DNA of 64,000 bases, taken from the IMG/VR virus record IMGVR_UViG_3300035208_008116, positions 9,539 through 73,538 of that record. The stretch is one strand, 5' to 3'. The notes beneath the pieces are model-generated. The model did no database searches, had not been told where the DNA came from, and saw only the letters and a list, made by a program, of their open reading frames with translations. The translations under genes and the position numbers were made by a program. Shown here in pieces: positions 1 through 64,000 of this stretch; position 1 is the stretch's first letter; the number at the start of each line of letters is the position of its first letter. Origin of the DNA: a virus. Taxonomy: Duplodnaviria > Heunggongvirae > Uroviricota > Caudoviricetes.

Positions 1-1
1 C

Positions 2-1564
2 TTGAAAGAAGTTTCTACTCCCGTTGTCGCTGCAAAAATTACAGGGATCTTTAGGAGTGGAGCAATCTCAAGACCGTTTACTTCAGCAAAAACCGGTTAT
101 TGGAAACCCGAGGGGAATCGCTGGGACTTTATCCCCGGATTAAAAGAGCCGGGGCAACCCTCAATTTATATGGCAAAACCAAAAAAGGCTTCTGTCCAAA
201 AAGTTGATATTCCTACGAGAAAAAATATGGTTGATACCGTTAGTAAACAAATGTTCCAGGCTGGAGATGATCTCCTTGAGAACTACAAAGTCCCTAAGAG
301 AGAGATGAATAGAGATGCTTATACTCGTTATCTAAAAGGAGTTATTGATTCTGTTGATGTTAATATCCCCAAAGGAATGGGATTCCAAGACTATCAAGCG
401 GCAAGGACAAAAGTTCAAGACAGGTTGAGAGTTAAGGCTACTCAATATGTGGAGGAGGCTTTTGATCCAAAAAATGAAATAAAGTTCTCTGACTTTGAAA
501 CTCCAATAGGAGAAAATAAAAGGGTTCATCCTATAAAAGCTCTAGCACTAGAGTTCGAAAAGGAGGGGCTAGATCCCGAACGGGCAATGGTAGCAGCGAT
601 TAAGAGGGATACCGAAATTAAGTTAGGGTTGAAGGTGGCAGAAAAGACTCCAACAACCCAAAAGTCTTTTGACCCTCTTGCTAGAGAAGGTCTCCAGACA
701 CTGGGGATAAAAGCGTGGCATGATAATACTATTGGACATCTTAAAAATACCCCTAAAGATAATTACTCTTATGGGTTTGCTAAGACCATGGATGAGGGGT
801 TAAAAAAAGCGTTTGGAGAAAAATATTCTACAAATTGGAGTCTTAATTCTTACTTTGATATGACCACTAATATAGGGAAGATGATGTGGGGCCCAAGAAA
901 CATCTCCGGAACCTTAAATGAAAATAAGATGCCAATTTCCCAATTTAAGCAATTCTCCAAGGCGGTGGAATCAAAGAATTCCCAGGCAATCCATCAAGCA
1001 AGCGTTGAAAGGAATAGGGCCCTTGACCTCGCTAGCCAAGGAAGGACCCCTCTTGGGGCTTCTGAGGCCGAAGTAGAGGCCGCTCAGTCAGGGTTGCGTC
1101 TTAAGGATGCCACTCAGGGTGAGGGGATAAACTTCACAGATATGACAAAGGGAGAACTTAATATCTTTAAAGGAAGAATCTCAGCCGAGGCAGATGGTAA
1201 TTATTCTGCTGAGCGGGGGGCAGATGATGCTAATCGCTTAATCTGGGATATTGTGAATCGCTATAATAGTAACCCTAATGTTAAGACCCCTGCCAAGAGG
1301 CCTTATATGGCTCCAATCTTAGAGGAAGTAAAGGCGGAAGCCTCTACTTACAGGAATGAGAATAAAGCCGTGGCAAAAACAAGTAAGGGGATTTTAGCCC
1401 TGGGCGACAAGATTGCTTCGATCGTTAGAAGTATTAAAAGTATGGAGAAACTCGATAACGAAGGAAAATTATCGGAGAAGATTAAAAAACAATTATCCGC
1501 GAATCGTAAATTAAAAGAAGATCTTGCAAAGATTCAGGAGATGCTTAAGTCAAGAGGGGGTTAA
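2..1564 (+). CDS. hypothetical protein, 5'-partial (ORF open to window edge)
   Basis: 520-codon ORF running from position 2; no recognisable catalytic motifs. Confidence 0.4.
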   Translation: MKEVSTPVVAAKITGIFRSGAISRPFTSAKTGYWKPEGNRWDFIPGLKEPGQPSIYMAKPKKASVQKVDIPTRKNMVDTVSKQMFQAGDDLLENYKVPKREMNRDAYTRYLKGVIDSVDVNIPKGMGFQDYQAARTKVQDRLRVKATQYVEEAFDPKNEIKFSDFETPIGENKRVHPIKALALEFEKEGLDPERAMVAAIKRDTEIKLGLKVAEKTPTTQKSFDPLAREGLQTLGIKAWHDNTIGHLKNTPKDNYSYGFAKTMDEGLKKAFGEKYSTNWSLNSYFDMTTNIGKMMWGPRNISGTLNENKMPISQFKQFSKAVESKNSQAIHQASVERNRALDLASQGRTPLGASEAEVEAAQSGLRLKDATQGEGINFTDMTKGELNIFKGRISAEADGNYSAERGADDANRLIWDIVNRYNSNPNVKTPAKRPYMAPILEEVKAEASTYRNENKAVAKTSKGILALGDKIASIVRSIKSMEKLDNEGKLSEKIKKQLSANRKLKEDLAKIQEMLKSRGG

Positions 1565-1855
1565 TTCTCTTTCCTCCGCGTAGTTACGGGCTCCACTATA
1601 ATGTTTGTGTCCACAAAAAGGACAAACAACCGCGAGCCAGGCATTGTAATTCTTCCTTGGATCAAAAGTTAAGGGGGATTTTTTCCCACAGTTACGACAA
1701 ATAAAGTCCGGAAAAGGACTCCCCCCCTTGGAAACTCGGAGGTCTATTCGTCGATAGTAGTAAGCTTTCTTAAAGCAATTACGACAACAGTATAATTGTT
1801 TATTTTTTACGGGAATAAACTCCCTCCCGCAGGTGGCACAATTTCTTGTTTGCAT
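1550..1855 (-). CDS. zinc-ribbon protein (four CxxC pairs)
   Basis: CATCG...CCRNC...CRNCG...CPFCGH spacing typical of double zinc ribbon. Confidence 0.4.
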   Translation of the reverse strand: MQTRNCATCGREFIPVKNKQLYCCRNCFKKAYYYRRIDLRVSKGGSPFPDFICRNCGKKSPLTFDPRKNYNAWLAVVCPFCGHKHYSGARNYAEERELTPS

Positions 1856-1869
1856 TGCAGGGAACCTCT

Positions 1870-2238
1870 CTAGGAATTGCCCATGTGTGAAAATTCATTA
1901 AGTATTCCCTTCTGAAGTGATTTTAAACTATTGATAATCTGTTCAACATTCTGGACATGCGCTCTTGCGATATTATAAAGATGATTTTCTTCCGTTGCTT
2001 CTGCAAAAATCTTTGCCTTTGTACTCGTGATCGCTTTACCATTCTCATCAACCCGATTCTCGATATCTCTTGCAACTAACGTAAAATTTCTTTCAGCTGT
2101 AACCATCTGCATATTGTAGTAACAAAAATGTTGTGCCATCCTCGCAATTAACTCTCCCACCTCTTCACCACTAACCTCGCTTCTTTTATATTCGGCCATA
2201 AAATTGTCCATGTCCACTTGGTATCCTTCTTTTTCCAT
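1870..2238 (-). CDS. hypothetical protein
   Basis: 122-aa ORF in co-directional gene string. Confidence 0.3.
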   Translation of the reverse strand: MEKEGYQVDMDNFMAEYKRSEVSGEEVGELIARMAQHFCYYNMQMVTAERNFTLVARDIENRVDENGKAITSTKAKIFAEATEENHLYNIARAHVQNVEQIINSLKSLQKGILNEFSHMGNS

Positions 2239-2273
2239 ATTTTTTATTTTTAATTAATTATTAATTTCGACCT

Positions 2274-2813
2274 TTAATTTTCTAAACAACCCTCAGGGGT
2301 CCAGTCTTCGTCATAGATATACTGGCCGTTCAGGTGACCAAGCTCATGCTGGACAATCTGTGCGTCCTTACCTGAGAGTTCTATCACCCCAGGGGTTGTT
2401 AACGTGACATTCCCATCAATATCCTGAATGGTTTGGCATTCAAGGGTAATTTTATGGAATCGTTGACGAATGATTGGCTTATTATTAGGAAAAGATGAAC
2501 AGGCCTCCTTTTTGTCAACATAAGCTTTAGTATGGTTTATTATAACGGGATTGACAAGTATCTTCGCCTCTGCTGTGACAAAAAACCTTAATGGTCGAGT
2601 GTCATTAATCTGACTATGGGCAATAGCATAAGCCCCAGGATAAGGGCCATTCTGGGTGAAGCAGAGATTGTACATAATCTTGGCGTCTTCCACTAACTGT
2701 GGGAGGTCCTTATCTGTAACAGGAATGCTTTTTAATTTTGTTGGCGGGACAAGATACTTCAAGAAATTAATAGCCCCCTCTTCTTTTGCGGCTTTTGTTG
2801 CTTTATTATCCAT
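2274..2813 (-). CDS. def: peptide deformylase-like metalloenzyme
   Basis: three PDF motifs in order: G-x-x-AIA-x-x-Q, KEACSSFP (EGCLS-like), QHELGHLNG (QHExDHLxG). Confidence 0.6.
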   Translation of the reverse strand: MDNKATKAAKEEGAINFLKYLVPPTKLKSIPVTDKDLPQLVEDAKIMYNLCFTQNGPYPGAYAIAHSQINDTRPLRFFVTAEAKILVNPVIINHTKAYVDKKEACSSFPNNKPIIRQRFHKITLECQTIQDIDGNVTLTTPGVIELSGKDAQIVQHELGHLNGQYIYDEDWTPEGCLEN

Positions 2814-3109
2814 TAGAATTGCTCAAGCCACTTCTTTAACTCTTCGGCTTGAATTTTTGTTAAAACGACCTCCTCATAATTAAGATTCTCAAATCCAAGA
2901 ACATAACTTATTGCCTGTTTAATCCTCCAGAATAGGGGCATCTTTCGATCTGCCTCTACTACGGTTGCCCACATATAACCAAAATCATCATCCCACAATT
3001 CAAAGGCCACAAAATGCCCTTTGCTCCCACAATTACATTCGAGTCTTAAGTCTTTTTTCATAATTATTATTGTTAAATCCAATAATCGGAGCATCGACCC
3101 ATTTCTCAT
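2813..3109 (-). CDS. hypothetical protein
   Basis: 98-aa ORF, start/stop overlap with neighbour. Confidence 0.25.
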   Translation of the reverse strand: MRNGSMLRLLDLTIIIMKKDLRLECNCGSKGHFVAFELWDDDFGYMWATVVEADRKMPLFWRIKQAISYVLGFENLNYEEVVLTKIQAEELKKWLEQF

Positions 3110-3216
3110 CTAAAAAGACGTCATCAACCTTACATTTTGATTCTTTTTTCATCGCGTCGGAGGCAGAATTTGCCATAACAAACTTCCTAACAATATATCT
3201 TTTTTGAGGTAATTTT

Positions 3217-5358
3217 TTAGCCATTTTCGGTTGTTGATGTTCCATTAATTTTAGTGACGATTATTTTATGGTCGAAGAGGTCCTTAATGCTTCTTAGGTG
3301 GGAGATGCAGATGGTCTGTCTAAAATTTCTCCTTAGTTTTTCAAGGACATTAGAAAAATCTTCTGTTGATTCTTCATCAAGTCCAATAAAGAGCTCATCA
3401 AAAATTCTAAATCCAACTTTCTGAAGAGTTGCTAATGCTTCAGCGATAGCTACGGTGATCTTTAATTTTTGACCCCCAGAATAGTTATCGAAATCAAATT
3501 CCTCCCCTACTTCATTATAGATATTAATAAAGAGACCTTCAAGCATTGTTTCCCCATTATTGGCTTGTCTTTGTGTTTCAAGACGGATCCTAAAATCAGA
3601 AAGTTCTCCTAGGATTTCATTAATCTTCTCTTCTAAACGGGGAATAAGATAGTCAACAACAACTGTTTTTACTCCTTTCGGGGAGAAGGCTTCTTTTATG
3701 AGAGAGAGAACCTCGACTTTTTCAGTGACCTCAAGGAGTTCCTGTCTTTTTGTCGCAATTGACTTTTGGCAAATTTCAATAGTATTTTGAGCTTGAACCG
3801 CCACGGCAACTTCCCCTTGAAGAATAGCCAATTGAGATGTAAGTTTCTCCTTTTGTTCTATTAAATTTTTTTCCTTCAAGACATCATAACTTCCTCGGTA
3901 TTCATTAAGTTTTGCCTCAAGCGCGATAATTGTACTTTGGCAATCAGAGGCAGAAACGTTGACCTCTGCGCAATTGGTCATCAAAGAACTTAACTCCCCC
4001 TCATAAGTGGGAAGTTGTTCCCTTTGGCTGAGAATCATTGCTTTCTGGCTTTCTAGATTAGGGATATTCTTAACCAACCCTTTTAGCGTGTTATACCTCT
4101 CAAGGGCCCCCTCGGCGAGAGTGACCTCAGGGCCTAAGGCACTTAGGGCTTCTTCGTAGACCTTCTTTTGTCGTTCTTGTTCTAGCTTTAATTCATTTTT
4201 TTGTTTTATCTGTCCCTCAAGAAACCCCATCTGAGAACTTATTGACTTTGTCGATTTGTAGGAGTGATTACAAACGGGGCAAGTTTCCTCGATTCCCCCA
4301 TCAGTCATCAACTTAATCAATTGTTTATTGATTTCTCGAATTTCTGAGTCATAATCATAATTATTAACCCTGAAATCAGACATAAGAGAACTCCGTTTCA
4401 GTTTTTGTTGATAGATTTTTTCCTGGGTTTCTTCGAGTTCCTTTAGCTCATCTTGATATCCAATTAGTCCTAGTAATTGATGATCGACATTATTAAGATC
4501 TAAACTCTTAATCGTCTCAATCTTGGCTTTAATCGTATCAATTTGATCCGAATAAGTGCGTTGTTGGTACTGAAAGGTCTTTAAAGCAGAAGTCTCGGCG
4601 GCAAGTCCTCTTTCAATGGAATTAACTTCCTCCTCTTTTGCCTTCACTATTAACAGTGAACTATCAACCTCTTGAAGGGTTTTTTGGAGTAAAATCTCTT
4701 GTTCCTTCTTTTGTTGAATGTCCTTTACAAGGGGCTCTGTTTCTTTGATTTGGTGTTCAAGTGACTCAATTTGGGTAACCGCCCGCACTCTTCGCTCCCC
4801 CTCGAGGCTTAATTGGTCGCGGGCGCGTCCATAGTAAAGATCATAGTCCTCAGCACTGATTACTTCGAGGAGGAGGTCTTTCCTTTTATTAGCTGGCTGT
4901 CGGACGAAACTCTCAATGTTGTCTTGCGGATAGGCGACGCTGTTGATGAAGAGCGAGTAGGACGCCCTAACGATCTTGGTTTCGATAAAGTCTTGGATTT
5001 CTTTAAGACCTGTAATCTGGAGAGGAGTGTATTTAATTCCATCATTGGATTCCTCAAGGCTAAGGACATGCTTTCCTTTATCGCTAATACTTCTTTCAAT
5101 TCGGTATTGGACAACTTTGTCATCGGAATCATCTGAAAGGTCAAGAATAACTTTAGCCACTTTTTTGCCTCTTTTGACGAGATTACGGTTGTCTGAACGG
5201 CCTTTGCCATAGAGAGCCCAGATAATCGCTTCTGGGATCGTTGATTTTCCCGAACCGCTGCGTCCATCAATGAGGAACTCCGAATTACTTTCGAACTCGA
5301 TTGTCGTTTTTTCATGTGATAGGAAATTATTAATTTGTAATTTTTTAAGTATTATCAT
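3217..5358 (-). CDS. sbcC: SbcC/Rad50-family recombination ATPase
   Basis: N-terminal Walker A GRSGSGKST, long coiled-coil, CPVC zinc hook, signature YSGGQK, Walker B/D-loop IFDELFIGLDEE. Confidence 0.75.
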   Translation of the reverse strand: MIILKKLQINNFLSHEKTTIEFESNSEFLIDGRSGSGKSTIPEAIIWALYGKGRSDNRNLVKRGKKVAKVILDLSDDSDDKVVQYRIERSISDKGKHVLSLEESNDGIKYTPLQITGLKEIQDFIETKIVRASYSLFINSVAYPQDNIESFVRQPANKRKDLLLEVISAEDYDLYYGRARDQLSLEGERRVRAVTQIESLEHQIKETEPLVKDIQQKKEQEILLQKTLQEVDSSLLIVKAKEEEVNSIERGLAAETSALKTFQYQQRTYSDQIDTIKAKIETIKSLDLNNVDHQLLGLIGYQDELKELEETQEKIYQQKLKRSSLMSDFRVNNYDYDSEIREINKQLIKLMTDGGIEETCPVCNHSYKSTKSISSQMGFLEGQIKQKNELKLEQERQKKVYEEALSALGPEVTLAEGALERYNTLKGLVKNIPNLESQKAMILSQREQLPTYEGELSSLMTNCAEVNVSASDCQSTIIALEAKLNEYRGSYDVLKEKNLIEQKEKLTSQLAILQGEVAVAVQAQNTIEICQKSIATKRQELLEVTEKVEVLSLIKEAFSPKGVKTVVVDYLIPRLEEKINEILGELSDFRIRLETQRQANNGETMLEGLFINIYNEVGEEFDFDNYSGGQKLKITVAIAEALATLQKVGFRIFDELFIGLDEESTEDFSNVLEKLRRNFRQTICISHLRSIKDLFDHKIIVTKINGTSTTENG

Positions 5359-5623
5359 TTTTTAAAGATTCAATAATTGGTTCAACTTCACTAGGCCCAA
5401 ATATCGTCTCAGGGGTATTAACCCAAGCCATAACTTCTTGTTGTTTCTCTACCGGGAGGTGAAGGTCAATAATCTTCTTGATAACATCAGCCTTGGCTAA
5501 GGCGACGTCAGCGGGTGAGTAGACTCCACTAATGGAAGGAGGGAGCATCTTAAACTCCACAAAAATTTGTTCCCCGCAGTGAGGGCAGATTCTGGGAGCG
5601 ATTGTTTTTATTTCATTGTCCAT
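5345..5623 (-). CDS. hypothetical small protein (CPHCG zinc-binding motif)
   Basis: 92-aa ORF overlapping sbcC start. Confidence 0.3.
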   Translation of the reverse strand: MDNEIKTIAPRICPHCGEQIFVEFKMLPPSISGVYSPADVALAKADVIKKIIDLHLPVEKQQEVMAWVNTPETIFGPSEVEPIIESLKNDNT

Positions 5624-5628
5624 AGTAC

Positions 5629-5970
5629 TTATATTAGTTCGGGATTTTCGTAGATATTCCCTATAATCTCATAATCTTTTACGAGGCTAAAGACTGCTTC
5701 CTTGTCTTTCATTTTTAGTCTCCAAGCCCCCTTTTCTAAATCCCATGAGACGGTATAAATAGACCCCTCTGAATCACCCTGTTGAGGAGATCTCACAATA
5801 TCCCCTTCGTAAACTTCTATTCCATTAGAATCACTTACTCCCGTATACTGCAATATTCGATGGAAGTTATCACTCACTAAAGCCTCAGTTGGCCAATCTT
5901 TTACGATATCTGGATCAATCATTCTTTTTTCTTCTTTTCTCCAGACCTTAAATTTAATTTCCCTTTCCAT
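5629..5970 (-). CDS. hypothetical protein
   Basis: 113-aa ORF. Confidence 0.3.
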   Translation of the reverse strand: MEREIKFKVWRKEEKRMIDPDIVKDWPTEALVSDNFHRILQYTGVSDSNGIEVYEGDIVRSPQQGDSEGSIYTVSWDLEKGAWRLKMKDKEAVFSLVKDYEIIGNIYENPELI

Positions 5971-5972
5971 GT

Positions 5973-6506
5973 TTAAATTTGCTTAATTAATAATTGAATA
6001 ACTTCTCTTTGGGCTCCTGTCGTCTTGAACTTGTCATTGACGCAGGCTTGCCCCACTTGGGCTAATCCGAAACCATCACAAAGATTATCGTCATCGAAGG
6101 AGACTCGGTAGCGTTTATAGGTCTCCAGCATCATCTGGTCCTTTTGGGCATTACCTTTTCCTGTAATGAATTTCTTTAAGGTGGTGGGGGCAACGATTAA
6201 GAAATTTGTACCCTCCTCCTCTAAGTAATCCCTCACGAGATAATTCAATCCGGCTAACTGGACCAATGCAGTTGTGTTTCGCGCCATGAAGGCTAACCCC
6301 TCAATGACTACGACCTTTGGTTGGTTTTTAACAAGGAACTTAATGATCTCTTCTTTAATCTGTTTTATCCTTCTGATTTCGTCTAGGGGGCGAGATCCTC
6401 CTGGCTTAGACTTAATTAATTTTTTGTCAGACATCTTTCCGTCTTTAGTGGCGACGAGCCCTGTCCCCGTTAAGGATAAATCAATTCCGACGGAAATTGT
6501 GTTCAT
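5973..6506 (-). CDS. RuvC-like Holliday junction resolvase
   Basis: N-terminal GIDLSLTGTG (RuvC ILGIDPGSRVTG-like), VIEGLAF acidic residue, C-terminal DGFGLAQ (DAADALAIA-like). Confidence 0.55.
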   Translation of the reverse strand: MNTISVGIDLSLTGTGLVATKDGKMSDKKLIKSKPGGSRPLDEIRRIKQIKEEIIKFLVKNQPKVVVIEGLAFMARNTTALVQLAGLNYLVRDYLEEEGTNFLIVAPTTLKKFITGKGNAQKDQMMLETYKRYRVSFDDDNLCDGFGLAQVGQACVNDKFKTTGAQREVIQLLIKQI

Positions 6507-6508
6507 TT

Positions 6509-7042
6509 TTATTTTTTCTTAAAATAACCCGTTGACCTTATCCATGGTTGAGGGACGGCAATTTGGATAACGGATGGAGTTGCCCCCCTTTCTGACTTAT
6601 AATCATCGACCTCTTGAAAAATTGCTTCCACCTCCATTTCTTTAAATAACTCTCCCAAGCCACTCGGTGAGAACCGCCAGTAGTCATCTGGATGATGATG
6701 AATATTCCAAGACCATGGGACGGTAACAAAAAGATATGCTCCAGACTTGAGTGACCCAATAATATTCTCGGCAACAATGAATGGATTACTAGTATGTTCA
6801 AGCAGATCCATACAAATTCCGAGATCAAACTTCTTCCCCTTAATGGGCTTTCTTAAATCAACCCCATTATCAAAATCCAACATATGATAATCCTTTAATC
6901 CCCCTGTCTCAAGTAGTTGCTGAACAAAATTTGCCCCAATCGCCTCTGTGCCCCCATAATCAGCGACCCTCATATCATCCCTTAAAAAGGGTTGATGATT
7001 GTTCAGAAAATTCTGTAAAGATTTTATTGATGTTACTGTCAT
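6509..7042 (-). CDS. class I SAM-dependent methyltransferase
   Basis: MLDFDNG...FDLGICMDLLEH...LKSGAYLFVTVP Rossmann-MTase pattern. Confidence 0.45.
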   Translation of the reverse strand: MTVTSIKSLQNFLNNHQPFLRDDMRVADYGGTEAIGANFVQQLLETGGLKDYHMLDFDNGVDLRKPIKGKKFDLGICMDLLEHTSNPFIVAENIIGSLKSGAYLFVTVPWSWNIHHHPDDYWRFSPSGLGELFKEMEVEAIFQEVDDYKSERGATPSVIQIAVPQPWIRSTGYFKKK

Positions 7043-7043
7043 A

Positions 7044-8063
7044 TTAAGTTCTTACTAATTCTAATCCTTTCATTAATTTTTCCAAGTCAACCTCTTTTTC
7101 TTTGGCATAAATTTCGAGGAGGTTCTCAATATTAAAATCAAGAGCTCCTTCAATATGGACCTTTGTCCTTTCCCGAGGATACTGCTCAACTATTAGATAA
7201 GCATCGTACTTAGATAATTCCTCCTTCAACTCATTAATCTTAATATTCTTATCAGTGATGATGACCTTAACGATATTGTGAGGATTTGCTAAGACGGCCT
7301 TTTTCACATAGTCAATTGTTGGGTTTTCAAATTTAAAAATGGCTCTCCCCGGTAATCTAATTTGTTCAACTTTTAATTTCTTCCCAATCTTCCAGATATA
7401 TTTATCCATTTCCCCAACCTCATTACAAAAAATACTCCCTGTGACAATAACATTATCGTCGTGAGTTGGGGTATGAATATGTCCTCCAACAACCAGGCCG
7501 TATTTCTCTGCTAATTTTTTTCGCGGTAAAACAGGTTCATCAAAAATATTAGTTGAAATTGTTCCAGCCTGAGTGTCCGACATGGCGTGATGGTGGAAGA
7601 GAATGTCTGCTCCCTTAAGTCCTCGCATTATTTTTGAAGTTGCTTCACTATTCTCTTTAACCCCAAGCTCAGCTTTGGTTGAATAAGGGAGGAAATCCAC
7701 CACATACTCGCCAAGTGGCCATGGAGAGAGCTTTGTTGTGCAAATATGCCAGTTAACTTTATTCAGTTCTTTCAGGAAGTCAAGCGCACTCTTTCCATTG
7801 GCAGAAGTCTCGTGATTCCCTCTCAGGAGGTAAAGATCTTTCTTTCCAAAACGTTCCAAGAAGGCAACAAATTCCCGAATGACCTCAGAGGAATTATTCC
7901 GGCCATTTAATTGGTCTCCCATAAAAACAATATGGTCACAATCTTTTAAGGATTCCACAATAAAATCGAGGGTCTCCTTCTTTTCGCTAAGCCTACGATC
8001 CTTAATATAGTCCGCATAGCCAAGAGAATCTTTAAAATGTAGGTCACCGATTACGCCGATCAT
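7044..8063 (-). CDS. sbcD: SbcD/Mre11-family nuclease
   Basis: calcineurin-like motifs GDLHF, MGDQLNG, LRGNHE, GGHIHTP. Confidence 0.75.
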   Translation of the reverse strand: MIGVIGDLHFKDSLGYADYIKDRRLSEKKETLDFIVESLKDCDHIVFMGDQLNGRNNSSEVIREFVAFLERFGKKDLYLLRGNHETSANGKSALDFLKELNKVNWHICTTKLSPWPLGEYVVDFLPYSTKAELGVKENSEATSKIMRGLKGADILFHHHAMSDTQAGTISTNIFDEPVLPRKKLAEKYGLVVGGHIHTPTHDDNVIVTGSIFCNEVGEMDKYIWKIGKKLKVEQIRLPGRAIFKFENPTIDYVKKAVLANPHNIVKVIITDKNIKINELKEELSKYDAYLIVEQYPRERTKVHIEGALDFNIENLLEIYAKEKEVDLEKLMKGLELVRT

Positions 8064-8542
8064 TTGATTTTTTGAATGGTTAATTTATATTTTGCACAAA
8101 GTTTAATTCGTTCTGGGGGTATAGGACGCGTAACGATTAAGGCTGGTTCGCTTTGATGATAAACCCAATTTCCAATAGACCCTAGATGTTTTAAGATTAG
8201 CATTTCCCCATTTACACTACAGATGTCGCTTTGAGGAAAGGAGACTTTTAATTCAACTATTTTATTTTCTCCTTTTAAAGCCATTTGTCTCATTATTGTT
8301 CCGAATTTAGATTGGGATTTTATTCGATTACTCCAGACCCATGTCCCCTGAGTTTTTCCAAACTCCCGGGTGTCTAACTCTCCTGGGCAAAATCCTTCCT
8401 TCTTAATCTTCTTCCAATTTTGATCAGTAGTGTAATGATACCCATTAAGAAGCTTCCCCGTGCCACCTTCTGGACCCCCTAAGGGGCCCAGAGTGGCCGA
8501 TCCTTTACGCCATCGCCTCCAGAGCTGCGATAATTTGTCCAT
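8060..8542 (-). CDS. hypothetical protein
   Basis: 160-aa ORF. Confidence 0.3.
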   Translation of the reverse strand: MDKLSQLWRRWRKGSATLGPLGGPEGGTGKLLNGYHYTTDQNWKKIKKEGFCPGELDTREFGKTQGTWVWSNRIKSQSKFGTIMRQMALKGENKIVELKVSFPQSDICSVNGEMLILKHLGSIGNWVYHQSEPALIVTRPIPPERIKLCAKYKLTIQKIK

Positions 8543-9188
8543 AATTTACAGGAAGAAATGCAAGGCCTGTAATCTCCATAACCTTATCTTTAATCATACT
8601 GGCATCTCCTGACACTCCCAATTTTACAGACGCTAATTCCTGGATTTTTTCGATTTCCGTTTTTACTCCCTCAACCTTTGCTTCAGCGGTTTGATTTTCA
8701 GGGAATGATCCGAATGCCCCCCATCCATCTCCACCTGTTGAAGGAGCGGAGTCTTCTTCGTCTCCACCTTCTACAGGCATTGAGGTGGCCCCAAGCTTTT
8801 CAGCTGCCCCTAAGCGGGTGGCCTCCTTTTGCTGAGCGATCCAATCAGCGTTGACAATTTTTGGATCTTGCCAAATTGAAATAATCTTAGTGTCATTACC
8901 TGTTCCGTTTCGGGCAGGCAGGTTCTTGGTATATTTAAAACCAATAATTTGGCCAAGATTAACATGGGACATCTCGTCATGGAAGATCTTCTTGGTGTCA
9001 AGAACTCCAGTCTTAATAATTGTCCCGTCCTCTGCTAACAATTCGTAAACGGTTTGAGGCATACTATACTTATTAATGGCCTTACTCTTTCCAATATAAG
9101 TTCCTTGAACGGCATCGCCAATTTCCTTAAATGTGGCCCAAACAGTTTGGGTAATTTTACCTTGAGAAAAAATATCTACTGCTGTCAT
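8505..9188 (-). CDS. hypothetical protein with acidic Gly-rich segment (possible ssDNA-binding/recombination accessory)
   Basis: 227 aa, acidic EGGDEEDSAPSTGGDGWGAF segment; location in recombination module. Confidence 0.25.
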   Translation of the reverse strand: MTAVDIFSQGKITQTVWATFKEIGDAVQGTYIGKSKAINKYSMPQTVYELLAEDGTIIKTGVLDTKKIFHDEMSHVNLGQIIGFKYTKNLPARNGTGNDTKIISIWQDPKIVNADWIAQQKEATRLGAAEKLGATSMPVEGGDEEDSAPSTGGDGWGAFGSFPENQTAEAKVEGVKTEIEKIQELASVKLGVSGDASMIKDKVMEITGLAFLPVNYGQIIAALEAMA

Positions 9189-9248
9189 GTTGTTTATTGT
9201 TTATTAGTTAGTTTATCCAGCCCCTCAAGGCTGGAAAGGTCTCCTTCG

Positions 9249-9758
9249 TTAGGACGCCTTCTTTATAATTTTTTGGAACGTTTCTTCGGGGCGTTTTTCT
9301 ACTTTGAACAAATCGGGACAAACCCGATCCACTAACTGTCGACCAATCTGGGCTACAGATTCAGTTAGTTCCTCACAAGATTCAGTCAATTCCCTTTTTG
9401 AGATATATCGGTTCATTGCGATATCCGCGAAGGGACTTGTAATGATGTGGGCAATTTCGTGGGTCACCGCAGACGAGAGGGTTACAAGCTGTTCTTCTGC
9501 GAAGAGTTTGGAGGCAAGGGGAAAAATATTAATATACGCACTCTTGTAGGCTTTGTTGTACTGGATATCGAAAGCGATTTCTCCTTCTTTTCCACTTCGG
9601 GGGTGATCAACCTCATGAGTCTGAAAGTAAATGGAAAGGTTCCCCAGTCCGTAAATTTCAATAATCTTAGGGACAATCCTTTTCATCCATTTTTCTAACT
9701 CATTATGGGGAAGAGAATCATAACCGATTTTACCTTTATTTTCCTTTTGTTTCTTCAT
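9249..9758 (-). CDS. HExxH metallopeptidase-like protein
   Basis: VTHEIAHIITSPF motif. Confidence 0.35.
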   Translation of the reverse strand: MKKQKENKGKIGYDSLPHNELEKWMKRIVPKIIEIYGLGNLSIYFQTHEVDHPRSGKEGEIAFDIQYNKAYKSAYINIFPLASKLFAEEQLVTLSSAVTHEIAHIITSPFADIAMNRYISKRELTESCEELTESVAQIGRQLVDRVCPDLFKVEKRPEETFQKIIKKAS

Positions 9759-9813
9759 ATTTTTTATTTATTATAGAGCCATTATACTCCCAAGCTCCTT
9801 ACTTGTCAACTAA

Positions 9814-10449
9814 TTATTTGGGGATAACTTCTTTGGAGCAAGACGCCACATAGAGTCCGTTCCACCAATTTAACACGTCCCCATTCCCCCGAGAGGGGAG
9901 AAACCATTGATGGTTAATTCTGATATTAAGATCGAAGATTGCGTCTTGGGTTCCCTTCCGTACTTCTGGCCAATTATAGTCATCGACAATAAGGATAAAA
10001 TCTTGGGCTAAGGCTTTAAGGTATTGCGAAATTGCCTTGTACTGTTCTTCCTCTTTATGCCCCCCGTCGTAGAAATAGATATTGATATCATTTAACCCTT
10101 GGGCTTTTTGGTTGATAGTGAAACAATCCCCCTCAAGAAAATTAACTCCACCCTTTAAGAATTTTTTTGTATTTTTCAAAAAGGCTTCTTTTCCTCCCTC
10201 GAAGATAGACCAATCATCAATGGCACAATGAAAGTCCGGCTTATTCTGGTAAAGAGCCGAAATCAAGGTTGAACCCTTCCATGTTCCAATCTCAAGATAG
10301 CGGTCACCCTTTGCCACTAGATTATTGAGGAAATGTCGAATCTTTGGACTCGACATCCCCTCAATGGCAAGAATATCCTTAGTTAACTTTGATTTTTCTT
10401 TGACAGCCTTTTTAAGAGCACTCTCAATTTTCTTTTGGTATTTATCCAT
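9814..10449 (-). CDS. class I SAM methyltransferase (TylF/MycF-like O-MTase fold)
   Basis: YLEIGTWKGST...CAIDDWS...ILIVDDYNW pattern. Confidence 0.45.
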   Translation of the reverse strand: MDKYQKKIESALKKAVKEKSKLTKDILAIEGMSSPKIRHFLNNLVAKGDRYLEIGTWKGSTLISALYQNKPDFHCAIDDWSIFEGGKEAFLKNTKKFLKGGVNFLEGDCFTINQKAQGLNDINIYFYDGGHKEEEQYKAISQYLKALAQDFILIVDDYNWPEVRKGTQDAIFDLNIRINHQWFLPSRGNGDVLNWWNGLYVASCSKEVIPK

Positions 10450-10450
10450 A

Positions 10451-11080
10451 TTAGAACCCTGATTTAACTAATTTATATTCCATCCAAGCAGAAGACAGAA
10501 GGCGATTTTCCATTGTAATCTCTCCTTTCTTTTTTCTTCTCTCTTCTAAGGTATGCCAAATAATCTCTCCTTCCTTTTCTTCCCCTAATTTCTTGAAGAC
10601 AACCTCTCTTGCTTTTTTCCCTGGGATTAAACTGAAAGTGATAGTAGCCATGTTCCCTCCAACATCCTCAGCACTAACAAATAACACCTCTTCTCTTTGC
10701 GGATCTTCAGACGGTCTCATCCCCCCAGTTTTTATTAATTGGTCCCTCATAGTCTTTGGGGCCTCAGGATCAGCAGAGAAGGTGGAGGCCCAAGCCTCGC
10801 TAATTGTGACAAACATTAATACGGGAGGGAAGTGTTCTGTCGCCAGGACTCGAGCCGCAATTCGACAAAGCTCTCCTCTTTCTTCTCCACTCTTTGCTAC
10901 CTCAAGGGGTAGCCCCATTACCTCCATATCCCCCTTTTTATCAGGTTCAAGGATAGCAAAAAGTCTTGGAGGCATTTCTGCGCCTCCTTCAATTGTCTTA
11001 ACGGCTGCCTCGGTTAATTTCAAGAATGTGTCTTGGATGGCTTTAATCGGGGTTAAGGTTTTTTTTGTTTTTAGCTTCAT
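10451..11080 (-). CDS. hypothetical protein
   Basis: 209-aa ORF. Confidence 0.3.
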   Translation of the reverse strand: MKLKTKKTLTPIKAIQDTFLKLTEAAVKTIEGGAEMPPRLFAILEPDKKGDMEVMGLPLEVAKSGEERGELCRIAARVLATEHFPPVLMFVTISEAWASTFSADPEAPKTMRDQLIKTGGMRPSEDPQREEVLFVSAEDVGGNMATITFSLIPGKKAREVVFKKLGEEKEGEIIWHTLEERRKKKGEITMENRLLSSAWMEYKLVKSGF

Positions 11081-12074
11081 TGTTATTTATTTGGATTCTA
11101 ATTTGTTCTGTCAATTCGGGATTCTTCTTCAACGCATTCTTGGCATTCTCTCGACCTACTCCAAGTTTTTCCCCATCGTAAGTATAAGTGTTACCAGTCT
11201 TAGTGATCACTCCGATCTTCTCACCATAGTCGAGGGTGTCTCCCTCTAGGTCTATCCCTGTCCCATAGTAGAGGTCGATAGTCCCGGTCTTAAATGGGAA
11301 GGCACACTTATTCTTTACTGCGGTAATCTTAAGGGTGGAACCAATGACCTCATCTTTTGAATCCTTAATCTTATCCACAGTGGCTACACTTAACCGGACT
11401 GAGGCATAGAATTTCAGGGCTTTGCCACCGCTAGAGGTCTCCTTAGGGCCGTAGATGACTCCTACTTTGCTTCTAGTCTGGTTGATGAAGATAACCGAAG
11501 TCTTTGATCTGGCAACGGGCCCAGTGATGATTCTGAGGGCTTTAGAGAGGAGTCTGGCCTGTACTGCATAGGTATCCTTAAGCATACTCTTGGAGTCTTC
11601 CTCCATTTCACTTTTAGGAACAAGGCTGGCAACCGAGTCAACAATAATTAAATCTACTTCATTTGTTTCCGCCAATGTTCTAATAACATCAAAGGCACTT
11701 TCAAGGGTCTCATTTTGAGAGATAATAACTTTAGAAGTATCTACCCCAATCTTCTTGGCGTAATCAGAATCGTAGGCATTCTCAGCGTCAATGTAAGCAA
11801 CAGTGCCTCCGGCCTTTTGAACCTGAGCCGCGAAGAAAAGTGAGATGGTACTTTTCCCCTGACTTGGTTCCCCATAGAGTTCAAGAAGTCTTCCCACCGG
11901 GATACCCCCCCCAAGAAGATTATCAATCGCATAACTTCCTGTAGGGATCATCTCAGTCTTTCCAATAACCTCTTCTTCTGTAATGACAATACTTTCTCCA
12001 TACTTTTTACGGAGATCTGACATCGCGTCCTTAAGTGTAGGTGTTTCGTCTTTTTTCATATTACTTATTTCCAA
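11043..12074 (-). CDS. recA: RecA recombinase
   Basis: GGGIPVGRLLELYGEPSQGKSTI Walker A, AYIDAENAYD, IIVDSVASLVPKSEMEED loop region. Confidence 0.85.
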   Translation of the reverse strand: MEISNMKKDETPTLKDAMSDLRKKYGESIVITEEEVIGKTEMIPTGSYAIDNLLGGGIPVGRLLELYGEPSQGKSTISLFFAAQVQKAGGTVAYIDAENAYDSDYAKKIGVDTSKVIISQNETLESAFDVIRTLAETNEVDLIIVDSVASLVPKSEMEEDSKSMLKDTYAVQARLLSKALRIITGPVARSKTSVIFINQTRSKVGVIYGPKETSSGGKALKFYASVRLSVATVDKIKDSKDEVIGSTLKITAVKNKCAFPFKTGTIDLYYGTGIDLEGDTLDYGEKIGVITKTGNTYTYDGEKLGVGRENAKNALKKNPELTEQIRIQINNNEAKNKKNLNPD

Positions 12075-12822
12075 AGATAACTAACCTCCAAGGACGAAGA
12101 ATTGATTCCCGAAACGCTTCGTCCCAGGCAAACCTCATTCTCAACTCTTCACTCCACACACAAGTTGTATCTGGATCATAGGCTCGAATATATTCACAGG
12201 GTGACATATACCCTTGACACCCAGAGCTTGAGACCGCTGTAACGGGAGCTGTGGACGGAATAATAATTGGTGGTTCTGGTTCAACTGGGGGTAATTCGTC
12301 AATAATACAAGCATCACCCTCTAAATGATAACCTTCCTCGCAAGTGATAGGGATAATTTCAGGAACGCAAGTATCTTCCTCAAGAACAAAACCTTCTTCG
12401 CAAACGACTGGCGGAACAACAACATCAACACAAGTTTCACCCTCAAGGATTTGACCCTCTGGGCAAACAATCGGGTCTGGGATAACTGGGCAAGCCTCAA
12501 TAGTAAATGTCTTGGTGTCTTGAGCCACAACAACCCAGCCCAAGATTAAGCGTCTGACTTGAGCCTTAACGGTATGAGTGCCGACCGGCAAGGTGAAAGT
12601 GCCAGCATTCCAGTTTGAGTGATCGTGATGGCGATTATAAACAACCACATCGTCCAAATACACCCGAACCTTACGCAATGGCTGGAGATAAGTGGCGGTG
12701 CCAGTAATGGTTACATTTTGCTCGCCACAACCAACCGAGATTGGATTAATGGCAATATTGTCCGAGCTAGCGAACGAGAATAAGGGAGCTAAGAGAGCTA
12801 GAGCCAATAGGTATTTTTTCAT
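12061..12822 (-). CDS. secreted Cys-rich repeat protein (signal peptide + 3x CxEGxxLExxxC repeats)
   Basis: MKKYLLALALLAPLFSFASS signal; CPEGQILEGETC/CEEGFVLEEDTC/CEEGYHLEGDAC. Confidence 0.5.
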   Translation of the reverse strand: MKKYLLALALLAPLFSFASSDNIAINPISVGCGEQNVTITGTATYLQPLRKVRVYLDDVVVYNRHHDHSNWNAGTFTLPVGTHTVKAQVRRLILGWVVVAQDTKTFTIEACPVIPDPIVCPEGQILEGETCVDVVVPPVVCEEGFVLEEDTCVPEIIPITCEEGYHLEGDACIIDELPPVEPEPPIIIPSTAPVTAVSSSGCQGYMSPCEYIRAYDPDTTCVWSEELRMRFAWDEAFRESILRPWRLVIFGNK

Positions 12823-12823
12823 A

Positions 12824-12910
12824 TTATTTTAATTGACCTGTTAATAATGCTACTAATAAAACTAAATAAATAATTGGTGAAATTAGGATGGTGAAGATAA
12901 TGGGTTTCAT
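12824..12910 (-). CDS. tiny hydrophobic peptide MKPIIFTILISPIIYLVLLVALLTGQLK
   Basis: ATGA start/stop overlap with upstream peptide gene; single TM helix. Confidence 0.3.
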   Translation of the reverse strand: MKPIIFTILISPIIYLVLLVALLTGQLK

Positions 12911-13008
12911 TTGTTTTTAGCTAATAAAACTCCAAAAAGAAATGCTATCAACGTTGCAACAATTACTGGTCCGACATCTTGGGTTGTAAAAAGGCATATT
13001 GGTTTCAT
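12907..13008 (-). CDS. tiny hydrophobic peptide MKPICLFTTQDVGPVIVATLIAFLFGVLLAKNK (paralog of next)
   Basis: both start MKPI; TM helix. Confidence 0.3.
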   Translation of the reverse strand: MKPICLFTTQDVGPVIVATLIAFLFGVLLAKNK

Positions 13009-13016
13009 ATTAATGT

Positions 13017-13090
13017 AACGACTGATTTACTATTTCTAAAACTGATTTACTATTTCTAAAACTTTAAACGACTGAGTTACTATTTCTAAA
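13017..13090. repeat. tandem 20-bp direct repeat x3 (ACTGATTTACTATTTCTAAA)
   Basis: two perfect adjacent copies 13021-13060 plus third copy with one change 13071-13090, each preceded by AACG. Confidence 0.8.
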
Positions 13091-13266
13091 ACTCTATCTG
13101 CCCATTCTCTATCTTGGTCTTTTTGTGCTTCGGTCAAAGTGTCATAGGGTAGCCATAATTTCTGCCATCGTTCTAATCTGGCAGGGGTGATATTCTCGGT
13201 CTTGGCAATATCTTGACTCCAAGCCATCCATTGATTATGTTCTAATTCAGCTAGTTTTTCTCTCAT
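13036..13266 (-). CDS. hypothetical protein (3' end runs into tandem repeat; true stop uncertain)
   Basis: 76-aa ORF. Confidence 0.3.
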   Translation of the reverse strand: MREKLAELEHNQWMAWSQDIAKTENITPARLERWQKLWLPYDTLTEAQKDQDREWADRVLEIVTQSFKVLEIVNQF

Positions 13267-13289
13267 AGTTGTTTTGTTAATTTAATAAT

Positions 13290-13637
13290 CTAACCAATTG
13301 ATAATATCATTTTTTCTTTCCAACAAGGGCATCGATATGAGTGGCCATCCCATTCCCCCGTAACATTATTTTTACATTCTAGTGCTGGTTTTAATTTTTT
13401 CCCACACATTGAGCAATGATAGGGATCCATCTTTTTTAACTTGTCACCAAAAGATTTTATTAGAGCAAGACTGTGCGCGTAACCATTAGATTCATCGTCA
13501 CGACCTTCTTTTAAGGCTCGTTTATATTCCTTAAAAATTAAGGTTGTCAATTCATCCAAATATTCTTCTGGGGATTTTTCTTCCGGGGCAATCCAAGCAC
13601 TAGGGCAAGAGGATGATGATTGTGTTTGTTTTTTCAT
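13290..13637 (-). CDS. hypothetical Cys-rich protein
   Basis: CSMCGKK...C..CPCW motifs; preceded by junction motif. Confidence 0.35.
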   Translation of the reverse strand: MKKQTQSSSSCPSAWIAPEEKSPEEYLDELTTLIFKEYKRALKEGRDDESNGYAHSLALIKSFGDKLKKMDPYHCSMCGKKLKPALECKNNVTGEWDGHSYRCPCWKEKMILSIG

Positions 13638-13660
13638 CTTATTATTTGTTAGGGGTTAAC
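13638..13660 (-). promoter_or_regulatory. junction motif copy 1 (TTAACCCCTAACAAATAATAAGATG)
   Basis: immediately 5' of start codon 13637. Confidence 0.5.
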
Positions 13661-13733
13661 ATTTTAATTCTCCTCTCCATCCCATAATTACCATATGTTT
13701 AAAGTAGAACCAGAATGTTTTTAAATAAATCAT

Positions 13734-13757
13734 CTCTTTATTTGTTAGGGGTTAATA
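13734..13757 (-). promoter_or_regulatory. junction motif copy 2 (overlaps stop of 13752..13988; followed by ATG of a 24-codon ORF)
   Basis: TTAACCCCTAACAAATAAAGAGATG. Confidence 0.5.
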
Positions 13758-13988
13758 ATTAAACTGCCAAAGTTTTTTCTCAGGTATTTTACAAGTCATT
13801 CTGTAATCACTTCCATCATCGCTCAAGGAGAAGTCATTTACACTATATTCTCCACCAGCGTTTCTACATTCTTTCATTTTGTCTTCTGGGAGAATTTTTG
13901 GAGTTGGTTGAAAAAATGTGAAGATACCACCGAGAATGATAAGTCCTATAGATAATCCTGCTAAAAAATATTGTGTGTTTGTTTTCAT
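13752..13988 (-). CDS. small membrane-anchored/secreted protein
   Basis: N-terminal TM helix; junction motif upstream. Confidence 0.35.
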   Translation of the reverse strand: MKTNTQYFLAGLSIGLIILGGIFTFFQPTPKILPEDKMKECRNAGGEYSVNDFSLSDDGSDYRMTCKIPEKKLWQFNY

Positions 13989-14010
13989 CTCTTTACTTGT
14001 TAGGGGTTAA
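13989..14010 (-). promoter_or_regulatory. junction motif copy 3
   Basis: covers stop of 14000..14353 and abuts ATG 13988. Confidence 0.5.
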
Positions 14011-14353
14011 GTGTGGAAGATAAATACTTCTTAAATATAAACATCGGCATTTTCATTTCTTCCATTGAAGAAGATTTTATATATTGGCGATATTCTTCCC
14101 ACGCTTTTTCAAACCATGGAGCGTTTCTGTATTTGGGTATAAATGTTCTATCTAGTGCTTCACAAACCATTGATGGTAAATCGTTATAGAAATCCTTATT
14201 GTATTTTACTGGGTCAGAGGTTTCATCAATAAACTCCTGTGGCGTCCCGAGAATAATGAACTTCGGTCTTTTGTCCGACATTAAACTTTCTGGTATCTCG
14301 TTACCAATATAAAGTATCTTTTCTTGAATCGCTTGTTCTATTGTTTTCTTCAT
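14000..14353 (-). CDS. hypothetical protein
   Basis: 117 aa, ends LNP* inside junction motif. Confidence 0.35.
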   Translation of the reverse strand: MKKTIEQAIQEKILYIGNEIPESLMSDKRPKFIILGTPQEFIDETSDPVKYNKDFYNDLPSMVCEALDRTFIPKYRNAPWFEKAWEEYRQYIKSSSMEEMKMPMFIFKKYLSSTLNP

Positions 14354-14359
14354 ATATGT

Positions 14360-14548
14360 TTACTTCTTAATGTCTAATAATTTAGATTTTCTAACTCTAT
14401 CGCGAATTTTATCCTGCTGGCTTTGGCTTAGGTGAGAGCAACCGATATGGCGGACACACCATTTGTGCTTATGTCTTTCAAAGTAGCCTTCGTTTGGTCC
14501 TACCCATTCTTCACATAAAATACATTTTCCACCAAATTTGTTTCTCAT
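14360..14548 (-). CDS. small zinc-binding protein
   Basis: CILCEEW...H..C..H; junction motif immediately upstream. Confidence 0.35.
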   Translation of the reverse strand: MRNKFGGKCILCEEWVGPNEGYFERHKHKWCVRHIGCSHLSQSQQDKIRDRVRKSKLLDIKK

Positions 14549-14570
14549 CTTTACTTGTTAGGGGTTAATA
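14549..14570 (-). promoter_or_regulatory. junction motif copy 4
   Basis: covers LTPNK* end of paralog A and abuts ATG 14548. Confidence 0.5.
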
Positions 14571-14820
14571 ATTCAAGGACAAAATTTTTAAACTCTTGAG
14601 AATTTTCGCACAAGTCTGGGGTATATTCATCCACTTTCTCCCTCAAATCCGTATAGATATACTCCACAAGAGAGGGGAGAGAGGCGTGGACTTCGGCAAG
14701 CATTTTATTAGCTCCCTTTATTTCATTTCTAATATCTCTTACAACTTCCTTGTCTCCCCAGCCTAGCATTTCACTAGCTAGTCTCTCCCTCGGCAATAGT
14801 TTTTTTAGGTCTTCAATCAT
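14551..14820 (-). CDS. hypothetical protein, paralog A (MIEDLKKLLPR...LLTPNK)
   Basis: start moved to ATG 14820 (ORF-track TTG 14829); ~60% identical to 14982..15254. Confidence 0.45.
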   Translation of the reverse strand: MIEDLKKLLPRERLASEMLGWGDKEVVRDIRNEIKGANKMLAEVHASLPSLVEYIYTDLREKVDEYTPDLCENSQEFKNFVLELLTPNK

Positions 14821-14975
14821 AATTAGCAAGTACTTATTGGATAATTAGGGTAAAAAGGTTGTTGGGGTGATGTTGGGTGGTTGGGTGGAATATAGGGAAC
14901 AGGATTATTCTGATGAATATAAATGTGGATTTCCACAATTTGTTTTTCTTCTTTTTTTGTTGTTTTATTTTTCAT

Positions 14976-15000
14976 ATCTATTTATTTGTTAGGGGTTAAT
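14976..15000 (-). promoter_or_regulatory. junction motif copy 5
   Basis: covers LTPNK* end of paralog B; followed by ATG 14975 of a 44-codon low-complexity ORF. Confidence 0.5.
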
Positions 15001-15254
15001 AATTCCTCAATATCTTTTATCCTGACAAATACCCCGTCATCTTCTCTCCCTTTTTCCATCTTAATATAAAGTATATTCAATTTTTTAACATTCTCCCTCA
15101 AATCCGCATAGATATACTCCACCAAAGAGGGGAGGGAGGCGTGGACTTCGGCCAAGGCTTTGTTGTAGCCTTCTTGGGCTCTTATTGTCCACCAATTATT
15201 ATTGTGTTCTGCTTCTTTCTTCCTTGGCAATAGTTTTTTTAGGTCTTCAATCAT
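14982..15254 (-). CDS. hypothetical protein, paralog B
   Basis: shares MIEDLKKLLPR, LAEVHASLPSLVEYIY, ELLTPNK with paralog A. Confidence 0.45.
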   Translation of the reverse strand: MIEDLKKLLPRKKEAEHNNNWWTIRAQEGYNKALAEVHASLPSLVEYIYADLRENVKKLNILYIKMEKGREDDGVFVRIKDIEELLTPNK

Positions 15255-15466
15255 AATTTATTTTTTAATTTTGATAAAAATTCCTCGGCAATTTTAAGTA
15301 GGTCAGCTTCTTCAATTCTTAGTGGTCGCATTTTTTCTTCTAGGTCGTGGAGTCGGTGATAGAGATTTGTCATTGTGGTTTCACCATATTTTATTCTGTC
15401 TAAGATGATATCTCTTTTACTTAGAGGAATGTTCGCATATTTCCTAAAAAATTCTTCAATCTTCAT
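15251..15466 (-). CDS. hypothetical protein
   Basis: 71 aa, ATGA overlap with downstream gene. Confidence 0.35.
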   Translation of the reverse strand: MKIEEFFRKYANIPLSKRDIILDRIKYGETTMTNLYHRLHDLEEKMRPLRIEEADLLKIAEEFLSKLKNKL

Positions 15467-15497
15467 ATATTATTTCCTGCCTTTTTAGGGGAGGGGG

Positions 15498-15638
15498 TTA
15501 GAAAGCTAGTTCTTTTAATTTCTCAACAAACTCTTTGTATCCCATATCGATATGTGCAATGGTGTCTCCATCTTCATTGGAGGGGAAAATTGTGTTCAAA
15601 ATCTCAGCTAATAATTTTTCTTTGCCTAGAGTTTCCAT
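15498..15638 (-). CDS. hypothetical small protein (46 aa)
   Basis: ATG-initiated ORF filling gap between genes. Confidence 0.25.
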   Translation of the reverse strand: METLGKEKLLAEILNTIFPSNEDGDTIAHIDMGYKEFVEKLKELAF

Positions 15639-15642
15639 ATTT

Positions 15643-16032
15643 TTATTTCTTGAACATCAGTTCTGCTGAATCAGTGATATTTTTCATTAATTTATGAAGA
15701 GGGCCCTTAATGAAATAATCCCTGATTTCCCTTAAGGCTGGAACGACTTCTTCAAGGGACTTACACTCCCTCCACCCCCTCCTTAAACAAGTTTGATAAA
15801 AATCTTCAATGGCATCTTCTGGAGAGCGATGGAAAGTCCGATTTCCACTAGGATAACCTCTACTATATTCACACCCAGAAGGGGGGCAAGTGGTTAGAAT
15901 ATACTGATAAGGATCACAAGAAATAACAGCCCCCGTCTTCCCCCGATAGGGGATACGAATACCTTTGGATTCTCCCTCTTCGAGAGACCCTTCCTCTTCA
16001 ATATCCTTAATTTTTACTATTTTTGTTTTCAT
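15643..16032 (-). CDS. hypothetical protein
   Basis: 129-aa ORF. Confidence 0.35.
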   Translation of the reverse strand: MKTKIVKIKDIEEEGSLEEGESKGIRIPYRGKTGAVISCDPYQYILTTCPPSGCEYSRGYPSGNRTFHRSPEDAIEDFYQTCLRRGWRECKSLEEVVPALREIRDYFIKGPLHKLMKNITDSAELMFKK

Positions 16033-16180
16033 TTTTCCATGGTGGAGCGTAGTTGCTCTTGATTAACCCACTAGCCATTAAACTTTGGCACTTTAAGCAA
16101 TAGATACACATATGTCCCTGCTTATTTTTTTTACAATATCGGCAGAGCTCATCCTCGTTAGATGATTTCTTGGTAGTCAT
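16007..16180 (-). CDS. small zinc-ribbon protein (MTTKK...CRYC...CIYCLKC)
   Basis: in-frame Met of ORF 16007..16417, which otherwise overlaps fic out of frame. Confidence 0.25.
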   Translation of the reverse strand: MTTKKSSNEDELCRYCKKNKQGHMCIYCLKCQSLMASGLIKSNYAPPWKNENKNSKN

Positions 16181-16727
16181 CGTGCTTACTTGTTCTAAAC
16201 CACTGATAATATTCAATCTGTTCTTCCCCCTCATGAATAATATGCAGGGGGAGGCCCAAGAGCAGACGATGAATGTTGTAGAGAATTCTTCCCACTCGTC
16301 CATTCCCATCCTCAAAAGGGTGGAGAGATTCGAAGAGAATATGGAGAGTCGAAGAAAGATTTGATTTTGATAATGGGTCCATTTTTTCAATCTCAACAGC
16401 AGTCTCGATCGCATCAATGGAATCAGTCGCCCATTCTTTTAGCTGAGCCCTTAGAAGATTCCCATCAATAAAAATCTTTCGATGGCCTCCAATAAAAACA
16501 TCACAGTCTCTTAATTTTCCGGCAATTCGAGGGTTAAGATGCCCCATCAGTTTTTTGTGGATAGTTAAAATATATTCAACTTTCTTCCCCATCCGCTCAC
16601 GATTTTTGTAAGCATATTCCCAAGCCTCTTCGGCGTCAGCTAAAGCCTCGGCACCATAAACTCCCTCAATCGCATTTGATTCCATTAAAAATGAAGTAAC
16701 ATCTGATTGTTTTAATTTTTTTGACAT
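16158..16727 (-). CDS. Fic-domain protein (AMPylase family)
   Basis: canonical Fic motif HPFEDGNGRVGR. Confidence 0.7.
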   Translation of the reverse strand: MSKKLKQSDVTSFLMESNAIEGVYGAEALADAEEAWEYAYKNRERMGKKVEYILTIHKKLMGHLNPRIAGKLRDCDVFIGGHRKIFIDGNLLRAQLKEWATDSIDAIETAVEIEKMDPLSKSNLSSTLHILFESLHPFEDGNGRVGRILYNIHRLLLGLPLHIIHEGEEQIEYYQWFRTSKHDDYQEII

Positions 16728-16730
16728 GAC

Positions 16731-16961
16731 TTAAATATAATTGCCTTTTAATACCTCAAGTAAGTTTCTTAAAAATTTTTTACCATTATCCCCATCCTGC
16801 TTAATCACTTTTGTATTAACTTCTACCCACTCTTCCTCACCAACAAGAAAAGGATGTTCTCCTATTAACCCCTCATTAAAATTAACACAATAATAAGGAT
16901 TGGCTAATATCCTTCCCAGGTCTTCGATTGTTAATGGTTGGTCTCCTTTTAATTTTTTCAT
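16731..16961 (-). CDS. hypothetical protein (leaderless; start at ATG 16961, not ORF-track GTG 16976)
   Basis: TATAAT box 16968-16973 lies 6 nt upstream of ATG. Confidence 0.4.
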   Translation of the reverse strand: MKKLKGDQPLTIEDLGRILANPYYCVNFNEGLIGEHPFLVGEEEWVEVNTKVIKQDGDNGKKFLRNLLEVLKGNYI

Positions 16962-16967
16962 AGTTCT

Positions 16968-17015
16968 ATTATACACCCATCATCATTACTTGGCAAGTAA
17001 CAACCTGTGGATAAC
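16968..17015 (-). promoter_or_regulatory. class-I promoter P1: TTATCCACA box, -35 TTGCCA, 17-bp spacer, extended -10 TGTATAAT
   Basis: rc of 17007-17015 = TTATCCACA; 16991-16996 = TTGCCA rc; 16968-16973 = TATAAT rc. Confidence 0.65.
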
Positions 17016-17231
17016 TTAATCCAGGTCAAAACTAATAATTCTCGCTGCTAACTGAGCTCGCTTTTTCCAATCTGTTTCAAAAGATAATTGACTCCTCAAA
17101 TCGTTCTTCTGGATCTCCCCATAAACGTTCTCGAGAGGAAGAGGCTTTTTCATCATAATTACGGCCTCATCAATCTTTTCTTGGGGGACATCGAGTTCCT
17201 CTAAAGTTTTTCGAATTAATTCTTCGTCCAT
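17016..17231 (-). CDS. hypothetical protein
   Basis: 71-aa ORF. Confidence 0.3.
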   Translation of the reverse strand: MDEELIRKTLEELDVPQEKIDEAVIMMKKPLPLENVYGEIQKNDLRSQLSFETDWKKRAQLAARIISFDLD

Positions 17232-17383
17232 GTTATTTATTTCTCATGAATTTGATAACAATACCGTAAGTCAAGAAATAATAAGTTCTTTCATATCTCC
17301 AGTCACAATATTCGGATGAACAATTGTGACTAAAGTAATAAGGAAATTTTTTTCCGACTCTTTTAAATATTTTTATTTCCATC

Positions 17384-18022
17384 TTATTTTATAGCTTCTA
17401 CCCAAATCATCTCACTTCTTTGGACAGTATCTTTTGGGTGCTTGGCGGTCTGAGATGGTGGATGTTGGGGGCTATACATCGGATAAATTACCATCTTGAT
17501 TTTATCGACCTTAAAACCAGCGTGAAAAAGAAGGCGTCCGAGGAAGTCAGGGTTAAAAGGAATATTGTGAAATTCTCCTTCATGGGCCTGATTGCCATAG
17601 ATTACCTCCATCCAATCTTTATAAACTTTCAAATTAAACTTATTTCCTTTGATATTGGTAGCCCAATATTCTGCAATCTGGTCAAAATTTGTAGTCATTA
17701 AACATAATTTTCCTCCAGGTTTAAGGACTCGGTACATCTCATGGAGGACTTTCTCAATGTTAAAGAAGCCCACGTGCTCGATAGCGTCAAAGGATTCAAT
17801 GTAGTCGGCGTAATTATCCTTAAAGGGGAGGGCGGACATGTCAGCTTTGACAAACTTTGACCCCTTATCGATAACTGCCTGAGCGTAAACTCCCTTTTTA
17901 GACTTTAGACCATCAAGGTCAACATACTTGTCGACGTTAATAAAATTTTTTACCAAATGCACGCCACACCCCAAATTTAATTTAATTTTTTTTTTCATTT
18001 TTTTTATTATTAATGTATTCAA
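17384..18022 (-). CDS. class I SAM-dependent methyltransferase
   Basis: LNLGCGVH, DAIEHV, VLKPGGKLCL motifs. Confidence 0.55.
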   Translation of the reverse strand: MNTLIIKKMKKKIKLNLGCGVHLVKNFINVDKYVDLDGLKSKKGVYAQAVIDKGSKFVKADMSALPFKDNYADYIESFDAIEHVGFFNIEKVLHEMYRVLKPGGKLCLMTTNFDQIAEYWATNIKGNKFNLKVYKDWMEVIYGNQAHEGEFHNIPFNPDFLGRLLFHAGFKVDKIKMVIYPMYSPQHPPSQTAKHPKDTVQRSEMIWVEAIK

Positions 18023-18407
18023 GGGTTACTTGTTTTAATCCTCCCCCTTTATCTATTAAGATTTGATGGACTAACTTATGACAAGATTGACAGAGGGGGA
18101 CAAGATCTTGAGGTCTTTCCCTCCCCACCTTTTTGTACGTTAGGTGGTGAAGTTGGATTCTTCTCTTTGCTCCACAGGCACTGCAAATTCTTTCCCTCTC
18201 CCGATAATAATCAATTTTTACTTTTTTCCAATGATCACTTTCCAGATATTTCTGATAAACTTTCTTACTTTTAAATACCTTAAGGCTGCCGCTTACTTTT
18301 CTAGGCTTGGCTCTTGGAACCTTTTTTTTGATCTCATTTAATCGACCTTCTTTCAAAAATCTTCTCCAAGTAAGCTTTGTTTTCTTTTTTGCTTTGTGCG
18401 TTGCCAT
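17982..18407 (-). CDS. HNH endonuclease
   Basis: CSACG...HHL...LCQSCHKLVH HNH motif. Confidence 0.6.
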   Translation of the reverse strand: MATHKAKKKTKLTWRRFLKEGRLNEIKKKVPRAKPRKVSGSLKVFKSKKVYQKYLESDHWKKVKIDYYRERERICSACGAKRRIQLHHLTYKKVGRERPQDLVPLCQSCHKLVHQILIDKGGGLKQVTLEYINNKKNEKKN

Positions 18408-18492
18408 GTTGGATATTTAAACCCTCGTGAGGCCTGCTTAGCCCTTCGTGGTGAGGTTTTTATCTCAGATTAGTCCTACCCTACCACTCCAC

Positions 18493-20355
18493 TTAAAAAT
18501 TAATGTCATCAGCGTTAATTTCATCACTTTTTAATTCCTCATGAATATAAGCAATTCCCTTATCGACCATTATCTGTTTAACCTCTGAGGCGACCTCTAA
18601 CGCGAGGTTTGCTCTCTTCTGAAGAAGTTCATCCCTAACAGCTTCTTCCTCTTTAACGACCTTTAGTTTCGCGGCGACCTCCTCATCGTCACTTAGATGT
18701 TCCCATGACTTAGCCTCCGTTAAGCCCCTGTTTGCTACTTCAACTTTTTTATTGGCAAAATCCACGCTTCTATCCAGCAGGATTTGTGCCTTGGTTGATT
18801 CTAGTAATAATCCATTATTCATTCTAACACTAATTTCTTTAGAAATTCCAGTCCTTCTATTCTTAAGAATTTTGATTTGACTGTCTTCTTTGTAAATGTC
18901 TTCTCCATCCTTAACTCCAGATAATTGACGATTAATCAACAAGACAGCGTCACTTTCTTGAGAAATGGCCGCAGAGTGACCAATATCGTCCATTGTCAGA
19001 TTATCCCCATTAGCCTTTCTTAAATGAACCATCAAGACAATGATAACTTCCTCCTTAATGGCAATCCTCTTAAGTTCCCGGCAAATAGCCCCAAGATAAA
19101 GGGAGTAGTTAGCCATCACACTTTTGTTATCCGTAGTCGGGACAAGAAATCCCAAATGGTCAATAAAGACAACCTTGGTCTTGTATTTTTCCTTAGCTTC
19201 GATAATTTTCTTTTCAACCCACTCAACTTTTCCAGAAACATTCCTAATTGGGGTATAAGTCATAAGAGTGTCATCAGCTCCCATTTTAGTGAACTTAGCC
19301 CAAAGTTCACGGAGTAGAACTTCATAAGATAACCAAAGGCTGGGAATCTTGTTCATAGCCATATTGAAGGAGAAGGTCTGCGCAAGTGTTGTTTTCCCAA
19401 ACCCAGACTTCCCAGTAACGACAATTAGGTCCCCCTCCTTAAATCCCCCACTCAGAGCTTCATCGATCAATTCGAAGCCACACGGGAAGTTGAGACTGAC
19501 ATCATTCTTAAGGCGGGCGACAACCTCGGACATAGGAAGGACAATGTCTTCCCCCTCCTCTTCTGGCTGAATACCACTTAAGGCTTTTAATTCCCTATTC
19601 GTGATAGAATTGAAAACCGCCCGGAGCTCTGTCTCATGAAGGGGTTCTGATAACCCCTTATTCCAGTAGACAACCATTGGCCAAACGGTTGCCCCCCAGT
19701 CTGGCTGCTTAAAAGATTTTAAGAGTTTCCCGACTAATTGGGCGGCAGCTTTATTCCTTTCTCCGACGGGAACTCCCTCAATAAGGGAACTCCAGTCAGT
19801 ATTTTTATACTTATGGTCAAACAGATCAAAGTTTTCAAGAGGAAAAGGTTGGAGTTCCTCAATCAAAACCCACTCATACCGGCGCCCTGATTTATGGAGG
19901 CTTGGGGCTAAGATGATGTAACCTCCATCTGATTTAATATCAACCAAAGGCTTTACTCCGATCCGACTCGCCAGTCCTTCTGGATATTGATAGAAAAGAT
20001 GCCATCCTCCAGACCCTGTTTTAGCGGTTAACGTTGGAGGAAGACCTTTCGTACTCCCTTGCTCGATGATAATATCTGGATTATTCGGATCCTTTTTGCA
20101 GTCGACATCTACCACTGAGATTCCTGAGATCTTCCCCGTGACGACGGCAATATTTGCCTCTGGCCATTGTGTCCACCAGGCGGTGACTTCTTGCACAGTA
20201 GGCAACCTCTTCTGAAACTCAGCCCAAGTTGGGATGAGTGGCGACTTCTTATCCTCACCTGCCCCTATTGGGATAACCGCCCATGATTTTGAGAGGTATT
20301 TTAGTGCCTCTTCGAGCATTATCGGGGTCTTTTCTTCCATTAATTCTTCGCGCAT
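18493..20355 (-). CDS. bifunctional primase-polymerase (N) / P-loop replicative helicase (C)
   Basis: N-terminal PrimPol-like region; C-terminal Walker A GKSGFGKTT and Walker B VVFIDHLG. Confidence 0.65.
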   Translation of the reverse strand: MREELMEEKTPIMLEEALKYLSKSWAVIPIGAGEDKKSPLIPTWAEFQKRLPTVQEVTAWWTQWPEANIAVVTGKISGISVVDVDCKKDPNNPDIIIEQGSTKGLPPTLTAKTGSGGWHLFYQYPEGLASRIGVKPLVDIKSDGGYIILAPSLHKSGRRYEWVLIEELQPFPLENFDLFDHKYKNTDWSSLIEGVPVGERNKAAAQLVGKLLKSFKQPDWGATVWPMVVYWNKGLSEPLHETELRAVFNSITNRELKALSGIQPEEEGEDIVLPMSEVVARLKNDVSLNFPCGFELIDEALSGGFKEGDLIVVTGKSGFGKTTLAQTFSFNMAMNKIPSLWLSYEVLLRELWAKFTKMGADDTLMTYTPIRNVSGKVEWVEKKIIEAKEKYKTKVVFIDHLGFLVPTTDNKSVMANYSLYLGAICRELKRIAIKEEVIIVLMVHLRKANGDNLTMDDIGHSAAISQESDAVLLINRQLSGVKDGEDIYKEDSQIKILKNRRTGISKEISVRMNNGLLLESTKAQILLDRSVDFANKKVEVANRGLTEAKSWEHLSDDEEVAAKLKVVKEEEAVRDELLQKRANLALEVASEVKQIMVDKGIAYIHEELKSDEINADDINF

Positions 20356-20378
20356 ATTATTTATTTTTGATTAATCTT

Positions 20379-21323
20379 TTAATTTTTTAATACGAATTGT
20401 GCCTTTTTAAGGGCGGTCTCCAGAGTCCAGTTGTAATGGTTGGCGATAGCATCTTCTTCGCAGGCCTTAAAAACTCTCTTGAGTTCTGGGGGGCTATAGC
20501 CAATTAGGGCCATAGCAATGGGCATTAGCCTCCTGACAAGTAGCCGATATTCATCATAGGTTCTAGGGGCCAGATCTTTAGCCAAGAAGTAGTACCCTAA
20601 GACCTTACACTTAGCCTCTTTACTTTCCAGGAGGATCCTCAACCTTTCAGGCCAATTGTAATTAGTACGGAGTTTCTCGTTAATTTTACGGGTTACCTTT
20701 TTACTGACCTTAATGGGCTCTGTTGTGGCCGGGAGCTCCGCTCCCGTCTTTAACGAAGTTAAAGATAACCTTTTGTCTTCTGTGTTCTCCTTATTCCCTT
20801 TTGTATCCTTACGGTCCATATCTTTTACCCGGCTTTTACGATAGATTTTACCCGGCTCCGTGTCCATATCTTTTACCCGGGTATCCGCGTCCATATCTTT
20901 TACTCGGGGCATTAAATGGCCTAAAATATCCCTTTTTCTTCCAGCCCCCCTCTTGCTTTTGACCGGAATAAGTTCACTTTTTTCTTTCCATTCAGACTTA
21001 TCTGCGAGCAAATAAACGTTGGGTAACTGTCGTTTTGTGACTGGGTCTTTTTCCTTTATTATTTGGATGATTCCAGCCTCTTTTAGTGTGGCAATTGCCT
21101 TAATTATTGTAGGCTTAGTTAGCCCATGCTGTTCCGCCATTTTCTCAATTGACGGGAAGCATTCCTGGGTATGAAAATCTGAGTGGCGGCTAAGAGAATT
21201 ATAAACAGCAGTAGCATTAACACCACAAATACGAGCGTAACCATTGAGATACGCGTCATCGATTTTATATTGATCTTTTCTCCGCATATCGCGGACTTTT
21301 ATCACTCTTTCCTTTTTTTCCAT
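20379..21323 (-). CDS. HTH DNA-binding replication-initiator-like protein with in-frame RVKDMD repeats
   Basis: N-terminal HTH; location beside primase-helicase; 19-bp DNA repeats inside ORF. Confidence 0.4.
   Translation of the reverse strand: MEKKERVIKVRDMRRKDQYKIDDAYLNGYARICGVNATAVYNSLSRHSDFHTQECFPSIEKMAEQHGLTKPTIIKAIATLKEAGIIQIIKEKDPVTKRQLPNVYLLADKSEWKEKSELIPVKSKRGAGRKRDILGHLMPRVKDMDADTRVKDMDTEPGKIYRKSRVKDMDRKDTKGNKENTEDKRLSLTSLKTGAELPATTEPIKVSKKVTRKINEKLRTNYNWPERLRILLESKEAKCKVLGYYFLAKDLAPRTYDEYRLLVRRLMPIAMALIGYSPPELKRVFKACEEDAIANHYNWTLETALKKAQFVLKN
20808..20909. repeat. iteron-like direct repeats GTCCATATCTTTTAC(C/T)CGG x3 plus partial copy
   Basis: copies start at 20814, 20862, 20889; partial AGATTTTACCCGG at 20843. 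Confidence 0.7.
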
Positions 21324-21364
21324 ATCATCTAATAAATTTAATTAATAATGAGGAGTAACTACAC

Positions 21365-21430
21365 AAAGGGGCTATGGAACTGCGCCGGTATTTGAAAACC
21401 GTTCCTATTTCTAGGAATTCCATAGCCCCT
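21365..21430. terminator. 13-bp perfect inverted repeat AGGGGCTATGGAA / TTCCATAGCCCCT (40-nt loop) between tandem minus genes
   Basis: seen directly; T-rich flank on minus strand. Confidence 0.35.
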
Positions 21431-21529
21431 TTGGGCAACTACTATTAAATTTTGATTCAAATTGGCGCGCATGGTCACAATAATACACTCAAAGTAACGA
21501 ACGGTAAACCTAGTAAAAAGTGGATAACT

Positions 21530-21811
21530 TTAATTTATTATGTTGTGAGGATTTTTGTAGGCATTGGTGACTTCACCTTTTAGTGATCTCATATTGGCAA
21601 CAAACGCTCGAGGTTCAACCACTAATTTCCCTTGAAGATATTTTTCTCTGACAGTTTGAAGTTCGGGGACATCATCAAATTTGAAGTAACCGATTGGTAG
21701 ATTCTTCTCGCCCTCGATCTGGTAATCAATCCCAAGAAGGGGGAAATTAAGAGTTGTTAATGTCGAAGCGAGGGACAGGTCACGGGTGGAGAATATTTTT
21801 TGTTCTTCCAT
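21530..21811 (-). CDS. hypothetical protein
   Basis: 93-aa ORF. Confidence 0.3.
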   Translation of the reverse strand: MEEQKIFSTRDLSLASTLTTLNFPLLGIDYQIEGEKNLPIGYFKFDDVPELQTVREKYLQGKLVVEPRAFVANMRSLKGEVTNAYKNPHNIIN

Positions 21812-21841
21812 ATATTTTTATTTAATTTTACTAATACCTTA

Positions 21842-21857
21842 AGTTTATCATAAGTCC
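21842..21857 (-). promoter_or_regulatory. class-II motif copy (GGACTTATGaTAAACT on minus strand)
   Basis: one of five copies of GGACTTATG-N-TAnnnT. Confidence 0.4.
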
Positions 21858-21868
21858 TAAGGTTTTTG

Positions 21869-21939
21869 CGCAGGTGCTCCGACTTGAACGGAGAGTCACT
21901 GCTTTGGAGGCAGTTGGTTTACCATTAACCGACACCCAC
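21869..21939 (-). tRNA. tRNA-Trp (anticodon CCA)
   Basis: manual fold: 7-bp acceptor (two G-U), D-arm GGTT/AACC, anticodon loop CUCCAAA, T-arm CTCCG-TTCAAGT-CGGAG; no encoded CCA. Confidence 0.55.
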
Positions 21940-21969
21940 TTCACTAGGGGATTAACCCTAGTGGTTATA

Positions 21970-22212
21970 TTATTTATTACCACCAATCCCTAAGAAGTTG
22001 CCTTTCCCATCTGAGAGAGCGTTCTTTATGAGATAAGCTACTCCAGCGGCGGCTCCTAAGTTAGATAAACGTAACCAGTCGATATTGGTCCAAGCAAATC
22101 CTGGCTCAGCTAAAGCGCTTTGCATATAAAGCAAAACCGCTGTGAAAACTGCAACTAAAAGACCTAGGCCTAAATCTCTTAACTTTAAACGAAACATATT
22201 TGAAGATTCCAT
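21970..22212 (-). CDS. small membrane protein
   Basis: two hydrophobic helices. Confidence 0.3.
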   Translation of the reverse strand: MESSNMFRLKLRDLGLGLLVAVFTAVLLYMQSALAEPGFAWTNIDWLRLSNLGAAAGVAYLIKNALSDGKGNFLGIGGNK

Positions 22213-22427
22213 AATGAATTTAAATTATTTTCTGATAAGGGAATATTGGATATCGACCTTTTTATTAGTATAGGCTTCCTCACACTTGATAAGGTTGCTT
22301 ATCACGGTTGTTATCCTCAATCTGACTAGGGGATGGATTGGTATCCTTCTCGAGTGGGGTAGGAGTTGCCTCTATCCGCTTTTTAAGACCTAATAATTTT
22401 AACAAAAATTTAATCATAGTCAAATTA

Positions 22428-22610
22428 TTATTTAAAAGGATCTACTAATATTTTTGTGTTGATACCAGCATCTTTAATTTCTTTAAGTTGTGCCTCAACT
22501 TCAGCGAGCCTTCTTTCGTAGTTTGCTTTTTTGTTGAGTAAATTTTTTATGCAGTCTGGTACTTTTTTGGCTTCTCCTATTTTTGTTTTATCTTTTGAGA
22601 TAATTAACAT
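22428..22610 (-). CDS. hypothetical protein
   Basis: 60-aa ORF. Confidence 0.25.
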   Translation of the reverse strand: MLIISKDKTKIGEAKKVPDCIKNLLNKKANYERRLAEVEAQLKEIKDAGINTKILVDPFK

Positions 22611-22627
22611 ATCTTTTTATCTAATTA

Positions 22628-25363
22628 TTATGAGCTTGTTATTAATTCCCAAGTTGGGGTTGAATCATCAGTGCAGATATATAGTTTCCCAGAATAATAA
22701 GCTACTTCACCAGTTGACCCTGCTGGCCTATTGGCTGGTGTCGCATCTTTGGGGTCTGAATCTAATGTCCTAACTATTAACCTACTTGTAAAAGTTGCTG
22801 TTTCGGTTGAAGCTGCCCCTACTTCAACATTCCCGTTTAAATCAATACTTGTGTCAGCAAATAAATCTAAATGTCCATCATCATCGCTTCCGATTTTTAC
22901 ATCAGCATCTCCAAACTCGACATATTTATCAATAGCATCTAATCTCCAATTAGCTCCTGCGACATCGTCCCAAATACCCCAAGCAGTATAGTCTGCCGGG
23001 CTAGCACTCATGCCATTAAGATATAGTCCATAAAGCGTAGTCTCACCATTAGTAATACTTGGACTGTTAGGAAAAATGCTTAAGTAGTAACCATAATAAA
23101 TAGAATCAATCGTTCCGGCAGTTTCCTGCTGAGCAACGGACATATTCACATAATTGCCATAAGCGGTATAAGTTAAAGTATTTCCAGCAGAATCTAGCTC
23201 AAAATAAGCATCTATTTGGTTTTGTGTTCCATAATGGTTTAAAGCGACATCGTTATCGCCAGAATAGATACTTTCGTTATTAATATTTATATTATTAGCG
23301 GAATAGTTGAAACTACAACCAGTGCCATAAGCGTCTTGTGTCACCGATGACGAGATGCTTGAACCCAACCCAGATATACTTATATATTTATCGTTAGGAG
23401 AACCTGTGAATACCGTATCGGCGTTATTGATAACTTGGCTCAACAGTGTGTAACCAAAATTATCACTAACTGCATTTTGCAATTCTCTTTCAATATAAAC
23501 TAACTGTCCCCCCGTCGTTCCAATATAAGCAGCACCATTTACCCCAATACCCGATGGGGTATCTTCGTCTGGCCATACTTGAAGCGAATAGCCAGGACTT
23601 GCTGCTACCCCTATCCCGACCTGGTCTTTAAATTCAGAAATTCCATAAACTGTTAAATCTCCACCTAAATCAGTATCAGTATTAACTATCAAATTACCAT
23701 TAAGTTCAGTATCCGTATCAACATATAAATTACCTCCCGCACTGATATCACCAGTAACGTCCAGGTTTCCATCAAGGTATTCGTTGCTTGTAATATGAAG
23801 ATTATCTGCGGTTGTTAATCCTGTACCAGCATCAACTGAAAACACATCACCTAAAGCCAAAGTTAAAGTTGGTGGAGTAGTATAAGTTGCAACTATTGCT
23901 TTGCTGTCTGGGTTAGCCCAAGTGTAATCAGCATTTCCATTAGCAGTCCACACACTCTCAGCATAATAATCTATTGTCGGGGTAATCCCTACTTGACTGT
24001 TAAACCAAGTGTCTACATAATCATCGTCATTAGTTCCAGGCGATGGATTTGTTCCACCTACGAAGTCAGAGTTTTTAAAATAAAATGTCGAGTAAATATG
24101 TATCCCTATAAAAATATTAGTAAGAGCTACACCTAAATCGTCTACGCCATTAGCTCCAGAGGGGACTGGTTCATCAGCTTGGCTTACTCCAACAATATTA
24201 AATGTAGTTTTATCAACAAGAACAATCGCACCATCATTAGCACCTGATAGAAAGTTATAATCATAATCCGTCCCCCCATGGACTAAGGGAGCAGAAGTCA
24301 TTGAGAATTGATTGCTTTGAATTATTAAATCATCGATGATAGTAATTGGTTTATAAAAAGTCCTCTCGCCAGTCTTCTCGACAAGTATGTTAGTTTGTGA
24401 CCCGTTAATTGGGTCATAATGCCACTCTCTTAGCTTCCCATCTGTATCAGCAATTAATTTCCAAATATTACTTAAAAGGAAATTGCTTTCGGACCCTTGA
24501 TACATAACGAGTTGGGCTTCTTTTGTATCATCTAAGACAGCAGCGATCACAGCAGAAGTCCCGGAGTCGCTAAAAGTAACTAGCCCTGCATTATCTCCTG
24601 TTTTTGGTGTTCTCCACGCCCATCCTTTAGTTGAGGAATTTGCAAAAGATTCAGAATAATATAGATAAGGTCTGTCAGACCCAGTCTCGATATTCTCAAC
24701 GGTAACCATCGTTTGGTCAGAAGCTGTTCCGTTACCAAGGGTCAAACCCAAAGCCGTTAGGGATTTATAAGTTGATTCACTATCAACTAATCGAAGATCT
24801 GTACTTAGAGTAACAAAAGGATCGGCTGATGTATCTAAAGAAAACTCAGCAGCGGTCAGGGTGTGGCTGGTGGTATTAATATTAATCAAAGAAAGGGTAT
24901 TTTCCTCATCATCAATATTTGTTGCGGCAAGCCCTCCATGGATAAGTAAAGGAGATGTCCCAAGGGTTGAGTTAGTATTAGGGGTAATTGTTGGAAAATT
25001 AAGAGTCCCCAGCCCAAACCCGGAAAGGTCTACTTCACTGTTCTCAAATTTAATATATTCAGTTCCGTTAGTAACTTCAGAATCAAAGCCTATAGAGATG
25101 CTGTCCCCAGAAGTGGTTGGAGATAATACTGTCCCCGTTCTGTCCCACAGATTTCCAGCACTTTCTAATTCAACCCAATCTCCGTTAGTGACTCCTCCTT
25201 GAAGTTGATAATTTTTTGAAGTATCAAGAACATAGACAGTCATTCCCTCAAAACGTTTAATTGCGGAAATAGCGTCCCTAGTAGTCGTTGTGGAAGCGAC
25301 CATGCTTTCTTCAATCGGGAGTCCAGCATTCAATTTGAATTGTGAGCTTAAGGTTATTGCCAT
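22628..25363 (-). CDS. tail fibre protein
   Basis: 911 aa, extremely T/S/G/N/D-rich, low-complexity beta-rich composition, conserved C-terminal tip-like region. Confidence 0.55.
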   Translation of the reverse strand: MAITLSSQFKLNAGLPIEESMVASTTTTRDAISAIKRFEGMTVYVLDTSKNYQLQGGVTNGDWVELESAGNLWDRTGTVLSPTTSGDSISIGFDSEVTNGTEYIKFENSEVDLSGFGLGTLNFPTITPNTNSTLGTSPLLIHGGLAATNIDDEENTLSLININTTSHTLTAAEFSLDTSADPFVTLSTDLRLVDSESTYKSLTALGLTLGNGTASDQTMVTVENIETGSDRPYLYYSESFANSSTKGWAWRTPKTGDNAGLVTFSDSGTSAVIAAVLDDTKEAQLVMYQGSESNFLLSNIWKLIADTDGKLREWHYDPINGSQTNILVEKTGERTFYKPITIIDDLIIQSNQFSMTSAPLVHGGTDYDYNFLSGANDGAIVLVDKTTFNIVGVSQADEPVPSGANGVDDLGVALTNIFIGIHIYSTFYFKNSDFVGGTNPSPGTNDDDYVDTWFNSQVGITPTIDYYAESVWTANGNADYTWANPDSKAIVATYTTPPTLTLALGDVFSVDAGTGLTTADNLHITSNEYLDGNLDVTGDISAGGNLYVDTDTELNGNLIVNTDTDLGGDLTVYGISEFKDQVGIGVAASPGYSLQVWPDEDTPSGIGVNGAAYIGTTGGQLVYIERELQNAVSDNFGYTLLSQVINNADTVFTGSPNDKYISISGLGSSISSSVTQDAYGTGCSFNYSANNININNESIYSGDNDVALNHYGTQNQIDAYFELDSAGNTLTYTAYGNYVNMSVAQQETAGTIDSIYYGYYLSIFPNSPSITNGETTLYGLYLNGMSASPADYTAWGIWDDVAGANWRLDAIDKYVEFGDADVKIGSDDDGHLDLFADTSIDLNGNVEVGAASTETATFTSRLIVRTLDSDPKDATPANRPAGSTGEVAYYSGKLYICTDDSTPTWELITSS

Positions 25364-25364
25364 T

Positions 25365-26189
25365 TTATTGTTTGTAAGTTATCGAAAAAGAAGTTTGGGA
25401 AGTCAGATTATTAAATTCGTAAACCCTATAATCTTGGGGGGTCCCATCGAGACCAGTAATAGATTTCGTGCTGACAGTATAGTCTGAAATGATCTCAAAA
25501 CTATTAGGGTCTAAAATTGAAGTAAGGGCAGGGTAGGCCAGTGGGTAAGCAAAATAATAAACCTGAGAGGAAGGTGAAGTGGTTACCGTTTTATTCCCTG
25601 AAGAAGATACAGATTTTGTCAGCCCTGCAATTTGGGAGCCAGTTAATCCTTGAGCTCCCACTCCCCAATAATAAGGATAAACGAAGGTAAAGGTTTTGCT
25701 ATTGGAGGTTATTTCGGTCGTTCCATCTCCGACATGAGCGGTATAGGTTGTTGTTGTGGCTAGGGTGGTGGGGTCGGTATAATCTTCAGACCCCCCTCCA
25801 GGAATAGGGTTGGCCTCAGTCTCAATAAGGGAGGCTCCTCGATAATAGGTGACTAAGGTAATATCATCAGTGTGTTTTACTGTTACTGCAGTTAACTCGA
25901 CACTGGCTGAGGTATCTCCAAATTCTCTCGTCCCAGTGGAAGGGGAAGTACTAAGGGTTATCCCAGGGGAAACATATGGGTAAAGCATGTAGTCAAGGAC
26001 CTCCTGGGTGGTAATTTTTGTGGTTCCCAAATCTGTTCCTGCAGTCAAACCTCCGACAGTCGAAAGGGTTTCTCCACTGGGGAGGTAGTCAGAATTTCCT
26101 ACGAGTCCTTCAAGGTAGGTAAAGTTGTCGTTAATATCCTCCCTTGAGTCCTTCGGCAAATCGTCTTCGTTTATTGTAATTAGTGCCAT
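25365..26189 (-). CDS. tail fibre/baseplate-associated structural protein
   Basis: T/S/G-rich composition, adjacent and co-oriented to tail fibre. Confidence 0.4.
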   Translation of the reverse strand: MALITINEDDLPKDSREDINDNFTYLEGLVGNSDYLPSGETLSTVGGLTAGTDLGTTKITTQEVLDYMLYPYVSPGITLSTSPSTGTREFGDTSASVELTAVTVKHTDDITLVTYYRGASLIETEANPIPGGGSEDYTDPTTLATTTTYTAHVGDGTTEITSNSKTFTFVYPYYWGVGAQGLTGSQIAGLTKSVSSSGNKTVTTSPSSQVYYFAYPLAYPALTSILDPNSFEIISDYTVSTKSITGLDGTPQDYRVYEFNNLTSQTSFSITYKQ

Positions 26190-26206
26190 ATTTTAAAATT
26201 ATTTCC

Positions 26207-26355
26207 TTACCCCTCAACATTTTATAAAGCTTTAGAGATTTTGATCGCGCTCCATGTTGAGGGGAATCGGTGTTTGTAACTTAAAAGTTAAAACCGCTGA
26301 TTGTTATTGAAGGTCAGATCTCTTTCTCGAGCTGGCGATGCCTAGCCAACGCCAG
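26207..26355 (-). promoter_or_regulatory. structured leader: 11-bp IR CCCCTCAACAT/ATGTTGAGGGG and 7-bp hairpin GCTGGCG/CGCCAGC upstream of tail genes
   Basis: perfect inverted repeats at 26210-26220/26254-26264 and 26330-26336/26349-26355. Confidence 0.4.
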
Positions 26356-26433
26356 CATTGCTTCGTGAAAAATCCGCGGCCGCATAAATGCCGAGGGGTA
26401 AATAAACAATTTCTTCACAATGAGCACATTCTC

Positions 26434-26449
26434 ATAATACCATAAGTCC
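26434..26449 (-). promoter_or_regulatory. class-II motif copy (GGACTTATGgTATTAT on minus strand)
   Basis: faces tail-fibre genes. Confidence 0.4.
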
Positions 26450-26474
26450 TAATAGATTTGAGGGGGAGACTGAC

Positions 26475-26521
26475 TTATCCCCAACTAGGTACTTGCCAAG
26501 TAATGAGGATGGGAGTATAAT
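26475..26521 (+). promoter_or_regulatory. class-I promoter P2 (TTATCCCCA box; TTGCCA-17-TATAAT; leaderless)
   Basis: -35 26493-26498, -10 26516-26521, ATG 26528. Confidence 0.65.
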
Positions 26522-26527
26522 AGCCGT

Positions 26528-27085
26528 ATGACTAATAAAAATCATGTTTGGGTTATCACGGATACTCACTTTTTTCATAAAAAGATGGAGGAATACTGCG
26601 GAAGGCCGGAAGATTTTGGGGGGAGAATTCTGGTTGAGCTGGCAAGTTGTCTGAAGCGGGGGGATATCTTAATCCACTTAGGAGATATCAGTATGGGCCA
26701 TGACGAGGATGCTCATAATTCACTAAATTTGATTATCCCAGGAGGAGTAACGAGGATTCTGGTAAGGGGCAATCACGATAAAAAGAGTAATAAGTGGTAT
26801 CTCGAACAGGGGTGGGACTTTGTCTGCGAATCGTTTACTGATACCTATTTTGGAAAAAAAGTCTTATTTTCTCATACTCCAGCCCCAATCGGGGACTATG
26901 ATATCAATTTCCACGGGCACTTCCACAATAGTCCTAGTTCAAGATGGGAGCCTGAATATGTTAAGAACTTAAGTAAGGGGAAGCATAAATTGTTAGTTTT
27001 AGAGGATCATTATTATAAGCCATGGAATCTCCAAGAGATTCTTAAAAATATAACCACGAAATATGTCAAAATTAGAAAAAACTGA
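26528..27085 (+). CDS. calcineurin-like metallophosphoesterase
   Basis: ITDTHF, GDIS, GNHD, GHFH motifs. Confidence 0.65.
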   Translation: MTNKNHVWVITDTHFFHKKMEEYCGRPEDFGGRILVELASCLKRGDILIHLGDISMGHDEDAHNSLNLIIPGGVTRILVRGNHDKKSNKWYLEQGWDFVCESFTDTYFGKKVLFSHTPAPIGDYDINFHGHFHNSPSSRWEPEYVKNLSKGKHKLLVLEDHYYKPWNLQEILKNITTKYVKIRKN

Positions 27086-27275
27086 GAGTCACTATTCTGC
27101 TCAAATGGAAGTTTCTGAGTATGATTTTTTGGAGGTAATTATGAGTGAGGATCCGATTGATAGGGGTCGAATTAAAATTAAATTCCTTGATGGGAGGTGG
27201 AGGACTCAAGAGGAGACCATCACAATGTTTGAGGAAGTGATTAAACTAATAAAAGGGCTAAAAGTCTCAAAGTAA
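27063..27275 (+). CDS. hypothetical protein
   Basis: 70-aa ORF. Confidence 0.3.
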   Translation: MSKLEKTESHYSAQMEVSEYDFLEVIMSEDPIDRGRIKIKFLDGRWRTQEETITMFEEVIKLIKGLKVSK

Positions 27276-27277
27276 AA

Positions 27278-27466
27278 ATGAAAACGATAAATAGAAATGA
27301 GTTGTTAGCCAAATATCTTTTGAAGCATAAGAATCTTCGGGTCTGGCAGAATATCAGAAACTGGGCGGGGGAGAGTTTTATTTATGCCAGTAATCTTGCC
27401 CGAGATCAAATTGAGCTACCCCCAGAGGCAAGTGCTTATTTATCAGACACTTTTTACTGGGAATAA
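27278..27466 (+). CDS. hypothetical protein
   Basis: 62-aa ORF. Confidence 0.3.
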   Translation: MKTINRNELLAKYLLKHKNLRVWQNIRNWAGESFIYASNLARDQIELPPEASAYLSDTFYWE

Positions 27467-27471
27467 GGATT

Positions 27472-27876
27472 ATGGCAAATTTTTGTGAAAATAATTTAAG
27501 GGTTAGCGGAGATGTCAAAGAACTTAAGGACTTTGTCAAGAAGGTTGGGAAGAAATTTGACTTCAATAAGGTTGTTCCAATGCCGAAAAAATACGAGAAG
27601 GGCGAGAAATGGTGGGGGTGGAGAATCTCTCATTGGGGTTGCAAGTGGACTCCTTATACTGAAAGTATCAACGTCGAGTTAGATAACCTTTCTGATGGAT
27701 CAATTTTTGCCAGTTTTGATACCCCCTGGTCACCACCAGTTGAATTTATCAAGACGGCAAGCAAGAAGTATAAAAATCTTAGTTTCCTCCTTCGCTACGA
27801 AGAACCTGGGATGGGATTTACTGGAATAGCTTTAGCGAAAAAAGGAAAGGTCAAAGATTATTGTTTAAGTTATTAA
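27472..27876 (+). CDS. hypothetical protein
   Basis: 134-aa ORF, W-rich. Confidence 0.3.
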   Translation: MANFCENNLRVSGDVKELKDFVKKVGKKFDFNKVVPMPKKYEKGEKWWGWRISHWGCKWTPYTESINVELDNLSDGSIFASFDTPWSPPVEFIKTASKKYKNLSFLLRYEEPGMGFTGIALAKKGKVKDYCLSY

Positions 27877-27877
27877 T

Positions 27878-28246
27878 ATGGAACAAATTATCAAAACAAA
27901 GTTTGACGTGGGGGATAAAGTCTGGGTTATTAATGATCTTTTGAATTACCCTAGAACAAAATTATTCGTCCCGAGATCATGGCATATTTCGGAAGTTATT
28001 TGGATTAAAGATAAAAAGAATCCTCAGGGGTATTACTATTACCATCTTTCAGTTAGTAGAGGAAAGGGTAGCGGGATGCCCGTTTCTGATTCTCCTCTTG
28101 TCTTGTATGGGGATTATATTCTTCCACTTGTTTATGCGACAAAGGAAGAGGCAGAGGAGGCGATCAAAAATAGAAAAGTAACAATCTCAAAGGCAGATAT
28201 AGCAAAAAAGTTTAAAATCCAATTAGCAGAATTAGTTATTATCTAA
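27878..28246 (+). CDS. hypothetical protein
   Basis: 122-aa ORF. Confidence 0.3.
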   Translation: MEQIIKTKFDVGDKVWVINDLLNYPRTKLFVPRSWHISEVIWIKDKKNPQGYYYYHLSVSRGKGSGMPVSDSPLVLYGDYILPLVYATKEEAEEAIKNRKVTISKADIAKKFKIQLAELVII

Positions 28247-28247
28247 T

Positions 28248-28787
28248 ATGGCAAACATCGATCTAACACCAATTCTTATCGAGAAATATGGGAAAAAGAC
28301 TCATAAACCAGGACGGTACAACGCTTCCGAGCTTTATTCCTTGATTCATGGCCACTGGTTAAAACCTGAAGATTATCTTCATACGGGGTATAATGATGTC
28401 CCCTCGATTTTAAGAATGTGGATGGGGATAGGTGGGCATGAACAGATTCAATCACTCTTCCCTGCCGAAGAGTGTGAGATTAAGAAAGAGTGGCAGGTGG
28501 GGGATATGACTCTGGTTGGTAAGTGTGATAGATTGCTCCCCGGTGAAGTTTGGGAGATAAAGACCTCGGCCAAAGAAATGGATAAAGCCAAACCATGGGC
28601 TGAACACCAAGCGAAATTATACTGTACAATGTTTGAGAGGCCTCAAGCGAGGGTCTTGCAACCAATTGTAACAGAGGGCAAGGTTGTCCTAAAAGAGTTG
28701 GCTGTAGTGTATCGAGATGATAAATGGTTCGAAGGGGAATTAAAAAAACTAGCCATTTTCCATCGGAAGGTGCTACAATGTAGTTAA
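28248..28787 (+). CDS. PD-(D/E)xK-family nuclease-like protein
   Basis: GKCDRLL...EVWEIKTS (D...E-x-K) arrangement. Confidence 0.4.
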   Translation: MANIDLTPILIEKYGKKTHKPGRYNASELYSLIHGHWLKPEDYLHTGYNDVPSILRMWMGIGGHEQIQSLFPAEECEIKKEWQVGDMTLVGKCDRLLPGEVWEIKTSAKEMDKAKPWAEHQAKLYCTMFERPQARVLQPIVTEGKVVLKELAVVYRDDKWFEGELKKLAIFHRKVLQCS

Positions 28788-28845
28788 CAAGTCGTTAGTG
28801 GTCGATATAATGAAAAAAATTAAAAGTTTAATTTGATAATTAATT

Positions 28846-29091
28846 ATGGAAGGAGATATTAGAGACGGGGAAGTTGTCGATGGTGAAAAGGGAGAAGAAA
28901 AGAAGTTAAAGGAAACTTTAGCTGAAAAATATAAAAGAGTCGGTTTAACAATAGAGAATTTACTTAAGGCTGAAGGCCTCCAGATGGATGTGATCCACCA
29001 GGTGTTCTTTCGCCCTATCCAGCCTGAAAAGACCCCTATTATCGACGCGTCGGCAGTGTCCGAGGTCCCAGAAAAAAGGGGGGAGGCTTAA
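28846..29091 (+). CDS. hypothetical acidic protein
   Basis: 81-aa ORF. Confidence 0.3.
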   Translation: MEGDIRDGEVVDGEKGEEKKLKETLAEKYKRVGLTIENLLKAEGLQMDVIHQVFFRPIQPEKTPIIDASAVSEVPEKRGEA

Positions 29092-29092
29092 C

Positions 29093-29139
29093 TTATCCAC
29101 AACTTTTTACTTGCCAAGTGAAAAGAATGGGTGTATAAT
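29093..29139 (+). promoter_or_regulatory. class-I promoter P3 (TTATCCACA; TTGCCA-17-TGTATAAT)
   Basis: -35 29111-29116, -10 29134-29139, ATG 29146. Confidence 0.65.
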
Positions 29140-29145
29140 AGGCGT

Positions 29146-29373
29146 ATGAATGAAATAATAGGAAGAGAGGTATCAAATGATCGTGGGTCGATAATGGTTA
29201 GTTGGAACAAACCCTTGTTCCGGAAACTATCTAAGGCCTATATCAAGGCGACAGAAGCTGGGGAAGAGTCATTCACTATGGATGACTTGGCTTTTGATAC
29301 AAAATATGCCGGGTACCTCCTTCTCTATTTGGCAGATAAATTAGGAGTTAAAAATAAAAAAAATGGCAAATAA
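29146..29373 (+). CDS. hypothetical protein (leaderless; ORF-track GTG start at 29131 is inside the -10 box)
   Basis: first ATG 6 nt after TATAAT. Confidence 0.4.
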   Translation: MNEIIGREVSNDRGSIMVSWNKPLFRKLSKAYIKATEAGEESFTMDDLAFDTKYAGYLLLYLADKLGVKNKKNGK

Positions 29374-29581
29374 ATTGACGTCCTTAGGGGAGCTCGCCCT
29401 TGAGCTAAAAATTAATAAGAGTCAACTATTATATTATCATAAGTTGGGGCTTATTAATCCGATTGAGACAGTTGGGAGGATGAATCTTTTTGATCGTCAA
29501 GAGACAATTGGAGTGATTAAAAAAATCCAAAAGTTGCAATCAGCTTCAAAAAGTTTGAGCGAGATAATGGATCTTCTTTAG
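29363..29581 (+). CDS. MerR-family HTH regulator (short)
   Basis: LGELA...LLYYHKLGLINP N-terminal MerR HTH signature. Confidence 0.5.
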   Translation: MANKLTSLGELALELKINKSQLLYYHKLGLINPIETVGRMNLFDRQETIGVIKKIQKLQSASKSLSEIMDLL

Positions 29582-29590
29582 GATTTAAAA

Positions 29591-31339
29591 ATGAAAAAAA
29601 TATTAGCGCAAAATTTGGGTTATCATCATTTTGCTTTTTACTTCGACTACGAAGAGACAATCGTTGAATTCTGTCGGTGGATAAAAGCAACATATGGATA
29701 TCAAAACTTCACCTTCTACGGCTTTAATGGAACTAAAGCCTGGATTTTTAGTGATCCTCAAATTTTAGCAGCGATTAAAAATAATTATCCTGATACTGAG
29801 TTAGACTTAGTGTCTGACGATGCTTATCGAAAAGCCCTCGTTAAGATGGGGGAAGACGAGAGGATTGAAACTAGGGCTATAGAATTGAAATCGGCGACTG
29901 ATTCTGATATTAAAATACCTAATCTGAAGTTACCTCTTTACCCTTATCAAAAGGTGGGGGTAGAATTTTTTATTAATAACCAAGGAAGGGCTATCTTGGC
30001 TGATCAGATGGGGACGGGCAAGACTGCGACGTCCTTAGCTTATATCGTTTATAAAGGAAGTCGAAGATCTTTAGTTATTTGTCCCGCCTCAGTTAAGTTT
30101 GCATGGAAAGATGAAGTCGAGAAATGGACGACTTTAAGGTGCCGTGTGGTTCAGAGCAGTGATGACAAAGAGGTCTTTAAGGAGAGGGCAGATATTTTTA
30201 TTATAAATTATGACATCGTCCGAAAATTTAAAGATTCTATCCTTAGTCGGCAGTGGGAGGTTTTAATCTGCGATGAGTTTCACATGATTAAGAATAGTCA
30301 GGCTCAAAGGACAAAATCAGTAAAGGAAATTGCCAAGGGTATTGAATCTTGTCTCCTCTTGAGCGGAACCCCACTACTTAATAAGCCTGTTGAATTATTC
30401 AATGGCCTTAATTTGATGGATCCTCGAACGTGGAATAATTACAGTACTTATGTTTATCGTTATTGTGGGGCAAAAAGAACGAGGTATGGTTTAGAAGTAA
30501 AGGGGGCCACAAATATTGAAGAGCTCCAGCAACGGATCCAAAAATACTTTTTAAGAAGAACAAAAGAGCAGGTCTTAAAAGATCTCCCCCCGAAGAGATT
30601 CATTAGTATTCCAGTGGAACTTGAACCATCCATCGCTAAAGAGTATTCCATTCTAGAGGCTTCGTTAAGGCAATATCTTCTTCAGGTTAAAAAGAAGAAA
30701 GGGGTAGATGTTGAGAAGACCTTAGGGAGTGAGCACTTAGTTAAGCTTGGACACATGAGGCAGTTAACGACGAGGGGAAAACTAGCAACAGCTGAGGAAT
30801 TGATCAAAAACATTGTGGATAGCGGAGAGAAAGTGGTGGTGTTCTCAAACTATCATGAGCCTTTAGTGGAGTTAAATAGGAAGTTTTTTTCGAGCTCTGT
30901 TCTCCTTACTGGTCAAACAAAAGTAGAAGATCGAAGAGAGATGGTGGAAGAATTTCAGCAGAATAAGAATATAAGAATTTTCTTCGGTGGAATAAAAAGT
31001 GCGGGGGTTGGTATTACTCTAACATCGGGAACGGTAGTAGTGTTTATAGATTATAGTTGGGTACCAGCAGACCACAGCCAAGCGATCGATCGCATCCATC
31101 GCATCGGTCAAACAGCTGAGGCCGTGACAATCTATCAACTCTTTGCTCGTCATACAATAGATGAAATGATGAAGAAACTTCTTGAGAAAAAACAAGTTAT
31201 TTTTGATCGATTAATTGAGGGGAGAGACGGAGAAGCTCTTGAAGGGGATGTAGTGAGTGATTTGCTAGCAATGGTAAAAGCTGAAGAATTTGAATTTACT
31301 GTTGATAGTAAAGGGCGAAAAAAGTTATCCACAGTATGA
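29591..31339 (+). CDS. SNF2-family DEAD/H helicase
   Basis: LYPYQKVGVEF, DQMGTGKT, LICDEFHMIKN, SGTPLLNKP, C-terminal helicase motifs. Confidence 0.8.
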   Translation: MKKILAQNLGYHHFAFYFDYEETIVEFCRWIKATYGYQNFTFYGFNGTKAWIFSDPQILAAIKNNYPDTELDLVSDDAYRKALVKMGEDERIETRAIELKSATDSDIKIPNLKLPLYPYQKVGVEFFINNQGRAILADQMGTGKTATSLAYIVYKGSRRSLVICPASVKFAWKDEVEKWTTLRCRVVQSSDDKEVFKERADIFIINYDIVRKFKDSILSRQWEVLICDEFHMIKNSQAQRTKSVKEIAKGIESCLLLSGTPLLNKPVELFNGLNLMDPRTWNNYSTYVYRYCGAKRTRYGLEVKGATNIEELQQRIQKYFLRRTKEQVLKDLPPKRFISIPVELEPSIAKEYSILEASLRQYLLQVKKKKGVDVEKTLGSEHLVKLGHMRQLTTRGKLATAEELIKNIVDSGEKVVVFSNYHEPLVELNRKFFSSSVLLTGQTKVEDRREMVEEFQQNKNIRIFFGGIKSAGVGITLTSGTVVVFIDYSWVPADHSQAIDRIHRIGQTAEAVTIYQLFARHTIDEMMKKLLEKKQVIFDRLIEGRDGEALEGDVVSDLLAMVKAEEFEFTVDSKGRKKLSTV

Positions 31340-31370
31340 ACTTGCCAAGTAGATAAAATGGGAGTATAAT
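31325..31370 (+). promoter_or_regulatory. class-I promoter P4 overlapping helicase stop codon
   Basis: TTATCCACA 31325-31333, TTGCCA 31342-31347, TATAAT 31365-31370. Confidence 0.65.
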
Positions 31371-31426
31371 AGAAGAAGATAAAAAGAGGTTAAGGTCGAA
31401 CCCTCTTGGAGAATAAAGATATTAGT

Positions 31427-31585
31427 TATGGAAAAATGCGATAAGTGTAAGAAGAAGGTTAATCTTTACCGTTTTACTTGGAGGTACAATGATAAAGAAA
31501 GAACCTACTTAAAGTCAAAGAGATTCATTATCCATACAGGGTATAAATATCTTTGCAAGAAGTGTTTACTAGAAATTATTAATTA
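31427..31585 (+). CDS. small zinc-ribbon protein (52 aa; CDKC...CKKC)
   Basis: first ORF downstream of P4. Confidence 0.35.
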
Positions 31586-31603
31586 GATTAAATAAATAGA
31601 TAT

Positions 31604-32413
31604 ATGGACAATCGTAGTGCAAAAACGTTTTTATGGACAGTCGGGGTGATTATCGCCATAATTTTAGTTATCATTCTACTTCCTTTTAAAATTATTGGAG
31701 CAGGTGAGAGAGGGGTAGTCCTTCGGTTTGGAGCGGTCAATAGGATCATGCCTCCGGGGTTGAGTTTTAAACTCCCTTTGATGGAGAGAGTTGCTGTCAT
31801 TGACATAAAAACTCAAAAGGAACAAGTGGAAGCAAATGCCGCCTCAAAAGATCTTCAGAGTGTTAGTGCGGTTATTGCTGTTAACTATAATGTAATGCCA
31901 GATAAGGTTGATTCCTTGTGGAAGAATATTGGCTCTGATTATAAAGTTAGAGTTATTGATCCTGCCATCCAAGAAGCCGTCAAGGCCGCGACAGCAAACT
32001 ATACTGCCGAAGAGTTGATTACTAAAAGGCCCCTAGTTAGTGAGGGGATAAAAACGAATCTTTCCGAAAGACTCCGACCTGATTTCATTATGGTCACAGA
32101 GCTGTCAATCGTGAATTTTGATTTTTCTGAGTCCTTTAATTCTGCTATTGAGAGTAAAGTGACAGCTGAGCAAAATGCGTTAGGGGCTAAGAATAAATTG
32201 GCCCAAGTTAAGTTTGAGGCTGAACAACGCATTGCTACCGCTCAAGCAGAGGCTGAGGCTATTAAGTTAATGTCAGAGGCGGCGAACAATGAGAAGTATG
32301 TGTCTTTAAAGAAGGTCGAAGTTCAGTTAGAGATGGCTAAGAAGTGGAATGGGGCGTTGCCTGTTAATCTTTACGGATCTTCTCCTATTCCATTCATTGA
32401 CATTGCTAAGTAA
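31604..32413 (+). CDS. SPFH/band-7 (stomatin/prohibitin-like) membrane protein
   Basis: N-terminal TM helix then GERGVVLRFGAV SPFH core. Confidence 0.7.
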   Translation: MDNRSAKTFLWTVGVIIAIILVIILLPFKIIGAGERGVVLRFGAVNRIMPPGLSFKLPLMERVAVIDIKTQKEQVEANAASKDLQSVSAVIAVNYNVMPDKVDSLWKNIGSDYKVRVIDPAIQEAVKAATANYTAEELITKRPLVSEGIKTNLSERLRPDFIMVTELSIVNFDFSESFNSAIESKVTAEQNALGAKNKLAQVKFEAEQRIATAQAEAEAIKLMSEAANNEKYVSLKKVEVQLEMAKKWNGALPVNLYGSSPIPFIDIAK

Positions 32414-32439
32414 TTATTAGTTAAGCTAAATATATTATT

Positions 32440-32994
32440 ATGAAGTTAAGATATTATGCCGGTAAGTTGACCGGAATTGCCGAGACCTTAGAGGATATGA
32501 AACTCCTGATGGAGGTTTCAAAGGGAAAGGTTGTTAGTGACCATGCCCCTCGTGGTAAAAAGGACCCTACTCCTTCCCGCCAATTAAAAAAGAAGGGAAA
32601 GGGTTCCAGACCAGGAAGTAGTGCATGGGTGTCGTGCTCTGTTTGTGGCAGGATTTTTAGGGGGTACAAGACTCTAAATAACCATCTCCGTATTGCCCAT
32701 GGCATTACGAAGGAGGTTATTGCTCCCTCAAAATTAAAAAGAATCGCATCAAAGCCAGATCTTCCATGTCCTATCTGTGGGAAAGTCAAGAAGGGGTATC
32801 ATGCTTTGGCCAACCACCTCCGAATGGTACATGGTCTTCAAAAGAAAGATCTGCACAAGAAGGGGATCTACCTTGGAAGGGGTTATGGAGACAAGCGATA
32901 TACAGGAAAGGTTATAACCAACTACCTTGATGACAATTCTGCTGAGGCCGAGGAAAAATTGGCTGAAGAGCGAAAAGGTTGGATAGAAGTATAG
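32440..32994 (+). CDS. tandem C2H2-type zinc-finger protein
   Basis: CSVCGRIF-x12-HLRIAH and CPICGKVKK-x-HLRMVH. Confidence 0.5.
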   Translation: MKLRYYAGKLTGIAETLEDMKLLMEVSKGKVVSDHAPRGKKDPTPSRQLKKKGKGSRPGSSAWVSCSVCGRIFRGYKTLNNHLRIAHGITKEVIAPSKLKRIASKPDLPCPICGKVKKGYHALANHLRMVHGLQKKDLHKKGIYLGRGYGDKRYTGKVITNYLDDNSAEAEEKLAEERKGWIEV

Positions 32995-33293
32995 TTATGG
33001 TTAAGAAGTCCAAAAAAGTTGACGAACAACCTCGCTCCATTACCTTTACGGTAGTGGACGAGGAAAATCGTCCGGTCGAAATGATTAGAGTAAGTAGTGA
33101 TGGATTCTTCTTTAAAGGGGAGAAAGTTGAGGATAAAGAGAAAATTTATGACAGGATGTGCCAGTGGTTAGCGGTCGCTGAAGAGATTTCAAATCTTGAG
33201 CTAAAGCGAAATCAACTATTGGCTGCCAGTCTTAAAGACATCATGGCTAAGTATCCTGAGTATGCCCCTAAAGATGACCCGATCGTTAGTTAG
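32979..33293 (+). CDS. hypothetical protein
   Basis: 104-aa ORF. Confidence 0.3.
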   Translation: MDRSIVMVKKSKKVDEQPRSITFTVVDEENRPVEMIRVSSDGFFFKGEKVEDKEKIYDRMCQWLAVAEEISNLELKRNQLLAASLKDIMAKYPEYAPKDDPIVS

Positions 33294-33302
33294 AAAATAA
33301 AG

Positions 33303-33881
33303 ATGAAAGCAAAAACAATAATGGGATGGGTTGGTGTTGGGAGTTTTATTCTTTTGGTAACCTTTTCTGTTTGGAGAAGCCAACAAGCGCCGGTTATCCA
33401 AATAAAAGAAGAAAGTAAGGTTCCGATAGAGAGAGAAGCAGCGGATATCAAATCCATCCCAGTTATTGGTTCTGATTGGTCTGACAGGTTCCTTATCGGT
33501 AATAACCATTATCGAGACATGGATCATAAAGTCCCATTAATTAGGTCCTCAATCTTGGATGATTCTGCCCAAAAAAAGGCTATAATTATAGCCAAATCTA
33601 ACACTTTTGCACACGTTGTCCCTGGGATGAGACTATTTTCTGATACAATGGGGGAGTCCGGGATCCTTGACCGAAGAGGCCAAACAGTGGGAGAAAATCT
33701 TATTTGTGGGTGGGCTTGGCAAGAGCCGGAAGAGTTAATGAAGATTCTTTATGAGTCTCCTGAACACAAAGAAAATATTGTGTTTGATAGATATCGATAT
33801 GTTGGTTTTGGGTATAGCCTAATGACTGTTGAGGGATGGCCTTGTGTCGTTGTCGTGACCCATTACGCGGTAGTACTTTGA
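33303..33881 (+). CDS. secreted CAP/SCP-like domain protein
   Basis: signal/TM at N-terminus; GENLICGW and HKENIVFDRYRYVGFG resemble CAP motifs. Confidence 0.3.
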   Translation: MKAKTIMGWVGVGSFILLVTFSVWRSQQAPVIQIKEESKVPIEREAADIKSIPVIGSDWSDRFLIGNNHYRDMDHKVPLIRSSILDDSAQKKAIIIAKSNTFAHVVPGMRLFSDTMGESGILDRRGQTVGENLICGWAWQEPEELMKILYESPEHKENIVFDRYRYVGFGYSLMTVEGWPCVVVVTHYAVVL

Positions 33882-33891
33882 CAATAAAAGA

Positions 33892-33914
33892 GGGGGCGAT
33901 TCGGCCCCCTTCTT
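33892..33914 (+). terminator. rho-independent terminator GGGGGC-loop-GCCCCC + T-rich tail
   Basis: directly after stop of 33303..33881. Confidence 0.5.
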
Positions 33915-34178
33915 CCCGAGTTTAAAAAAGGTATTGTGGCGGGACTTTAAGTTCTCGGTTATCCATACAGCCTAATCATCATTAACCACATAATGTGATG
34001 GTCTCGGGAATAAGGGGACTAAAAGTTAACAATCCCCCCCCTGGCTTTCTTTTCTCAGGGAGTATTAGGCTATTAGAAAGGGACGTTCTGGTTCTACCCC
34101 TAGCAGGTAATCGACTGGGGCTATCCGGATTATAATGGTTCTGCTCCTTGTGATAAGCAAATCAGGGTTTGCTTAAAA

Positions 34179-34427
34179 ATGGTCGAATTAGTTATTATTA
34201 CTAATCAAACTATTAAATTGATATTTATGAAGTCGTCTGTTAAGAATTGGATCATAGGGCTAGTGGTTGTTATTATGGTCCTCCTTTGTTTAGTTGTTAT
34301 TGTTCGGAGAAAAACTGTTTCTTCTTTGATTATCGAAGAAGCGGCCCCAGAAGAAATTGTTTCAGGGTCGTTAGATACAGTGGAAGTTCCGGAAGTAGCC
34401 TCGACAACAATTGAAAAAGAGAGTTAG
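34179..34427 (+). CDS. small membrane protein
   Basis: TM helix. Confidence 0.3.
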   Translation: MVELVIITNQTIKLIFMKSSVKNWIIGLVVVIMVLLCLVVIVRRKTVSSLIIEEAAPEEIVSGSLDTVEVPEVASTTIEKES

Positions 34428-34463
34428 GAGCTCTCGGCAATTCAGTCCGTTAACTGATAACTT

Positions 34464-34871
34464 ATGGCTTATAAACATTTTGCGATTGCGATGGTTTTCA
34501 TTTTGCTGACCATCCCGACAATCGCTTGGGGTCGCAGTATACTGGAACCTTGTGATTTAGAGAGTGTTGAGGGCAATATTTGCTTAATCACTCGTGAAGC
34601 TGAAAAACAAGGTGTGGATGTGGAGACAGCACTGGCGATAGCAAAATGTGAGAGTGGTATTAGGCACTACGATGAAAAAAAGGGGGGAGTCCTCAAGGGG
34701 ATAGAAAATCCTCTTGATACTGGAATTTTCCAAGTAAACCTTTATTATCATGGTGCAACAGCGAAGAAACTGGGATATGATCTTTATGACAAACAGGACA
34801 ATATCACTTACGCAATTAAGGAAGTAATGGCAAAAGATGGATTTTCTCCGTGGTATTGTTGGTCAGGCTAG
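34464..34871 (+). CDS. SLT-domain lytic transglycosylase
   Basis: signal peptide; catalytic CES and GIFQVN motifs. Confidence 0.55.
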   Translation: MAYKHFAIAMVFILLTIPTIAWGRSILEPCDLESVEGNICLITREAEKQGVDVETALAIAKCESGIRHYDEKKGGVLKGIENPLDTGIFQVNLYYHGATAKKLGYDLYDKQDNITYAIKEVMAKDGFSPWYCWSG

Positions 34872-35020
34872 GGCCAATAGCTCTCTAAGAGGCTCCCTGG
34901 AGGCCGTAGAAGGCGCGTAGCGCGATATTGGCGATAGACTTAGGGGTTTAGCTGGCTCTGCCCAAATAGCCTTAGCAAGAGGTCGAAAAACCTATTATTA
35001 GTTTAATTTAAAACAAACTC

Positions 35021-35236
35021 ATGGAAAACGAAGAAAAAGTAATCCCCGAGATCATTCCTGAAGAGGTTACTCCTGAGGTGTCTTCAGAAGATTCTGTTGA
35101 TACTGAAGAAGAGATTCTTGACGAAGTTGATGATGTCATGGCTGTTCCCTTTGATGGCGAAACTGAAGAAGAGGCCGAAAAAAGGATGGCTGATATCAAG
35201 GAAATGGAATCTGAGGGGGCAGAGTTTGCTGGTTAA
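35021..35236 (+). CDS. small highly acidic protein
   Basis: 71 aa, E/D-rich. Confidence 0.3.
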   Translation: MENEEKVIPEIIPEEVTPEVSSEDSVDTEEEILDEVDDVMAVPFDGETEEEAEKRMADIKEMESEGAEFAG

Positions 35237-35240
35237 ATAT

Positions 35241-35546
35241 ATGTTCGAGGATATTAGGCCTCATGGTAATCGGCTATTAGCTAAGATTATAACTGAGGAA
35301 ACAACGTCAAAGTCTGGGTTAATCCAGACGGCTAATTCAAATAATAAGTGGGCAACAGTGCTTGCTGTTGATGAAGAAGCAGAAACGGCAATAGAAAAAG
35401 GGGATTTAGTTTTCTTTTCTCTATTTCAGTCTGTTGAAGTTGATCCTCAGGACGTTACCTTAATCTTAGTAAAACTGGATGACGTCTTAGCTTATAAGAA
35501 GTCAGTGACTGACGACTTAAAGGAAGATGTCAGCGTTCTAGGTTAG
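35241..35546 (+). CDS. groES: GroES-like co-chaperonin
   Basis: IRPHGNRLLAKIITEETTSKSGLI...KGDLVFF...LILVKLDDVLAYK matches Cpn10 pattern; start set at ATG 35241 inside ORF 35097..35546. Confidence 0.6.
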   Translation: MFEDIRPHGNRLLAKIITEETTSKSGLIQTANSNNKWATVLAVDEEAETAIEKGDLVFFSLFQSVEVDPQDVTLILVKLDDVLAYKKSVTDDLKEDVSVLG

Positions 35547-35622
35547 ATACATCAGAGTCGGTGATTTTGGGTCTGGAGGAGGTCGAATCCCTCCGGTTAC
35601 ACCCCCAGCTTCACCACTCTAT

Positions 35623-35694
35623 TGCGGGGTAGGGTAGTGGTTCACCCACAAGGCTCATATCCTTGAGACACCGGTTCGAATCCGGTCCCCGCTA
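35623..35694 (+). tRNA. tRNA-Met/Ile2 (anticodon CAT), U1:U72 mismatch
   Basis: manual cloverleaf: D-stem GGGT/ACCC, anticodon loop CUCAUAU, T-arm ACCGG-TTCGAAT-CCGGT; gene 35697 starts 3 nt after the 3' end. Confidence 0.55.
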
Positions 35695-35696
35695 CA

Positions 35697-36476
35697 ATGA
35701 AATATGCAGTCATCACAATGGTTCATAATGGGGGATGGTATGTTCCTATCTGGCTTAAGTACTATCGTCAATTTTTTGCAGATGAAGATATTTATATTAT
35801 CAATCATGGCAGTACTGACGGCTCAATAACTGATGAGATAAGAAAAAGACACAAAGTCTCCGATCTTCCTTTTAGTGGGGTGATTAGTTTTGATTTTTTG
35901 GTAGCTAATGTCTCAATGCTCCACGCTAAATTGGAGGGACTTTATGATTATATTGTGATTGCTGATATCGATGAGTTGATTGTGGCTGACCCTAAATACT
36001 TTAAAGATTTGAGAGAGTATCTTGACCAATCAACATTAAGCCACATTTCTGTGGGGACAAGGTCTCTTATTCAAGAACCGGAGGAGAAGGAATTAGATTT
36101 ATCTAAACCTATTCTCCCTCAAAGAAAAGTTTGGTTTTCCGAACCTGATTACGAAAAGCCTTGTATCAACAAAGTGACTCCAATTTGGACAGTAGGATTC
36201 CATTATCTTTGTACAGAGCCAGGGACAATCGTCGACGGTATGCCTTCCTACAAGATTGTTCCGAAGGTTTATGATGATAGGGTTCTGCTGATACATCTTA
36301 ATCGAATGGATGTTAACCTTTCTCGAAAGAACCACAAGAATTACCAGAAGGATAGCTTACCAGAGAAAGGGCCTCAATGGAGTAAATTCCTTCCCGAAGA
36401 CGACTTTGATTTTTGGTATTATGGGACTGTATACAAAAAAGAGGTGATTCCCAAGAGGTTTAAACATATTTTTTAA
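35697..36476 (+). CDS. glycosyltransferase-like protein
   Basis: AVITMVHNG...DIDEL (DxD-like) arrangement. Confidence 0.3.
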   Translation: MKYAVITMVHNGGWYVPIWLKYYRQFFADEDIYIINHGSTDGSITDEIRKRHKVSDLPFSGVISFDFLVANVSMLHAKLEGLYDYIVIADIDELIVADPKYFKDLREYLDQSTLSHISVGTRSLIQEPEEKELDLSKPILPQRKVWFSEPDYEKPCINKVTPIWTVGFHYLCTEPGTIVDGMPSYKIVPKVYDDRVLLIHLNRMDVNLSRKNHKNYQKDSLPEKGPQWSKFLPEDDFDFWYYGTVYKKEVIPKRFKHIF

Positions 36477-36480
36477 CACA

Positions 36481-36504
36481 AAAAGCCCCGAGAGGGGGCC
36501 TTTT
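36481..36504. terminator. bidirectional rho-independent terminator (GCCCC-gagag-GGGGC flanked by A4 / T4)
   Basis: seen directly. Confidence 0.55.
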
Positions 36505-36543
36505 GTGAACCAATGAGTAAATCACTGCCGAAGTGACATCTTG

Positions 36544-36559
36544 ATACTACCATAAGTCC
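36544..36559 (-). promoter_or_regulatory. class-II motif copy (GGACTTATGgTAGTAT on minus strand)
   Basis: orientation conflicts with flanking + genes. Confidence 0.3.
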
Positions 36560-36609
36560 CCATTTTTGTATAGAATTTAGAGATTAATAGTCATAAATTA
36601 TAAATTTTT

Positions 36610-36867
36610 ATGAAGATTCCTTATAAAATAGAGATTTATTCGGCTCCTTTTTGTCATTATTGCCATAGTGCTAAAGATTTTTTAACAGAAAAAGGATATA
36701 AATTTACTGATTTTAACGTTTTGGACGATATTGATAAGCGAAAAGAGATGCAAGATCTGTCGGGGCAATTATCAATTCCTGTCATTGTTCTAAAAAATGG
36801 GAAAAAATCAGTTAAGGTTTTGACTGGTTTTGATAAAAAAGTCTTGGGTGAGGCGCTGGAATCCTAA
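36610..36867 (+). CDS. glutaredoxin/NrdH-like redoxin
   Basis: CHYC active site, IPVIV motif. Confidence 0.65.
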   Translation: MKIPYKIEIYSAPFCHYCHSAKDFLTEKGYKFTDFNVLDDIDKRKEMQDLSGQLSIPVIVLKNGKKSVKVLTGFDKKVLGEALES

Positions 36868-37012
36868 TTTGGCAATTTACAGAGGTGCTAGTGTAATTAA
36901 AAAGCTCTATCAGGTGGTGATTTGGAAGTAGAAGGCTTCGTCATTTTTGGCGGGGCCTTTCTGTTTTTGACAATTCACTTAGTTCTTGAAGAAGGCGTAT
37001 TATTCCTAGCAC

Positions 37013-37044
37013 AAAAAAAGCCCCATCGTTGGAAACGACAGGGC
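37013..37044 (-). terminator. rho-independent terminator for minus-strand block (hairpin + U7)
   Basis: rc: GCCCTGTCGTT-TCC-AACGATGGGGC then TTTTTTT. Confidence 0.5.
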
Positions 37045-37053
37045 TTAATTTGG

Positions 37054-37134
37054 CTATTTGGCTTTCTTCACTTTCTTAGCTTTCTTGGCAGGTTTTTTGG
37101 CTTCCCTTTTTGCTTTGTTTGCGCTCTTGGGCAT
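37054..37134 (-). CDS. tiny Lys-rich basic peptide MPKSANKAKREAKKPAKKAKKVKKAK
   Basis: ATG ORF immediately upstream of terminator. Confidence 0.25.
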   Translation of the reverse strand: MPKSANKAKREAKKPAKKAKKVKKAK

Positions 37135-37139
37135 TATGG

Positions 37140-37595
37140 CTATTCTAAAGTTTTAGCAACTTCGACTGCGGCTGCTTTGGTTACTTCTTTGATGAGCTTA
37201 TTGGTCTCGGCTTCTAGATCTTCTCGGCTGACCAAGATTTTTCCTTCAGTTATGTCAGTAATTCGAAGATTGACCTTTTCAACCTCTTTAGTTAGATCAA
37301 TTACTTTTTCTGAAAGACCTGCGATTGCTTCGCCTAAGAGCACTTTGTACTCATTTAGGTCTTTGGACTTATCTTCAAATTCAGGATCGGCTTCATCTAG
37401 TTTGGAGAGTTTGTAGTCACAGATAGCAACATCTTTTTCTTTCTCAAGGATAAATTTCTTAGTGTTATCAATACTAACATTGAGGTCTAAAAGTTCGGTG
37501 CGAACACTATTGATCATAAGCATTCGAAGATAATCACGAGAGATATCGCGGAGGCTGTTGATAATAGCGGTGTAAGACTTAGTGTTTGGTTGCAT
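37140..37595 (-). CDS. coiled-coil protein
   Basis: heptad-rich 151 aa. Confidence 0.3.
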   Translation of the reverse strand: MQPNTKSYTAIINSLRDISRDYLRMLMINSVRTELLDLNVSIDNTKKFILEKEKDVAICDYKLSKLDEADPEFEDKSKDLNEYKVLLGEAIAGLSEKVIDLTKEVEKVNLRITDITEGKILVSREDLEAETNKLIKEVTKAAAVEVAKTLE

Positions 37596-37604
37596 TAGAT
37601 TTAT

Positions 37605-37925
37605 TTAGTTAACGATTTTTGTAATAATAACCAACAAATGGGCCTTGATGGCTTCTTTGCTTAGGGACGAATTCTTGGCACTGGCTTCTTTCTTTCTTAA
37701 GATGGTATTGACTATTCTACCGACTTGATTGGTTGTCAAGTTTTCGTTTATCAATTCTTTTTCTGGACTATCGAGATTGACCATATGCATGGTCCAATTA
37801 TTTTTTTCTAATTGTTCACAAGCCAGACTATATTTCGTATGGGGAATATTTACTATTACTAAATTGTCTGGTTGGTCTCGATAGATAATTTCACAATTTG
37901 TTGGCAATCGGATGGGAATGCTCAT
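37605..37925 (-). CDS. hypothetical protein
   Basis: 106-aa ORF. Confidence 0.3.
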   Translation of the reverse strand: MSIPIRLPTNCEIIYRDQPDNLVIVNIPHTKYSLACEQLEKNNWTMHMVNLDSPEKELINENLTTNQVGRIVNTILRKKEASAKNSSLSKEAIKAHLLVIITKIVN

Positions 37926-38122
37926 TGATGCTTAAGTTCTTGGCTAATAATTTCGACCAATTTATCTTCCATTTGGTAATAGATGTTACCATTGAGGCCC
38001 TTAGATGGCCTGAATATTGGCTCTATGGCTTCTTCTATTAATCTGATGGCTAGTTTTCGATACGGGTGTTCGGCATCGTTAAGAGATATCTTGGCCTTCA
38101 TCTTGTTTGAGCATATGTCCAT
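37922..38122 (-). CDS. hypothetical protein
   Basis: 66-aa ORF. Confidence 0.25.
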   Translation of the reverse strand: MDICSNKMKAKISLNDAEHPYRKLAIRLIEEAIEPIFRPSKGLNGNIYYQMEDKLVEIISQELKHQ

Positions 38123-38504
38123 CCCATTTTAGCTTTTCAAAGCTTTTGGGGAAGCAGGTTTTGAAGAGCCAAATAGACCAACGGCAAGCTTCTAGCTCGC
38201 TGGAGCCGAAGAAATGATGACCAAGTTCATGGAGGGTAGAGAGAATTGATGGATGGTCTCCATCTAATTCTATAATTGAGAGTTTGTCTTCACTCTCATT
38301 ATCGATGTAGCAATACCTATCACTTACTTGGGGCTGTATTCCGGTGGCTAGGGTGTGGATAAGGAGTAAAAGCCTGGTAATTTTGATGGGGTCTTTTTTC
38401 CATCCTTTATAATGAGCTTTTTTCCATTCTTTAACCCTGGCGATTAGTTCTGGAGGAAAATTAGGGCTTGGCAATTTCATTATTTCTTCTTTGGTTGGGT
38501 ACAT
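38079..38504 (-). CDS. HExxH zinc metallopeptidase-like protein
   Basis: LSTLHELGHHFFG motif. Confidence 0.4.
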   Translation of the reverse strand: MYPTKEEIMKLPSPNFPPELIARVKEWKKAHYKGWKKDPIKITRLLLLIHTLATGIQPQVSDRYCYIDNESEDKLSIIELDGDHPSILSTLHELGHHFFGSSELEACRWSIWLFKTCFPKSFEKLKWDGHMLKQDEGQDIS

Positions 38505-38545
38505 TTGCTATTTTATTAAGGCTACTAATAATCGACCTTTTATTT

Positions 38546-39835
38546 TTACCATTCATCCCCATATCTTCCATATCCATAGGGCTCATGGTTGTCAGGATGC
38601 CCATAAGGGGCTTGATATGGGTCTTGTTCTGAAGAAGCTAGCTTTTCGGCAAATTCATTATCTAGTTCTTCATTTTCTGTTGGCTTTTTATCTTTTTCTA
38701 TTTCATTAACTTCTTTTGCATATTCGTATTCATTTTGGAAGAAGCAGGCTTTTTTCATCAATTCTTCAATTTGGTGGGTGATAGCAGGAATGTCTTCTGT
38801 GTCTGTAGGGTATACATCAAGATAATTAAAGAAGTCATCAACAATTCCTTCCATTTCTTCTTTGAGTTCTCCTAATTTTGTTAGGAATTCATCATCGATG
38901 GTTGGCTCGTCTTCTGGGGGAATATCAATTTTTTCGGGGTCTTTTTCTTCAGTCTTTATCAATGTTCCTTGACCTTGGAATCCAATTGGCGTTTTTTCGG
39001 TGGTAACGTATGTTCTTTTGACTGGGTCCCAAACATGGAGTGTATTTGAGGTTGATTCGTTTCCTGAAAAATATGAAGTTGCTAGAGTTTGCCTTTCTTG
39101 GAGTAGTCCTAATGGGACATTTGTTAACTTCATTTCTCCCTTAGGTTCGAAGGAATATAATCTTTTTTCTTTGATATTATCTCCTTCTCCCTCTGATGAT
39201 AGTTTAATGAAGCCTCTGCTTTTTGCCATATGGAGTGGGCTAGAATTCCTTGCAAAATATACTCGATGGATTTTTTGAGTTGTCTTATTTATCTGGAGAG
39301 CAATGAAAGCGGCTGATCCTTGGACTTTTCCTTCTTTGTCTCTGTTTCCTTCAAGATAGAGAGCTAATTCAATGGCTAATGTTTCAGAGTCATTGTATTT
39401 TTCAAAGATTGTCTTTGGATTATAAGTGCTTTCAATACTGTATTTTGTTCGGTAATTGAGTCCCATCTTCTCATGACGTTCTTTTAATTCATCATCATTA
39501 CTGATTATTCCGTTATGGATGACTAAATAATCGAACTTTAATGATTTATCACTAACAAAAAGTGGGTGGGTTTGATCTAGGTAATTATCAGTGGAAGTAG
39601 GCATTCTATGGTGAGCGATCATCATTTGAACTGGTTTCATTTCGATATCCATCAAGAATTTTGCGGGTTCGCAAGCTCTTTTAACTTCATAGGTTAGGCT
39701 TGGATTGATGCGAACGACACCAAATCCTTTGCTGCCTCTTTCGTGTTGTTCTTCGTATCGATTGATGATCCAATCATTGACAGGTTTTTTGTTCTTACCT
39801 TTTTTGGTATCGAACATGGCTATTAATCCACACAT
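38546..39835 (-). CDS. class-II (Ntn) glutamine amidotransferase domain protein with acidic C-terminal tail
   Basis: N-terminal MCG (Cys2 nucleophile), HNGIISN motif. Confidence 0.55.
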   Translation of the reverse strand: MCGLIAMFDTKKGKNKKPVNDWIINRYEEQHERGSKGFGVVRINPSLTYEVKRACEPAKFLMDIEMKPVQMMIAHHRMPTSTDNYLDQTHPLFVSDKSLKFDYLVIHNGIISNDDELKERHEKMGLNYRTKYSIESTYNPKTIFEKYNDSETLAIELALYLEGNRDKEGKVQGSAAFIALQINKTTQKIHRVYFARNSSPLHMAKSRGFIKLSSEGEGDNIKEKRLYSFEPKGEMKLTNVPLGLLQERQTLATSYFSGNESTSNTLHVWDPVKRTYVTTEKTPIGFQGQGTLIKTEEKDPEKIDIPPEDEPTIDDEFLTKLGELKEEMEGIVDDFFNYLDVYPTDTEDIPAITHQIEELMKKACFFQNEYEYAKEVNEIEKDKKPTENEELDNEFAEKLASSEQDPYQAPYGHPDNHEPYGYGRYGDEW

Positions 39836-41532
39836 TAGAATTGTACGTTATTGTCTGATAATTGGTTTTCGCTATGGATTATTCGCAATGTCTCCTCAGC
39901 ATCACTATAGTCTGCTTCATACATTGCTTCTCCTGGGCCAAAAGGATTTTCTCCGAGGATTCTTTCCCCTGATTCTATTCTGGCTTGATCCATTTCTTGA
40001 GCGACTTGCCTTGTTGCTTCAGCAGCTCTTCGGGCAGGATTGGAATCTTTATCGATGTGAAGATTTAATTCTTTTTGGTGAAGAACTTCTGTAATTTCTC
40101 CTGGAGTTCTTTTTCCGTCAATTTCGATATATTCAGGAAGATTTTTATGACTAATTTCAACTGGCTTTAAACCTTTTTCAATACTGTGGACTAGTTTTAA
40201 GAATGGTTTAAAGTTTAATTCTTGTCGATCTTCGTAAGGAATTCCAATCATAACAATAGGGATTTGCGTATCTTTGGCTAATTCTCCCGTGCGTAGATTA
40301 ATCATATTGTTATAATTTTTGAAGGCGGAACGATAGCGAGATTGCATCTTAATCAGAATTTCTTTCATGCTTTCAAGATCGTCTTGAGTTTTTAGTCTTT
40401 CTTGGCCAGCAAGGAAGTGAAGATTAGCATCAACAGCCATTAAGCTCTTTATTCCTTTTCGTAATCCAAAGAAGAAATATTGGTGATTAAGTTTCCAATT
40501 AAAGGCAACGATTCGTTTCGATAATTCTTTGGCGAATGTTTCGACATTGCTATCTCCATTGATAGTAAAGTTCACAAATCCGGAGAGTTCTTCAATATCT
40601 AGTTTCTTATTGATTGGAACAATTTTCTTGGCGAGAACTTTTTGAGCATTTGGTAAATTGGATGGCTTTTGGAGTTTCCAGCCTTGCATGATGTTGTAAC
40701 TAACAGCTTTTTTATCTGCGAGGACTCTTTCTGGATTCAAGATATAATTAATTTCATTCTTGTACATAGGATAGAACTCGAATTTCTTAATATATTTCTT
40801 GATTTGTTCAATGATTCCTTTTGACAAGGCTGGATAATCAGCGAGTAGAAGTTCTTGAAGAGCTGATCCTTGTTTTTCTGTCTTAAATATCAGATCATTA
40901 TATTTTGCGAATGCACGAGGATGATTAATGATCTCATTGTAGACAGTGCCTAAAAAGGCCATTGTTGCCATTGCAATTTTTGGGGTTGTTAGCCATTCGG
41001 CGCTGGGGGTACGAAATTCGTAAACAGCTATTCCGTTTTTACTATCTGCTCTGGAATCATTGAGTTTTCCATAGCCTGATTTTAATCGGACGTTTAGATT
41101 CATTTTGTTGTCTCCACTCATAAGTGGAAGATAAAATGAGGCTAATCGTTTATGGATCAGATTAACTTTTCCGTTGTTAGTGGAATTGCTTGGAAGTGAG
41201 AAGTGAATATGGCCTCCGACTGATCCGTGAAGACTTAATGTTGATAGATCGAAGAGGGAAAGTTGTTTGCTGACAGCTTTGAAGATTTTTCCTATATTAT
41301 CGACTAGTTCGGCAGGATTTTTGGCATATTTAGGACGGATTTCTCCCGTTTCATTGCAGCCATCCCAACCAAATTCTCCTCCTGGGGTTTCGAATCCCAT
41401 GCTTCTTGATGGCAATCCTTCGAGGAGGCTAGAAAAAACTTCTTCGGCACTAACACGATTATCTTGTAGTAAGAGATTGAATTCAGGATCAGCTCCGATT
41501 GTGAATCCAAAGTCTGGGGTTTTTTTTGGCAT
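39835..41532 (-). CDS. glutamine-synthetase/GCS2-fold carboxylate-amine ligase (amidoligase-like)
   Basis: TIGADPEF, ETGEIRP, GGHIHFS motifs in order; start overlaps amidotransferase stop. Confidence 0.4.
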   Translation of the reverse strand: MPKKTPDFGFTIGADPEFNLLLQDNRVSAEEVFSSLLEGLPSRSMGFETPGGEFGWDGCNETGEIRPKYAKNPAELVDNIGKIFKAVSKQLSLFDLSTLSLHGSVGGHIHFSLPSNSTNNGKVNLIHKRLASFYLPLMSGDNKMNLNVRLKSGYGKLNDSRADSKNGIAVYEFRTPSAEWLTTPKIAMATMAFLGTVYNEIINHPRAFAKYNDLIFKTEKQGSALQELLLADYPALSKGIIEQIKKYIKKFEFYPMYKNEINYILNPERVLADKKAVSYNIMQGWKLQKPSNLPNAQKVLAKKIVPINKKLDIEELSGFVNFTINGDSNVETFAKELSKRIVAFNWKLNHQYFFFGLRKGIKSLMAVDANLHFLAGQERLKTQDDLESMKEILIKMQSRYRSAFKNYNNMINLRTGELAKDTQIPIVMIGIPYEDRQELNFKPFLKLVHSIEKGLKPVEISHKNLPEYIEIDGKRTPGEITEVLHQKELNLHIDKDSNPARRAAEATRQVAQEMDQARIESGERILGENPFGPGEAMYEADYSDAEETLRIIHSENQLSDNNVQF

Positions 41533-41981
41533 TAGTTATTATTAAGTCTAAGTTTGCTTATTAATTGATTAGCTTCTTCTTCTGTGTTGTTTGGAGCCAT
41601 ATATCTAATTATGTCAATAATTTGCCTGTTAGATAAAGGCTTTTTTCGACAAAGGATAGCAAAAAGGAGAGAGGATAATTCTCGGTTATGCCAATTATTG
41701 AATCCTTGGCTATTATCTCCCATTCCTGAGACTCTAGCATTGAGATAAAGTAATGCTTCGTGAAGGGCTTGATATGAAGGTCCATCTGGTTTTTTTATAC
41801 TCCAGACAACTGAATTCTTTTTTATGAATTTGATGAATGCGAGTTGCCCTGATGAATTAAGTTGGTCGTAAGTGATGGTTTCATGTTTTTCCCAATACCT
41901 ATCCCTCCATTGGCTGTAATCGTTTCTTATTTTAGGAACAAGGGCTTTGACTCCTTTTAAGTTAATTGTGGGGTACGGCAT
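41532..41981 (-). CDS. hypothetical protein
   Basis: 149-aa ORF. Confidence 0.3.
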   Translation of the reverse strand: MPYPTINLKGVKALVPKIRNDYSQWRDRYWEKHETITYDQLNSSGQLAFIKFIKKNSVVWSIKKPDGPSYQALHEALLYLNARVSGMGDNSQGFNNWHNRELSSLLFAILCRKKPLSNRQIIDIIRYMAPNNTEEEANQLISKLRLNNN

Positions 41982-42463
41982 GATTTTTTGAAGTCGTCGA
42001 CGTTAATAATTGTAGAACAATGTGGACATTCAATTAGCGATTCTGTGTTATTCCAATCATTTTCAATAGATATTATCATTCCGCATTTACATATAATGAG
42101 TCCATCTAGGATTTTTGGCATGTTGATTGATTTTCCTTCTCCAATTGTATGAATGTGATCAACATCTTCGGTTTCTTCTGGTTTGGGTTTGGGAGGTGTT
42201 GATGGCATTAATTCTTCTTCAATATTTTCAGGATTATCTAATTCTGACCATTCATCACTTATTCTATGTCCACATTCGGGACATTCAAAGTTTGTTTCAT
42301 CTGTTTCTGTATCATCGGTTTCATAGTCACCATCATCACTTTCGTTTGAATTAGGAACAAAGCGTCCATATTCATGCTGGAATTGAGTGTAGTTAAAATG
42401 ATCAATAATGGCTGAGCAATATGGGCAGACTTTTTCGATTTTTTCTTCTTGGTCTGTTGGCAT
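41957..42463 (-). CDS. multi zinc-ribbon acidic protein
   Basis: CPYCS, CPECGH, CKCG, CPHCS pairs. Confidence 0.4.
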   Translation of the reverse strand: MPTDQEEKIEKVCPYCSAIIDHFNYTQFQHEYGRFVPNSNESDDGDYETDDTETDETNFECPECGHRISDEWSELDNPENIEEELMPSTPPKPKPEETEDVDHIHTIGEGKSINMPKILDGLIICKCGMIISIENDWNNTESLIECPHCSTIINVDDFKKSCRTPQLT

Positions 42464-42465
42464 TT

Positions 42466-42717
42466 TTAATATTCTTCTTCTAGTTTTTTTTGATGATGGC
42501 GACTTAATTGGAAATGGCTATCCAATTCATCATCTAGGGGGTCCATGAAGCATTCTTCTTCTTCGTTTAAACTTTGACGAAAAGCTGATAATCCTTCTCC
42601 CCAATCAGCATCTCTCATTGATTTTATGGAATAGTAAGGATAGCAGTTTTTATAATCTTTAGGGTTTAAGGAGGCTGTTTCGTTATCTAATAATGGTTCG
42701 TTACTCATCTGGATCAT
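42466..42717 (-). CDS. hypothetical acidic protein
   Basis: 83-aa ORF. Confidence 0.3.
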   Translation of the reverse strand: MIQMSNEPLLDNETASLNPKDYKNCYPYYSIKSMRDADWGEGLSAFRQSLNEEEECFMDPLDDELDSHFQLSRHHQKKLEEEY

Positions 42718-42913
42718 TATTCTTAATTTGTGGGTTGAGATTAGAGATTAATGATCGACCGCTGATTAGTTTAGCTATTTCTTCATCGGACATCGGAGTG
42801 CAGGCGAAGATTTGGGTCAAACGATCAGTTTTAAGGATTATTCCGACTAATTCTTTATTTTCTTCTTTGCGAATGGTGATGCAACCTGAGGTGTTTGTTA
42901 GGTATTTATCCAT
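42701..42913 (-). CDS. hypothetical protein
   Basis: 70-aa ORF. Confidence 0.25.
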   Translation of the reverse strand: MDKYLTNTSGCITIRKEENKELVGIILKTDRLTQIFACTPMSDEEIAKLISGRSLISNLNPQIKNNDPDE

Positions 42914-42921
42914 ATGATTTA

Positions 42922-43656
42922 TTATGGTAGGACCACTTTTTGTGGTTTATTTTTAATGCCTTTTCCTCTTGGCACGTCAATATTATTTATCAGTCGTCGA
43001 ACATCGTTGGGGTTTCTTGGAGTTGATGATTTCATTTTTTTCCATGTGAACCCAAGGATATACATTTTTGTTGGTGCCATCTTTTTTCGGTCTGGATAGT
43101 CAATATCTGATTCGTAGCTATAGGAGAAGATTGGTTTATATTTGATTCTTAGATTATTTGTTAATTCATTTGATAGCCAACCTGAGATAATGGCGGAGAT
43201 TAATCCTGGAGGGCAAGGTTTGGGCAAGTAAGCCTCTCTACTCATCATGAGGGTTATATACATAATCCCCTCAGATTGCATAATCTTTGGAAGATTTTGT
43301 AATTGTTGACTAACCTTGTTTCCATAGGGATCACAAAAATCTAGGAAGAGGCTATTATATTTGAATTTATTGAGGGGATTCTGGGCCCAATCTTTGAGGC
43401 TGGTGAATATTTTACTGGGACTATCTAGAAGGGGTTTAACTTTTGGACTGAAATCAATGGAATCAAGTTCTTCTATGAATTTGAGCCTATCGTTATATCT
43501 TCGGAAGTTTCCTTCTCCGTAAAATTCGAGTCCGGTAAGTTTAATATCTCCTCTTAGTTTCTTGTAGGCTAGGAAACCTTCTTTAAGTGGTTTGAATGAT
43601 GATATCTTTGATTTCCCGAAGTGTACTGTTTCGGGGTTTATTATTAATGCTGGCAT
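42922..43656 (-). CDS. hypothetical protein
   Basis: 244-aa ORF. Confidence 0.35.
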   Translation of the reverse strand: MPALIINPETVHFGKSKISSFKPLKEGFLAYKKLRGDIKLTGLEFYGEGNFRRYNDRLKFIEELDSIDFSPKVKPLLDSPSKIFTSLKDWAQNPLNKFKYNSLFLDFCDPYGNKVSQQLQNLPKIMQSEGIMYITLMMSREAYLPKPCPPGLISAIISGWLSNELTNNLRIKYKPIFSYSYESDIDYPDRKKMAPTKMYILGFTWKKMKSSTPRNPNDVRRLINNIDVPRGKGIKNKPQKVVLP

Positions 43657-43662
43657 AAGATT

Positions 43663-44232
43663 TTATTTGTCTCTAAATTGTCCTGCTTGGAAGCAGTTTT
43701 TATAATGAGAGAACCAGAATGGCTTATCATCTGCTAATTGTTCTGATAAGTAGAAAGGATTTCTGATTCCATTCTTAGTTAAGCCAAATTTGATTGGCTT
43801 ATGACCACATCTAGCTTCTTGGCAATATGATTGTCGAGTTTCGCATGGTGTTTGGTAGTAGACAAATTTTTTATTCTTGGTTGTTTGGACTCGAATCATG
43901 GTGGTTTCTCCTTGAAGCTGTTCTGATGTTTTTAAGATATCTAATTCCATGGGGAAGGCGTGGAAGTGAGTGTCACTGCTTTCCCAAACTATTCTTCCTT
44001 TTTTATCTTTTTTTCCTAGATTGAGAAGAATTTCGATGCGATAGCATTGTTGCTCGCCAGTGGTGATTTCGTGTTCAGTTTCTGGAGTCATTCGATAACC
44101 AGAGATGAAACCAACTGTGCCTATTTTGATTCCTTCATTTAAATCACCTTGTTTTATTTTAGGATGAAGTTTGGGGAATCTATGGCGAGTAAATGTTACC
44201 CAAGTTCCAATTGGTAAGAGGTCTTTAGGCAT
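43663..44232 (-). CDS. hypothetical protein
   Basis: 189-aa ORF. Confidence 0.35.
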   Translation of the reverse strand: MPKDLLPIGTWVTFTRHRFPKLHPKIKQGDLNEGIKIGTVGFISGYRMTPETEHEITTGEQQCYRIEILLNLGKKDKKGRIVWESSDTHFHAFPMELDILKTSEQLQGETTMIRVQTTKNKKFVYYQTPCETRQSYCQEARCGHKPIKFGLTKNGIRNPFYLSEQLADDKPFWFSHYKNCFQAGQFRDK

Positions 44233-44262
44233 ATTTTATTTAGTCGCTAGCGACCCTCAGGA

Positions 44263-44589
44263 TTAGGGCTTAGGATCAGCTATTAAGTCTTGTAATTTCA
44301 CCGTTTTTTTCTTAAAGTCTTTCTCCATTAGCTTACATTTGTCGATATCGCCAAATAAGCAAGAAGCGTCGCCAATTATATTGGTGATACAACCTTTAAG
44401 TTTAGAGACATCCCCCTTTAATTTTGGGTGGATTTCTCCTCGGATATTACTAAGATCTCCAGTGAGATGATCAATAATACCGGTTAAGTTGGTGATATCT
44501 CCCCAAGCTTTGGTTGGAGTGTTTAAGATTCGTTTTCCTTTTTTGTAGTAATAACCTAAGGATGCTAACTGGATGAGTTTCTTTCTCAT
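44263..44589 (-). CDS. hypothetical protein
   Basis: 108-aa ORF. Confidence 0.3.
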   Translation of the reverse strand: MRKKLIQLASLGYYYKKGKRILNTPTKAWGDITNLTGIIDHLTGDLSNIRGEIHPKLKGDVSKLKGCITNIIGDASCLFGDIDKCKLMEKDFKKKTVKLQDLIADPKP

Positions 44590-44597
44590 AGGATAAC

Positions 44598-44795
44598 CTA
44601 GTAAAAGAGGCTAATAATGGCGACTGGCACCCAGACGAATAAGATAACTAAAGAAGCGCTAATGAAGAACCACGACCAGAAGGGGCGAGTCTTTCTTGTC
44701 TTCCAACTATCTTTGAGAATGTAGAGATAGCAAGGCACAAAAATGGCTATCGTAAACAGAGTTAGCCAATGAATGTTGTTAAGATTGATTATCAT
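44598..44795 (-). CDS. small two-helix membrane protein (start moved to ATG 44795)
   Basis: ORF-track GTG start lies inside terminator hairpin. Confidence 0.3.
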   Translation of the reverse strand: MIINLNNIHWLTLFTIAIFVPCYLYILKDSWKTRKTRPFWSWFFISASLVILFVWVPVAIISLFY

Positions 44796-44801
44796 GGTTA
44801 A

Positions 44802-44832
44802 AGATGACAAAAAGCCCACCGATTAGGTGGGC
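44802..44832 (-). terminator. rho-independent terminator GCCCACC-gatta-GGTGGGC + U-run
   Basis: seen directly; T-runs on both sides. Confidence 0.5.
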
Positions 44833-44839
44833 TTAAGTC

Positions 44840-44980
44840 TTATTTTTGGCGCTGATAGTAGATTTCAGCGTTAAGGTTTTTAATGCGTTCTGTCTCAGGG
44901 GTTTTCTCATTGATTTGTTCACTTTCGTAGAAGTCATCAAGGAGTTCGTAAAGTTGATTAAGCTTTGTAGGGCTAAGCAT
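44840..44980 (-). CDS. hypothetical small protein (46 aa)
   Basis: ATG ORF ending just before terminator. Confidence 0.25.
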   Translation of the reverse strand: MLSPTKLNQLYELLDDFYESEQINEKTPETERIKNLNAEIYYQRQK

Positions 44981-44988
44981 GTGATTGT

Positions 44989-45174
44989 TTAATTAAGAGG
45001 TGCTAATTGCTGAAGAAGGCTGTTGGCTAAATCTGGGTAATACTGGCGGGTGTAAGCCCATTGTTCTCTTATGAATTGAATACGGTTAATTGATTGATTG
45101 ATGATGGTAGTGTTATGTTTTTTCTCAAGGAGTTTGAGGTTAGCAAGAGCTCGGTCTTCTAATTCTTTAGGCAT
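44989..45174 (-). CDS. hypothetical protein
   Basis: 61-aa ORF. Confidence 0.25.
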   Translation of the reverse strand: MPKELEDRALANLKLLEKKHNTTIINQSINRIQFIREQWAYTRQYYPDLANSLLQQLAPLN

Positions 45175-45199
45175 GATACTAAAGTTAAATTAATAAGAA

Positions 45200-45363
45200 G
45201 ATAAGCAGTCAGGGAGAGACGATTTTATCTTATCGCCTCTAGTCCACCACGTTGGATGGGTTATACCCTTACTCCTTCTTTGATATGAAGAAGCTATTAG
45301 TGTGGGGTATTTTCTTAAGAGTTAGCTAGTTCTTAAGGCTATAGCGTCCCCCTGACTGCTTAT
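45200..45363. repeat. 15-bp perfect inverted repeat GATAAGCAGTCAGGG / CCCTGACTGCTTATC bracketing 134 bp intergenic DNA
   Basis: seen directly. Confidence 0.8.
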
Positions 45364-45372
45364 CTTTAGGTT

Positions 45373-45645
45373 TTAATGGCCAATGAATTCAAGTTCTTCT
45401 CGACAAAAGTAGTCATTAGACATTTCTGGTAAAGAGTTAACCTTGATTTCATAAGGATAACTTAGACCAAAATGAACATTAGTGATTCTGCCAATTCTCC
45501 CTAAATAATAAGCCTCAAATCGAGCTTGGCTTTGTGGGGAAATTCCTTCATTTGTAACTAACCTTATGACTTGGACAATGTCTCCTACTTGTAGGGCTGT
45601 TGGCTCTATGGCGATTTCTTTTTTAGGGTCGAGGATGGTGAGCAT
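45373..45645 (-). CDS. hypothetical protein
   Basis: 90-aa ORF. Confidence 0.3.
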   Translation of the reverse strand: MLTILDPKKEIAIEPTALQVGDIVQVIRLVTNEGISPQSQARFEAYYLGRIGRITNVHFGLSYPYEIKVNSLPEMSNDYFCREELEFIGH

Positions 45646-45896
45646 GGTCTAATATGTGCCTGGTTTGAATTTGAAGTAATTAGCAATGCCTTCGATCGAG
45701 CGTTCTGGCTTATTGACGATTTCATCATTATTCTTAATGAAGCGGTCATAAGCTCTATACATCCAAAGCCTTGAGGCATTAGGATTATAGATTTTATGGG
45801 GTTTATTGAAGGTAAGTGTGGTCATTGGATTGGTTGATTAAATAATAATGGTAAGGTCCTAGTTAATTAGGAACTAGGAACTACCTTCAAGAACAA

Positions 45897-46247
45897 TTAA
45901 AGTTTGCAAGAGATTTCATCTTCATCAAGAGGTTCATCATCTCCATTCATTCTATCTGTTAGATAATACCAACTAATAATGTCTTTATCGTTTCCTGATT
46001 CTAATAAACCATAACTTGAGATAATTTTCCCTTGGAAGAGTCGAATCATTGATGATTCATTATAAGATTCACGATAAAGAACAATGTCCCCTAATTTATA
46101 TTTAGGCTGTTCTTCTGGTCTGGAAAGATGTTTATTTAAAAAAGTTTCTTGTCTAACTTCTTCTTTTTGATCGCAACTACGACATAATCCTGACCAGCTT
46201 GAGAGGTCTGCAGGTTTTTTACACTCAGGACAGAGTAATTTAGGCAT
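45897..46247 (-). CDS. zinc-ribbon protein (CPECKK...CRSC)
   Basis: 116-aa ORF. Confidence 0.3.
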   Translation of the reverse strand: MPKLLCPECKKPADLSSWSGLCRSCDQKEEVRQETFLNKHLSRPEEQPKYKLGDIVLYRESYNESSMIRLFQGKIISSYGLLESGNDKDIISWYYLTDRMNGDDEPLDEDEISCKL

Positions 46248-46395
46248 AATATGTGTAATTAACTAATAAAGATAGATGAGCAGTCAACGAGAGGCAATTT
46301 ATAGCTAAGGTCGTTAAGGCTACAAATAATGAGCTCTTAATCGGTTGAAGCATGATTGGCTCTCTGTGACCACTCACCTATTAATTAAGGAAACT

Positions 46396-46422
46396 AACAA
46401 AAGCCCGCCTACAAAGGCGGGC
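46396..46422 (-). terminator. rho-independent terminator GCCCGCC-tttgta-GGCGGGC + UUUUGUU
   Basis: directly downstream of 46443..46802. Confidence 0.55.
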
Positions 46423-46442
46423 TAATCATTAGTTCTAAAGGA

Positions 46443-46802
46443 CTAAGCGGTGACTGGCTTAGTATAAACAGGAAAGACGAAATCAAGAGTTCCTGCGTAT
46501 TCTGTTTCAACTGGGGCAGATACAAATGGTTCAGGAGCGTAATACTTTTCAGCATCTTCCTGACGCATTGATAGTTTCATCAGGCCATCTATGACTCTAC
46601 CAAAGACTTGTACCCCATTAAAGTCAAAGACTCTGGTATCTTCACCATTGGCATCTTTGAATAGTTTCCAGTGTTTGATGCATTCGTGCTCTTCACCTGG
46701 CTTATTAGAGATACAAACTAGTTTAAAATTATCATCATCAATACGGACTCCTTTAATATTAGTGTCAGTATTGCGATTAAAGATTGTGGTTACTTTTAAC
46801 AT
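46443..46802 (-). CDS. hypothetical protein
   Basis: 119-aa ORF. Confidence 0.35.
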   Translation of the reverse strand: MLKVTTIFNRNTDTNIKGVRIDDDNFKLVCISNKPGEEHECIKHWKLFKDANGEDTRVFDFNGVQVFGRVIDGLMKLSMRQEDAEKYYAPEPFVSAPVETEYAGTLDFVFPVYTKPVTA

Positions 46803-46902
46803 AATGATTATTTTGATTGATTAACGATTGATTAATGATTGATGGGATGAGTCCCTCAAGGACGCTAGTTTGGCTTGGAAGCCTTTACGACAACTAGCAA
46901 CT

Positions 46903-46928
46903 CGCTTAAGTCAGGATTAACCTGCATA
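46903..46928. repeat. 26-bp direct repeat copy 1 (CGCTTAAGTCAGGATTAACCTGCATA)
   Basis: 23/26 identical to 47355-47380. Confidence 0.7.
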
Positions 46929-46952
46929 AGAAAATATGGAAAAGTCAGTGAG

Positions 46953-47156
46953 CTAGTTGGTAGCAGGAAGGTTCTTCATTAGGGATAAGACATGGTCAGC
47001 CTTAAGAGCTGTAATTGTTGCCATAGTTTGGTAATAACTCTCTAGGCCACAATAAGATAGATTATCTATTTCTTTAGCTTTCTTAGCTTTATCTATCAAT
47101 GACCCTAAATCAGCAGTAAGGGTAACCCAAATTGTATCTAAAGCTTCTTTAGTCAT
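46953..47156 (-). CDS. hypothetical protein
   Basis: 67-aa ORF flanked by the 26-bp direct repeats. Confidence 0.3.
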   Translation of the reverse strand: MTKEALDTIWVTLTADLGSLIDKAKKAKEIDNLSYCGLESYYQTMATITALKADHVLSLMKNLPATN

Positions 47157-47354
47157 GATATTATTATGATTAATGATTAATGCTATAGGCTATAGACTTC
47201 TAAGCCCTACGGAGTAGGGCGATAGGCTATAGGGGGAAATATTACGGATAAATCCGTTACTGGACTAGAACCAACTCCTAACAAAGGAATACAATAACAA
47301 ATTGCTATTGTTGGCTCACTGTCACCTACTATCCCTTATTTACGATAGGATGAA

Positions 47355-47380
47355 CGCTTAAGTCAGGACCAGCCTGCATA
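47355..47380. repeat. 26-bp direct repeat copy 2 (CGCTTAAGTCAGGACCAGCCTGCATA)
   Basis: see copy 1. Confidence 0.7.
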
Positions 47381-47730
47381 CTATGGATAAGGCCTAGCTA
47401 AGCTAGTTCGACCCCTTACCCTCTACACATATAGTTATATTTGCTACCACGAGGGGAAGGACCTAGCCCCTACCCTATAACAACTATATATATACCCATA
47501 TAGTAATAAGAAGCCCTTTGTGGGCTATCGGAAGGGGGAGGGGAGTTGTTCGTTTAGGGATGTAGAAAATTTGAAGGTACCATAGGGTAACCATCTCACC
47601 CGCTCCCGTGACTACTATTTCCAAATTACCCTTATTATCTCCAATCTACCCCTAGTAACCTATAATCTATTTAGGGTCCCCTATTTCTATGATCAGTAAC
47701 CCCCTATCCTAAATATAATTTTTTCTTAAG

Positions 47731-47777
47731 TTATCCACAGCTGGATACTTGCCAAGCTGATAGGATGGGTGTATAAT
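47731..47777 (+). promoter_or_regulatory. class-I promoter P5
   Basis: TTATCCACA 47731-47739, TTGCCA 47749-47754, TGTATAAT ending 47777. Confidence 0.65.
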
Positions 47778-47786
47778 AGGAGCATT

Positions 47787-48401
47787 ATGAATATGGAGAA
47801 AGAAGATTTAATTAGGGTGTTAGTTGAGGAGGGGAGGGAGGTTCTTGAGAAAATTGATAACCTCCAGCGGTGTGTCGATATTATTAAAGTGGCCCTTAAT
47901 GATGAGGGAGATGAAGCTATCTCTATCCTCTCTGACCATCTGGATATGAGGAAGGGGGAATATTATGACATCTCTCAAAAGGAGAATCTTCTCAAAGAAG
48001 AGATTCTTAGGGAGGAGGAAGAAGTTAAGAGGAAGATTGAGGAAGAAAAAAGGAGAGAAGAGACTATGGTTAAGCCCTTAGAGGTACCCTCTTATTATGA
48101 GGTTTATGAGAAAGGGAGTACATATAAGGCGTTTATTGATAGATCTCTTTCTTATTGTGCTGGGCAGAAATGTAAAAAAAGGATATATTGGGTCAAAAAT
48201 CCAGAGGGGAAAGCTAAGCCAGTAAGGTTTATTACATGGAAAGAACTAGAAACCCTTGTCCTAATTCCCCCTATAAAGGAAGCCTATATCAGTGAGAGGA
48301 AGGCTTTGGGTGCTCCATGGATCTGTCTTGAGCATCATCATGATTGTGTCGATCGTTATAAAAATTTTTCCGCTGAAAAGGCTTTAAGATTAAAATCATG
48401 A
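47787..48401 (+). CDS. hypothetical coiled-coil/Cys-rich protein (start at first ATG, not GTG 47769)
   Basis: ORF-track start lies in -10 box. Confidence 0.4.
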   Translation: MNMEKEDLIRVLVEEGREVLEKIDNLQRCVDIIKVALNDEGDEAISILSDHLDMRKGEYYDISQKENLLKEEILREEEEVKRKIEEEKRREETMVKPLEVPSYYEVYEKGSTYKAFIDRSLSYCAGQKCKKRIYWVKNPEGKAKPVRFITWKELETLVLIPPIKEAYISERKALGAPWICLEHHHDCVDRYKNFSAEKALRLKS

Positions 48402-49012
48402 ACACCAAACCAAACACTTACTCGCGATTTAATCCTTTGACTCACTCCTACGAGATGATTCATAGGGAGGAACTCCTTAAGCGGAACCTTAAGATTATTA
48501 AACTTAGGGGGGAAGGCTTGACTTATGAGGAGATTGGCAAGCGATTTGGTATAAGCCGAGAGAGGGTGAGGCAAGTAGGGAAGCTTCTTAAACCAGAGTT
48601 TTTTACCAACCAGAGGCAAAAATCCCCGAGGAAGATTGTAAAATGCCATTGGTGTGGCAAACCGGTAGATATTAGGCTCTGGGATTGGCAAAGAGACAGG
48701 GTGACCGGCAAGAAAAGGCATTATTATTGCAATCAGAAGTGCTCATGGGCAGATAAAAGGATCTATCAGAGTAAGGAGGAGCAGCAGGCGGAGATGATGA
48801 GGCGTTATAAGATTCGCTATCGCCAAGACCCTAAAGTAAGGCAAGCCCGGGCGGAAGCTTCAGTTAAATGGATAAAGAAGCTTAAATTAGATCCTGTTAA
48901 GTGGGAAGCTTATAGGGAGAAGCAAAGGCTCTGTTCTAGAAAATGGCATCGTATTAATAAATTAAGAAAGAAAAAAAATGAGCAAAATCATATTACGAGG
49001 GGACGCCGCTAG
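48398..49012 (+). CDS. sigma-70 region-4-like HTH protein with basic zinc-ribbon tail
   Basis: LTYEEIGKRFGISRERVRQV matches sigma r4.2 HTH; CHWCGK...CNQKC. Confidence 0.45.
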   Translation: MNTKPNTYSRFNPLTHSYEMIHREELLKRNLKIIKLRGEGLTYEEIGKRFGISRERVRQVGKLLKPEFFTNQRQKSPRKIVKCHWCGKPVDIRLWDWQRDRVTGKKRHYYCNQKCSWADKRIYQSKEEQQAEMMRRYKIRYRQDPKVRQARAEASVKWIKKLKLDPVKWEAYREKQRLCSRKWHRINKLRKKKNEQNHITRGRR

Positions 49013-50582
49013 ATTCGCCCTGAAGAAGGGTATTGATGAAGTGGCGGACTCAGTGAAGATCACTTTGGGTCCAAGGGGGAGGAATGTCGTTCTCCAACGT
49101 TATAATGTGCCCTTGATTACGAATGATGGGGTTTCGATTGCTAGAGAGATTGAGGTTAAAGACCCTATCGAGCAATTGGGGGTGGATATTGTAAAGGAGG
49201 TAGCCAATAAAGCGAATGATGTGGCCGGAGATGGCACCACGACAGCGATTATACTCACTCAGGCTATCTCAGAGATTGGTTTAGGGCGAACGGCCTTCTT
49301 TTGCGATAAGATGGCCGTCAGGAGGGGCTTAGAGGCTTCTAGCGAGCTTGTAGTATCGAGGCTGAAGGAAATGGCCCGCCCAGTTAAGACTTTAGAGGAA
49401 GCGGTTCAGGTTGCTTCCATTAGCGCGGAGAGTGAGGAGTTAGGCAAGGTTATTGGAGAAGTGGTGATGGAAGTAGGCAAAGATGGGGCCGTTACCGTGG
49501 ATGAATCTCCTGCTTCTGGCATTTTTTCAGAGATAGTGACAGGGATGAAGATTGATAAAGGCTATCTCTCCCACTATATGGTAACCGATAATGAGAAAAT
49601 GGTGGTTGAATATCCTAACGTTGCGGTCTTGGTTACCGACAAGAGGTTGAGTTCAGTTAAAGACATCTTCCCCTTCTTGGATAAAGTTATTAGCGGGGGC
49701 CAAAAAGAACTTCTAATTATTGCTGAGGATGTTGAAGGGGAGGCCTTGGCGGGGATGATTGTTAACAAGGTTAGGGGGATTATGAATGTTGTCGCCATCA
49801 AAGCGCCGGGTTTTGGAGAACGAAAGAAGGAGATTATGGAGGATATTGCTATTGCGGTGGGGGGCAAAGTTGTTAGTAAGTCTGTCGGGTTGGATCTCGC
49901 CACGGTTGAGCCCAATGAAGTCTTAGGACAAATTAGTCGATTAGTCGTGACAAAAGATCAGACGGTTATGATTCGGGGGAGCCTTAGTGACGATGGGGCC
50001 GTCCAAGAAAGGATTGCCTCCATTAAGAAGGACATGGAGTCGGTTGAATCCAAGCATGATAAGGAACAAATGAAATCTCGGATTGCCATGCTCAATGGGG
50101 TTGTCGCCGTGATTAGGGTAGGGGCAAACACTGAAGCCGAGGCCAAATATCTAAAACTGAAGGTTGAGGATGCTGTTAATGCTACTCAAGCAGCAATCGA
50201 CGAGGGTATTGTTACTGGGGGAGGGAGTGCTTTAGTTAAGGTCTGGGAATGGTTAAGGGTTAATCGTCCGGGAGATTTAAACTCGGTTGAGTTTCAGTCA
50301 GGGGTAGATATCCTCTTGGAGTCTCTACTTGTTCCCTTTAAACAAATTGTGGAGAATGCTGGAAGGGATGACTTTGCGGTTTTGCTCTTAGATCTTCGTA
50401 AAGGTGACCAAGGTTATGATGCCAAGAACGATATTGTCGTTGAAGATATGTTTAAAGCGGGGATTATTGACCCAGTAAAGGTAACTCGAACAGCCTTAGA
50501 ACGCGCAGTCAGTGCGGCTGCCATATTATTAACCACGGAAGTCGCCGTGGCAGAAGTTAAAAAAGATGATGGCCATGTCTAA
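48978..50582 (+). CDS. groEL: GroEL-like chaperonin (Cpn60)
   Basis: LGPRGRNVVL, VAGDGTTTA, equatorial/apical domain pattern over 534 aa. Confidence 0.85.
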   Translation: MSKIILRGDAARFALKKGIDEVADSVKITLGPRGRNVVLQRYNVPLITNDGVSIAREIEVKDPIEQLGVDIVKEVANKANDVAGDGTTTAIILTQAISEIGLGRTAFFCDKMAVRRGLEASSELVVSRLKEMARPVKTLEEAVQVASISAESEELGKVIGEVVMEVGKDGAVTVDESPASGIFSEIVTGMKIDKGYLSHYMVTDNEKMVVEYPNVAVLVTDKRLSSVKDIFPFLDKVISGGQKELLIIAEDVEGEALAGMIVNKVRGIMNVVAIKAPGFGERKKEIMEDIAIAVGGKVVSKSVGLDLATVEPNEVLGQISRLVVTKDQTVMIRGSLSDDGAVQERIASIKKDMESVESKHDKEQMKSRIAMLNGVVAVIRVGANTEAEAKYLKLKVEDAVNATQAAIDEGIVTGGGSALVKVWEWLRVNRPGDLNSVEFQSGVDILLESLLVPFKQIVENAGRDDFAVLLLDLRKGDQGYDAKNDIVVEDMFKAGIIDPVKVTRTALERAVSAAAILLTTEVAVAEVKKDDGHV

Positions 50583-50766
50583 ATCTAAAGAGGATCATTA
50601 TATTATTAAAGTTTATTGTGATAACTGTGACTGGGTGGGGACTCAAGCAATCCCTAAAGGCCATGCGGTGGGATCTTTGACCATTAACGGAGTGGAATGC
50701 CCGTGTTGTGGCTGTGAGACCCTTCGGTCCTTAGGCCAACCTAATAACCCAGAAATTAATTATTAG
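50566..50766 (+). CDS. small zinc-binding protein (CDNCDW...CPCCGC)
   Basis: 66-aa ORF. Confidence 0.3.
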   Translation: MMAMSKSKEDHYIIKVYCDNCDWVGTQAIPKGHAVGSLTINGVECPCCGCETLRSLGQPNNPEINY

Positions 50767-50779
50767 TTAGTCTATCATT

Positions 50780-51013
50780 ATGAAAAAAGGATTTACGTTA
50801 ATTGAGTTGATAGTGGCTATCGCGATTATTATTATCCTGACTGATATCCTCGTGATCGCAGCCAAGAAGACCTTTAGGGAGGAGGAAGACCAGTTAAAAA
50901 TGACTGATAAGGAATATTGTATCAAGTACTATAGTGATTACCGGTTGGAGAATCTGCCTGCTCGATGTCTTAAGACCTTTGGTGTAACCTCGGTGGTTAA
51001 TCAGGTCGACTAA
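50780..51013 (+). CDS. type IV pilin/pseudopilin-like protein
   Basis: MKKGFTLIELIVAIAII prepilin N-terminal cleavage/methylation signature. Confidence 0.55.
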   Translation: MKKGFTLIELIVAIAIIIILTDILVIAAKKTFREEEDQLKMTDKEYCIKYYSDYRLENLPARCLKTFGVTSVVNQVD

Positions 51014-51042
51014 GATTGTTAGGACTTTAGTATAATAAGAAT

Positions 51043-51261
51043 ATGGCAATTGAAAAAGTTATCGTCGTCCTAGCTGGCAATAAACAAGAATATGAGAAAT
51101 ACTTGGAAGATCAACATCTCAGTTCTAGCCAGGCGGTCTTTGGAGATACGACTGAATCAATGATTCGTTTAAGGGTTTCTTCTATTGTGACGGTGGGGAC
51201 TTTTTGGGATAGACCTGATGCTTGGCCGTTGCAGAATATGGCAGAGAGTCGATTAAGATAA
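51043..51261 (+). CDS. hypothetical protein
   Basis: 72-aa ORF. Confidence 0.3.
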   Translation: MAIEKVIVVLAGNKQEYEKYLEDQHLSSSQAVFGDTTESMIRLRVSSIVTVGTFWDRPDAWPLQNMAESRLR

Positions 51262-51287
51262 ATTAAAAATAAAATACAAATAAATAT

Positions 51288-51743
51288 ATGAACCGTTCTG
51301 ATCCTTTAAATATTAGCGAGGCGAAGAGACTTTTAAGCCTCAACCAAAAAGGAGTCTCTAAAGAGGAGATGATTAGACTTTTGAAACGCTCTCGTCCTTT
51401 CCTCGATAAATATTTTAAAGAGCACAAGATTACTTATCTCTATCGCCCAGGAAAAAGATTCCGGGATGTAGAGATCCAGCAAATTTTGACTCTTTATGAT
51501 AAAGGGGATACCTCTATCTCGGCCATCAGTCGAAGGTTTGGAGTTTGTCATGAGACGATTAAGAGGATCGTTGAAGGGCATAATGTCGAGAAAGATGCCC
51601 CAGAGAAGGTCATTAAAGTGAAATATATTGAGGAAGATGGGGAGAAGGTTTGTGCGGGGCTAAGCTATAGTGATTATCTCCGAAGGGCTTACGGAAAAGA
51701 CTATAAAAAATATCTATCAAATTCTAAGAATTACGCCGGTTAA
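51288..51743 (+). CDS. HTH DNA-binding protein
   Basis: ISAISRRFGVCHETIKRIV HTH-like segment. Confidence 0.3.
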   Translation: MNRSDPLNISEAKRLLSLNQKGVSKEEMIRLLKRSRPFLDKYFKEHKITYLYRPGKRFRDVEIQQILTLYDKGDTSISAISRRFGVCHETIKRIVEGHNVEKDAPEKVIKVKYIEEDGEKVCAGLSYSDYLRRAYGKDYKKYLSNSKNYAG

Positions 51744-51889
51744 GGCGAATCTTTGATTGGCCCTAACGGGGATAGTTCTTTGAAATAAGTTGGTAAGCAG
51801 ATAAAGGGTGACCGATTCGGTGGAGGTCATATGCCATCTTCTGTCGGCACTCCCTATCTGCTTATCAATACAATGGAGGTTAATGGGCC

Positions 51890-52060
51890 ATGGACACATG
51901 CTGGCAGTGTGGTAAGAAGCCAAAGTTTGTTGTCCCCGTCATCATCAGGGGCAAGGAATACCTATTTTGTGTTTCGTGTTGTGAACGAACAGCCAAGGAC
52001 TATGGAGGGTCGAACGATGACGGAATTGAACCAGCGAGCGTGCGACCAGTTGATGCCTGA
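51890..52060 (+). CDS. small zinc-ribbon protein MDTCWQCGKK...CVSCC (56 aa) with GGAGG SD
   Basis: in GC-richer island; SD-like GGAGG 9 nt upstream. Confidence 0.3.
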   Translation: MDTCWQCGKKPKFVVPVIIRGKEYLFCVSCCERTAKDYGGSNDDGIEPASVRPVDA

Positions 52061-52333
52061 ATACTGGCAATACTGGAAAGGGATGTGTCTGTCGAGCTGT
52101 AACAAGGTCAGTCAATGTTCCAAGTTTTCGGAAGGAGCTAACCTTGATGCTTTCAAAAAGAAACAGGCTCACGACGCTACTCATCGCGTGGGAAGGCCGA
52201 TGCCGAACCCCGACTAGCGTGTCCATCAAGGAAGTGACCGAGGCCAAGGACGATTTCAGAAAGGAGTTTGGCTGGGCGAAACTAACCGAGTTAATCAACG
52301 AAGTGACAATGGCCTGTGCTAAGGAGACGAGCG

Positions 52334-52459
52334 ATGGCTACTTGTCCAAGGTGCGGAAAAGAAGTGGATACCTATCAGACTGCGTGCGACTGCGGTCAGT
52401 TGTGGCCAGGAAGAACACCAGACGGCAACACCGTTAAACCTCCAAAGCTCCGCCAGTAG
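52334..52459 (+). CDS. small zinc-ribbon protein MATCPRCGKE...CDCG (41 aa) with AAGGAG SD
   Basis: canonical SD 7 nt upstream, unusual for this genome. Confidence 0.3.
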   Translation: MATCPRCGKEVDTYQTACDCGQLWPGRTPDGNTVKPPKLRQ

Positions 52460-52487
52460 CTCCTTAAAAGGAAAACTGGCAACATCT

Positions 52488-52570
52488 GCGTTGTTGGTGG
52501 AGTGGTCATCACGGACGACTGTAAATCGTCTGCCATTGCGGCAAGGGGAGTTCGATTCTCTCACAACGCA
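52488..52570 (+). tRNA. tRNA-Tyr (anticodon GTA), long variable arm
   Basis: manual fold: perfect 7-bp acceptor GCGTTGT/ACAACGC, D-arm, anticodon loop CUGUAAA, 15-nt variable arm, T-arm GGGAG-TTCGATT-CTCTC. Confidence 0.6.
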
Positions 52571-52751
52571 CACTCTCTTTGGAGATACTAGTGTCCTCGC
52601 CAGTCACTAGGCCGGAAGGTGGGTATATCCCAATGGCGTAATTATGACAAATAAATTAGAAAGAAAAATTCAGTTTGGTAAATATACCAAGAGGGATTAT
52701 AGAGAAGTGAGGAGATTATTAAAAAATAAGTGGAAGGAAGAGGAGTTAGAG

Positions 52752-52798
52752 TTATCCACAGTTCCCTACTTGCCAAGTAAGAAAGATGGGAGTATAAT
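52752..52798 (+). promoter_or_regulatory. class-I promoter P6 with no ORF downstream for ~600 bp
   Basis: TTATCCACA 52752-52760, TTGCCA 52770-52775, TATAAT 52793-52798. Confidence 0.65.
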
Positions 52799-52805
52799 AG
52801 AATAA

Positions 52806-53413
52806 GTACGTTGAAAATTGAATAGTAATCGAAGGCGTCGACTTGGTGGCAATGAATGAGATACTTCAATAAACTTTGACTTTATTACAAAAGACTCGTT
52901 CCCTTTTCCCCAAATCAATGCCTTGGATTACAAAATGAGGTTGTTACAGTTCAGCTACTTCAATAACAATTGATTATTATAGCTTCACAGCTAATTACTT
53001 TGGACTCGTCTTGTGAGAGACCTGTTCTATTGTCTTCTGTTAAAGGAAGAATAATTGCGGGTAGCCCCGTACGTCTCTTCGTCTCGTAAGATGGAGGTAA
53101 GGGGATCCTCGAGTCCTCCTACTATTGTACCTTTTCATCAACTTTTGGTTTGGTGGAAAGCACCAACAAATTAAAACAAACTTTGCCGCGATTGAGGATG
53201 AATTTCCTAAAAGCAAAAATAGGAAAAAATCTTAGCGGCTAAACTGGACTAACTATCGCCTCATTTTGTAACCTAAGGTCGAGTGGCAACGAATCAGATA
53301 CTTCAAAAATAATTGGATTTTTTTGTTCTGGGGTTACCCCGGAAAAACTACCTGGTTCAATTTATCCCTCGACCTTAGTTCGCAATTATAAGTCAAAGTT
53401 ATAATAAAATAAG
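52806..53413 (+). ncRNA. candidate structured noncoding RNA(s)/long leader upstream of Ro60 gene
   Basis: no ORF >30 codons; nested long-range complementarities 52872-80/53392-400, 52928-40/53259-71, 53272-83/53366-78; ~35-bp direct repeats at 52832-52869 and 53273-53306; driven by P6. Confidence 0.35.
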
Positions 53414-54820
53414 ATGAAATTTAATACGAAAGAGTCCACTCGGACTACTAACTTAGCAGGAGGTGTTGCTTTTTCAATTTCTCCAGAAATTGAGTTGCTG
53501 CACGCGGTCTTAACGACCTTCCTCGATGATAAGTATTACGAGTCAAAAGAGGATCGGATTGCTCGAATCAAGAAGTTAATCTCCTTGAATAAACCAGAGT
53601 TCGTCGCCAAATTAGCCTGTGTGGCTCGTCTTGAGTTTAATCTTCGGTCAGTGACTCACCTTCTTTTGGGTGAACTGGCTAAGACTCATAAGGGAGATAG
53701 CCTAGTGAAGGATGCGATTGTTAAGTGTACTGTTCGTCCTGATGACCTGACTGAACTCGCGGCTTATGTTGGGACGCCTTTACCTAAGCAACTTAAGAGA
53801 GGGGTGCGTAATGGTCTCCTAAAATTTAATCGTTATCAATTAGCCAAGTATAAGGGTGAAGGTAATAAGATCTCTCTCGTTGACTTATTTAATCTTTGTC
53901 ACCCTAAAGTTAAGCACGCCTCTGAAGAGCAAAAGCAAGCTTGGGCAGATCTTATTAAGGGCGACTTAAAATCCTTTGACACATGGGAAACTGAAATCTC
54001 AAATTCAACTGCTGAAGACAAGAGCGAGAAGTGGGCACAACTTGTTCAAACGGGCAAGATGGGTTACATGGCTTTGTTAAGGAATCTCAACAACCTTATT
54101 AAAAATAATGTTGATGAGGAGACTATCGGTTGTGCGATTAAGAAGTTGACTGATCCTGAGGAAGTTAAGAAGTCAAAGCAAATGCCCTTCCGTTTTGTGA
54201 CTGCTTACGATAATGTAAAAGGGAATCGTAAATTGACTGATGCTATTTCTGTGGCGATGGATATGGCGGTCTCTAATACTCCTAAGCTACCGGGGAAGAC
54301 TCTCGTCGCGGTAGACGTCTCTGGCTCGATGAGGGGAGATCCCATTAGGAAGGCGGCTATCTTTGGGGCCACCTTAACTCAAGCTAATCCTGATACTGAT
54401 TTGATTCTCTATGACACCCGAGTGAAGGAAGAGGTTGTTGGCAGCCGTCTCCCTGTTATTGATTTGGCTAAGAAGATTGAAAATGATGCTATGGGTGGAG
54501 GGACTGAAACTTCTTTAGTCTTTAAGTATGCGATTGAAAAGAAGAAAGTCTATGATCGGATTATTATTATTTCCGATAACGAGAGCTGGGCAGAAGGTTG
54601 GGGTTATGGAACTAAGTCTATTCAAGGATGGTATGGTCAATATAAAAAGATTTCTGATCCATTTGTCTACGCGATCGATATTCAGGGATATGGAACTAAG
54701 GATATTGCAGGAGGGAAAGTTTTTCACCTCTGTGGTTGGTCTGATCGCCTCCTTGATTATATCGGTAAGATGGAGGAGGGTGATGCCTTGGTCGATTATA
54801 TTAAAAATTATAAAATTTAA
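53414..54820 (+). CDS. Ro60/Rsr-like protein (TROVE domain + vWA domain)
   Basis: N-terminal TROVE-like segment (GG...LxxFLxDxYYE...LFxxxLA pattern), C-terminal vWA MIDAS VAVDVSGSM. Confidence 0.6.
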   Translation: MKFNTKESTRTTNLAGGVAFSISPEIELLHAVLTTFLDDKYYESKEDRIARIKKLISLNKPEFVAKLACVARLEFNLRSVTHLLLGELAKTHKGDSLVKDAIVKCTVRPDDLTELAAYVGTPLPKQLKRGVRNGLLKFNRYQLAKYKGEGNKISLVDLFNLCHPKVKHASEEQKQAWADLIKGDLKSFDTWETEISNSTAEDKSEKWAQLVQTGKMGYMALLRNLNNLIKNNVDEETIGCAIKKLTDPEEVKKSKQMPFRFVTAYDNVKGNRKLTDAISVAMDMAVSNTPKLPGKTLVAVDVSGSMRGDPIRKAAIFGATLTQANPDTDLILYDTRVKEEVVGSRLPVIDLAKKIENDAMGGGTETSLVFKYAIEKKKVYDRIIIISDNESWAEGWGYGTKSIQGWYGQYKKISDPFVYAIDIQGYGTKDIAGGKVFHLCGWSDRLLDYIGKMEEGDALVDYIKNYKI

Positions 54821-54826
54821 ATTATT

Positions 54827-55090
54827 ATGGAAAACAATAAAGAACTTCAGATCCCAAGAGCAATGAAGGAACTTGATTGTCAGATTAATATTCTAGGGAA
54901 TGATTTGTTGGAACTTCGGAAAAGACTTGAACTTGTTTTGGTTAATCGTCCGGTGCCTGAATCTGAGAAGACTGTTTCCCCTATACCCCCATCAGGGACC
55001 CCGTTAGTTGCGGCAATTGATGAGGAGATAAAAAAAGTTAAAGATATGGAGGTTTTGGTAAGAGTAATTTTTGAGACGCTTGAAATCTAA
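54827..55090 (+). CDS. hypothetical protein
   Basis: 87-aa ORF. Confidence 0.3.
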   Translation: MENNKELQIPRAMKELDCQINILGNDLLELRKRLELVLVNRPVPESEKTVSPIPPSGTPLVAAIDEEIKKVKDMEVLVRVIFETLEI

Positions 55091-55442
55091 TATGTGGTAT
55101 AGAATGTTCCATCCAATCAAAAATCTTTATCGGCGCTATCGTTATGGTGGGGGTTGTTGTGATGTCTTCAGTTTGGATTATTATCTGGCAAAGAAGATCC
55201 TTCCTTCCCTAAAATTGTTTAGAGATAAGACTAAAGAGGATTTTGGTGGATACCCTTGCGGTTTTGATACCCCAGAGGAGTGGACGAAGGTCCTGGATGA
55301 AATGATCTGGTCATTCCAATATCTAGTTGATGGAGAAGAAACAGGAAACCCCTTTGACCTTGAGGTTATGGGAGTGAATGCCGAGAGAGAGCAAAAGGGA
55401 TTTGAATTATTTGGGAAGCACTTTAGGAATCTCTGGCTATAA
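55071..55442 (+). CDS. hypothetical protein
   Basis: 123-aa ORF. Confidence 0.3.
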   Translation: MRRLKSNMWYRMFHPIKNLYRRYRYGGGCCDVFSLDYYLAKKILPSLKLFRDKTKEDFGGYPCGFDTPEEWTKVLDEMIWSFQYLVDGEETGNPFDLEVMGVNAEREQKGFELFGKHFRNLWL

Positions 55443-55572
55443 AAAACGTCTCGTGTCGTGGTCCAACACGGGGGGGTGGAAGACTCGAGAAGCAACTCGT
55501 AAAAACATAGGCTTGTCACTGGGGTCGATCCAACCCTATCGCCAAAAAGCAACCTTGGTAGGTGACGGCCAT

Positions 55573-55640
55573 GCCCCTCCCCCGACGGGGGGATAACTTA
55601 TCGGCAGATAAGGGAAGTTGTTCAAACCAACAGGGGGGCT
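55573..55640 (+). ncRNA. tRNA-like cloverleaf element (non-canonical D and anticodon loops) within GC-rich hairpin cluster 55450-55645
   Basis: 7-bp acceptor-like stem GCCCCTC/GGGGGGC, hairpins CCCC-gac-GGGG, CTTATC-ggca-GATAAG, GTTG-TTCAAAC-CAAC (T-loop-like). Confidence 0.3.
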
Positions 55641-55771
55641 CATGTTAGGACAGATTTTTTCATTCATTGGTTGGGGGATCCTTTGTTTCTGTTGGGTAGT
55701 TTTTTATATCCTTTATCTTCCCTTTGCTTTGATAATTATTCTTGGGATATTAATATTTAATAAAAATTAAC

Positions 55772-55948
55772 ATGGGAGGAAAAAGTCATGGAGAAAAAAT
55801 AAAAAAGTTCTTGGGTCTACATTCTCAGGGTAGAAAGAAGTTTGCTGCCGAGAAGGCTCTCCTAAGGGCAGAAAAGAAGCAAGAAAAAGAAATAAGGTCT
55901 GGGCGCAAAGGTCATAAGCCGAAACCTCGGGAGATCTTAAAAAAGTAA
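55772..55948 (+). CDS. small basic protein (58 aa, K/R-rich)
   Basis: ATG ORF; stop abuts next start. Confidence 0.3.
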   Translation: MGGKSHGEKIKKFLGLHSQGRKKFAAEKALLRAEKKQEKEIRSGRKGHKPKPREILKK

Positions 55949-55949
55949 A

Positions 55950-56171
55950 ATGAAAAGAAAAGAAGATTGGGAATTATTAAAGAATAAGAATTGGGTCGCC
56001 TTTGCGACGGCGATGACGATGGTACAACTTGTTCTATCATCCTTCTCTCAGATGGTCTTATTCTATCTTCTTGTTGGTTTCCTTGCGATGTTGATTGAAC
56101 AGGAGTGGAGGCGTCCATGGATAATCCTTCTTTGGCTCCCCTGGGGGTTTAAAATTTGTAATCAGGAGTAA
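55950..56171 (+). CDS. small membrane protein
   Basis: two hydrophobic helices. Confidence 0.3.
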   Translation: MKRKEDWELLKNKNWVAFATAMTMVQLVLSSFSQMVLFYLLVGFLAMLIEQEWRRPWIILLWLPWGFKICNQE

Positions 56172-56172
56172 G

Positions 56173-56601
56173 ATGAAATCAGTATTAATTACATTCCCCC
56201 TTAGAGAGGTGTGCTGGAAATTTATTAAGTTTTTTGAATATACCCCGGATCCTTTTGGGGTTCCTCTTGAGACAAAATGGATAAAACCATATCTTAGTAA
56301 AAAGTCACTATCATCAATTGCCGAGAATAAGGACTTTGCGGATCTCGCCATCTTCGCTGATGACTTTTCTCACCTGTTTGTAGAACATGTCCCAGCTATC
56401 ATGGTGATGGTTCTTGAAATGGTCAAGGACTTAGAATCGACACAGAGCGTTGAGCAGGCCCACTTGCTGGAATGTGGTTTATGTTGGGTTATTTTTAATA
56501 ATTATGTTTCGAAGAGAGGAGTTAAAATTACGATGGAGGAATTGGATGAGGTGGTTAGTAGCTTCTTACTTTTTTTAGAAGAACATGCCCAAAGGATTTG
56601 A
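56173..56601 (+). CDS. hypothetical protein
   Basis: 142-aa ORF. Confidence 0.3.
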   Translation: MKSVLITFPLREVCWKFIKFFEYTPDPFGVPLETKWIKPYLSKKSLSSIAENKDFADLAIFADDFSHLFVEHVPAIMVMVLEMVKDLESTQSVEQAHLLECGLCWVIFNNYVSKRGVKITMEELDEVVSSFLLFLEEHAQRI

Positions 56602-56911
56602 TAAATGGCTCTCTCGGGAACAATTTTTTAACGAGGTTTCCAAAAGGGCTAATTATTTAGATAGTAAAACCATTGAATTGGTTTATTATGCGATAGTTAA
56701 AACTATTGTTAGTGAGTGTAAGACCTCTGGGGGGGTAAGGCTCCCCGACTTTGGGGATTTTACTTTCTCTTGGAGGAAGGAAAAGGGACTAATGGATGTT
56801 AATACCAGGGAATATATCCAGATTCCTCCCTATCGGATGATCAAATTTACCTTGGGTTATCGTTTGAGGGGGTACCTCAAACAACTAAGTGATCGATTGA
56901 AGACCCCTTAG
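56585..56911 (+). CDS. HU/IHF-family (DNABII) DNA-binding protein
   Basis: VRLPDFGDFTF...R...IPPYRMIKFTLGYRLRGYL matches HU beta-arm pattern. Confidence 0.55.
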   Translation: MPKGFDKWLSREQFFNEVSKRANYLDSKTIELVYYAIVKTIVSECKTSGGVRLPDFGDFTFSWRKEKGLMDVNTREYIQIPPYRMIKFTLGYRLRGYLKQLSDRLKTP

Positions 56912-56926
56912 GACTTATGCTATTAT
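56911..56926 (+). promoter_or_regulatory. class-II motif copy GGACTTATGcTATTAT upstream of 56946
   Basis: seen directly. Confidence 0.4.
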
Positions 56927-56945
56927 TACCCTAGTTCTTTGCCAA

Positions 56946-57596
56946 TTGAATACGGGGATAAATAATAATATGTCTAACGAACAAATAAAAAAGGCTTTTG
57001 GGGACGCCGAAAAAGAACTCCAACAAGAAGAAATTGACAAAATTAAGAGCATTGTCCGCTCTTACCTTGAAGAGATTCAAGATAAACAGGACAAGAAGAA
57101 CCGCAAACAAAAAGAGGTCGATGAGATTGACGAAGAGATTCGTCTTTTAAAGAAAGATCTCGATGATTTAAAGGCTGGGCGCCTTGATAAGATGGAAGAG
57201 CGCCAGAAAGTAGATAAGAGAGCTCGAGACATCTCAATTATTATCATTAAAAAGGTTGAAAAGGAGTATGTTCCTTACAAACCTTGGTATTCTCCTTACG
57301 ACATTACCTGGAATCCGAAGTACCAGTACATTGCCCCTAATAATGATGGGCAATGGTACACCAAATCAGACGCGGGGACTGTCACTACCACGTCTTCGTC
57401 ATGGGATTCTCCTTTGATGATGTTATCAGGGCCTCAAAGCCTTCTTGATAACAGTGCGTCGGCTTTCAATAGCAATGTAGTGAATTCTAACTCTCTGAAT
57501 CAGGTTATGGATAATATGATTAGGACAACAGGGTCACTAATGAGCAATTTTGTAGGAGGAAGTTACGATATTAATGGTAAAATTACAAATCTTTAA
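56946..57596 (+). CDS. coiled-coil protein (possible scaffold/structural)
   Basis: N-terminal heptads, S/N-rich C-terminus. Confidence 0.3.
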   Translation: MNTGINNNMSNEQIKKAFGDAEKELQQEEIDKIKSIVRSYLEEIQDKQDKKNRKQKEVDEIDEEIRLLKKDLDDLKAGRLDKMEERQKVDKRARDISIIIIKKVEKEYVPYKPWYSPYDITWNPKYQYIAPNNDGQWYTKSDAGTVTTTSSSWDSPLMMLSGPQSLLDNSASAFNSNVVNSNSLNQVMDNMIRTTGSLMSNFVGGSYDINGKITNL

Positions 57597-57679
57597 CAAT
57601 TAGCCCCCGTATTTCGTGCAGAGAACGCAAAAAAGAGGTAACTTTTTATAAGTTGGCCTCTTTTTTGGTGTGATAATTA

Positions 57680-57695
57680 GGACTTATGGTATACT
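57680..57695 (+). promoter_or_regulatory. class-II motif copy GGACTTATGgTATACT upstream of 57737
   Basis: seen directly. Confidence 0.4.
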
Positions 57696-57736
57696 TTGAG
57701 TGAGTTTTTAATAAAAATCTCTTAAATTTTAAAAAA

Positions 57737-60631
57737 ATGGCAACAAAACCTTTTGATCAATCCGCCTTTGACCAGTTAAATACATCGATGGGTGCCCTTG
57801 AGAGTTCTTTAGCCTCTTCTCCGACAGCCTATACTAATAATGTTGAGCCCACGAGGACTGATTTAAGTCAGGAGGCCCAACTAAAGAATATCCAGAATCG
57901 AATTGCTCAGATGGCCTCCCAAAAGAAGAGGGAGGAGTGGTATGGGCCAGACCAGAATGAAGAAAGTTCTACGGCAGGGACGAATGTTGGGCTAATAGGA
58001 AGAGGTTTGAATGCTCTTGCAACCCCCCTTTATGCGACAGTGGGGGGAGTAGAAGCAATTTTAGGAAAGGGAACCAAACAGGGATTTGCTAATATCGGTG
58101 CGAATATTACCGAGAAGGGGACTTTTGGAGATCTTTTGGAAAAATATGGGGCACCTCAGACAGGATTAGGAAAACTTTTATTTACGATGCCTTTGGGGCT
58201 GGCTTTAGATATCGCTGGAGACCCTGTCAGTATGGTGACAATGGGGACAACTTCACTGATTCCCCGTTTGGGGTATGGAGTAGTAAAGGGGTCTAAAGTT
58301 GGAGGGCTAGGGGCAGGATTAATGGCTGCCAAAGAAGGACTTGTCTCAAAAGCCGCTTCAGGAGCGAGCACGTCTTTGGGTTTGATGGGGGGGATTGCGA
58401 AAGCGGGGGAAAAACTTGGGAAAGTTGCTAAAGTGGGAGACATCACTTCTTCTAAACTTGCAGAGATGTCAAGTTCCTTGGGGAAGGTCGCCGCAAATAG
58501 AGCGGAACTTTATAACCAACTAGTGGGAAGAAATGTTTTGGATCTCGCAACGAACCCAAATAAGATTAGGGTGGGGGAATTATTTGAGGCAGGTTTGGAA
58601 AAGCTTCCTTATGGGAAGGACCTTGTCAGGACACTTTCTTATAACCCGGCAGAATGGTTTCGTGTCGCCAAGATTCGAGATAAAGTTGAGGCATTAGTCG
58701 ATATCGAGAAAAAAGGAGGAAATATTTCGAATCTTTCAGCTCTAAAAGGAATAGAAAAAGAAGATGCCATCACTGCCCTCTTCAAGGCGGCTGAGAGTAA
58801 TGCCCCAAAAAAGAGGGTTGTTTCAATTTTTAAAGAAGGGAAAGAGATCGGGGAGGATGTCGCCCAGAAGTGGAAGTCATTAGACTCTGTTGAAAATGCC
58901 CAGAGGTTACTTGGAGAGGCGGGGATTGAAGCGGAGTTGGATCAAATTAAGAAAGCTTATTCTCGCTTGGGGATGAATCAGACAGGCGTCCAATGGTATG
59001 ATGACGCAATTTCGAAAGCGAAGGAATTTAAAATAAAAAATGTCCCTGTTGTCGAAAAGATTTTAGATGCCTATGAGTCTTTTGTTAGTATTTTTAAGAC
59101 GAGTAAAATTGGGCTGAGTCCTGTAGCATGGACAAATGCAATTGTTGGAAACCCCACAATGGCCGCGATGGGCGGGGTTAATATTACTAATCCCAGATAT
59201 ATGCAATCGGTGAATGCTGCAAGAAAATTGCTTGCCGGAAACCAGTCTCCTGAATTTATAATGAAAGAATTGATAGAGAACCCCGCATGGAAGAGTTTTA
59301 TCGGAGAGTATCCGGGAGTATTCGAGAAGACCTTCGGCTTTAAAGGGGGGCTTTTAGGGACAAAAATAAAAGATATTTCTATGGGGGTGGCCAAAAAGGG
59401 TGAGACAGTCCCCTCTTCTATTACGGCCCAACTCTATAAGGATGTTGCTGCGGGAAAAGGGGTTTCCCCTTATCAGATGGCGACTGGGATGGGTGCAAAC
59501 GAATTTGCTTCTAGTAAGTGGCTAAACACTTTTAAAGAAGGGCTTGCAGAGAAGGCTGCTAAGGGTAGTTACTCTGCCAAAGTTTTGGATATTGCTTTAA
59601 ATACTTCCATGTCAAAATATGAGAGGATTGACCAATCTTTTAAATTGGGAACAGCTTTGCACCTCTCTAATAACGGAGTGGGTGAGGGGGAGTTACTAAA
59701 GTTGGCAAGGATTGTGAAGATGGACAAAATGGATATCACTAAAGTAGGGACAAAAACGGGGTTCCTTTATAAGCTTTCTCCAGAGAGAGCCACAGAGCTC
59801 GCGAATGAAATTTATATGAATTATGCTGCGATGCCCGGAGCGGTGAAGGTTTTAAGGTCTGCTCCCCTATTTGGAAGTCCTTTTGCCTCATTCCTTTATG
59901 CGATGGTGGGGAAGACAGCAAAGACAGCAGCTTATAATCCGGCGATCTTCAATAAGGTTAACTTCCTTTTGGATGAGGTGGCAGGGTCAAAATCTCCACT
60001 TGAGAAGAAAGCTCTTCAGCTCCAATATTATAAGTGGTTGAATACCCCTGGAATGATTCGGCTTCCCTTCTTTAATAAAAATCCAATCTATGCAAATGTT
60101 GCCAACATGATTCCTTATTACACGATGAACATGTTTACTCCCTCGGAAAGAAAATATAAGGATACCCTCCCAGGGACAATTATTAAAATGGTAGATAAGT
60201 CGCCTCTTTTTAAGGATCCGGTGGGACAGGTCTTATTTGACTATTTTGTCCAACCAATGATGTTAGCTGCCTCTAAGGATCCCTCAATGACTATCCAGGG
60301 ATCTTTCGGGCAACCTCTCTACCCGAAGGGTGCAACGACCGGGACGAAACTCTTTTATGCCTTAAGATCATTGGCTGAGGCCCCAGTTCCAGGCGTTGCC
60401 GCCTATGGAGGATATTTTCAAGGGGCATTAGCACCAGGAATTACTGAATATATGCCAAGTTACCGTTGGAGACAGATGGCCCAAGCCACTCAAGGAAAAA
60501 ATCAATTGGGGATTACTACTAAGGAAGCACCGTCCTCTCGAATGTTACGTTCGTTAGGTGGGTCGTTAGGTCTTCCTACACAACCAGTTGATCTTACGTT
60601 TTTATCAAATCAAATTAATAAAGGAAAATAA
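57737..60631 (+). CDS. large Gly/Ala/Lys-rich virion structural protein (function unknown)
   Basis: 964 aa; location upstream of terminase genes. Confidence 0.3.
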   Translation: MATKPFDQSAFDQLNTSMGALESSLASSPTAYTNNVEPTRTDLSQEAQLKNIQNRIAQMASQKKREEWYGPDQNEESSTAGTNVGLIGRGLNALATPLYATVGGVEAILGKGTKQGFANIGANITEKGTFGDLLEKYGAPQTGLGKLLFTMPLGLALDIAGDPVSMVTMGTTSLIPRLGYGVVKGSKVGGLGAGLMAAKEGLVSKAASGASTSLGLMGGIAKAGEKLGKVAKVGDITSSKLAEMSSSLGKVAANRAELYNQLVGRNVLDLATNPNKIRVGELFEAGLEKLPYGKDLVRTLSYNPAEWFRVAKIRDKVEALVDIEKKGGNISNLSALKGIEKEDAITALFKAAESNAPKKRVVSIFKEGKEIGEDVAQKWKSLDSVENAQRLLGEAGIEAELDQIKKAYSRLGMNQTGVQWYDDAISKAKEFKIKNVPVVEKILDAYESFVSIFKTSKIGLSPVAWTNAIVGNPTMAAMGGVNITNPRYMQSVNAARKLLAGNQSPEFIMKELIENPAWKSFIGEYPGVFEKTFGFKGGLLGTKIKDISMGVAKKGETVPSSITAQLYKDVAAGKGVSPYQMATGMGANEFASSKWLNTFKEGLAEKAAKGSYSAKVLDIALNTSMSKYERIDQSFKLGTALHLSNNGVGEGELLKLARIVKMDKMDITKVGTKTGFLYKLSPERATELANEIYMNYAAMPGAVKVLRSAPLFGSPFASFLYAMVGKTAKTAAYNPAIFNKVNFLLDEVAGSKSPLEKKALQLQYYKWLNTPGMIRLPFFNKNPIYANVANMIPYYTMNMFTPSERKYKDTLPGTIIKMVDKSPLFKDPVGQVLFDYFVQPMMLAASKDPSMTIQGSFGQPLYPKGATTGTKLFYALRSLAEAPVPGVAAYGGYFQGALAPGITEYMPSYRWRQMAQATQGKNQLGITTKEAPSSRMLRSLGGSLGLPTQPVDLTFLSNQINKGK

Positions 60632-60636
60632 ACAAT

Positions 60637-61137
60637 ATGGACCCAAATCAAATGAACTCAGGAACCTCTCCAGAAATGGGGACTCCAACTGCCCTCAACC
60701 AGGGGGTGCCGTCGCAGGGTACTCCCACCCAAGGGATGCCAAGTGACCCTAAAGCCGCGCTACAAGAATTGATGGCTGCCGTTGATGAAAAGATGGCGGG
60801 AGTAAACCAAAAAGCTTCAGTTGGTCAAGATATGGACCAGCAAGCAAAAGTTGAAATACTCCAGGTACTTTTTGACGTATTACAGAGGAATGGTATTGAC
60901 CCAAATGACCAAGAGGCAGTTAATGCTTTCTTGGAGCAATTAAAACAGGCTAGTCCAGAGGTTTATAATGCCTTTGAGACAGCCTTAAATAATATTTTAG
61001 ATACCTTTGGAGGTGAGACCCCTGAAGGGGTACCAGGGCAGAATCCCGCAGAGGCGTTTCCTAATTTAGGAGCCTCTCAACAGGGGATGCTCCAAGAAGA
61101 GCAAGGGCAAACTCCCCCCGTGGGGATGGTTGGATAG
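60637..61137 (+). CDS. hypothetical Q/P-rich protein
   Basis: 166-aa ORF. Confidence 0.3.
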   Translation: MDPNQMNSGTSPEMGTPTALNQGVPSQGTPTQGMPSDPKAALQELMAAVDEKMAGVNQKASVGQDMDQQAKVEILQVLFDVLQRNGIDPNDQEAVNAFLEQLKQASPEVYNAFETALNNILDTFGGETPEGVPGQNPAEAFPNLGASQQGMLQEEQGQTPPVGMVG

Positions 61138-61165
61138 TTGGATCGCTTAATTATGAAGAAATACA

Positions 61166-61843
61166 ATGGAATATTATGAAAAAAATTATGAAGATGTCTT
61201 TTCATCTGAGCGTTCTTTGAAAAAGTGCCCATTAGATGAGATCGAGATAAAAGACTTGACTTTGAAGGATTACCAGGAAACTTATCGGAAGTTTTTGACG
61301 GAGGCCTTTGATTTCTTCTTCTTAGCCATTGTTAGGCAAACATGGTTAAGGAGACATTTTGGAAAAAATGGTCAATATCTGGCAAAGAGTCAATCCAATC
61401 GCCATGATCTTGATAGGGCTTATAGCATATTTCTTAGACAGTATGTTGGTAAGGATTTTCGAATTCTTTCTCGTTGGTTTGCTTCTTATCGGGTAGCTAG
61501 TTACTTCGATGATTTTTTTCCAGAATTTATGGAAAGAAATCCTTTTGAGGAGCCAAACTACTTCCGGTTACCTTACTCCCACGTCTCGATAGATTTTCTT
61601 GTTGTCGTTTACCAAATGACAGAGAGGTTAGAACTCCTTGAAAAAGCGGAGAAGGATAAGATGAACTATAATGTATTCCTTGATTATGTTATCAATCATT
61701 CTTTGTCTTATAATGATTCCTGTGGAGAAGATAAGTATATTCCAATGGTCCCAGATTCTCAGTGTCCCCCGTATATTAAGAACTTGGAATTGCCGATAAA
61801 TAAACCAAAGAAGATTAAACGCTTAAAGAAATTGATAAAATGA
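61166..61843 (+). CDS. hypothetical protein
   Basis: 225-aa ORF. Confidence 0.3.
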   Translation: MEYYEKNYEDVFSSERSLKKCPLDEIEIKDLTLKDYQETYRKFLTEAFDFFFLAIVRQTWLRRHFGKNGQYLAKSQSNRHDLDRAYSIFLRQYVGKDFRILSRWFASYRVASYFDDFFPEFMERNPFEEPNYFRLPYSHVSIDFLVVVYQMTERLELLEKAEKDKMNYNVFLDYVINHSLSYNDSCGEDKYIPMVPDSQCPPYIKNLELPINKPKKIKRLKKLIK

Positions 61844-62358
61844 AAGAATTAAAACCAGTAACCTTTATTCAGGGGAGATACCACTTCAGTCGGCAGAATA
61901 CCTTTCAGCAGATGCTTCTGCTTAGGGCTTTGACGATAACCCAAGACCCTCAAAAACTCAGAGAAATGATGGGGGTTAAGAAAGTGGCAGATGTTTATCG
62001 GACATTGGATAAAATGGCATTAAGGAAAGAATATCATGACGCGCTCGCGAGAGAAGGCATCTCATTTGACTACATCATTCAAGGAATCAAAAAGGAGGCC
62101 GACGAAGGTTTTAAATCTAGTGATAGATTAAAAGCTTTCCAGATTCTTCTTAAGTCTCTCGGAATGGACAAGTATGAGGAAAAACAACTGACAGGAGGTA
62201 GTTGGGAGGATGAACTCTTAAGGGTTATGGAAAATCCAAAAAAGATTGAGAAGGCTGAAACTCCCATTCTCTACGAAGTGGCCACTCCAGCGATTCCTGA
62301 GTCGGCGAGGTTAATTAAGGAGCACGAGCAAGAAGAAGGGAAAAGTCTTTATGAGTAA
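61840..62358 (+). CDS. putative small terminase subunit
   Basis: position directly upstream of TerL with overlapping stop/start; no diagnostic motif. Confidence 0.25.
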   Translation: MKELKPVTFIQGRYHFSRQNTFQQMLLLRALTITQDPQKLREMMGVKKVADVYRTLDKMALRKEYHDALAREGISFDYIIQGIKKEADEGFKSSDRLKAFQILLKSLGMDKYEEKQLTGGSWEDELLRVMENPKKIEKAETPILYEVATPAIPESARLIKEHEQEEGKSLYE

Positions 62359-63802
62359 TAGTGAACAAAAAATTTCCAGGTTAAGGGACCCAAAATTTTA
62401 TTTGGAGAATTTTTGTATGATCAAAGGAAAGACTCCTGGCCTCATTCCTTTTATTCTGAATGAGGCACAGAAGGATCTCTTCAATACGATCATGACTAGT
62501 CCTCGTACGATTATTCTCAAGGCAAGACAAATTGGTTTTTCGACAGCAACTACCGGGTTCTTTTATCACAACACGATAATGAATCCTGGAACAACAACAG
62601 CCCTAATTGGCTACAACTCAGATCTTACTTCAGAACTCCTTGATAAGGTTAAGACCTTTTATCGGAGTACCCCTGATGATCTTAAGCCAGCTCTTCACTA
62701 TAACTCTAAATATGAGATTAGTTTCCCTAAGATTGACTCAAAGATCCTAGTGCTTCCTTCAACTGAGAACGTCGGTCGAGGCTATACTCTTCACAATGTG
62801 TTGGCTACCGAACTTTCGGCTTGGGAAAAGGCAGAAGAGAAGATGATGGTTTTGGAAGCTTCTGTTCCGGTAGAAGGAAGAATCGTAGTGGAATCAACTC
62901 CTCGGGGGCAAGGTAATCTTTACCACAAGATGTGGATGGCTGATGATACTGGCTATGCAAAGAAGGAGTATGGGTGGTGGTGGCTTTATACCGAAGAAGA
63001 GATTGAGACAATCAAGAAGAGGATGAATAACCCCCTTAAGTTTGCTCAAGAGTACGGGCTTGAATTCTTGTCTTCTGGTCGACCAGTTTTTGATTCTGCC
63101 TCTTTGCAAAAGCAGAGAAAAAATCAAGTGGCTGTGGGGGAGGAGGTTACGAGTCGTGATGGGGATGTGGAGATAGTTAAGGTTATCGATCAGCTCCGAA
63201 TTTATTTTGACCCTAGACCAGGAAGAATATATGTTATGGGCGTTGACGTTGCGGAGGGTGTCACTGGTGGAGACTATTCTGTTGTTACTATCTGGGATCG
63301 TATTTCGGGGGAAGAGGTCGCTTTTTACAGGGGGTTAATTGCTCCTGATATGTTTGCTACTGCCCTTGATAAATGGGGACGAAAATATAACAACGCTTTG
63401 ATGGTTGTTGAGATCAATAACCATGGGCTAACGACGGTTACTTGCCTTAAGCAGTTAGTTTATCCTGCCCTTTACTTCCGTCCTTCAAAATTTGAAGGAA
63501 TTGGAATGAGTTGGAGTGATAAACTTGGTTGGAAGACAACAAAGTTGACGAGGCCCTTACTTATTGATGATTTTGCTCAAGCAATTAGGGATGATCTTTT
63601 AATAATACACAGTAAAGAGATTTTGGATGAGATGAATGTCTTCGTTTATGACGCTAATAATAACATGGTTCCGATGGAGGGGTTCCATGATGACTGTATT
63701 TTTTCTAGCGGTATCGCTTTCCAAGGATTCAAAGTTTTATATGATAAGCCGTTAACCCAGGTCGATTATGAATACTATTTACCCAAGAGTTCAAATTATT
63801 AA
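62351..63802 (+). CDS. terL: terminase large subunit
   Basis: Walker A variant LKARQIGFST, coupling LATELSAW, C-terminal RNaseH-like nuclease acidic residues (VMGVDVAEG...). Confidence 0.7.
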   Translation: MSNSEQKISRLRDPKFYLENFCMIKGKTPGLIPFILNEAQKDLFNTIMTSPRTIILKARQIGFSTATTGFFYHNTIMNPGTTTALIGYNSDLTSELLDKVKTFYRSTPDDLKPALHYNSKYEISFPKIDSKILVLPSTENVGRGYTLHNVLATELSAWEKAEEKMMVLEASVPVEGRIVVESTPRGQGNLYHKMWMADDTGYAKKEYGWWWLYTEEEIETIKKRMNNPLKFAQEYGLEFLSSGRPVFDSASLQKQRKNQVAVGEEVTSRDGDVEIVKVIDQLRIYFDPRPGRIYVMGVDVAEGVTGGDYSVVTIWDRISGEEVAFYRGLIAPDMFATALDKWGRKYNNALMVVEINNHGLTTVTCLKQLVYPALYFRPSKFEGIGMSWSDKLGWKTTKLTRPLLIDDFAQAIRDDLLIIHSKEILDEMNVFVYDANNNMVPMEGFHDDCIFSSGIAFQGFKVLYDKPLTQVDYEYYLPKSSNY

Positions 63803-63819
63803 TTAAAAAATAAAAAAAT

Positions 63820-64000
63820 ATGGAAAAAGTAACAAAGCAGCAAATTCTTAAGAAAATTGTCTCCACGGCGGGGGCAAGAGAGGTTGGAGATAAAATCGGC
63901 GCCAATTGGAAAAATATAAATCTTGGGCAATTTAGTCAAGGCCTAAAGGTCGAAACAGAACATAAGGATATCACAAAAGGGTGTCCAATATTAACGGGAA
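63820..64000 (+). CDS. hypothetical protein, 3'-partial (likely first structural gene after terminase)
   Basis: ATG at 63820, ORF open to window end. Confidence 0.3.
   Translation, partial: MEKVTKQQILKKIVSTAGAREVGDKIGANWKNINLGQFSQGLKVETEHKDITKGCPILTG

Follow-up and report, generated by a model that had tools for sequence, protein, structure and literature searches.

A short stop-restart junction repeat as a probable recombination joint between small accessory genes of a large tailed phage

Introduction

Small accessory genes are gained and lost very rapidly in phage genomes, and to our knowledge the mechanism of this turnover has been documented only rarely, above all for the PeSLs of T4-like phages. 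In the modular theory of 1980, Botstein reportedly proposed that "linker" homologies at module boundaries guide the homologous exchange of unrelated genes. Integron attC sites are imperfect palindromes of 57 to 141 bp that are recombined as hairpins by IntI, and a stretch of 20 to 25 bp is short for recombination of the RecA type.

Defining features of the PeSLs (promoter-early stem-loops) of T4-type phages are a stem-loop terminator, a Shine-Dalgarno site and a strong sigma70 promoter (Arbiol et al. 2010, PMC2839356; Comeau et al. 2014, PMC4122927). In Cluster K mycobacteriophages, the 13-bp SAS/ESAS element, GGGATAGGAGCCC, has a Shine-Dalgarno core, lies 3 to 7 bp before the start codon and occurs 11 to 19 times over half a genome, at non-structural genes (Pope et al. 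2011, PMC3203893). Experiments identified the intergenic repeats of the archaeal halovirus HF2 as promoters that carry AT-rich boxes (Russ et al. 2021, PMC8707807).

Here we describe a junction repeat in a stretch of 64 kb of phage DNA, hereafter the window. Like the PeSLs, it is a short repeat that bridges the stop codon of an ORFan and the start codon of its successor, is concentrated in a hyperplastic region between conserved core genes and accompanies small genes of unknown function that appear to be inserted, deleted or replaced between relatives. Membership of the PeSLs, with which the earlier note on this DNA had compared it, is not supported, because it carries no sigma70 promoter boxes and no stem-loop; it also lacks a Shine-Dalgarno site, measures only ~20 to 25 nt, half of which is coding sequence, and lies inside a polycistronic unit. 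The style of gene shuffling is already known in phages, and the kind of linker is new.

With SAS it shares its asymmetry, its shortness, its single orientation and its position a few nucleotides before the starts of non-structural genes of different families, sometimes with the upstream stop codon inside. However, its sequence is unrelated and C-rich without AGGAG, its core ends 9 to 14 nt before the ATG, and it is clustered in 1.4 kb by one gene family, beside differences in gene presence and absence. The HF2 repeats (29 or 58 bp) are likewise short, conserved at gene junctions and kept among relatives, but their promoter features were not found in the phage motif. Integron arrays are similar in having promoterless small genes in one orientation, a repeat after each and a single promoter upstream. 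The logic of attC suggested earlier is not supported, since there is no palindrome or inverted repeat, no integrase was found in the ORFs scanned, and the repeat overlaps coding sequence. The likeness to Botstein's linkers is in the short conserved boundary sequences proposed as guides of exchange; those are said to concern lambdoid functional modules, with little direct support, whereas in this locus single small ORFs are the units and a stop/start junction is the boundary.

Results

The window belongs to an uncultivated large tailed phage whose genes include RecA, Rad50/Mre11-like proteins and RuvC, and most of its genes lack a Shine-Dalgarno sequence and have AATAAA-rich leaders before their starts. 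The array sits within a variable slot that precedes recA, and a sigma70-like early promoter lies 1.5 kb upstream of it. In syntenic relatives this recA-proximal slot, counted from a conserved 71-aa gene to recA, spans 0.2, 0.75, 3 and 4.9 kb. The promoter repeat is very well conserved in its seven copies and differs in sequence from the junction motif; the array is likely transcribed from the copy at 16966..16997. The features of the locus are as follows.

17982-18407: HNH endonuclease gene, nearby in the window
16966..16997, minus: one of the window's seven sigma70-like promoter repeats, heading the variable region
15467..15500, minus: M2, a second junction repeat, related and C-rich, TAACCCCCTCCCCTAAAAAGGCAGGAAATAATAT; TAACCCCCTCCCCTAAAAAGG..ATG, preceding the 71-aa gene
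15251..15466, minus: 71-aa ORFan in the slot from M2 to the anchor gene, ending in an ATGA overlap with the start of anchor gene 1
14982..15254, minus: anchor-family paralog 1, 90 aa, MIEDLKKLLPRKK..LAEVHASLPSLVEYIYADLRE..LLTPNK
14973..14999, minus: motif copy 1, TTAACCCCTAACAAATAAATAGAT-ATG, from the stop of anchor gene 1 (LLTPNK-stop) to the start of the 50-aa gene
14823..14975, minus: 50-aa Pro-rich ORFan between the two anchor paralogs
14551..14820, minus: anchor-family paralog 2, 89 aa
14546..14568, minus: motif copy 2, TTAACCCCTAACAAGTAAAG-ATG, from the stop of anchor gene 2 (LLTPNK-stop) to the start of the 62-aa gene
14360..14548, minus: 62-aa Cys/His-rich ORFan
14000..14353, minus: 117-aa cassette of a widespread family (71 clusters)
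13986..14010, minus: motif copy 3; the 117-aa cassette stops inside, in the second frame (..STLNP-stop); start of the 78-aa gene
13752..13988, minus: 78-aa cassette with an N-terminal membrane segment and the motif at both sides
13731..13755, minus: motif copy 4; the 78-aa gene stops inside, in the third frame (..FNY-stop); start of the 25-aa ORF
13656..13733, minus: 25-aa ORF between two motif copies 96 nt apart
13635..13659, minus: motif copy 5; the 25-aa ORF stops inside (..LKC-stop); start of the 115-aa gene
13290..13637, minus: 115-aa Cys-rich ORFan following the last motif copy
13036..13266, minus: 76-aa gene, weakly matching a RyR domain, with 20-bp repeats (13021-13093) at its 3' end
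12824-12910 and 12907-13008, minus: two mini membrane peptides (28 and 33 aa, respectively; MKPI) with an ATGA overlap
12061-12822: 253-aa protein that has Cys-rich repeats and an N-terminus resembling a signal peptide

The minus-strand motif TTAACCCCTAACAA(A/G)TAA..ATG occurs five times at 13635-14999, all within 1.4 kb, and is otherwise absent from the 64-kb window. As a 25-mer it was found five times with 0 to 3 mismatches (at 14975-14999, at 14544-14568 and at the listed positions of copies 3 to 5) against a mean of 0.01 in shuffles, which confirms the near-identical junction copies that the earlier note had reported. The 14-mer TTAACCCCTAACAA is identical in all five copies, and a search of the 64 kb with up to two mismatches retrieved outside the array only an unrelated site at 50250. 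In every copy, as had been described, motif and upstream stop codon overlap, and the motif then reaches the ATG of the next ORF, the upstream tails being LLTPNK (twice), ..TLNP, ..FNY and ..LKC (once each). In two copies the likeness continues through the initial ~7 codons of the gene that follows, so that the repeat extends there to ~45 nt. The motif is not a generic ribosome-binding site: its core is absent from the ~98 other predicted gene starts of the window, which have AATAAA-rich leaders instead, and only its 3' part (AAATAAAG..ATG) is similar to the generic start context of the phage.

A consensus scan for sigma70-like -35/-10 pairs revealed no recurrent site at the five copies, and no terminator-like site was found at them. 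No inverted repeat, palindrome or hairpin was found at the copies or near them. Predicted folding differs among the five junctions (z-scores from -2.4 to +2.1), which share no fold; the motif is left unpaired in some, and in others its pairing partners are non-homologous and vary from copy to copy. A search of 12000-17200 with the covariance models of Rfam 15 gave no relevant match even at an E value of ≤1.

The earlier description overlooked the coding nature of the motif's 5' half, which is the conserved 3' end (LLTPNK-stop) of the small duplicated gene family, here termed the anchor family; the other copies are therefore best seen as a copied tail-plus-junction. The identity of the two paralogs, previously put at ~60%, is 49% by BLASTP and 57% by MAFFT, and their identity is concentrated in two DNA blocks, one with 92% over 65 nt and the other with 90% over 48 nt. 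The ~90-aa anchor protein has no match to a known fold, and the genes of the array are ORFans in Pfam, PHROGs and PADLOC. The 78-aa cassette has three homologue clusters with tails unlike each other, and the 25-aa ORF is possibly a remnant rather than a gene. Beyond the array, the two ATGA-overlapped MKPI mini-peptides and the putatively secreted Cys-rich repeat protein were found as described before. The reported threefold 20-bp tandem repeat holds for 2.2 perfect copies (13021-13063), with a third copy offset by 30 nt.

The motif was compared with relatives, most of which are contigs of 1 to 4 kb and which include no near-identical pair with an indel delimited exactly by two motif copies. 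Of the repeat unit put earlier at 22 to 25 bp, only an 11-nt core, TTAACCCCTAA, stays nearly invariant in relatives; it recurs at 21 gene junctions spread over 12 contig lineages. The synonymous positions of the core do not vary and conservation drops sharply 5' of it, while the stretch between core and ATG varies in sequence and length, its ATG-proximal part being the least conserved. The next ATG lies 20 to 25 nt from the core, whose end is 9 to 14 nt before it, and the upstream stops fall 2 to 20 nt before the ATG. Two copies are degenerate (L036_1087 and L097_950). Twelve of the 21 copies terminate anchor genes. The other nine terminate unrelated genes in frames a:b:c of 3:2:4, so that conservation there is at the nucleotide level and no peptide is conserved. 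Fifteen copies, three of them in non-family proteins, read ..LTPNK/E or a close variant (..LTPNR, ..LTPKE, ..LTSNKE), and of the nine behind non-family genes, six fall in other frames (with ..LNP, ..INP, ..Y, ..C or ..F before the stop). Distant members of the anchor family retain the C-terminal "LL" and a polar tail.

Gene content beside conserved motif copies differs among related contigs, which bears out the proposal of a hypervariable accessory region. On its 3' side the cassette slot of these contigs is flanked by the conserved mini membrane peptides. Between the anchor gene and this flank there are no unrelated genes in L093 and L094, one each in L099, L034 and L039, and nine ORFs in the window. 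From the anchor gene to a shared "..QSAIERTK" gene, L046 and L038 contain one unrelated cassette and L036 two, with a motif copy after each. Copies of one genome often have the same rare variant of the motif in common (five of five in the window, two of two in L038), and L036 and L046 contain mixed variants that are also present in other contigs. In L101, several consecutive genes have similar tails. Several cassette boundaries are without the motif: in the window, those between the 50-aa gene and anchor gene 2, the 62-aa and 117-aa genes, and the 115-aa and 76-aa genes, and in L099, L034 and L039 those of the inserts before the mini-peptide.

The 117-aa cassette has a counterpart on the unrelated viral contig L100, with 90% nucleotide and 96% amino acid identity; its GC content is 0.37 versus 0.44 to 0.47 in the L100 flanks. 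The homology starts ~9 nt upstream of the ATG and stops ~9 nt before the motif; L100 lacks the motif and has an AAGGAGG Shine-Dalgarno site instead. Because this breakpoint lies just before the motif and not inside it, an illegitimate fusion fits as well as homologous exchange. A third homologue, in L101, is fused to L101's own junction repeat. Among 44 retrieved family members, the core ends with ..FKKY(L/I) in most, and the tail that follows differs between most; the window cassette has the conserved core to ..FKKYL and then the junction-derived tail SSTLNP.

Discussion

The short stop-restart linker is probably a recombination joint for accessory-gene cassettes. It would consist of the last codons of the anchor gene (..LLTPNK), at least one TAA stop, and an A-rich start context with the next ATG. 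This tail-plus-junction would have been copied to further junctions in the hyperplastic early-gene slot, where it could act as a homology patch of ~20 to 45 bp for the insertion, deletion, duplication and swapping of cassettes, the swapping taking place between co-infecting relatives. With TAA in three frames and a ready start, an ORF fused at the 5' side would be terminated and the start of the 3' ORF kept working, so that new cassettes would be expressed within the same early polycistronic mRNA. Stops in three frames within 25 nt are also present at 18 of 98 other junctions, however; they are nothing special in this window and count against this explanation, as do the shortness of a 20- to 25-bp stretch for RecA-type recombination and the cassette boundaries that lack the motif. 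We infer that recombination occurs at the linker and not beside it, and that the linker serves expression too. The invariance of the core in 12 lineages, out-of-frame copies included, suggests selection on the sequence itself, and recombination alone does not account for it.

It is also conceivable, if improbable, that the anchor gene and the linker form a dedicated, integrase-free gene-capture system of an uncultivated phage clade, with the core TTAACCCCTAA recognised by a phage factor. The core would be bound as DNA or as mRNA, possibly by the ~90-aa anchor protein encoded immediately upstream, and the factor would promote cassette insertion or switch on translation of the downstream ORF by reinitiation. 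Other lineages, such as L101, would have their own version of the linker.

The motif might instead be mainly an expression signal at the RNA level, a less likely reading that takes in the shared translation-initiation element considered in the earlier note: a translation-initiation or termination-reinitiation enhancer, or an operator for an RNA-binding regulator or endoribonuclease, through which a phage or host factor would co-regulate a subset of early genes, its repetition then reflecting selection for the signal and not recombination. The single orientation, the narrow distance to the ATG within the 30S footprint, the unvarying core, the predicted lack of structure or common fold, and the upstream stops in the geometry of translational coupling are all consistent with such a signal. 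Signals independent of Shine-Dalgarno pairing are plausible in this phage because most of its genes lack that sequence and have AATAAA-rich leaders, and there is a precedent in the SAS elements, whose function is still unknown (PMC3203893). On the other hand, the motif occurs only at junctions adjoining the anchor family while the other genes of the same presumed operon, and ~98 starts, do without it; its 5' half is accounted for by an anchor coding tail that distant members conserve at the protein level; degenerate copies are present; the C-rich core is unable to pair with the canonical anti-Shine-Dalgarno sequence; and conservation is lowest next to the ATG.

Viral intergenic repeats have often proved to be promoters, as with PeSLs (PMC2839356) and the HF2 repeats (PMC8707807), and the motif is oriented like its genes. 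That it is a middle, late or phage-factor-recognised promoter giving each small gene its own transcript is nevertheless very unlikely, the late promoter of the earlier note included: no -35/-10-like pair recurs at the copies, only 9 to 14 nt separate the core from the ATG, the motif occurs nowhere else in the window, and the phage has a different sigma70-like repeat, one copy of which lies 1.5 kb upstream in the same orientation. Similarly doubtful is a target site for a cassette-capturing enzyme such as an integron-like recombinase, homing endonuclease or transposase. The sharp repeat boundaries, the unvarying 11-nt core, the single orientation and the HNH genes nearby (17982-18407, and within the equivalent slot of L049) fit such a site, but it has no inverted repeats or hairpin and is missing at many cassette boundaries, the anchor protein matches no known fold, and no tyrosine or serine recombinase, integrase or transposase was found among the ~40 window ORFs scanned (the source contig has another 38 kb outside the window). 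Hardly credible is a C-terminal peptide tag (LLTPNK/E) of several small proteins with the DNA repeat as by-product. The 15 copies that read as the tag or a variant, the tail kept by distant family members and the similar tails in L101 favour it; six of the nine non-family copies are read in other frames and the synonymous positions of the core do not vary, both of which argue against it.

As a recombination joint, the linker would give a PeSL-like outcome from a much simpler element, a conserved-gene tail of ~20 to 25 nt free of promoter and terminator, and by terminating and restarting translation it would give newly arrived ORFs immediate expression. If confirmed, it would bring single-ORF cassettes of uncultivated large phages under the "linker" model of modular exchange. 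The anchor gene with TTAACCCCTAA would then be a handle for harvesting fast-turnover early genes, candidate host-takeover or counter-defence factors, from metagenomes. The invariance of the core could moreover indicate a new expression signal independent of Shine-Dalgarno pairing.

The junction repeat M2, in front of the 71-aa gene, has a near-identical copy in L094, where it precedes an unrelated gene.

Repeated junction in the small-gene array

The five copies of the junction motif, all on the minus strand between 13635 and 14999, follow the pattern TTAACCCCTAACAA(A/G)TAA(N2-6)ATG, and a search of the window allowing up to three mismatches retrieved these and no others, where shuffled sequences gave a mean of 0.01. 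All five carry the 14-mer TTAACCCCTAACAA without a mismatch, and it is absent from the rest of the 64 kb. In every copy the upstream ORF reaches its stop codon, and the copy ends with the ATG of the next ORF, as the earlier note had described. TAA occurs at motif positions 2, 9, and 16, one per frame, and the upstream ORFs use all three frames, with the tails LLTPNK* (twice), ..TLNP*, ..FNY*, and ..LKC* (once each). In two copies the shared sequence continues into the next gene for ~7 codons. The idea that stops in three frames are a special design is weakened because 18% of the other window junctions also have them within 25 nt; among random 18-mers the figure is 0.5%. No RNA structure or known RNA family was found at the motif.

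Most window genes lack a Shine-Dalgarno sequence and have AATAAA-rich leaders before their starts, so that the 3′ half of the motif looks like a generic start, leaving TTAACCCCTAAC as its only specific part. With this specific part, and with the 14-mer confined to the array, the motif is not the generic ribosome-binding site that the earlier note had considered. The adjacent paralogs described there (14982-15254 and 14551-14820), which are anchor genes, share two near-identical DNA blocks, but their identity of 49 to 57% is somewhat below the ~60% claimed. The 20-bp repeat reported as three tandem copies is present, but as 2.2 perfect copies plus a displaced third. The 25-aa ORF between two motif copies was rejected as a decayed anchor-gene copy, its alignment score being inside the shuffle range.

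Motif and anchor gene in related contigs

Motif contexts were compared in 13 members of the anchor gene family and in three contigs from motif scanning. The core TTAACCCCTAA was found at 21 junctions in 12 contig lineages; 5′ of it conservation falls off abruptly, and the distance from its first T to the downstream ATG is 20 to 25 nt. Twelve of the 21 copies terminate anchor genes and nine terminate unrelated genes, the latter in frames a:b:c of 3:2:4. So near-even a spread speaks for an element at the nucleotide level rather than for a conserved peptide. Two further copies (L036_1087 and L097_950) are degenerate. Rare variants tend to be common to the copies within one genome (5/5 in the window and 2/2 in contig L038), consistent with local duplication or gene conversion, and contigs L036 and L046 contain a mixture of variants known from other contigs, consistent with import. 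Scans with an 18-mer returned 5 viral and 27 metagenome loci, all single matches, with only contigs L003, L011, and L024 related. A broader pattern, TTAACCCCTAACARRDAA, gave 18 viral matches in heterogeneous contexts, such as 5′ of a transposase-like ORF (judged from its N-terminal sequence), and was discarded, this being about the chance number by a rough estimate of collection size.

The anchor family comprised 16 clusters at first and about 30 by profile search. It has three conserved blocks, MIEDLKKLLPREK, LAEVTASLPSLVEYIYADLRE, and the C-terminal LLTPNK, whose coding sequence is the 5′ half of the motif. In distant members "LL" and a polar tail persist (LLTPNQE, LLSTKK, LLTNKE, LLEIKDK), which marks the tail as an old feature of the protein. 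The close subfamily is conserved at the nucleotide level: codon usage would predict a pairwise codon identity of 0.37 at conserved residues, where the observed value is 0.75, and TTA ACC CCT AAC shows essentially no variation. The anchor protein, modelled with AlphaFold (pLDDT 75), comprises a single long helix, a beta hairpin, and a second, short helix, and the model has no match in the PDB at an E value of <1.

The anchor genes (14551-15254, minus strand, with homologues in contigs L024 to L099) are mosaic, with the three blocks near-invariant in nucleotides, including synonymous sites, and the stretches between them hypervariable in length and sequence alike. The blocks could be intragenic recombination anchors or could reflect RNA- or DNA-level constraint. 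The top match of the family profile, the 967-aa protein P0092, owes its match solely to 16 repeats in tandem that are similar to the middle block (..VVQYIYTNLRHLL..) and is probably a translated tandem repeat rather than a relative. A search of genome contigs with a degenerate N-terminal block gave 28 matches, all chance coding of the "KAIAEE" type, and no host or prophage clue.

Variable gene content between shared flanks

The recurrent backbone runs from anchor gene through motif to mini-membrane peptide (MKP...). The motif joins the two genes directly in contigs L093 and L094, one unrelated gene lies between them in each of L099, L034, and L039, and in the window this interval is filled by nine ORFs with five motif copies. 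Gene content beside conserved motif copies therefore differs (0, 1, or nine ORFs between the same flanks), in line with the cassette shuffling proposed earlier. A shared "..QSAIERTK" gene after the anchor is preceded by 1, 1, and 2 unrelated cassettes in L046, L038, and L036, each with a motif copy after it. In four contigs with an identical anchor protein, several small genes upstream are replaced, and where such contigs differ, a second C-rich junction (M2) recurs 5′ of unrelated genes.

Copies of junction repeat M2
Window 15467-15500, minus strand
Contig L094, about 612-645
Contig L093, 895-931

M2 reads TAACCCCCTCCCCTAAAAAGGCAGGAAATAATAT-ATG (also written CCCCTCCCCTAAAAAGGCrGGAAATAATAT-ATG). 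It is near-identical in the window and L094, yet the genes behind it are unrelated (71 aa versus 56 aa); upstream ORFs end in M2 too, in differing frames. M2 resembles the core of the main motif with a 6-nt insertion.

The most direct cassette case is the 117-aa gene (14000-14353), which is 90% identical in nucleotides and 96% in amino acids to a gene on an unrelated viral contig, L100, whose flanks have a higher GC content and only a distant chaperonin gene in common with the window. The homology extends from ~9 nt before the ATG through codon ~112, ending ~9 nt short of the motif, which is absent from L100; there the gene has its own tail (PPQSAII*) and an AAGGAGG site for the next gene. A third homologue, in contig L101, has its tail in that contig's own repeated junction, CACCCCCACCAAGACAGATAAG.., present in three copies. 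Among 44 retrieved family members, the core ends in ..FKKY(L/I) in most, and the tails beyond differ between most; the 78-aa cassette behaves likewise, though on a smaller scale. Gene bodies thus move, with their last codons and their stop supplied by the local junction.

Small-gene array of contig L101
IMGVR_UViG_3300033073_001188, 2400-4530, array with its own repeated junctions

A 62-nt junction repeat in L101, present twice, encodes the tail ..SDKTADND* of one gene and the head MIEKLSPTL of the next. An array with repeated junctions of its own in this lineage suggests that junction linkers peculiar to one lineage may be more widespread. The "MIEKL.." genes were rejected as anchor homologues (hhalign probability, 0.4%), and the L101 array is thus treated as analogous, not homologous.

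Genomic setting of the array

The window, from a 102-kb source contig, belongs to a large tailed phage: it encodes a terminase, a tail protein, RecA, Rad50/Mre11-like proteins, RuvC, PrimPol-DnaB, an SNF2 helicase, a GroEL-like chaperonin, Ro60, a peptide deformylase, and 3 to 4 tRNAs. No isolated relative was found, and neither the anchor gene nor the region occurs in an isolated phage. Syntenic distant relatives (RecA 56 to 58% identical) have the genes on both sides in common and lack the motif.

Variable slot beside recA, flanked by a conserved gene of 71 to 92 aa
Window 12074-17016
Contig L048, 9827-10004
Contig L049, 3740-4489
Contig L050, 6947-10007

Between the conserved 71-aa gene (17016-17231) and recA, this slot measures 0.2, 0.75, or 3 kb in the motif-free relatives against 4.9 kb in the window; the slot that houses the array is thus hyperplastic. 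The slot contains an HNH endonuclease in L049 and also a Fic-domain protein (16158-16727) in the window. The GC content of the array is 0.34, against 0.40 for the window. Searches of Pfam, PHROGs, and PADLOC returned nothing above threshold for the array genes, and no relatives of the 115-aa gene were found in viral contigs.

Auxiliary genes typical of large phages lie at 38546-41532 (minus), 48978-50582 (plus), and 2274-2813 (minus). They encode a phiEco32-like COOH-NH2 ligase, a GroEL-like chaperonin, and a peptide deformylase; the ORF adjoining the ligase gene matches GATase_6 weakly, below the cutoff. A 93-nt tRNA-Arg(ccg) called by ARAGORN at 55549-55641 (plus), where the Rfam tRNA model is silent at its gathering score, may be false or may be an unusual or interrupted tRNA.

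Proposed stop-restart linker and alternatives

The best-supported reading of these sequences is that the motif acts both as a stop-restart linker and as a joint for recombination. The anchor tail plus junction would offer 20 to 45 nt of identity, at which unequal or intergenomic exchange could duplicate, delete, or import cassettes, and illegitimate fusions would be tolerated because the linker stops translation in any frame and then restarts it. The phage encodes RecA, Rad50/Mre11-like proteins, and RuvC; against a joint stand several cassette boundaries without the motif and a homology that is short for RecA-type recombination. The repeat, its distribution, its frame use, the variable content, and the cassette breakpoint are observed directly; we infer that exchange occurs at the linker itself and that the linker promotes expression. 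Such a phenomenon is to be expected in principle, and its support here is comparative, from short contigs. The locus is rated a putative minimal, partly coding translational linker tied to single-ORF cassette turnover in uncultivated large phages, and the invariant core with an anchor gene always upstream leaves room for a more specific mechanism.

The main alternative, which may coexist with the linker reading, is an SAS-like signal (PMC3203893) for expression or regulation at the RNA level, although the motif is not the SAS of that work; the core stays invariant even in copies that are out of frame, a hint that selection acts on the sequence directly. Those out-of-frame copies also contradict a C-terminal peptide tag. 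The locus resembles the PeSL-rich hyperplastic regions of T4-type phages in how it works (PMC2839356, PMC4122927), but the defining promoter and stem-loop are absent from the motif, which is thus not a PeSL. For a site-specific system, no palindromes were found at the motif and no recombinase among the about 40 ORFs scanned, and the attC logic suggested earlier does not apply. A promoter role for the motif is unlikely; the phage carries a sigma70-like promoter repeat of its own, (A)CTTGCCAAG-N8-ATGGGnGTATAAT-AG, which is strongly conserved and present in seven copies, and the copy at 16966-16997 lies in the array's orientation 1.5 kb upstream of it, so the array would most simply be internal to an early polycistronic transcript.

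Copies of the sigma70-like promoter repeat
16966-16997, minus strand
~9781-9809, minus strand
26492-26523, plus strand
29110-29141, plus strand
31341-31372, plus strand
47748-47779, plus strand
52769-52800, plus strand

A stretch of ~610 nt without a convincing ORF (52805-53413, plus strand) lies directly 3′ of a promoter copy and just 5′ of the phage Ro60 homologue, a TROVE-vWA gene (53414-54820). It is a candidate Y-RNA-like noncoding RNA, with no Rfam match in this gap. The −35 region of the promoter repeat lies inside a small palindrome (CTTG.CAAG). The distance from the end of TATAAT to the ATG is exactly 6 nt in three copies and 9 nt in another, a spacing from which early mRNAs are predicted to be leaderless or nearly so.

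Follow-up and report, generated by a model that had tools for sequence, protein, structure and literature searches.

A family of sigma70-type promoters with an upstream DnaA-box-like element in a large uncultured phage and its relatives

A family of nearly identical sigma70-type promoter modules, each preceded at a narrow fixed distance by a 9-mer matching the DnaA box, is dispersed through a 64,000-nt stretch (hereafter the window) of an uncultured phage of about 100 kb, and the same arrangement recurs in related phages whose promoters have otherwise diverged. The modules would be read by the primary sigma70-type RNA polymerase of the host and would drive blocks of small, mostly unknown genes together with accessory genes of the phage. 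The element, (A)GTTATCCACA(G), centred near -49 and in other phages also one helical turn further out, near -59, may be recognised by a sequence-specific DNA-binding protein. This protein would bind as a monomer, on one helical face, and influence the polymerase, most plausibly by recruiting or stabilising it as a class-I activator does. The likeliest binder would be the host replication initiator DnaA, which is favoured because its highest-affinity boxes have exactly this sequence, and the phage would in this way tie its transcription, probably early, to a protein found in all host cells. Taken as a whole, the proposal of sigma70-type promoters with a box-bound activator that is most likely host DnaA has, in our estimation, an even chance of being correct.

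Promoter modules in the window

The window encodes a large terminase, a PrimPol-helicase, SbcCD and a RecA-like protein, and the promoters within it are co-oriented with the genes that they precede, in keeping with the phage promoter family described in the earlier note. The six modules which that note placed at 16968-17015(-), 26475-26521, 29093-29139, 31325-31370, 47731-47777 and 52752-52798 were all found there, and two more, a degenerate seventh and a possible eighth, were added to them (Table 1). The pattern TTATCCMCA-N7-ACTTGCCAAG has six matches in the window against 0.02 expected and ATGGGNGTATAATAG has seven against 0.46, and the aligned copies are invariant in TTATCC-CA, ACTTGCCAAG, ATGGG-GTATAATAG and the length of the 17-bp spacer. 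All copies sit before co-directional genes, and two of them head plus-strand blocks in divergent regions.

Table 1. Promoter modules and associated features of the window (64,000 nt), with what lies downstream or nearby
Feature	Position	Strand	Elements	Context
Module copy 1	16966-17015	-	box 17006-17014 (G at 17015); -35 TTGCCA 16991-16996; -10 TATAAT 16968-16973	ATG 16959-16961 of 76-aa ORF ending at 16731; then Fic-domain gene 16158-16727
Module copy 2	26475-26523	+	box TTATCCCCA 26475-26483; -35 26493-26498; -10 26516-26521	divergent intergenic region; leaderless ATG 26528 of metallophosphatase gene 26528-27085
Module copy 3	29093-29141	+	box 29093-29101; -35 29111-29116; -10 29134-29139	leaderless ATG 29146 (75-aa ORF); then MerR-like HTH gene 29363-29581 and SNF2 helicase 29591-31339
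Module copy 4	31325-31372	+	box 31325-31333; -35 31342-31347; -10 31365-31370	overlaps final codons of helicase gene; leader of ~55 nt to ORF at 31428; Band-7 gene 31604-32413
Module copy 5	47731-47779	+	box 47731-47739; -35 47749-47754; -10 47772-47777	head of plus-strand block; ATG 47787; then sigma70-region-4-like HTH protein 48398-49012 and GroEL 48978-50582
Module copy 6	52752-52800	+	box 52752-52760; -35 52770-52775; -10 52793-52798	no ORF next
Module copy 7, degenerate	9779-9827	-	box TTATCCCCA 9819-9827; -35 TTGACA 9804-9809; -10 TATAAT 9781-9786; layout TTATCCCCA-N9-TTGACA-N17-TATAAT	leader of 22 nt to gene 9249-9758; SbcD/SbcC genes further downstream
Candidate weak 8th module (read from sequence only)	21480-21527	-	TTATCCACT-N10-TTTACC-N17-TATTAT	upstream of replication-initiator gene 20379-21323
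Second promoter class	26434-26449	-	GGACTTATGGTAnnAT; TGn-extended -10, no -35	back-to-back with copy 2, box between both promoters
Second promoter class	21842-21857	-	GGACTTATGGTAnnAT	
Second promoter class	36544-36559	-	GGACTTATGGTAnnAT	
Second promoter class	56911-56926	+	GGACTTATGGTAnnAT	
Second promoter class	57680-57695	+	GGACTTATGGTAnnAT	
Structured non-coding region	52805-53413	+	~600 nt	behind copy 6; upstream of Ro60/TROVE gene 53414-54820
Two Y-RNA-like modules	about 52825-52932 and 53268-53385	+		within structured region

The anatomy of the core promoter is uniform: in seven of seven copies a -35 hexamer TTGCCA (TTGACA in copy 7) is followed after exactly 17 bp by TATAAT, so that the exact spacer and perfect -10 previously reported hold for every copy. 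The proposed TG extension of the -10 is not borne out, as the sequence abutting TATAAT is GGG(T/A)G, with TG or AG adjoining the hexamer directly at -14/-13 rather than TG at -15/-14. The 11-mer GTTATCCACAG lies 8-9 bp upstream of the -35 in the module copies, so that within the window this distance measures 8-9 bp rather than the 8-10 bp first given. That the modules are real promoters appears to us highly probable.

In copies 1, 2 and 3 the order is TATAAT, 6 nt and ATG, placing the predicted +1 on the A of the start codon, and transcription from these three modules would yield leaderless mRNAs. Copy 5 has its ATG 9 nt past the -10, corresponding to a leader of 2-3 nt, copies 4 and 6 have no ATG nearby, and the leaderless layout is absent from copies 4, 6 and 7. 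Several genes are thus positioned as leaderless, as had been claimed, but the copies with an ATG 6-9 nt past the -10 number four and not five. At copy 2 the metallophosphatase domain starts at residue 7 of the ORF begun at the leaderless ATG. The mechanical ORF list gives GTG starts at 16976, 29131 and 47769, inside GTGTATAAT, and these are spurious, as had been pointed out. Internal genes of the phage are also without Shine-Dalgarno sequences.

Identity of the box with DnaA-binding sites

The element conforms to the DnaA-box pattern TTATNCACA, and five of the seven copies have exactly its ideal form TTATCCACA, the other two reading TTATCCCCA. The match to the DnaA box noticed at the outset is exact and reaches into the flanks, since the 11-mer GTTATCCACAG agrees at 11 of 11 positions with R1 (reverse complement) and R4 of the E. 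coli K-12 oriC. The variant TTATCCCCA, with position 7 changed from A to C, is the only recurrent one in modules with an 8-11-bp gap; it is excluded by the published DnaA box consensus TT(A/T)TNCACA and is listed within the box cluster of T5 (bioRxiv 10.1101/866236).

Conservation in related phages

A search of related genomes had been suggested, and relatives amounting to 856 kb of DNA were recovered via the helicase rather than via the motif. They contain 40 exact boxes where 10 are expected, and 27 of their 120 consensus promoters bear the box, nearly always at a gap of 8-11 bp: 8 (4), 9 (16), 10 (2) and 11 bp (1), plus two at gap 1; none of the 120 carries an inverted box at these gaps. 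Spacer and flanking sequence are particular to each phage and the box is constant, so that among related uncultured phages of ~100 kb it has persisted in promoters that otherwise diverged. The near identity of the whole 47 bp among the window copies, spacer included, might be taken to mean that the modules are recent duplicates of one promoter in which the 9-mer persists through youth alone. This cross-genome comparison refutes that reading, to which we assign almost no likelihood: spacers and flanks differ in relatives and in unrelated contigs, and box, orientation and distance are kept. The 9-mer is accordingly seen as a selected element and not a by-product of duplication, the -35 flanks and spacers differing around a retained box both in the relatives and in at least 115 distinct viral modules.

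Gene context is partly conserved as well. The module at 9518 of the relative L012 is the ortholog of copy 3, and the spacing of -10, 6 nt and ATG is preserved in L012 and L016. A boxed promoter directly follows the helicase gene in L012, L076, L078, L100, L102, L116/117 and L016, corresponding to copy 4 at the end of the helicase gene in the window. The box abuts the -35 in L079, L097, L125 and L132 and lies inside the spacer in L075, positions that are more typical of repression and that count against an activator.

Orientation, phasing and the polymerase

All scans of IMG/VR used one core-promoter pattern, and the version of the box, its orientation and its gap were varied. The forward box at a gap of 8-10 bp was found at 120 or more loci on viral contigs (115 distinct sequences among the matches listed), compared with 6 for a scrambled 9-mer, 20 for the inverted box, 7 for a gap of 13-15 bp and 43 for a gap of 18-20 bp; the site is thus preferred on one face of the helix, and it is found at -59 and abutting the -35 as well as at -49. 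A single orientation with phasing of about 10 bp is as expected for a bound protein touching RNA polymerase. The 5' flank is AG in 75 of 115 and 25 of 37 modules among the matches listed, and on some contigs boxes stand head to tail with a period of ~12-13 bp, which fits a monomer able to form arrays. We consider it likely that a protein bound at the box acts on RNA polymerase.

It is improbable that the 9-mer is instead read by the host RNA polymerase itself, whether as a UP-like site for alpha-CTD or through an extra DNA-binding module in the sigma or alpha subunit of the clade. Such a reading would account for an element that spans -53 to -45, in UP-element territory, in one orientation, tied to consensus promoters and restricted to a clade. 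The box is nevertheless C-rich, with three C within TTATCCACA where an UP element would be an A/T-rich tract between -40 and -60. It also occurs one helical turn further out, in some phages directly against the -35, and in tandem arrays, and 93 of the 120 consensus promoters of the same phage family are without it.

Candidate binding proteins and host restriction

For a protein bound at the box, host DnaA is the best candidate that the sequence offers, although we would put the case for it no higher than evenly balanced. From high-affinity boxes DnaA is reported to stabilise RNA polymerase and so activate nrdAB, and to stimulate lambda pR via the beta subunit (PMC8203912); T5-like phages have conserved DnaA boxes (bioRxiv 10.1101/866236). 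No DnaA-C-like domain was detected among the window proteins scanned.

If DnaA were the binder no host restriction would be expected, and yet the carriers are overwhelmingly phages without Shine-Dalgarno sequences: the share of ORFs with a Shine-Dalgarno-like motif is below 20% in 77 of the 93 carrier loci (median 0.07), against medians of 0.39-0.57 in background sets. The paucity of such motifs indicates a device specific to phages of one host clade. A universal DnaA explanation does not predict restriction to hosts that do not use Shine-Dalgarno sequences, and a clade-specific factor fits this pattern at least as well as DnaA.

The box may then be bound by a protein other than DnaA, either a transcription factor of the host clade or a small phage-encoded feedback protein, with its identity to the DnaA box arising by convergence or mimicry, an explanation that we hold to be unlikely but well short of negligible. 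Besides the near confinement to one kind of host, the recurrence of TTATCCCCA, atypical for DnaA, speaks for it, and the window offers candidates in the sigma-region-4-like HTH protein behind copy 5, an HTH_7 protein (51288-51743), a two-finger C2H2 protein (32440-32994) and the MerR-like protein behind copy 3. Chance is, however, an unlikely source of the agreement with R1 and R4 over 11 positions. The carriers are a highly varied set of phages, with GC contents of 27-51% and the commonest protein family shared by only 38 of the 120 loci listed, and in the DNA examined no phage gene tracks the presence of the box. The C2H2 protein was seen in the window and L012 only, the MerR-like gene is equally frequent in box-positive and box-negative relatives, and any phage-encoded binder would be absent at the start of infection if these modules are the first promoters used.

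Even with DnaA as the binder, the boxes could serve replication or DnaA titration, through transcription-activated origins, recruitment of DnaA and DnaB or a block of host initiation, the link to promoters being secondary. The main role of DnaA boxes is in replication, and in lambda DnaA, transcription from pR and activation of the origin are coupled (PMC8203912). A non-transcriptional role has been proposed for the conserved T5 clusters (10.1101/866236), and the initiator gene of the phage is itself preceded by a weak candidate module. A function of this kind would not need the strict gap of 8-10 (or 18-20) bp and the orientation kept over hundreds of promoters, and in the window the boxes occur one at a time, spread over 43 kb rather than clustered; the phage, moreover, has its own initiator and PrimPol-helicase. 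We rate this explanation as still less probable than direct reading by the polymerase.

A broader and more tentative proposal, to which we lean somewhat less than halfway, is that a large assemblage of uncultured phages on a clade without Shine-Dalgarno sequences uses DnaA as a general activator of phage transcription, through one high-affinity box placed at -49 or -59 of consensus promoters, on a fixed helical face. Phage gene expression would then be coupled to the host replication machinery in a way that is widespread but has not so far been described. The recurrence of the design in at least 120 other viral contigs suggests that transcription in these phages is linked to a DNA-binding protein of the host.

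Comparison with known systems

Class-I activator-dependent promoters, such as those with CRP at -61.5 or -71.5, have a comparable upstream site on one face, the enrichment here being at gaps of ~9 and ~19 bp and not ~14. Unlike theirs, the present site is asymmetric (monomer-like) and closer, at -49, and the core promoter is not defective: in place of the suboptimal core expected for class I, the -35, -10 and spacer are near consensus, so that it is not evident why an activator would be required, which we count against the proposal. The MotA box of T4, which takes the place of the -35 and is recognised by a phage protein, is likewise a short asymmetric motif marking one temporal class of phage promoters, whereas the present promoters retain an intact -35 and their motif recurs in phages whose proteins show little or no detectable similarity to one another. 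E. coli nrdAB and lambda pR/ori-lambda resemble the modules in having a high-affinity DnaA box beside a sigma70 promoter (PMC8203912); they differ in that here a single consensus box at fixed -49/-59 is multiplied over many promoters and phages, the core promoters are near consensus and DnaA is a putative binder. The injection-stop cluster of T5-like phages similarly has conserved consensus boxes in a phage genome, including TTATCCCCA, but those number eight, are arranged in pairs within an untranslated repeat region and are not positioned relative to promoters, and a role in DNA injection has been proposed for them (10.1101/866236). Lambda cI transcribed from pRM is a leaderless phage mRNA (PMC10491246), as is predicted here from a transcript start at the A of AUG, although the present phages would have several leaderless genes per genome behind strong promoters, in an arrangement conserved in relatives.

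Copy 6 and a second promoter class

Copy 6 is predicted to drive a structured Y-RNA-like region and then the gene for Ro60, which is identified by a Pfam match. The 607-nt region folds with z = -5.3, and no match to an Rfam Y-RNA family was obtained. A conserved motif adjoins Ro60 in nine loci, relatives among them, some copies scoring as partial tRNA, and in L076 it sits behind a boxed promoter. The second promoter class, GGACTTATGGTAnnAT, has six matches in the window against 1.24 expected and is conserved in the relatives.

The promoter module and its setting

The window is phage DNA, from a contig recorded in ENA as ERZ27247350 k141_2421645 and in Logan as SRR18595300. It encodes a large terminase, SbcC/SbcD, a RecA-like recombinase, an O/DnaD-like initiator, a PrimPol-DnaB helicase, an SNF2 helicase, GroEL/Cpn10, HU and Ro60, along with four tRNAs, and its genes fall into four strand blocks. 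The six copies of the promoter module reported in the earlier note are all present, five with an exact upstream 9-mer (the box) and one with a variant; every module is co-directional with its block, and copies 2 and 5 head the two plus-strand blocks. Allowing at most one mismatch, the 9-mer TTATCCACA has 33 matches in the window (17.5 expected), the -35 block TACTTGCCAAGT is also over-represented, ATGGGNGTATAATAG has 7 matches (0.46 expected) and the joint pattern TTATCCMCA-N7-ACTTGCCAAG has 6 (0.02 expected). Alignment of the six copies yields the invariant blocks (G)TTATCC(A/C)CA, ACTTGCCAAG and ATGGG(T/A)GTATAATAG, with exactly 17 bp between TTGCCA and TATAAT. The promoter reading of these modules is secure at the level of sequence, and their "early" timing we infer from the gene content and the use of a host-type promoter. 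The -10 had been described as TG-extended, which has to be withdrawn, as GGG(T/A)G abuts TATAAT directly and so does not form a TGn extended -10. An IHF-site reading of the box fits one copy only, nor do the modules match the promoter motif of Bacteroidetes type, TAnnTTTG. An extended, almost perfect inverted repeat (CAAAGGGGCTATGGAA, about 40 nt, TTCCATAGCCCCTTTG) lies between the weak eighth module and the initiator gene and could be a terminator or attenuator, or an origin-associated structure.

Positions of modules, promoters, RNAs and genes in the window and in other phage loci (L-numbers)
Feature	Locus	Position	Strand	Remark
Module copy 1	window	16966-17015	-	exact box 17006-17014; ATG 16961, 6 nt after -10
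Module copy 2	window	26475-26523	+	variant box at 26475; ATG 26528, 6 nt after -10
Module copy 3	window	29093-29141	+	exact box at 29093; ATG 29146, 6 nt after -10
Module copy 4	window	31325-31372	+	exact box at 31325
Module copy 5	window	47731-47779	+	exact box at 47731
Module copy 6	window	52752-52800	+	exact box at 52752
Seventh, weaker module	window	9779-9827	-
Possible eighth module	window	21480-21527	-	upstream of replication-initiator gene
Inverted repeat	window	21375-21450	-	initiator gene 20379-21323
Structured RNA region	window	52805-53413	+	Ro60 at 53414-54820
Ro60-linked RNA modules	L076	6390-6600, 8100-8400
Ro60-linked RNA modules	L081	3040-3800
Ro60-linked RNA modules	L087	17640-18600
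Ro60-linked RNA modules	L137	15090-15300
Ro60-linked RNA modules	L163, L208, L239
Second promoter class	window	21842-21857	-
Second promoter class	window	26434-26449	-
Second promoter class	window	36544-36559	-
Second promoter class	window	56911-56926	+
Second promoter class	window	57680-57695	+
Second promoter class	L012	571, 3517
Second promoter class	L078	3862
Second promoter class	L093	9125
Second promoter class	L117	2130
Promoter with multiple boxes	L184	5500-5760
C2H2 protein	window	32440-32994	+
C2H2 protein	L012	12727-13320
Small-gene run	window	13290-15470	-
Ligase/amidotransferase-like pair	window	38546-41532	-	also L012-L014

Conservation of the box

Relatives of the window phage were selected by protein and not by motif, as the DNA around 88 homologues of its SNF2 helicase, a protein with more than 1,500 metagenome homologues, many of them on contigs of about 100 kb. 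Exact boxes number 40 in 856 kb of these relatives, against 10 expected, and consensus promoters (TTG[AC]C[AT]-N16-17-TATA[AC]T) number 120 in the relatives plus the window, compared with only 7 in 613 kb around distant helicase homologues. A box lies within 30 nt upstream of 27 of the 120; in a recount of 119 promoters its gap to the -35 was 9 bp in 16 cases, 8 bp in 4, 10 bp in 2, 11 bp in 1 and 1 bp in 2, and the only inverted box within 60 nt upstream had a gap of 27. Apart from the window, some ten distinct phages are box-positive (L012-14, L016, L075, L076/77, L078, L100, L102, L116/117 and L132), and the box is absent from at least 15 relatives that have two or more strong promoters. 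The search of related phages for the module that the earlier note had proposed bears out conservation of the box, with (A)GTTATCCACA(G) constant in each positive phage and the spacer and flanks lineage-specific; the promoter directly downstream of the helicase gene occupies a syntenic position, with a box in most positive phages. Elsewhere in the family the box abuts the -35 (TTATCCAC followed directly by TTGACA) in L079, L097 and L125, and is one base off in L132, or is inverted nearby or within the spacer (L012 position 43; L075). Most family promoters, boxed or not, also carry a palindrome around the -35 (acTTGACAagt or ACTTG(A/C)CAAGT, as at window 26490-26501), extended to ATCCACTTGACAAGTGGAT in L079 (4689), and the palindrome may act as a dimeric operator that overlaps the -35. 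In these phages the genes for the primase-helicase, the terminase-like protein and the SNF2 helicase often contain inteins of Hint/LAGLIDADG/HNH type (L215, L171, L225/L230; helicase homologues P0045, P0059, P0068, P0074 and others).

A first scan of viral contigs, for the box plus ACTTGCCAAG, returned five matches, about the level of chance, of which only those in L003/L005 look real. The IMG/VR collection was further scanned with a common core promoter, TTGACA-N16-17-TATAMT, while the upstream element and its gap were varied. Among the matches listed at gap 8-10 there are 115 distinct module sequences, with a GC content of 27-51% and unrelated spacers, and their gaps are 8 (33), 9 (52) and 10 (30); a 5' flanking AG is present in 75 of these 115 and in 25 of 37 modules at gap 18-20. 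Some contigs have two or three boxes head to tail with a period of about 12-13 bp, and others have convergent pairs. The box is therefore enriched with a single orientation and on a single helical face, a pattern classically expected where a bound protein interacts with RNA polymerase. On these counts the box is judged to be a selected, position- and orientation-dependent element, for which a trans-acting protein contacting RNA polymerase is the best reading.

Loci matching each scan pattern and median Shine-Dalgarno fraction (share, among ORFs no shorter than 100 aa, that have GGAG, GAGG or AGGA upstream)
Set	Loci	Median fraction
TTATCCACA, gap 8-10	at least 120	0.07 (77 of 93 loci below 0.2, among matches listed)
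Scrambled 9-mer, equal composition, gap 8-10	6	0.39
Inverted box, gap 8-10	20 (13 at gap 8)
TTATCCACA, gap 13-15	7	0.57
TTATCCACA, gap 18-20	43	0.14
Window's phage family		0.0

Candidates for the protein proposed to bind the box

The leading candidate for a trans-acting protein at the box is host DnaA, already known to regulate transcription from a few host promoters and from lambda pR. In the RefSeq record of E. coli K-12 oriC, both strong boxes, R1 (...CCTGTGGATAACAAGG...) and R4 (...AGAGTTATCCACAGTAG...), read GTTATCCACAG, the 11-mer of the phage consensus, and this exact identity with the strongest DnaA boxes counts, as a match of sequence, in favor of DnaA. So do the asymmetric, monomer-type site, which also forms head-to-tail arrays, the variety of phages that carry it and the want of a shared phage-encoded candidate. 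Carriers share few genes, the commonest family being a Toprim-DnaB primase-helicase, often with inteins, in 38 of 120 among the loci listed. High-affinity DnaA boxes have been described as sites for both DnaA-ATP and DnaA-ADP, so that a single box would report the presence of DnaA and not the state of the cell cycle. Literature precedent also favors DnaA, which activates nrdAB at high-affinity boxes through stabilization of RNA polymerase and stimulates lambda pR through the beta subunit (PMC8203912), and DnaA boxes, TTATCCCCA among them, are conserved in T5-like phages (10.1101/866236).

Against host DnaA count the restriction of the device to a host clade, core promoters that are already near consensus, the atypical variant at position 7, and the overlap of box and -35 in some phages, where repression would be more likely. 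The search for a binder encoded by the phages turned up nothing convincing: the presence/absence test was limited by locus size, the C2H2 zinc-finger protein of the window is not shared beyond the window and L012, and no DnaA-C domain was found among the window proteins scanned. No isolated close relative of the carriers was found.

In the searchable literature we found no account of phage promoters built with a DnaA box as a regular upstream part. What appears new is a fixed, helically phased box that recurs both inside single genomes and in well over a hundred phage contigs; its kind, a DnaA-linked, activator-type promoter, is already known. It could be more than a variant if the binder is DnaA serving phages as a general transcription factor, which would give phages a general route to read or exploit the host replication state, or if the binder is a new DNA-binding protein, specific for DnaA boxes and abundant in a host clade that has been little studied.

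Gene starts, Shine-Dalgarno use and the host

The proposal that five of six copies have an ATG 6-9 nt after the -10 holds in part: the distance is 6 nt in three copies and 9 nt in the copy at 47731, and those at 31325 and 52752 have no nearby ATG. With the usual +1 set 7 nt after the -10, three genes are predicted to be exactly leaderless. One of these, the metallophosphatase gene 26528-27085, has its Pfam domain from residue 7 and no in-frame start upstream, so that its start must be 26528. It was also correctly noticed that the mechanical ORF list begins three ORFs at a GTG within GTGTATAAT (16976, 29131 and 47769). Whatever binds it, the module is a practical marker for promoters and true (leaderless) starts in these metagenomic phages, correcting systematic start-codon errors such as MYNR... 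N-termini.

A Shine-Dalgarno-like motif of any kind precedes 18 of 100 window genes, and the DNA upstream of start codons is A/T-rich. As calibration, the motif fraction of the table above was 1 of 62 ORFs for a Chryseobacterium (Bacteroidota) phage, 9 of 35 for an Anabaena phage and 12 of 67 for Rhodothermus phage RM378. The low fractions among carriers indicate that the device belongs to phages of hosts essentially without Shine-Dalgarno use and with consensus sigma70 promoters. The module is absent from the isolates Chryseobacterium phage MA9V-3, Anabaena phage A-4L and RM378, which were examined as potential cultured counterparts, and consensus promoters are scarce in the first two, with three weaker matches in RM378. 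Isolated phages gave no megablast match to the window, and the terminase, helicase, PrimPol and RecA have only distant matches among isolates. In a scan of a genome collection, close relatives turned up only on MAG contigs, and one contig in an Ignavibacteriales MAG is the sole pointer to a taxon; Band-7 homologues offer only DPANN bin names, which are unreliable. The strong Shine-Dalgarno sequences of a Saccharibacteria-binned locus make a CPR/Saccharibacteria host unlikely, and an archaeal host is rejected on the spacing of 6 nt between -10 and ATG, which is not that of a TATA box. Three carriers among the matches listed do use Shine-Dalgarno sequences, including L184 (IMG/VR UViG 2524614727_000001), which is temperate and encodes a cI-like repressor, an integrase and RecT. 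One consensus promoter of L184 has three exact TTATCCACA boxes plus TTATCAACA, placed at -49, immediately past the -10 and, for two of them, downstream. L184 could lend itself more readily to tests of whether DnaA controls a phage promoter.

Ro60-linked RNAs and other signals

Between copy 6 and the Ro60/TROVE gene lie about 600 nt that contain no ORF. The intervening RNA folds far better than shuffled sequences (z = -5.3) and has two GGUGGCAAYGAAUSAGAUACUUCAA motifs inside long terminal stems. The motif family (GGGYAGUGA, 6-9 nt, RGWUACUUC, with UUUUCUCCC on the 3' side) lies beside Ro60 in nine loci, related or unrelated, with 1-4 copies in each, several of which include a T arm like that of tRNA and are scored as partial tRNAs; in L076 the motifs stand behind a boxed promoter, as in the window. 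Rfam does not recognise the modules, no family reaching threshold, and it gave no Y-RNA match in the region after copy 6. We take the motif to resemble the GGUAGUGAGUUAUCUC segment conserved in vertebrate Y RNA, as well as the tRNA-like bacterial YrlA RNAs, and these modules are probably Y-RNA/YrlA-like RNAs. RtcB also occurs in relatives, and in one case a tmRNA does.

A second, conserved promoter-like class, GGACTTATGGTAnnAT, also written GGACTTATG(G/T/A)TAnnAT, has a TGn-extended -10 without a -35 and occurs five times in the window. It precedes the 964-aa gene at 57737 and the minus-strand block starting at 26189, stands back-to-back with a boxed promoter in the window (copy 2) and in L012, and in the copy at 36544 is antisense to plus-strand genes. 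In a minus-strand run of small genes TTAACCCCTAACAA(A/G)TAA is shared just upstream of each start codon, and the run looks like a tandemly expanded family with a common upstream signal. A protein with two classical C2H2 zinc fingers (CxxC-x12-HxxxxH), a type unusual in phages, is present in the window and in L012, the nearest relative, and was seen nowhere else. A phiEco32-like COOH-NH2 ligase gene adjoins a glutamine-amidotransferase-like gene, a pair that is conserved in relatives and may be a nucleotide or DNA modification module.

Follow-up and report, generated by a model that had tools for sequence, protein, structure and literature searches.

What does a glutamine amidotransferase (GATase) encoded beside a glutamine synthetase (GS)-fold ligase do for a phage? 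The question is raised by a locus of an uncultured ~100-kb phage (genome ~102 kb), of which a 64-kb stretch, here called the window, was analyzed. A sequence-only reading had proposed three ORFs there, encoding a carboxylate-amine ligase, a class II GATase (GAT-II; 38546-39835), and an HExxH metallopeptidase. Direct translation confirmed all three on the minus strand at the places given, with every quoted motif (Table 1). The ligase stop and the GATase start share one base (TAATG, not ATGA), and the junction of a 149-aa ORF with the ligase gene is identical. Database searches returned 276 homologs of the ligase, 76 of the GATase, and 308 of the HExxH protein. The three ORFs are real genes rather than chance ORFs: homologs at 35-50% identity keep invariant catalytic-type residues.

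The gene order, all on the minus strand, is ligase, GATase, HExxH protein, a 106-aa protein, and a 151-aa coiled-coil protein. In some relatives, the HExxH protein is fused to the coiled-coil protein, and the module is therefore taken as five genes extending from 37140 to 41532. It forms the last part of a run of small early-type genes, and a terminator closes that run. The 149-aa ORF, probably outside the module core, has a single weak homolog (29%, in L006), and family searches with it gave no match. Not noted in the sequence-only reading were the second domain of the ligase, the conserved 106-aa and 151-aa genes farther downstream, and the fusions of the HExxH and coiled-coil proteins.

Table 1. 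Features of the module and its borders (window coordinates)
Feature	Coordinates	Strand	Remarks
149-aa ORF upstream of the ligase	41532..41981	-	TAATG coupling to the ligase (one-base overlap); not conserved in relatives
565-aa ATP-dependent carboxylate-amine ligase	39835..41532	-	PF14395 family; GS/GCS2/PafA fold
Ligase catalytic N-domain, residues 1-265	40738..41532	-	Invariant D15, E17, W56-D57-G58, E64, R66, G106-G107-H108, H110, E172, R174, PSAEW 176-180
Second conserved ligase domain, residues ~270-460	40153..40725	-	α/β; clade-specific; without family assignment
Ligase C-terminal tail, residues 461-565	39838..40152	-	Acidic, disordered, variable
Class II (Ntn) glutamine amidotransferase domain, residues 1-245, nucleophile Cys2	39101..39835	-	
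GATase C-terminal half, residues 246-429 and stop codon	38546..39100	-	Acidic, poorly conserved
141-aa HExxH protein, putative metal-dependent hydrolase	38079..38504	-	HELGH at residues 92-96 (nt 38217-38231)
106-aa conserved small protein	37605..37925	-	Same-position homologs in L004, L005, L007, L010, L012, L023, L024
151-aa coiled-coil protein	37140..37595	-	Same position in L004, L006, L010, L012, L023, L024
Terminator-like hairpin, operon end	37018..37046	-	13-pair stem, 6 G-C pairs, then T-run; the 151-aa gene ends 94 nt before it

The 565-aa protein had been placed among the carboxylate-amine ligases on the order of its motifs, and profile searches bear this out. Pfam PF14395 matched residues 12-265 (profile positions 1-233 of 254) with a score of 44 bits, where the cutoff is 25 (E = 2.1e-11), and was present in 120 of 120 ligase homologs among the matches listed; the protein has the GS/GCS2-type carboxylate-amine ligase fold. 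Translation gives ADPEF at residue 14, ETGEIRP at 61, GGHIHFS at 106, and YEFRTPSAEW at 171. Thirty sequences share eight residues without exception (D15, E17, E64, R66, H108, H110, E172, and R174), all on predicted β-strands. The pattern conserved for the metal, ATP, and acyl-phosphate site is an acidic pair on strand 1 with Glu/Arg, His, and Glu/Arg on later strands; the ligand role of each residue is putative. The tail carries a net charge of -11, with pLDDT below 50 at residues 488-495, 523-547, and 553-565, and tails are net negative in 29 of 30 homologs. Some members of the clade (only L004 and L008) encode a separate ligase resembling gp86 of phage phiEco32, so the 565-aa ligase is a paralogous lineage.

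The assignment of the GATase to the class II Ntn glutaminases also held. Against the PDB, its family profile matched PurF from residue 1 (E = 1.6e-7), GFAT/GlmS at ~1e-6 (GFAT, 1.2e-6), and the AsnB glutaminase domain, again from residue 1. The NCBIfam GlmS N-domain (positions 1-194) matched residues 1-215 with E = 6.6e-11. Pfam scores were below cutoff for GATase_6 (22.5 versus 27 bits) and GATase_7 (18.5 versus 25 bits), and Pfam GATase_4, the stand-alone amidohydrolase type, did not match. By direct translation, the protein starts with MCG (nt 39827-39835) and carries HHRMPTS at residue 75, HNGIISN at 107, and NDSE at 148. Among 29 homologs, at least 90% keep C2; R33, G34, H75, H76, R77, P79, T80, S81, N84, H90, P91, H107, N108, G109, N148, D149, and E151 are invariant in the alignment. 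HMMER aligned H107-N108-G109, with the oxyanion-hole Asn-Gly, and H76-R77, with the Arg for the carboxylate of glutamine, to HNG and (T/V)R in GFAT and PurF. For the Asp that would bind the α-amino group of glutamine, the candidate is N148-D149-S150-E151, similar to D-[ST]-E in the same two enzymes, in columns that an insertion kept HMMER from aligning cleanly. The public gene call P0121 (423 aa) begins at Met7 and so loses the catalytic Cys; in the family alignment, MCG proves to be the true start. The enzyme is a stand-alone glutaminase domain without a fused synthase domain, and a partner is therefore expected. Its C-terminal half has 45 D/E versus 17 K/R (net -28), and the tails are acidic in all 29 homologs (mean, -17). 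The earlier suggestion that this tail is itself the ligated substrate found no support: acidity is conserved, but neither the sequence nor the terminal residue is conserved in the homolog alignment.

For the third ORF, the proposed HExxH metallopeptidase, the motif was confirmed but the peptidase assignment was not. H92, E93, and H96 of HELGH are invariant in 36 sequences (~40% identity), and the motif lies inside a predicted helix (residues 87-99). E103, C107, and H130, all invariant, are candidate third metal ligands. The protein matched no known family or fold, with no recognizable peptidase or zincin fold, and the label "HExxH metallopeptidase" describes the motif alone. In P0327 and P0388, the HExxH domain is fused to a coiled coil of the 151-aa type (hhalign probability, 99.4%, E = 5.9e-21; BLASTP, E = 3e-9). 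These gene fusions link the coiled-coil protein functionally to the HExxH protein. The 106-aa family showed no invariant residues when homologs were compared.

Co-conservation of ligase and GATase, on which the sequence-only reading had staked its proposal, is strict, with the GATase directly following the ligase in 12 of 12 close loci. The HExxH protein follows the pair in all 10 loci whose contig extends far enough. Adjacency and order are retained at ~40% protein identity, while flanking genes turn over. Ligase and GATase are also adjacent in distant loci (L013, L014, L015, and L019); the HExxH and coiled-coil proteins were not detected in distant archetype-type loci. The sequence-only reading was correct that such pairs have already been described in phages, among them phiEco32, UFV-P2, OM43 phages, and Pseudomonas phages; the wider set comprises LUZ24-/phiEco32-like phages, OM43 phages, a Poseidoniales virus, and mycobacteriophage Marvin. 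When a Pseudomonas phage underwent directed evolution in an independent study (PMC11450229), both evolved lines gained missense mutations in its amidoligase gene and in the GAT-II gene beside it.

We tentatively read the core of this five-gene early-region module as a glutamine-dependent, ATP-driven, two-subunit amide-forming enzyme, a reading that falls somewhat short of probable. The stand-alone class II glutaminase would split glutamine by means of Cys2 and, in complex with its partner, provide ammonia to the GS/GCS2-fold ligase, which would turn a carboxylate into an acyl-phosphate and then into an amide. By precedent across the fold superfamily, the carboxylate that is amidated or ligated would most likely be glutamate-type, on a peptide or metabolite. 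The likeliest targets would be host glutamate-containing peptides (cell-wall stem peptides or protein) rather than DNA; the cell-wall idea, to its disadvantage, comes only from later papers that cite Iyer et al. 2009. The ligase has gained its extra α/β domain in this phage clade, and the HExxH metal-site protein, as a putative hydrolase, would with its coiled-coil partner probably process, recognize, or reverse the modification.

Several observations support a two-subunit enzyme: the PF14395 score above cutoff, the invariant residues of both proteins, the match of the GATase profile to true amidotransferases, the one-base overlap, and the co-conserved loci. The HExxH-coiled-coil fusions, the early-region position, and the missense mutations in the evolved Pseudomonas phage lines speak for the same reading. 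Glutamate-centered partner enzymes also occur in related contexts, namely γ-glutamylamine cyclotransferase-like genes (GGACT) in clade members L008 and L025 (PF06094 in L025), and a RimK-like ATP-grasp and a GGCT in phiEco32. The sub-cutoff Pfam GATase scores and the lack of a recognizable peptidase fold in the HExxH protein argue against it. No glutamine-dependent amidotransferase is known to have a synthase subunit of the GS fold, so that ammonia channeling in this pair would be without precedent. With free Glu and NH3 as the substrates of the ligase, the pair would run a futile cycle, which also counts against the two-subunit reading. In a fuller version that we regard as improbable, the module would be a hitherto unrecognized kind of phage machinery for post-translational or peptide modification. 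The glutaminase-fed GS-fold ligase would amidate or glutamylate carboxylates of host or phage proteins or cell-wall peptides. The mark would be processed or erased by the strictly linked HExxH protein, acting as a new-fold metallohydrolase tethered by the coiled coil.

An unlikely alternative is a γ-glutamyl carrier or protecting-group cycle, in which the ligase would link the γ-carboxylate of free glutamate to an amine (polyamine, amino acid, or lysine side chain) and the GAT-II-like Ntn enzyme would later hydrolyze the resulting γ-glutamyl amide or use it as a donor. EgtA/EgtC, PuuA/PuuD, and GmaS/N-methylglutamate synthase are precedents. The characterized enzymes of the fold that the ligase matches structurally (GCLs, GS, GmaS, PafA, and NpaA1-type GS) use the glutamate γ-carboxylate. 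The conserved R77 and D149 of the GATase suit a substrate whose α-carboxylate and α-amino groups are free, as they are in γ-Glu-X, and the GGACT-like genes of clade members and the GGCT of phiEco32 point the same way. However, the GATase profile resembles those of PurF-, GlmS-, and AsnB-type true amidotransferases rather than GATase_4, and opposing activities in a translationally coupled pair would be futile unless another enzyme acted between them, and no obvious one is encoded in the module. Nor did phmmer and Pfam scans detect any AIG2/GGCT/GGACT γ-glutamyl cyclotransferase in the 64-kb window. The conserved acidic, disordered tails on both enzymes, and the strict linkage of a metal-site protein to the pair, would suit Pup-like tagging, with the ligase attaching a glutamate-ended peptide, or the acidic tail of either enzyme, to lysines of host or phage proteins and the HExxH protein serving as processing enzyme or isopeptidase. 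We consider this distinctly unlikely. The fold does not discriminate, YbdK and GCLs scoring equally well; the 106-aa and 151-aa families have no conserved C-terminus, whether Gln, Glu, or GG-Q/E; and the ligase and GATase tails lack a conserved terminus in the homolog alignments. In addition, the GATase retains the putative binding residue for a free α-amino group, a group missing from a C-terminal Gln of a protein.

DNA or nucleotide hypermodification, which the sequence-only reading had offered as its alternative, would have the pair act on a modified base for restriction evasion, e.g., amidate or glutamylate a 5-substituted pyrimidine. According to Lee et al. (2021; PMC8989533), 5-HMUDK and aGPT-Pplase2 genes of some viral contigs are accompanied by Pfam amidoligase and glutamine amidotransferase domains without assigned function, but partner genes of this kind were not found here. 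Pfam scans of ~50 ORFs of the window (64 kb of the ~102-kb genome), including plausible ones of at least 150 aa, gave no dUMP/dCMP hydroxymethylase, 5-HMUDK, aGPT-Pplase, or TET/JBP, and in L001, L023, L024, and L025 no thymidine-hypermodification genes lie in the 10 kb on either side of the module. The module, moreover, sits among small early genes, not nucleotide-metabolism genes, and such a role is very improbable. Finally, the two genes could be independent auxiliary metabolic genes (e.g., a glutamate-boosting glutaminase and an unrelated ligase), adjacent only by descent. Physical or functional coupling of the pair is putative, but independence is hardly credible given adjacency and order that persist despite flank turnover, the same pair in very distant phages, the one-base overlap, and the fusions of accessory parts.

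The kind of pair was predicted in 2009; the extra conserved ligase domain, the HExxH protein without family match, and the HExxH-coiled-coil fusions are new. Pairs are now annotated in many phages, among them therapeutic Pseudomonas phages, marine OM43 phages, and archaeal viruses. The version in this clade is pared down to one ligase, one glutaminase, a metal-site protein, and a coiled-coil partner, and a large family of uncultured ~100-kb phages retains it strictly; compared with the five-enzyme phiEco32 cluster, it thus offers a simpler entry point for biochemistry. A GS-fold glutamine-dependent amidotransferase, if that is what the pair forms, would be the first of its kind and a new architecture in a textbook enzyme class, and would give a role to two linked genes common to many phages. 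The HExxH protein may define a new hydrolase fold. If it acts on the envelope or on a protein of the host, the module would represent a new mechanism of host takeover or superinfection exclusion.

Among known systems, the phiEco32/LUZ24-type cluster (PF14395 is named "Phage phiEco32-like COOH.NH2 ligase-type 2") likewise has a GS-fold ligase adjoining a GAT-II in the early/middle region of a lytic phage. The phage amidoligase/GAT-II system was predicted in 2009 (Iyer, Abhiman, Burroughs & Aravind, Mol Biosyst). phiEco32 encodes the ligases gp86 (268 aa) and gp84 (Amidoligase_2), the 676-aa GAT-II gp83, the RimK-like ATP-grasp gp80, and the GGCT gp77, and UFV-P2 has the same gene set. The window instead encodes a single ligase, of 565 aa and with its additional domain, and a 429-aa GAT-II, and adds the HExxH and coiled-coil proteins. 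Relationships by hhalign are remote (ligase versus gp86, E = 1.6e-4; GATase versus gp83, E = 0.09). Neither family HMMs nor phmmer searches with gp84 and gp86 detected a second amidoligase (Amidoligase_2, PF12224, or gp86-like) in the window. Searches for a RimK-like ATP-grasp were negative by phmmer with gp80 in the window and close loci and by Pfam in the scanned window ORFs; gp80-like proteins were found by phmmer in nine distant loci.

YbdK/GCS2 ligases and GshA share 8-13% identity with the window ligase and have no glutaminase partner, second domain, or acidic tail. PafA/Dop differ in that neither a Pup-like tag gene nor a proteasome context was found in the module, and deamidation here would fall to an unrelated Ntn hydrolase apparently built for free glutamine. 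In EgtA-EgtC and other pairs of this type, a GCS2/GS-fold ligase is encoded together with a GATase-like enzyme of the class II Ntn type that acts on γ-glutamyl amides; intervening enzymes operate in those pathways, and the window GATase is closer to true amidotransferases than to EgtC/YafJ-type hydrolases. MurT-GatD (peptidoglycan iso-Glu amidation) and AsnB-type enzymes resemble the proposed two-subunit enzyme in that a glutaminase subunit feeds ammonia to an ATP-dependent carboxylate-activating partner. Their synthase partners have Mur-ligase or PP-loop folds, not the GS fold, and GatD is a class I GATase. The glutaminase domains nearest to the window GATase are those of AsnB, PurF, and GlmS.

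The ligase, GATase, and HExxH genes lie within a run of mostly small ORFs on the minus strand (46247-37140), at the coordinates given in the sequence-only reading, and direct translation bore out all of the motifs quoted there. The ligase carries ADPEF at residue 14, ETGEIRP at residue 61, and GGHIHFS at residue 106; the GATase has the N-terminal MCG and HNGIISN at residue 107; and HELGH occupies residues 92-96 of the 141-aa protein. A one-base overlap, TAATG, was found at two junctions, between the upstream 149-aa ORF and the ligase gene and between the ligase and GATase genes, and 41 nt separate the GATase gene from the HExxH gene. Strong G+C-rich hairpins with T-runs at 44812-44834 and 46402-46423 split the minus-strand block, and the former is terminator-like on either strand. 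The transcription unit holding the module probably starts just below 44812. A promoter scan was uninformative, with fewer sigma-70-like sites than in shuffles. Genes encoding a family-2 glycosyltransferase (35697-36476) and a glutaredoxin (36610-36867) converge on the module's terminator.

Coordinates of the module genes and of the hairpin at their 3' end
Feature	Coordinates	Strand	Size	Remarks
Ligase	39835-41532	minus	565 aa	
GATase	38546-39835	minus	429 aa	
HELGH protein	38079-38504	minus	141 aa	
Terminator-like hairpin	37046-37018		13-pair stem	Just 3' of the 151-aa gene; closes the unit

Residues 12-265 of the ligase were assigned to Pfam family PF14395, "phage phiEco32-like COOH.NH2 ligase type 2" (44 bits against a cutoff of 25). 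There were 276 homologs in a large protein database; all 120 of those listed carry PF14395, with 38-47% identity, and many are on 85-102 kb contigs. In a 30-sequence alignment, D15, E17, W56-D57-G58, E64, R66, G106-G107-H108, H110, E172, R174, and P176-W180 are invariant. Fold matches (values in parentheses) were obtained to the YbdK-like carboxylate-amine ligase 1tt4 (17.6), Dop (17.5), PafA (17.2), γ-glutamylcysteine ligases (14-16), and glutamine synthetases and γ-glutamylmethylamide synthetase (10-12). Because of these matches the fold assignment is secure, and the amidoligase fold proposed for this protein from its motifs stands. We considered whether its C-domain is a fused phiEco32 gp85 and rejected this (hhalign E=0.52). 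The ligase ends in a variable, disordered, acidic tail (net -11 here; negative in 29/30 homologs), which is missing from the sequence-only reading.

Pfam scores for the GATase were below the curated cutoffs (GATase_6, 22.5 bits; GATase_7, 18.5). Despite this, family evidence from sequence profiles is strong and upholds the proposed class II assignment: a profile built from 29 sequences matches PurF (E=1.6e-7, starting at residue 1) and GFAT/GlmS (E~1e-6), and in NCBIfam, where the GATase alone had matches, residues 1-215 align to GlmS positions 1-194 (E=6.6e-11), with weaker matches to PurF and AsnB. C2 is nearly invariant, and R33, G34, H75-H76-R77, P79-T80-S81, H107-N108-G109, and N148-D149-S150-E151 are invariant. 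In alignments with PurF and GFAT, the Arg falls on their glutamine-carboxylate Arg and the Asn-Gly on their oxyanion hole; D149 corresponds to the α-amino-binding Asp at motif level only. The domain ends near residue 245. The remainder is poorly conserved and has no conserved terminus, and it is the long acidic tail described earlier (net -28; negative in 29/29 homologs). We interpret the GATase as a self-standing glutaminase of the true-amidotransferase type that lacks a fused synthase domain, and we infer that it needs a partner. One public call of this gene (P0121; ENA, 423 aa) starts at Met7 and loses the catalytic Cys2; since the family alignment shows an MCG start, MCG is the real start, and automated annotation can thus miss the Ntn nucleophile. 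In the ligase and GATase tails (39838-40152 and 38549-39100; alignments A1 and A3), the last residue is often aromatic: this holds for 10/30 and 9/29 sequences, respectively, where the background is ~9% (binomial p=3e-4 and p=8e-4, ignoring phylogeny). In this they recall the docking tails of SSB and T7 gp2.5, which are likewise acidic and aromatic-tipped.

The HExxH family has 308 members by word-indexed search and 732 representatives by exhaustive search. Across 36 sequences (~40% identity), H92, E93, H96, E103, C107, H130, and W27 are invariant. The motif noted earlier therefore stands, and relatedness to a known peptidase does not: the protein had no match in Pfam, PHROGs, or NCBIfam, eight family members searched against Pfam gave nothing significant, the family profile gave spurious myoglobin matches alone in the PDB (E>0.05), and in a full-library profile search the top 150 matches were all close family members. 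That the Glu is invariant favors a catalytic role over a metal site with a structural function alone, and "metallopeptidase" is a putative label taken from the motif. In two database proteins, P0327 and P0388, the HExxH domain is fused to the family of the 151-aa coiled-coil protein (hhalign probability 99.4%, E=5.9e-21; BLASTP E=3e-9). Because of these fusions, the two proteins are functionally tied and the module extends to 37140. Another family member, P0229, comes from a 3.3 kb contig and is labeled at NCBI as a MAG protein of a "Candidatus Paceibacterota bacterium"; this either points to a host or reflects phage DNA that ended up in a MAG bin.

Loci of relatives (20 from IMG/VR via the ligase alignment and five by exact protein look-up) were all scored with family HMMs. 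The ligase and GATase genes, whose pairing had been proposed, are co-conserved: the GATase gene directly follows the ligase gene in 12/12 distinct close-clade loci, and the HExxH gene follows the GATase gene in 10/10 close-clade loci that extend far enough. Downstream, homologs of the 106-aa and 151-aa genes are usually present. Upstream genes turn over freely in the close clade; in locus L023 the block of small genes upstream of the module encodes, among others, SET-domain and HAD_SAK_2 proteins (7982-8440 and 6350-6814). In distant phages (L013-L022), the ligase-to-GAT-II adjacency recurs, together with RimK-like ATP-grasp genes and extra ligase paralogs, and the family HMMs found no HExxH protein there. 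Two clade members, L008 (7100-8836) and L004 (2058-3251), carry an extra, separate gp86-like ligase (E~1e-17 to 1e-18), and the 565-aa ligase is therefore a paralogous lineage apart from the gp86-like ligases. A GGACT-like gene adjoins the gp86-like ligase of L008 in the module's operon, and L025 has a PF06094 GGACT gene (21027-21374) about 9 kb away; through these genes, the clade retains its link to glutamate chemistry.

The data show a pair of enzymes that both retain their catalytic-type residues and whose genes are strictly linked and overlap by one base, together with fusion-linked accessory proteins. Our preferred, tentative reading is that the glutaminase would pass ammonia to the ligase, which would activate a carboxylate with ATP and then amidate it. 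We prefer it because the GATase looks like PurF, GlmS, and AsnB and not like stand-alone amidohydrolases, has no synthase domain of its own, and is translationally coupled to an enzyme of an ammonia-using fold; the ligase's fold classically uses ammonia. Because joining free glutamate to NH3 would be futile, the carboxylate would be something else and, by analogy with other enzymes of this fold, a glutamate-type carboxylate on a peptide. A γ-glutamyl carrier cycle, favored by the GGACT and GGCT partners, is unlikely: the type of glutaminase tells against it, as does the lack of an enzyme that would act in between.

Pup-like tagging draws support from the acidic tails and from the matches to PafA and Dop; we nonetheless consider it improbable, as no tag with a conserved terminus was found. 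The downstream small proteins were tried as a Pup-like tag and rejected, a conserved C-terminus being absent in both. DNA hypermodification, an alternative raised in the sequence-only reading, would accord with the report of Lee et al. 2021 that such domains occur near 5-HMUDK and aGPT-Pplase genes; these genes were not found among the window ORFs scanned or in the neighborhoods examined, and we regard this alternative as very doubtful. That unrelated genes adjoin by chance is scarcely credible and was rejected on the evidence of synteny, overlap, and fusion. Overall, the observation behind the original proposal of a ligation cluster is confirmed, and its interpretation has support in part. 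A glutamine-dependent GS-fold amidotransferase, or a protein or cell-wall target, would, if shown, considerably raise the interest of the module.

A ~102 kb metagenomic phage contig matches the window and bears an identical gene block. The phage encodes GroEL/GroES, a sigma-70 region-4 protein, SbcCD, RecA, a primase-helicase, an SNF2 helicase, a large terminase, and four tRNAs. No near relative among cultured phages emerged when the region (megablast) and the ligase and GATase (tblastn) were compared with 50,697 phage records, and terminase identity to any cultured phage among these records is 26-29% at best. GroEL is full-length (534 aa; PHROG 5725, E=9e-136; 48398-50582 region), with Cpn10/GroES at ~35241-35546, and the GroEL start overlaps the gene for the 204-aa sigma-70 region-4 protein; phiEco32, too, has a sigma factor of its own. 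A Ro60/TROVE and vWA protein gene (53414-54820) is flanked by tRNA-Tyr and by a tRNA-Arg(CCG) that, at 93 nt, is unusually long (tRNAs at 52488-52571 and 55549-55641), and a Y-RNA-like partner RNA could lie nearby. Further auxiliary genes encode a Fic/DOC-domain protein (16158-16727) and a peptide deformylase (2274-2813). PADLOC defense models gave no matches. The portal of one clade member (L025:1-552) matches PF23899 (SU10_portal). Since SU10 is a phiEco32-like phage, the match hints that the structural modules of this ~100 kb clade and of the phiEco32 group are distantly linked.

The archetype of such modules is the phiEco32/LUZ24-type cluster, which in phiEco32 comprises gp86 (COOH.NH2 ligase, 268 aa), gp84 (amidoligase), gp83 (GAT-II, 676 aa), gp80 (RimK-like ATP-grasp), and gp77 (γ-glutamyl cyclotransferase), and UFV-P2 has the same set. 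The match of the window ligase to gp86 (hhalign E=1.6e-4) is confined to the GGHxH…E[FY]R segment, the GATase matches gp83 at hhalign E=0.09, and counterparts of gp77, gp80, and gp84 were not found in the window. The module is thus a remote, reduced relative of this cluster. For such clusters Iyer et al. 2009, as quoted in later papers, proposed cell-wall modification and superinfection exclusion, or secondary-metabolite synthesis; none of these later papers describes an experiment. A Pseudomonas phage put through directed evolution offers one experimental hint: both evolved lines had missense changes in the amidoligase gene and the neighboring GAT-II gene (PMC11450229). The enzyme pair is of a known, still-uncharacterized kind. 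What is new in this clade is that the ligase has an extra domain, that the ATP-grasp, the second ligase, and the GGCT have been lost, and that the module includes the HExxH protein, whose fold is unassigned and whose coiled-coil partner is either fused to it or encoded next to it.
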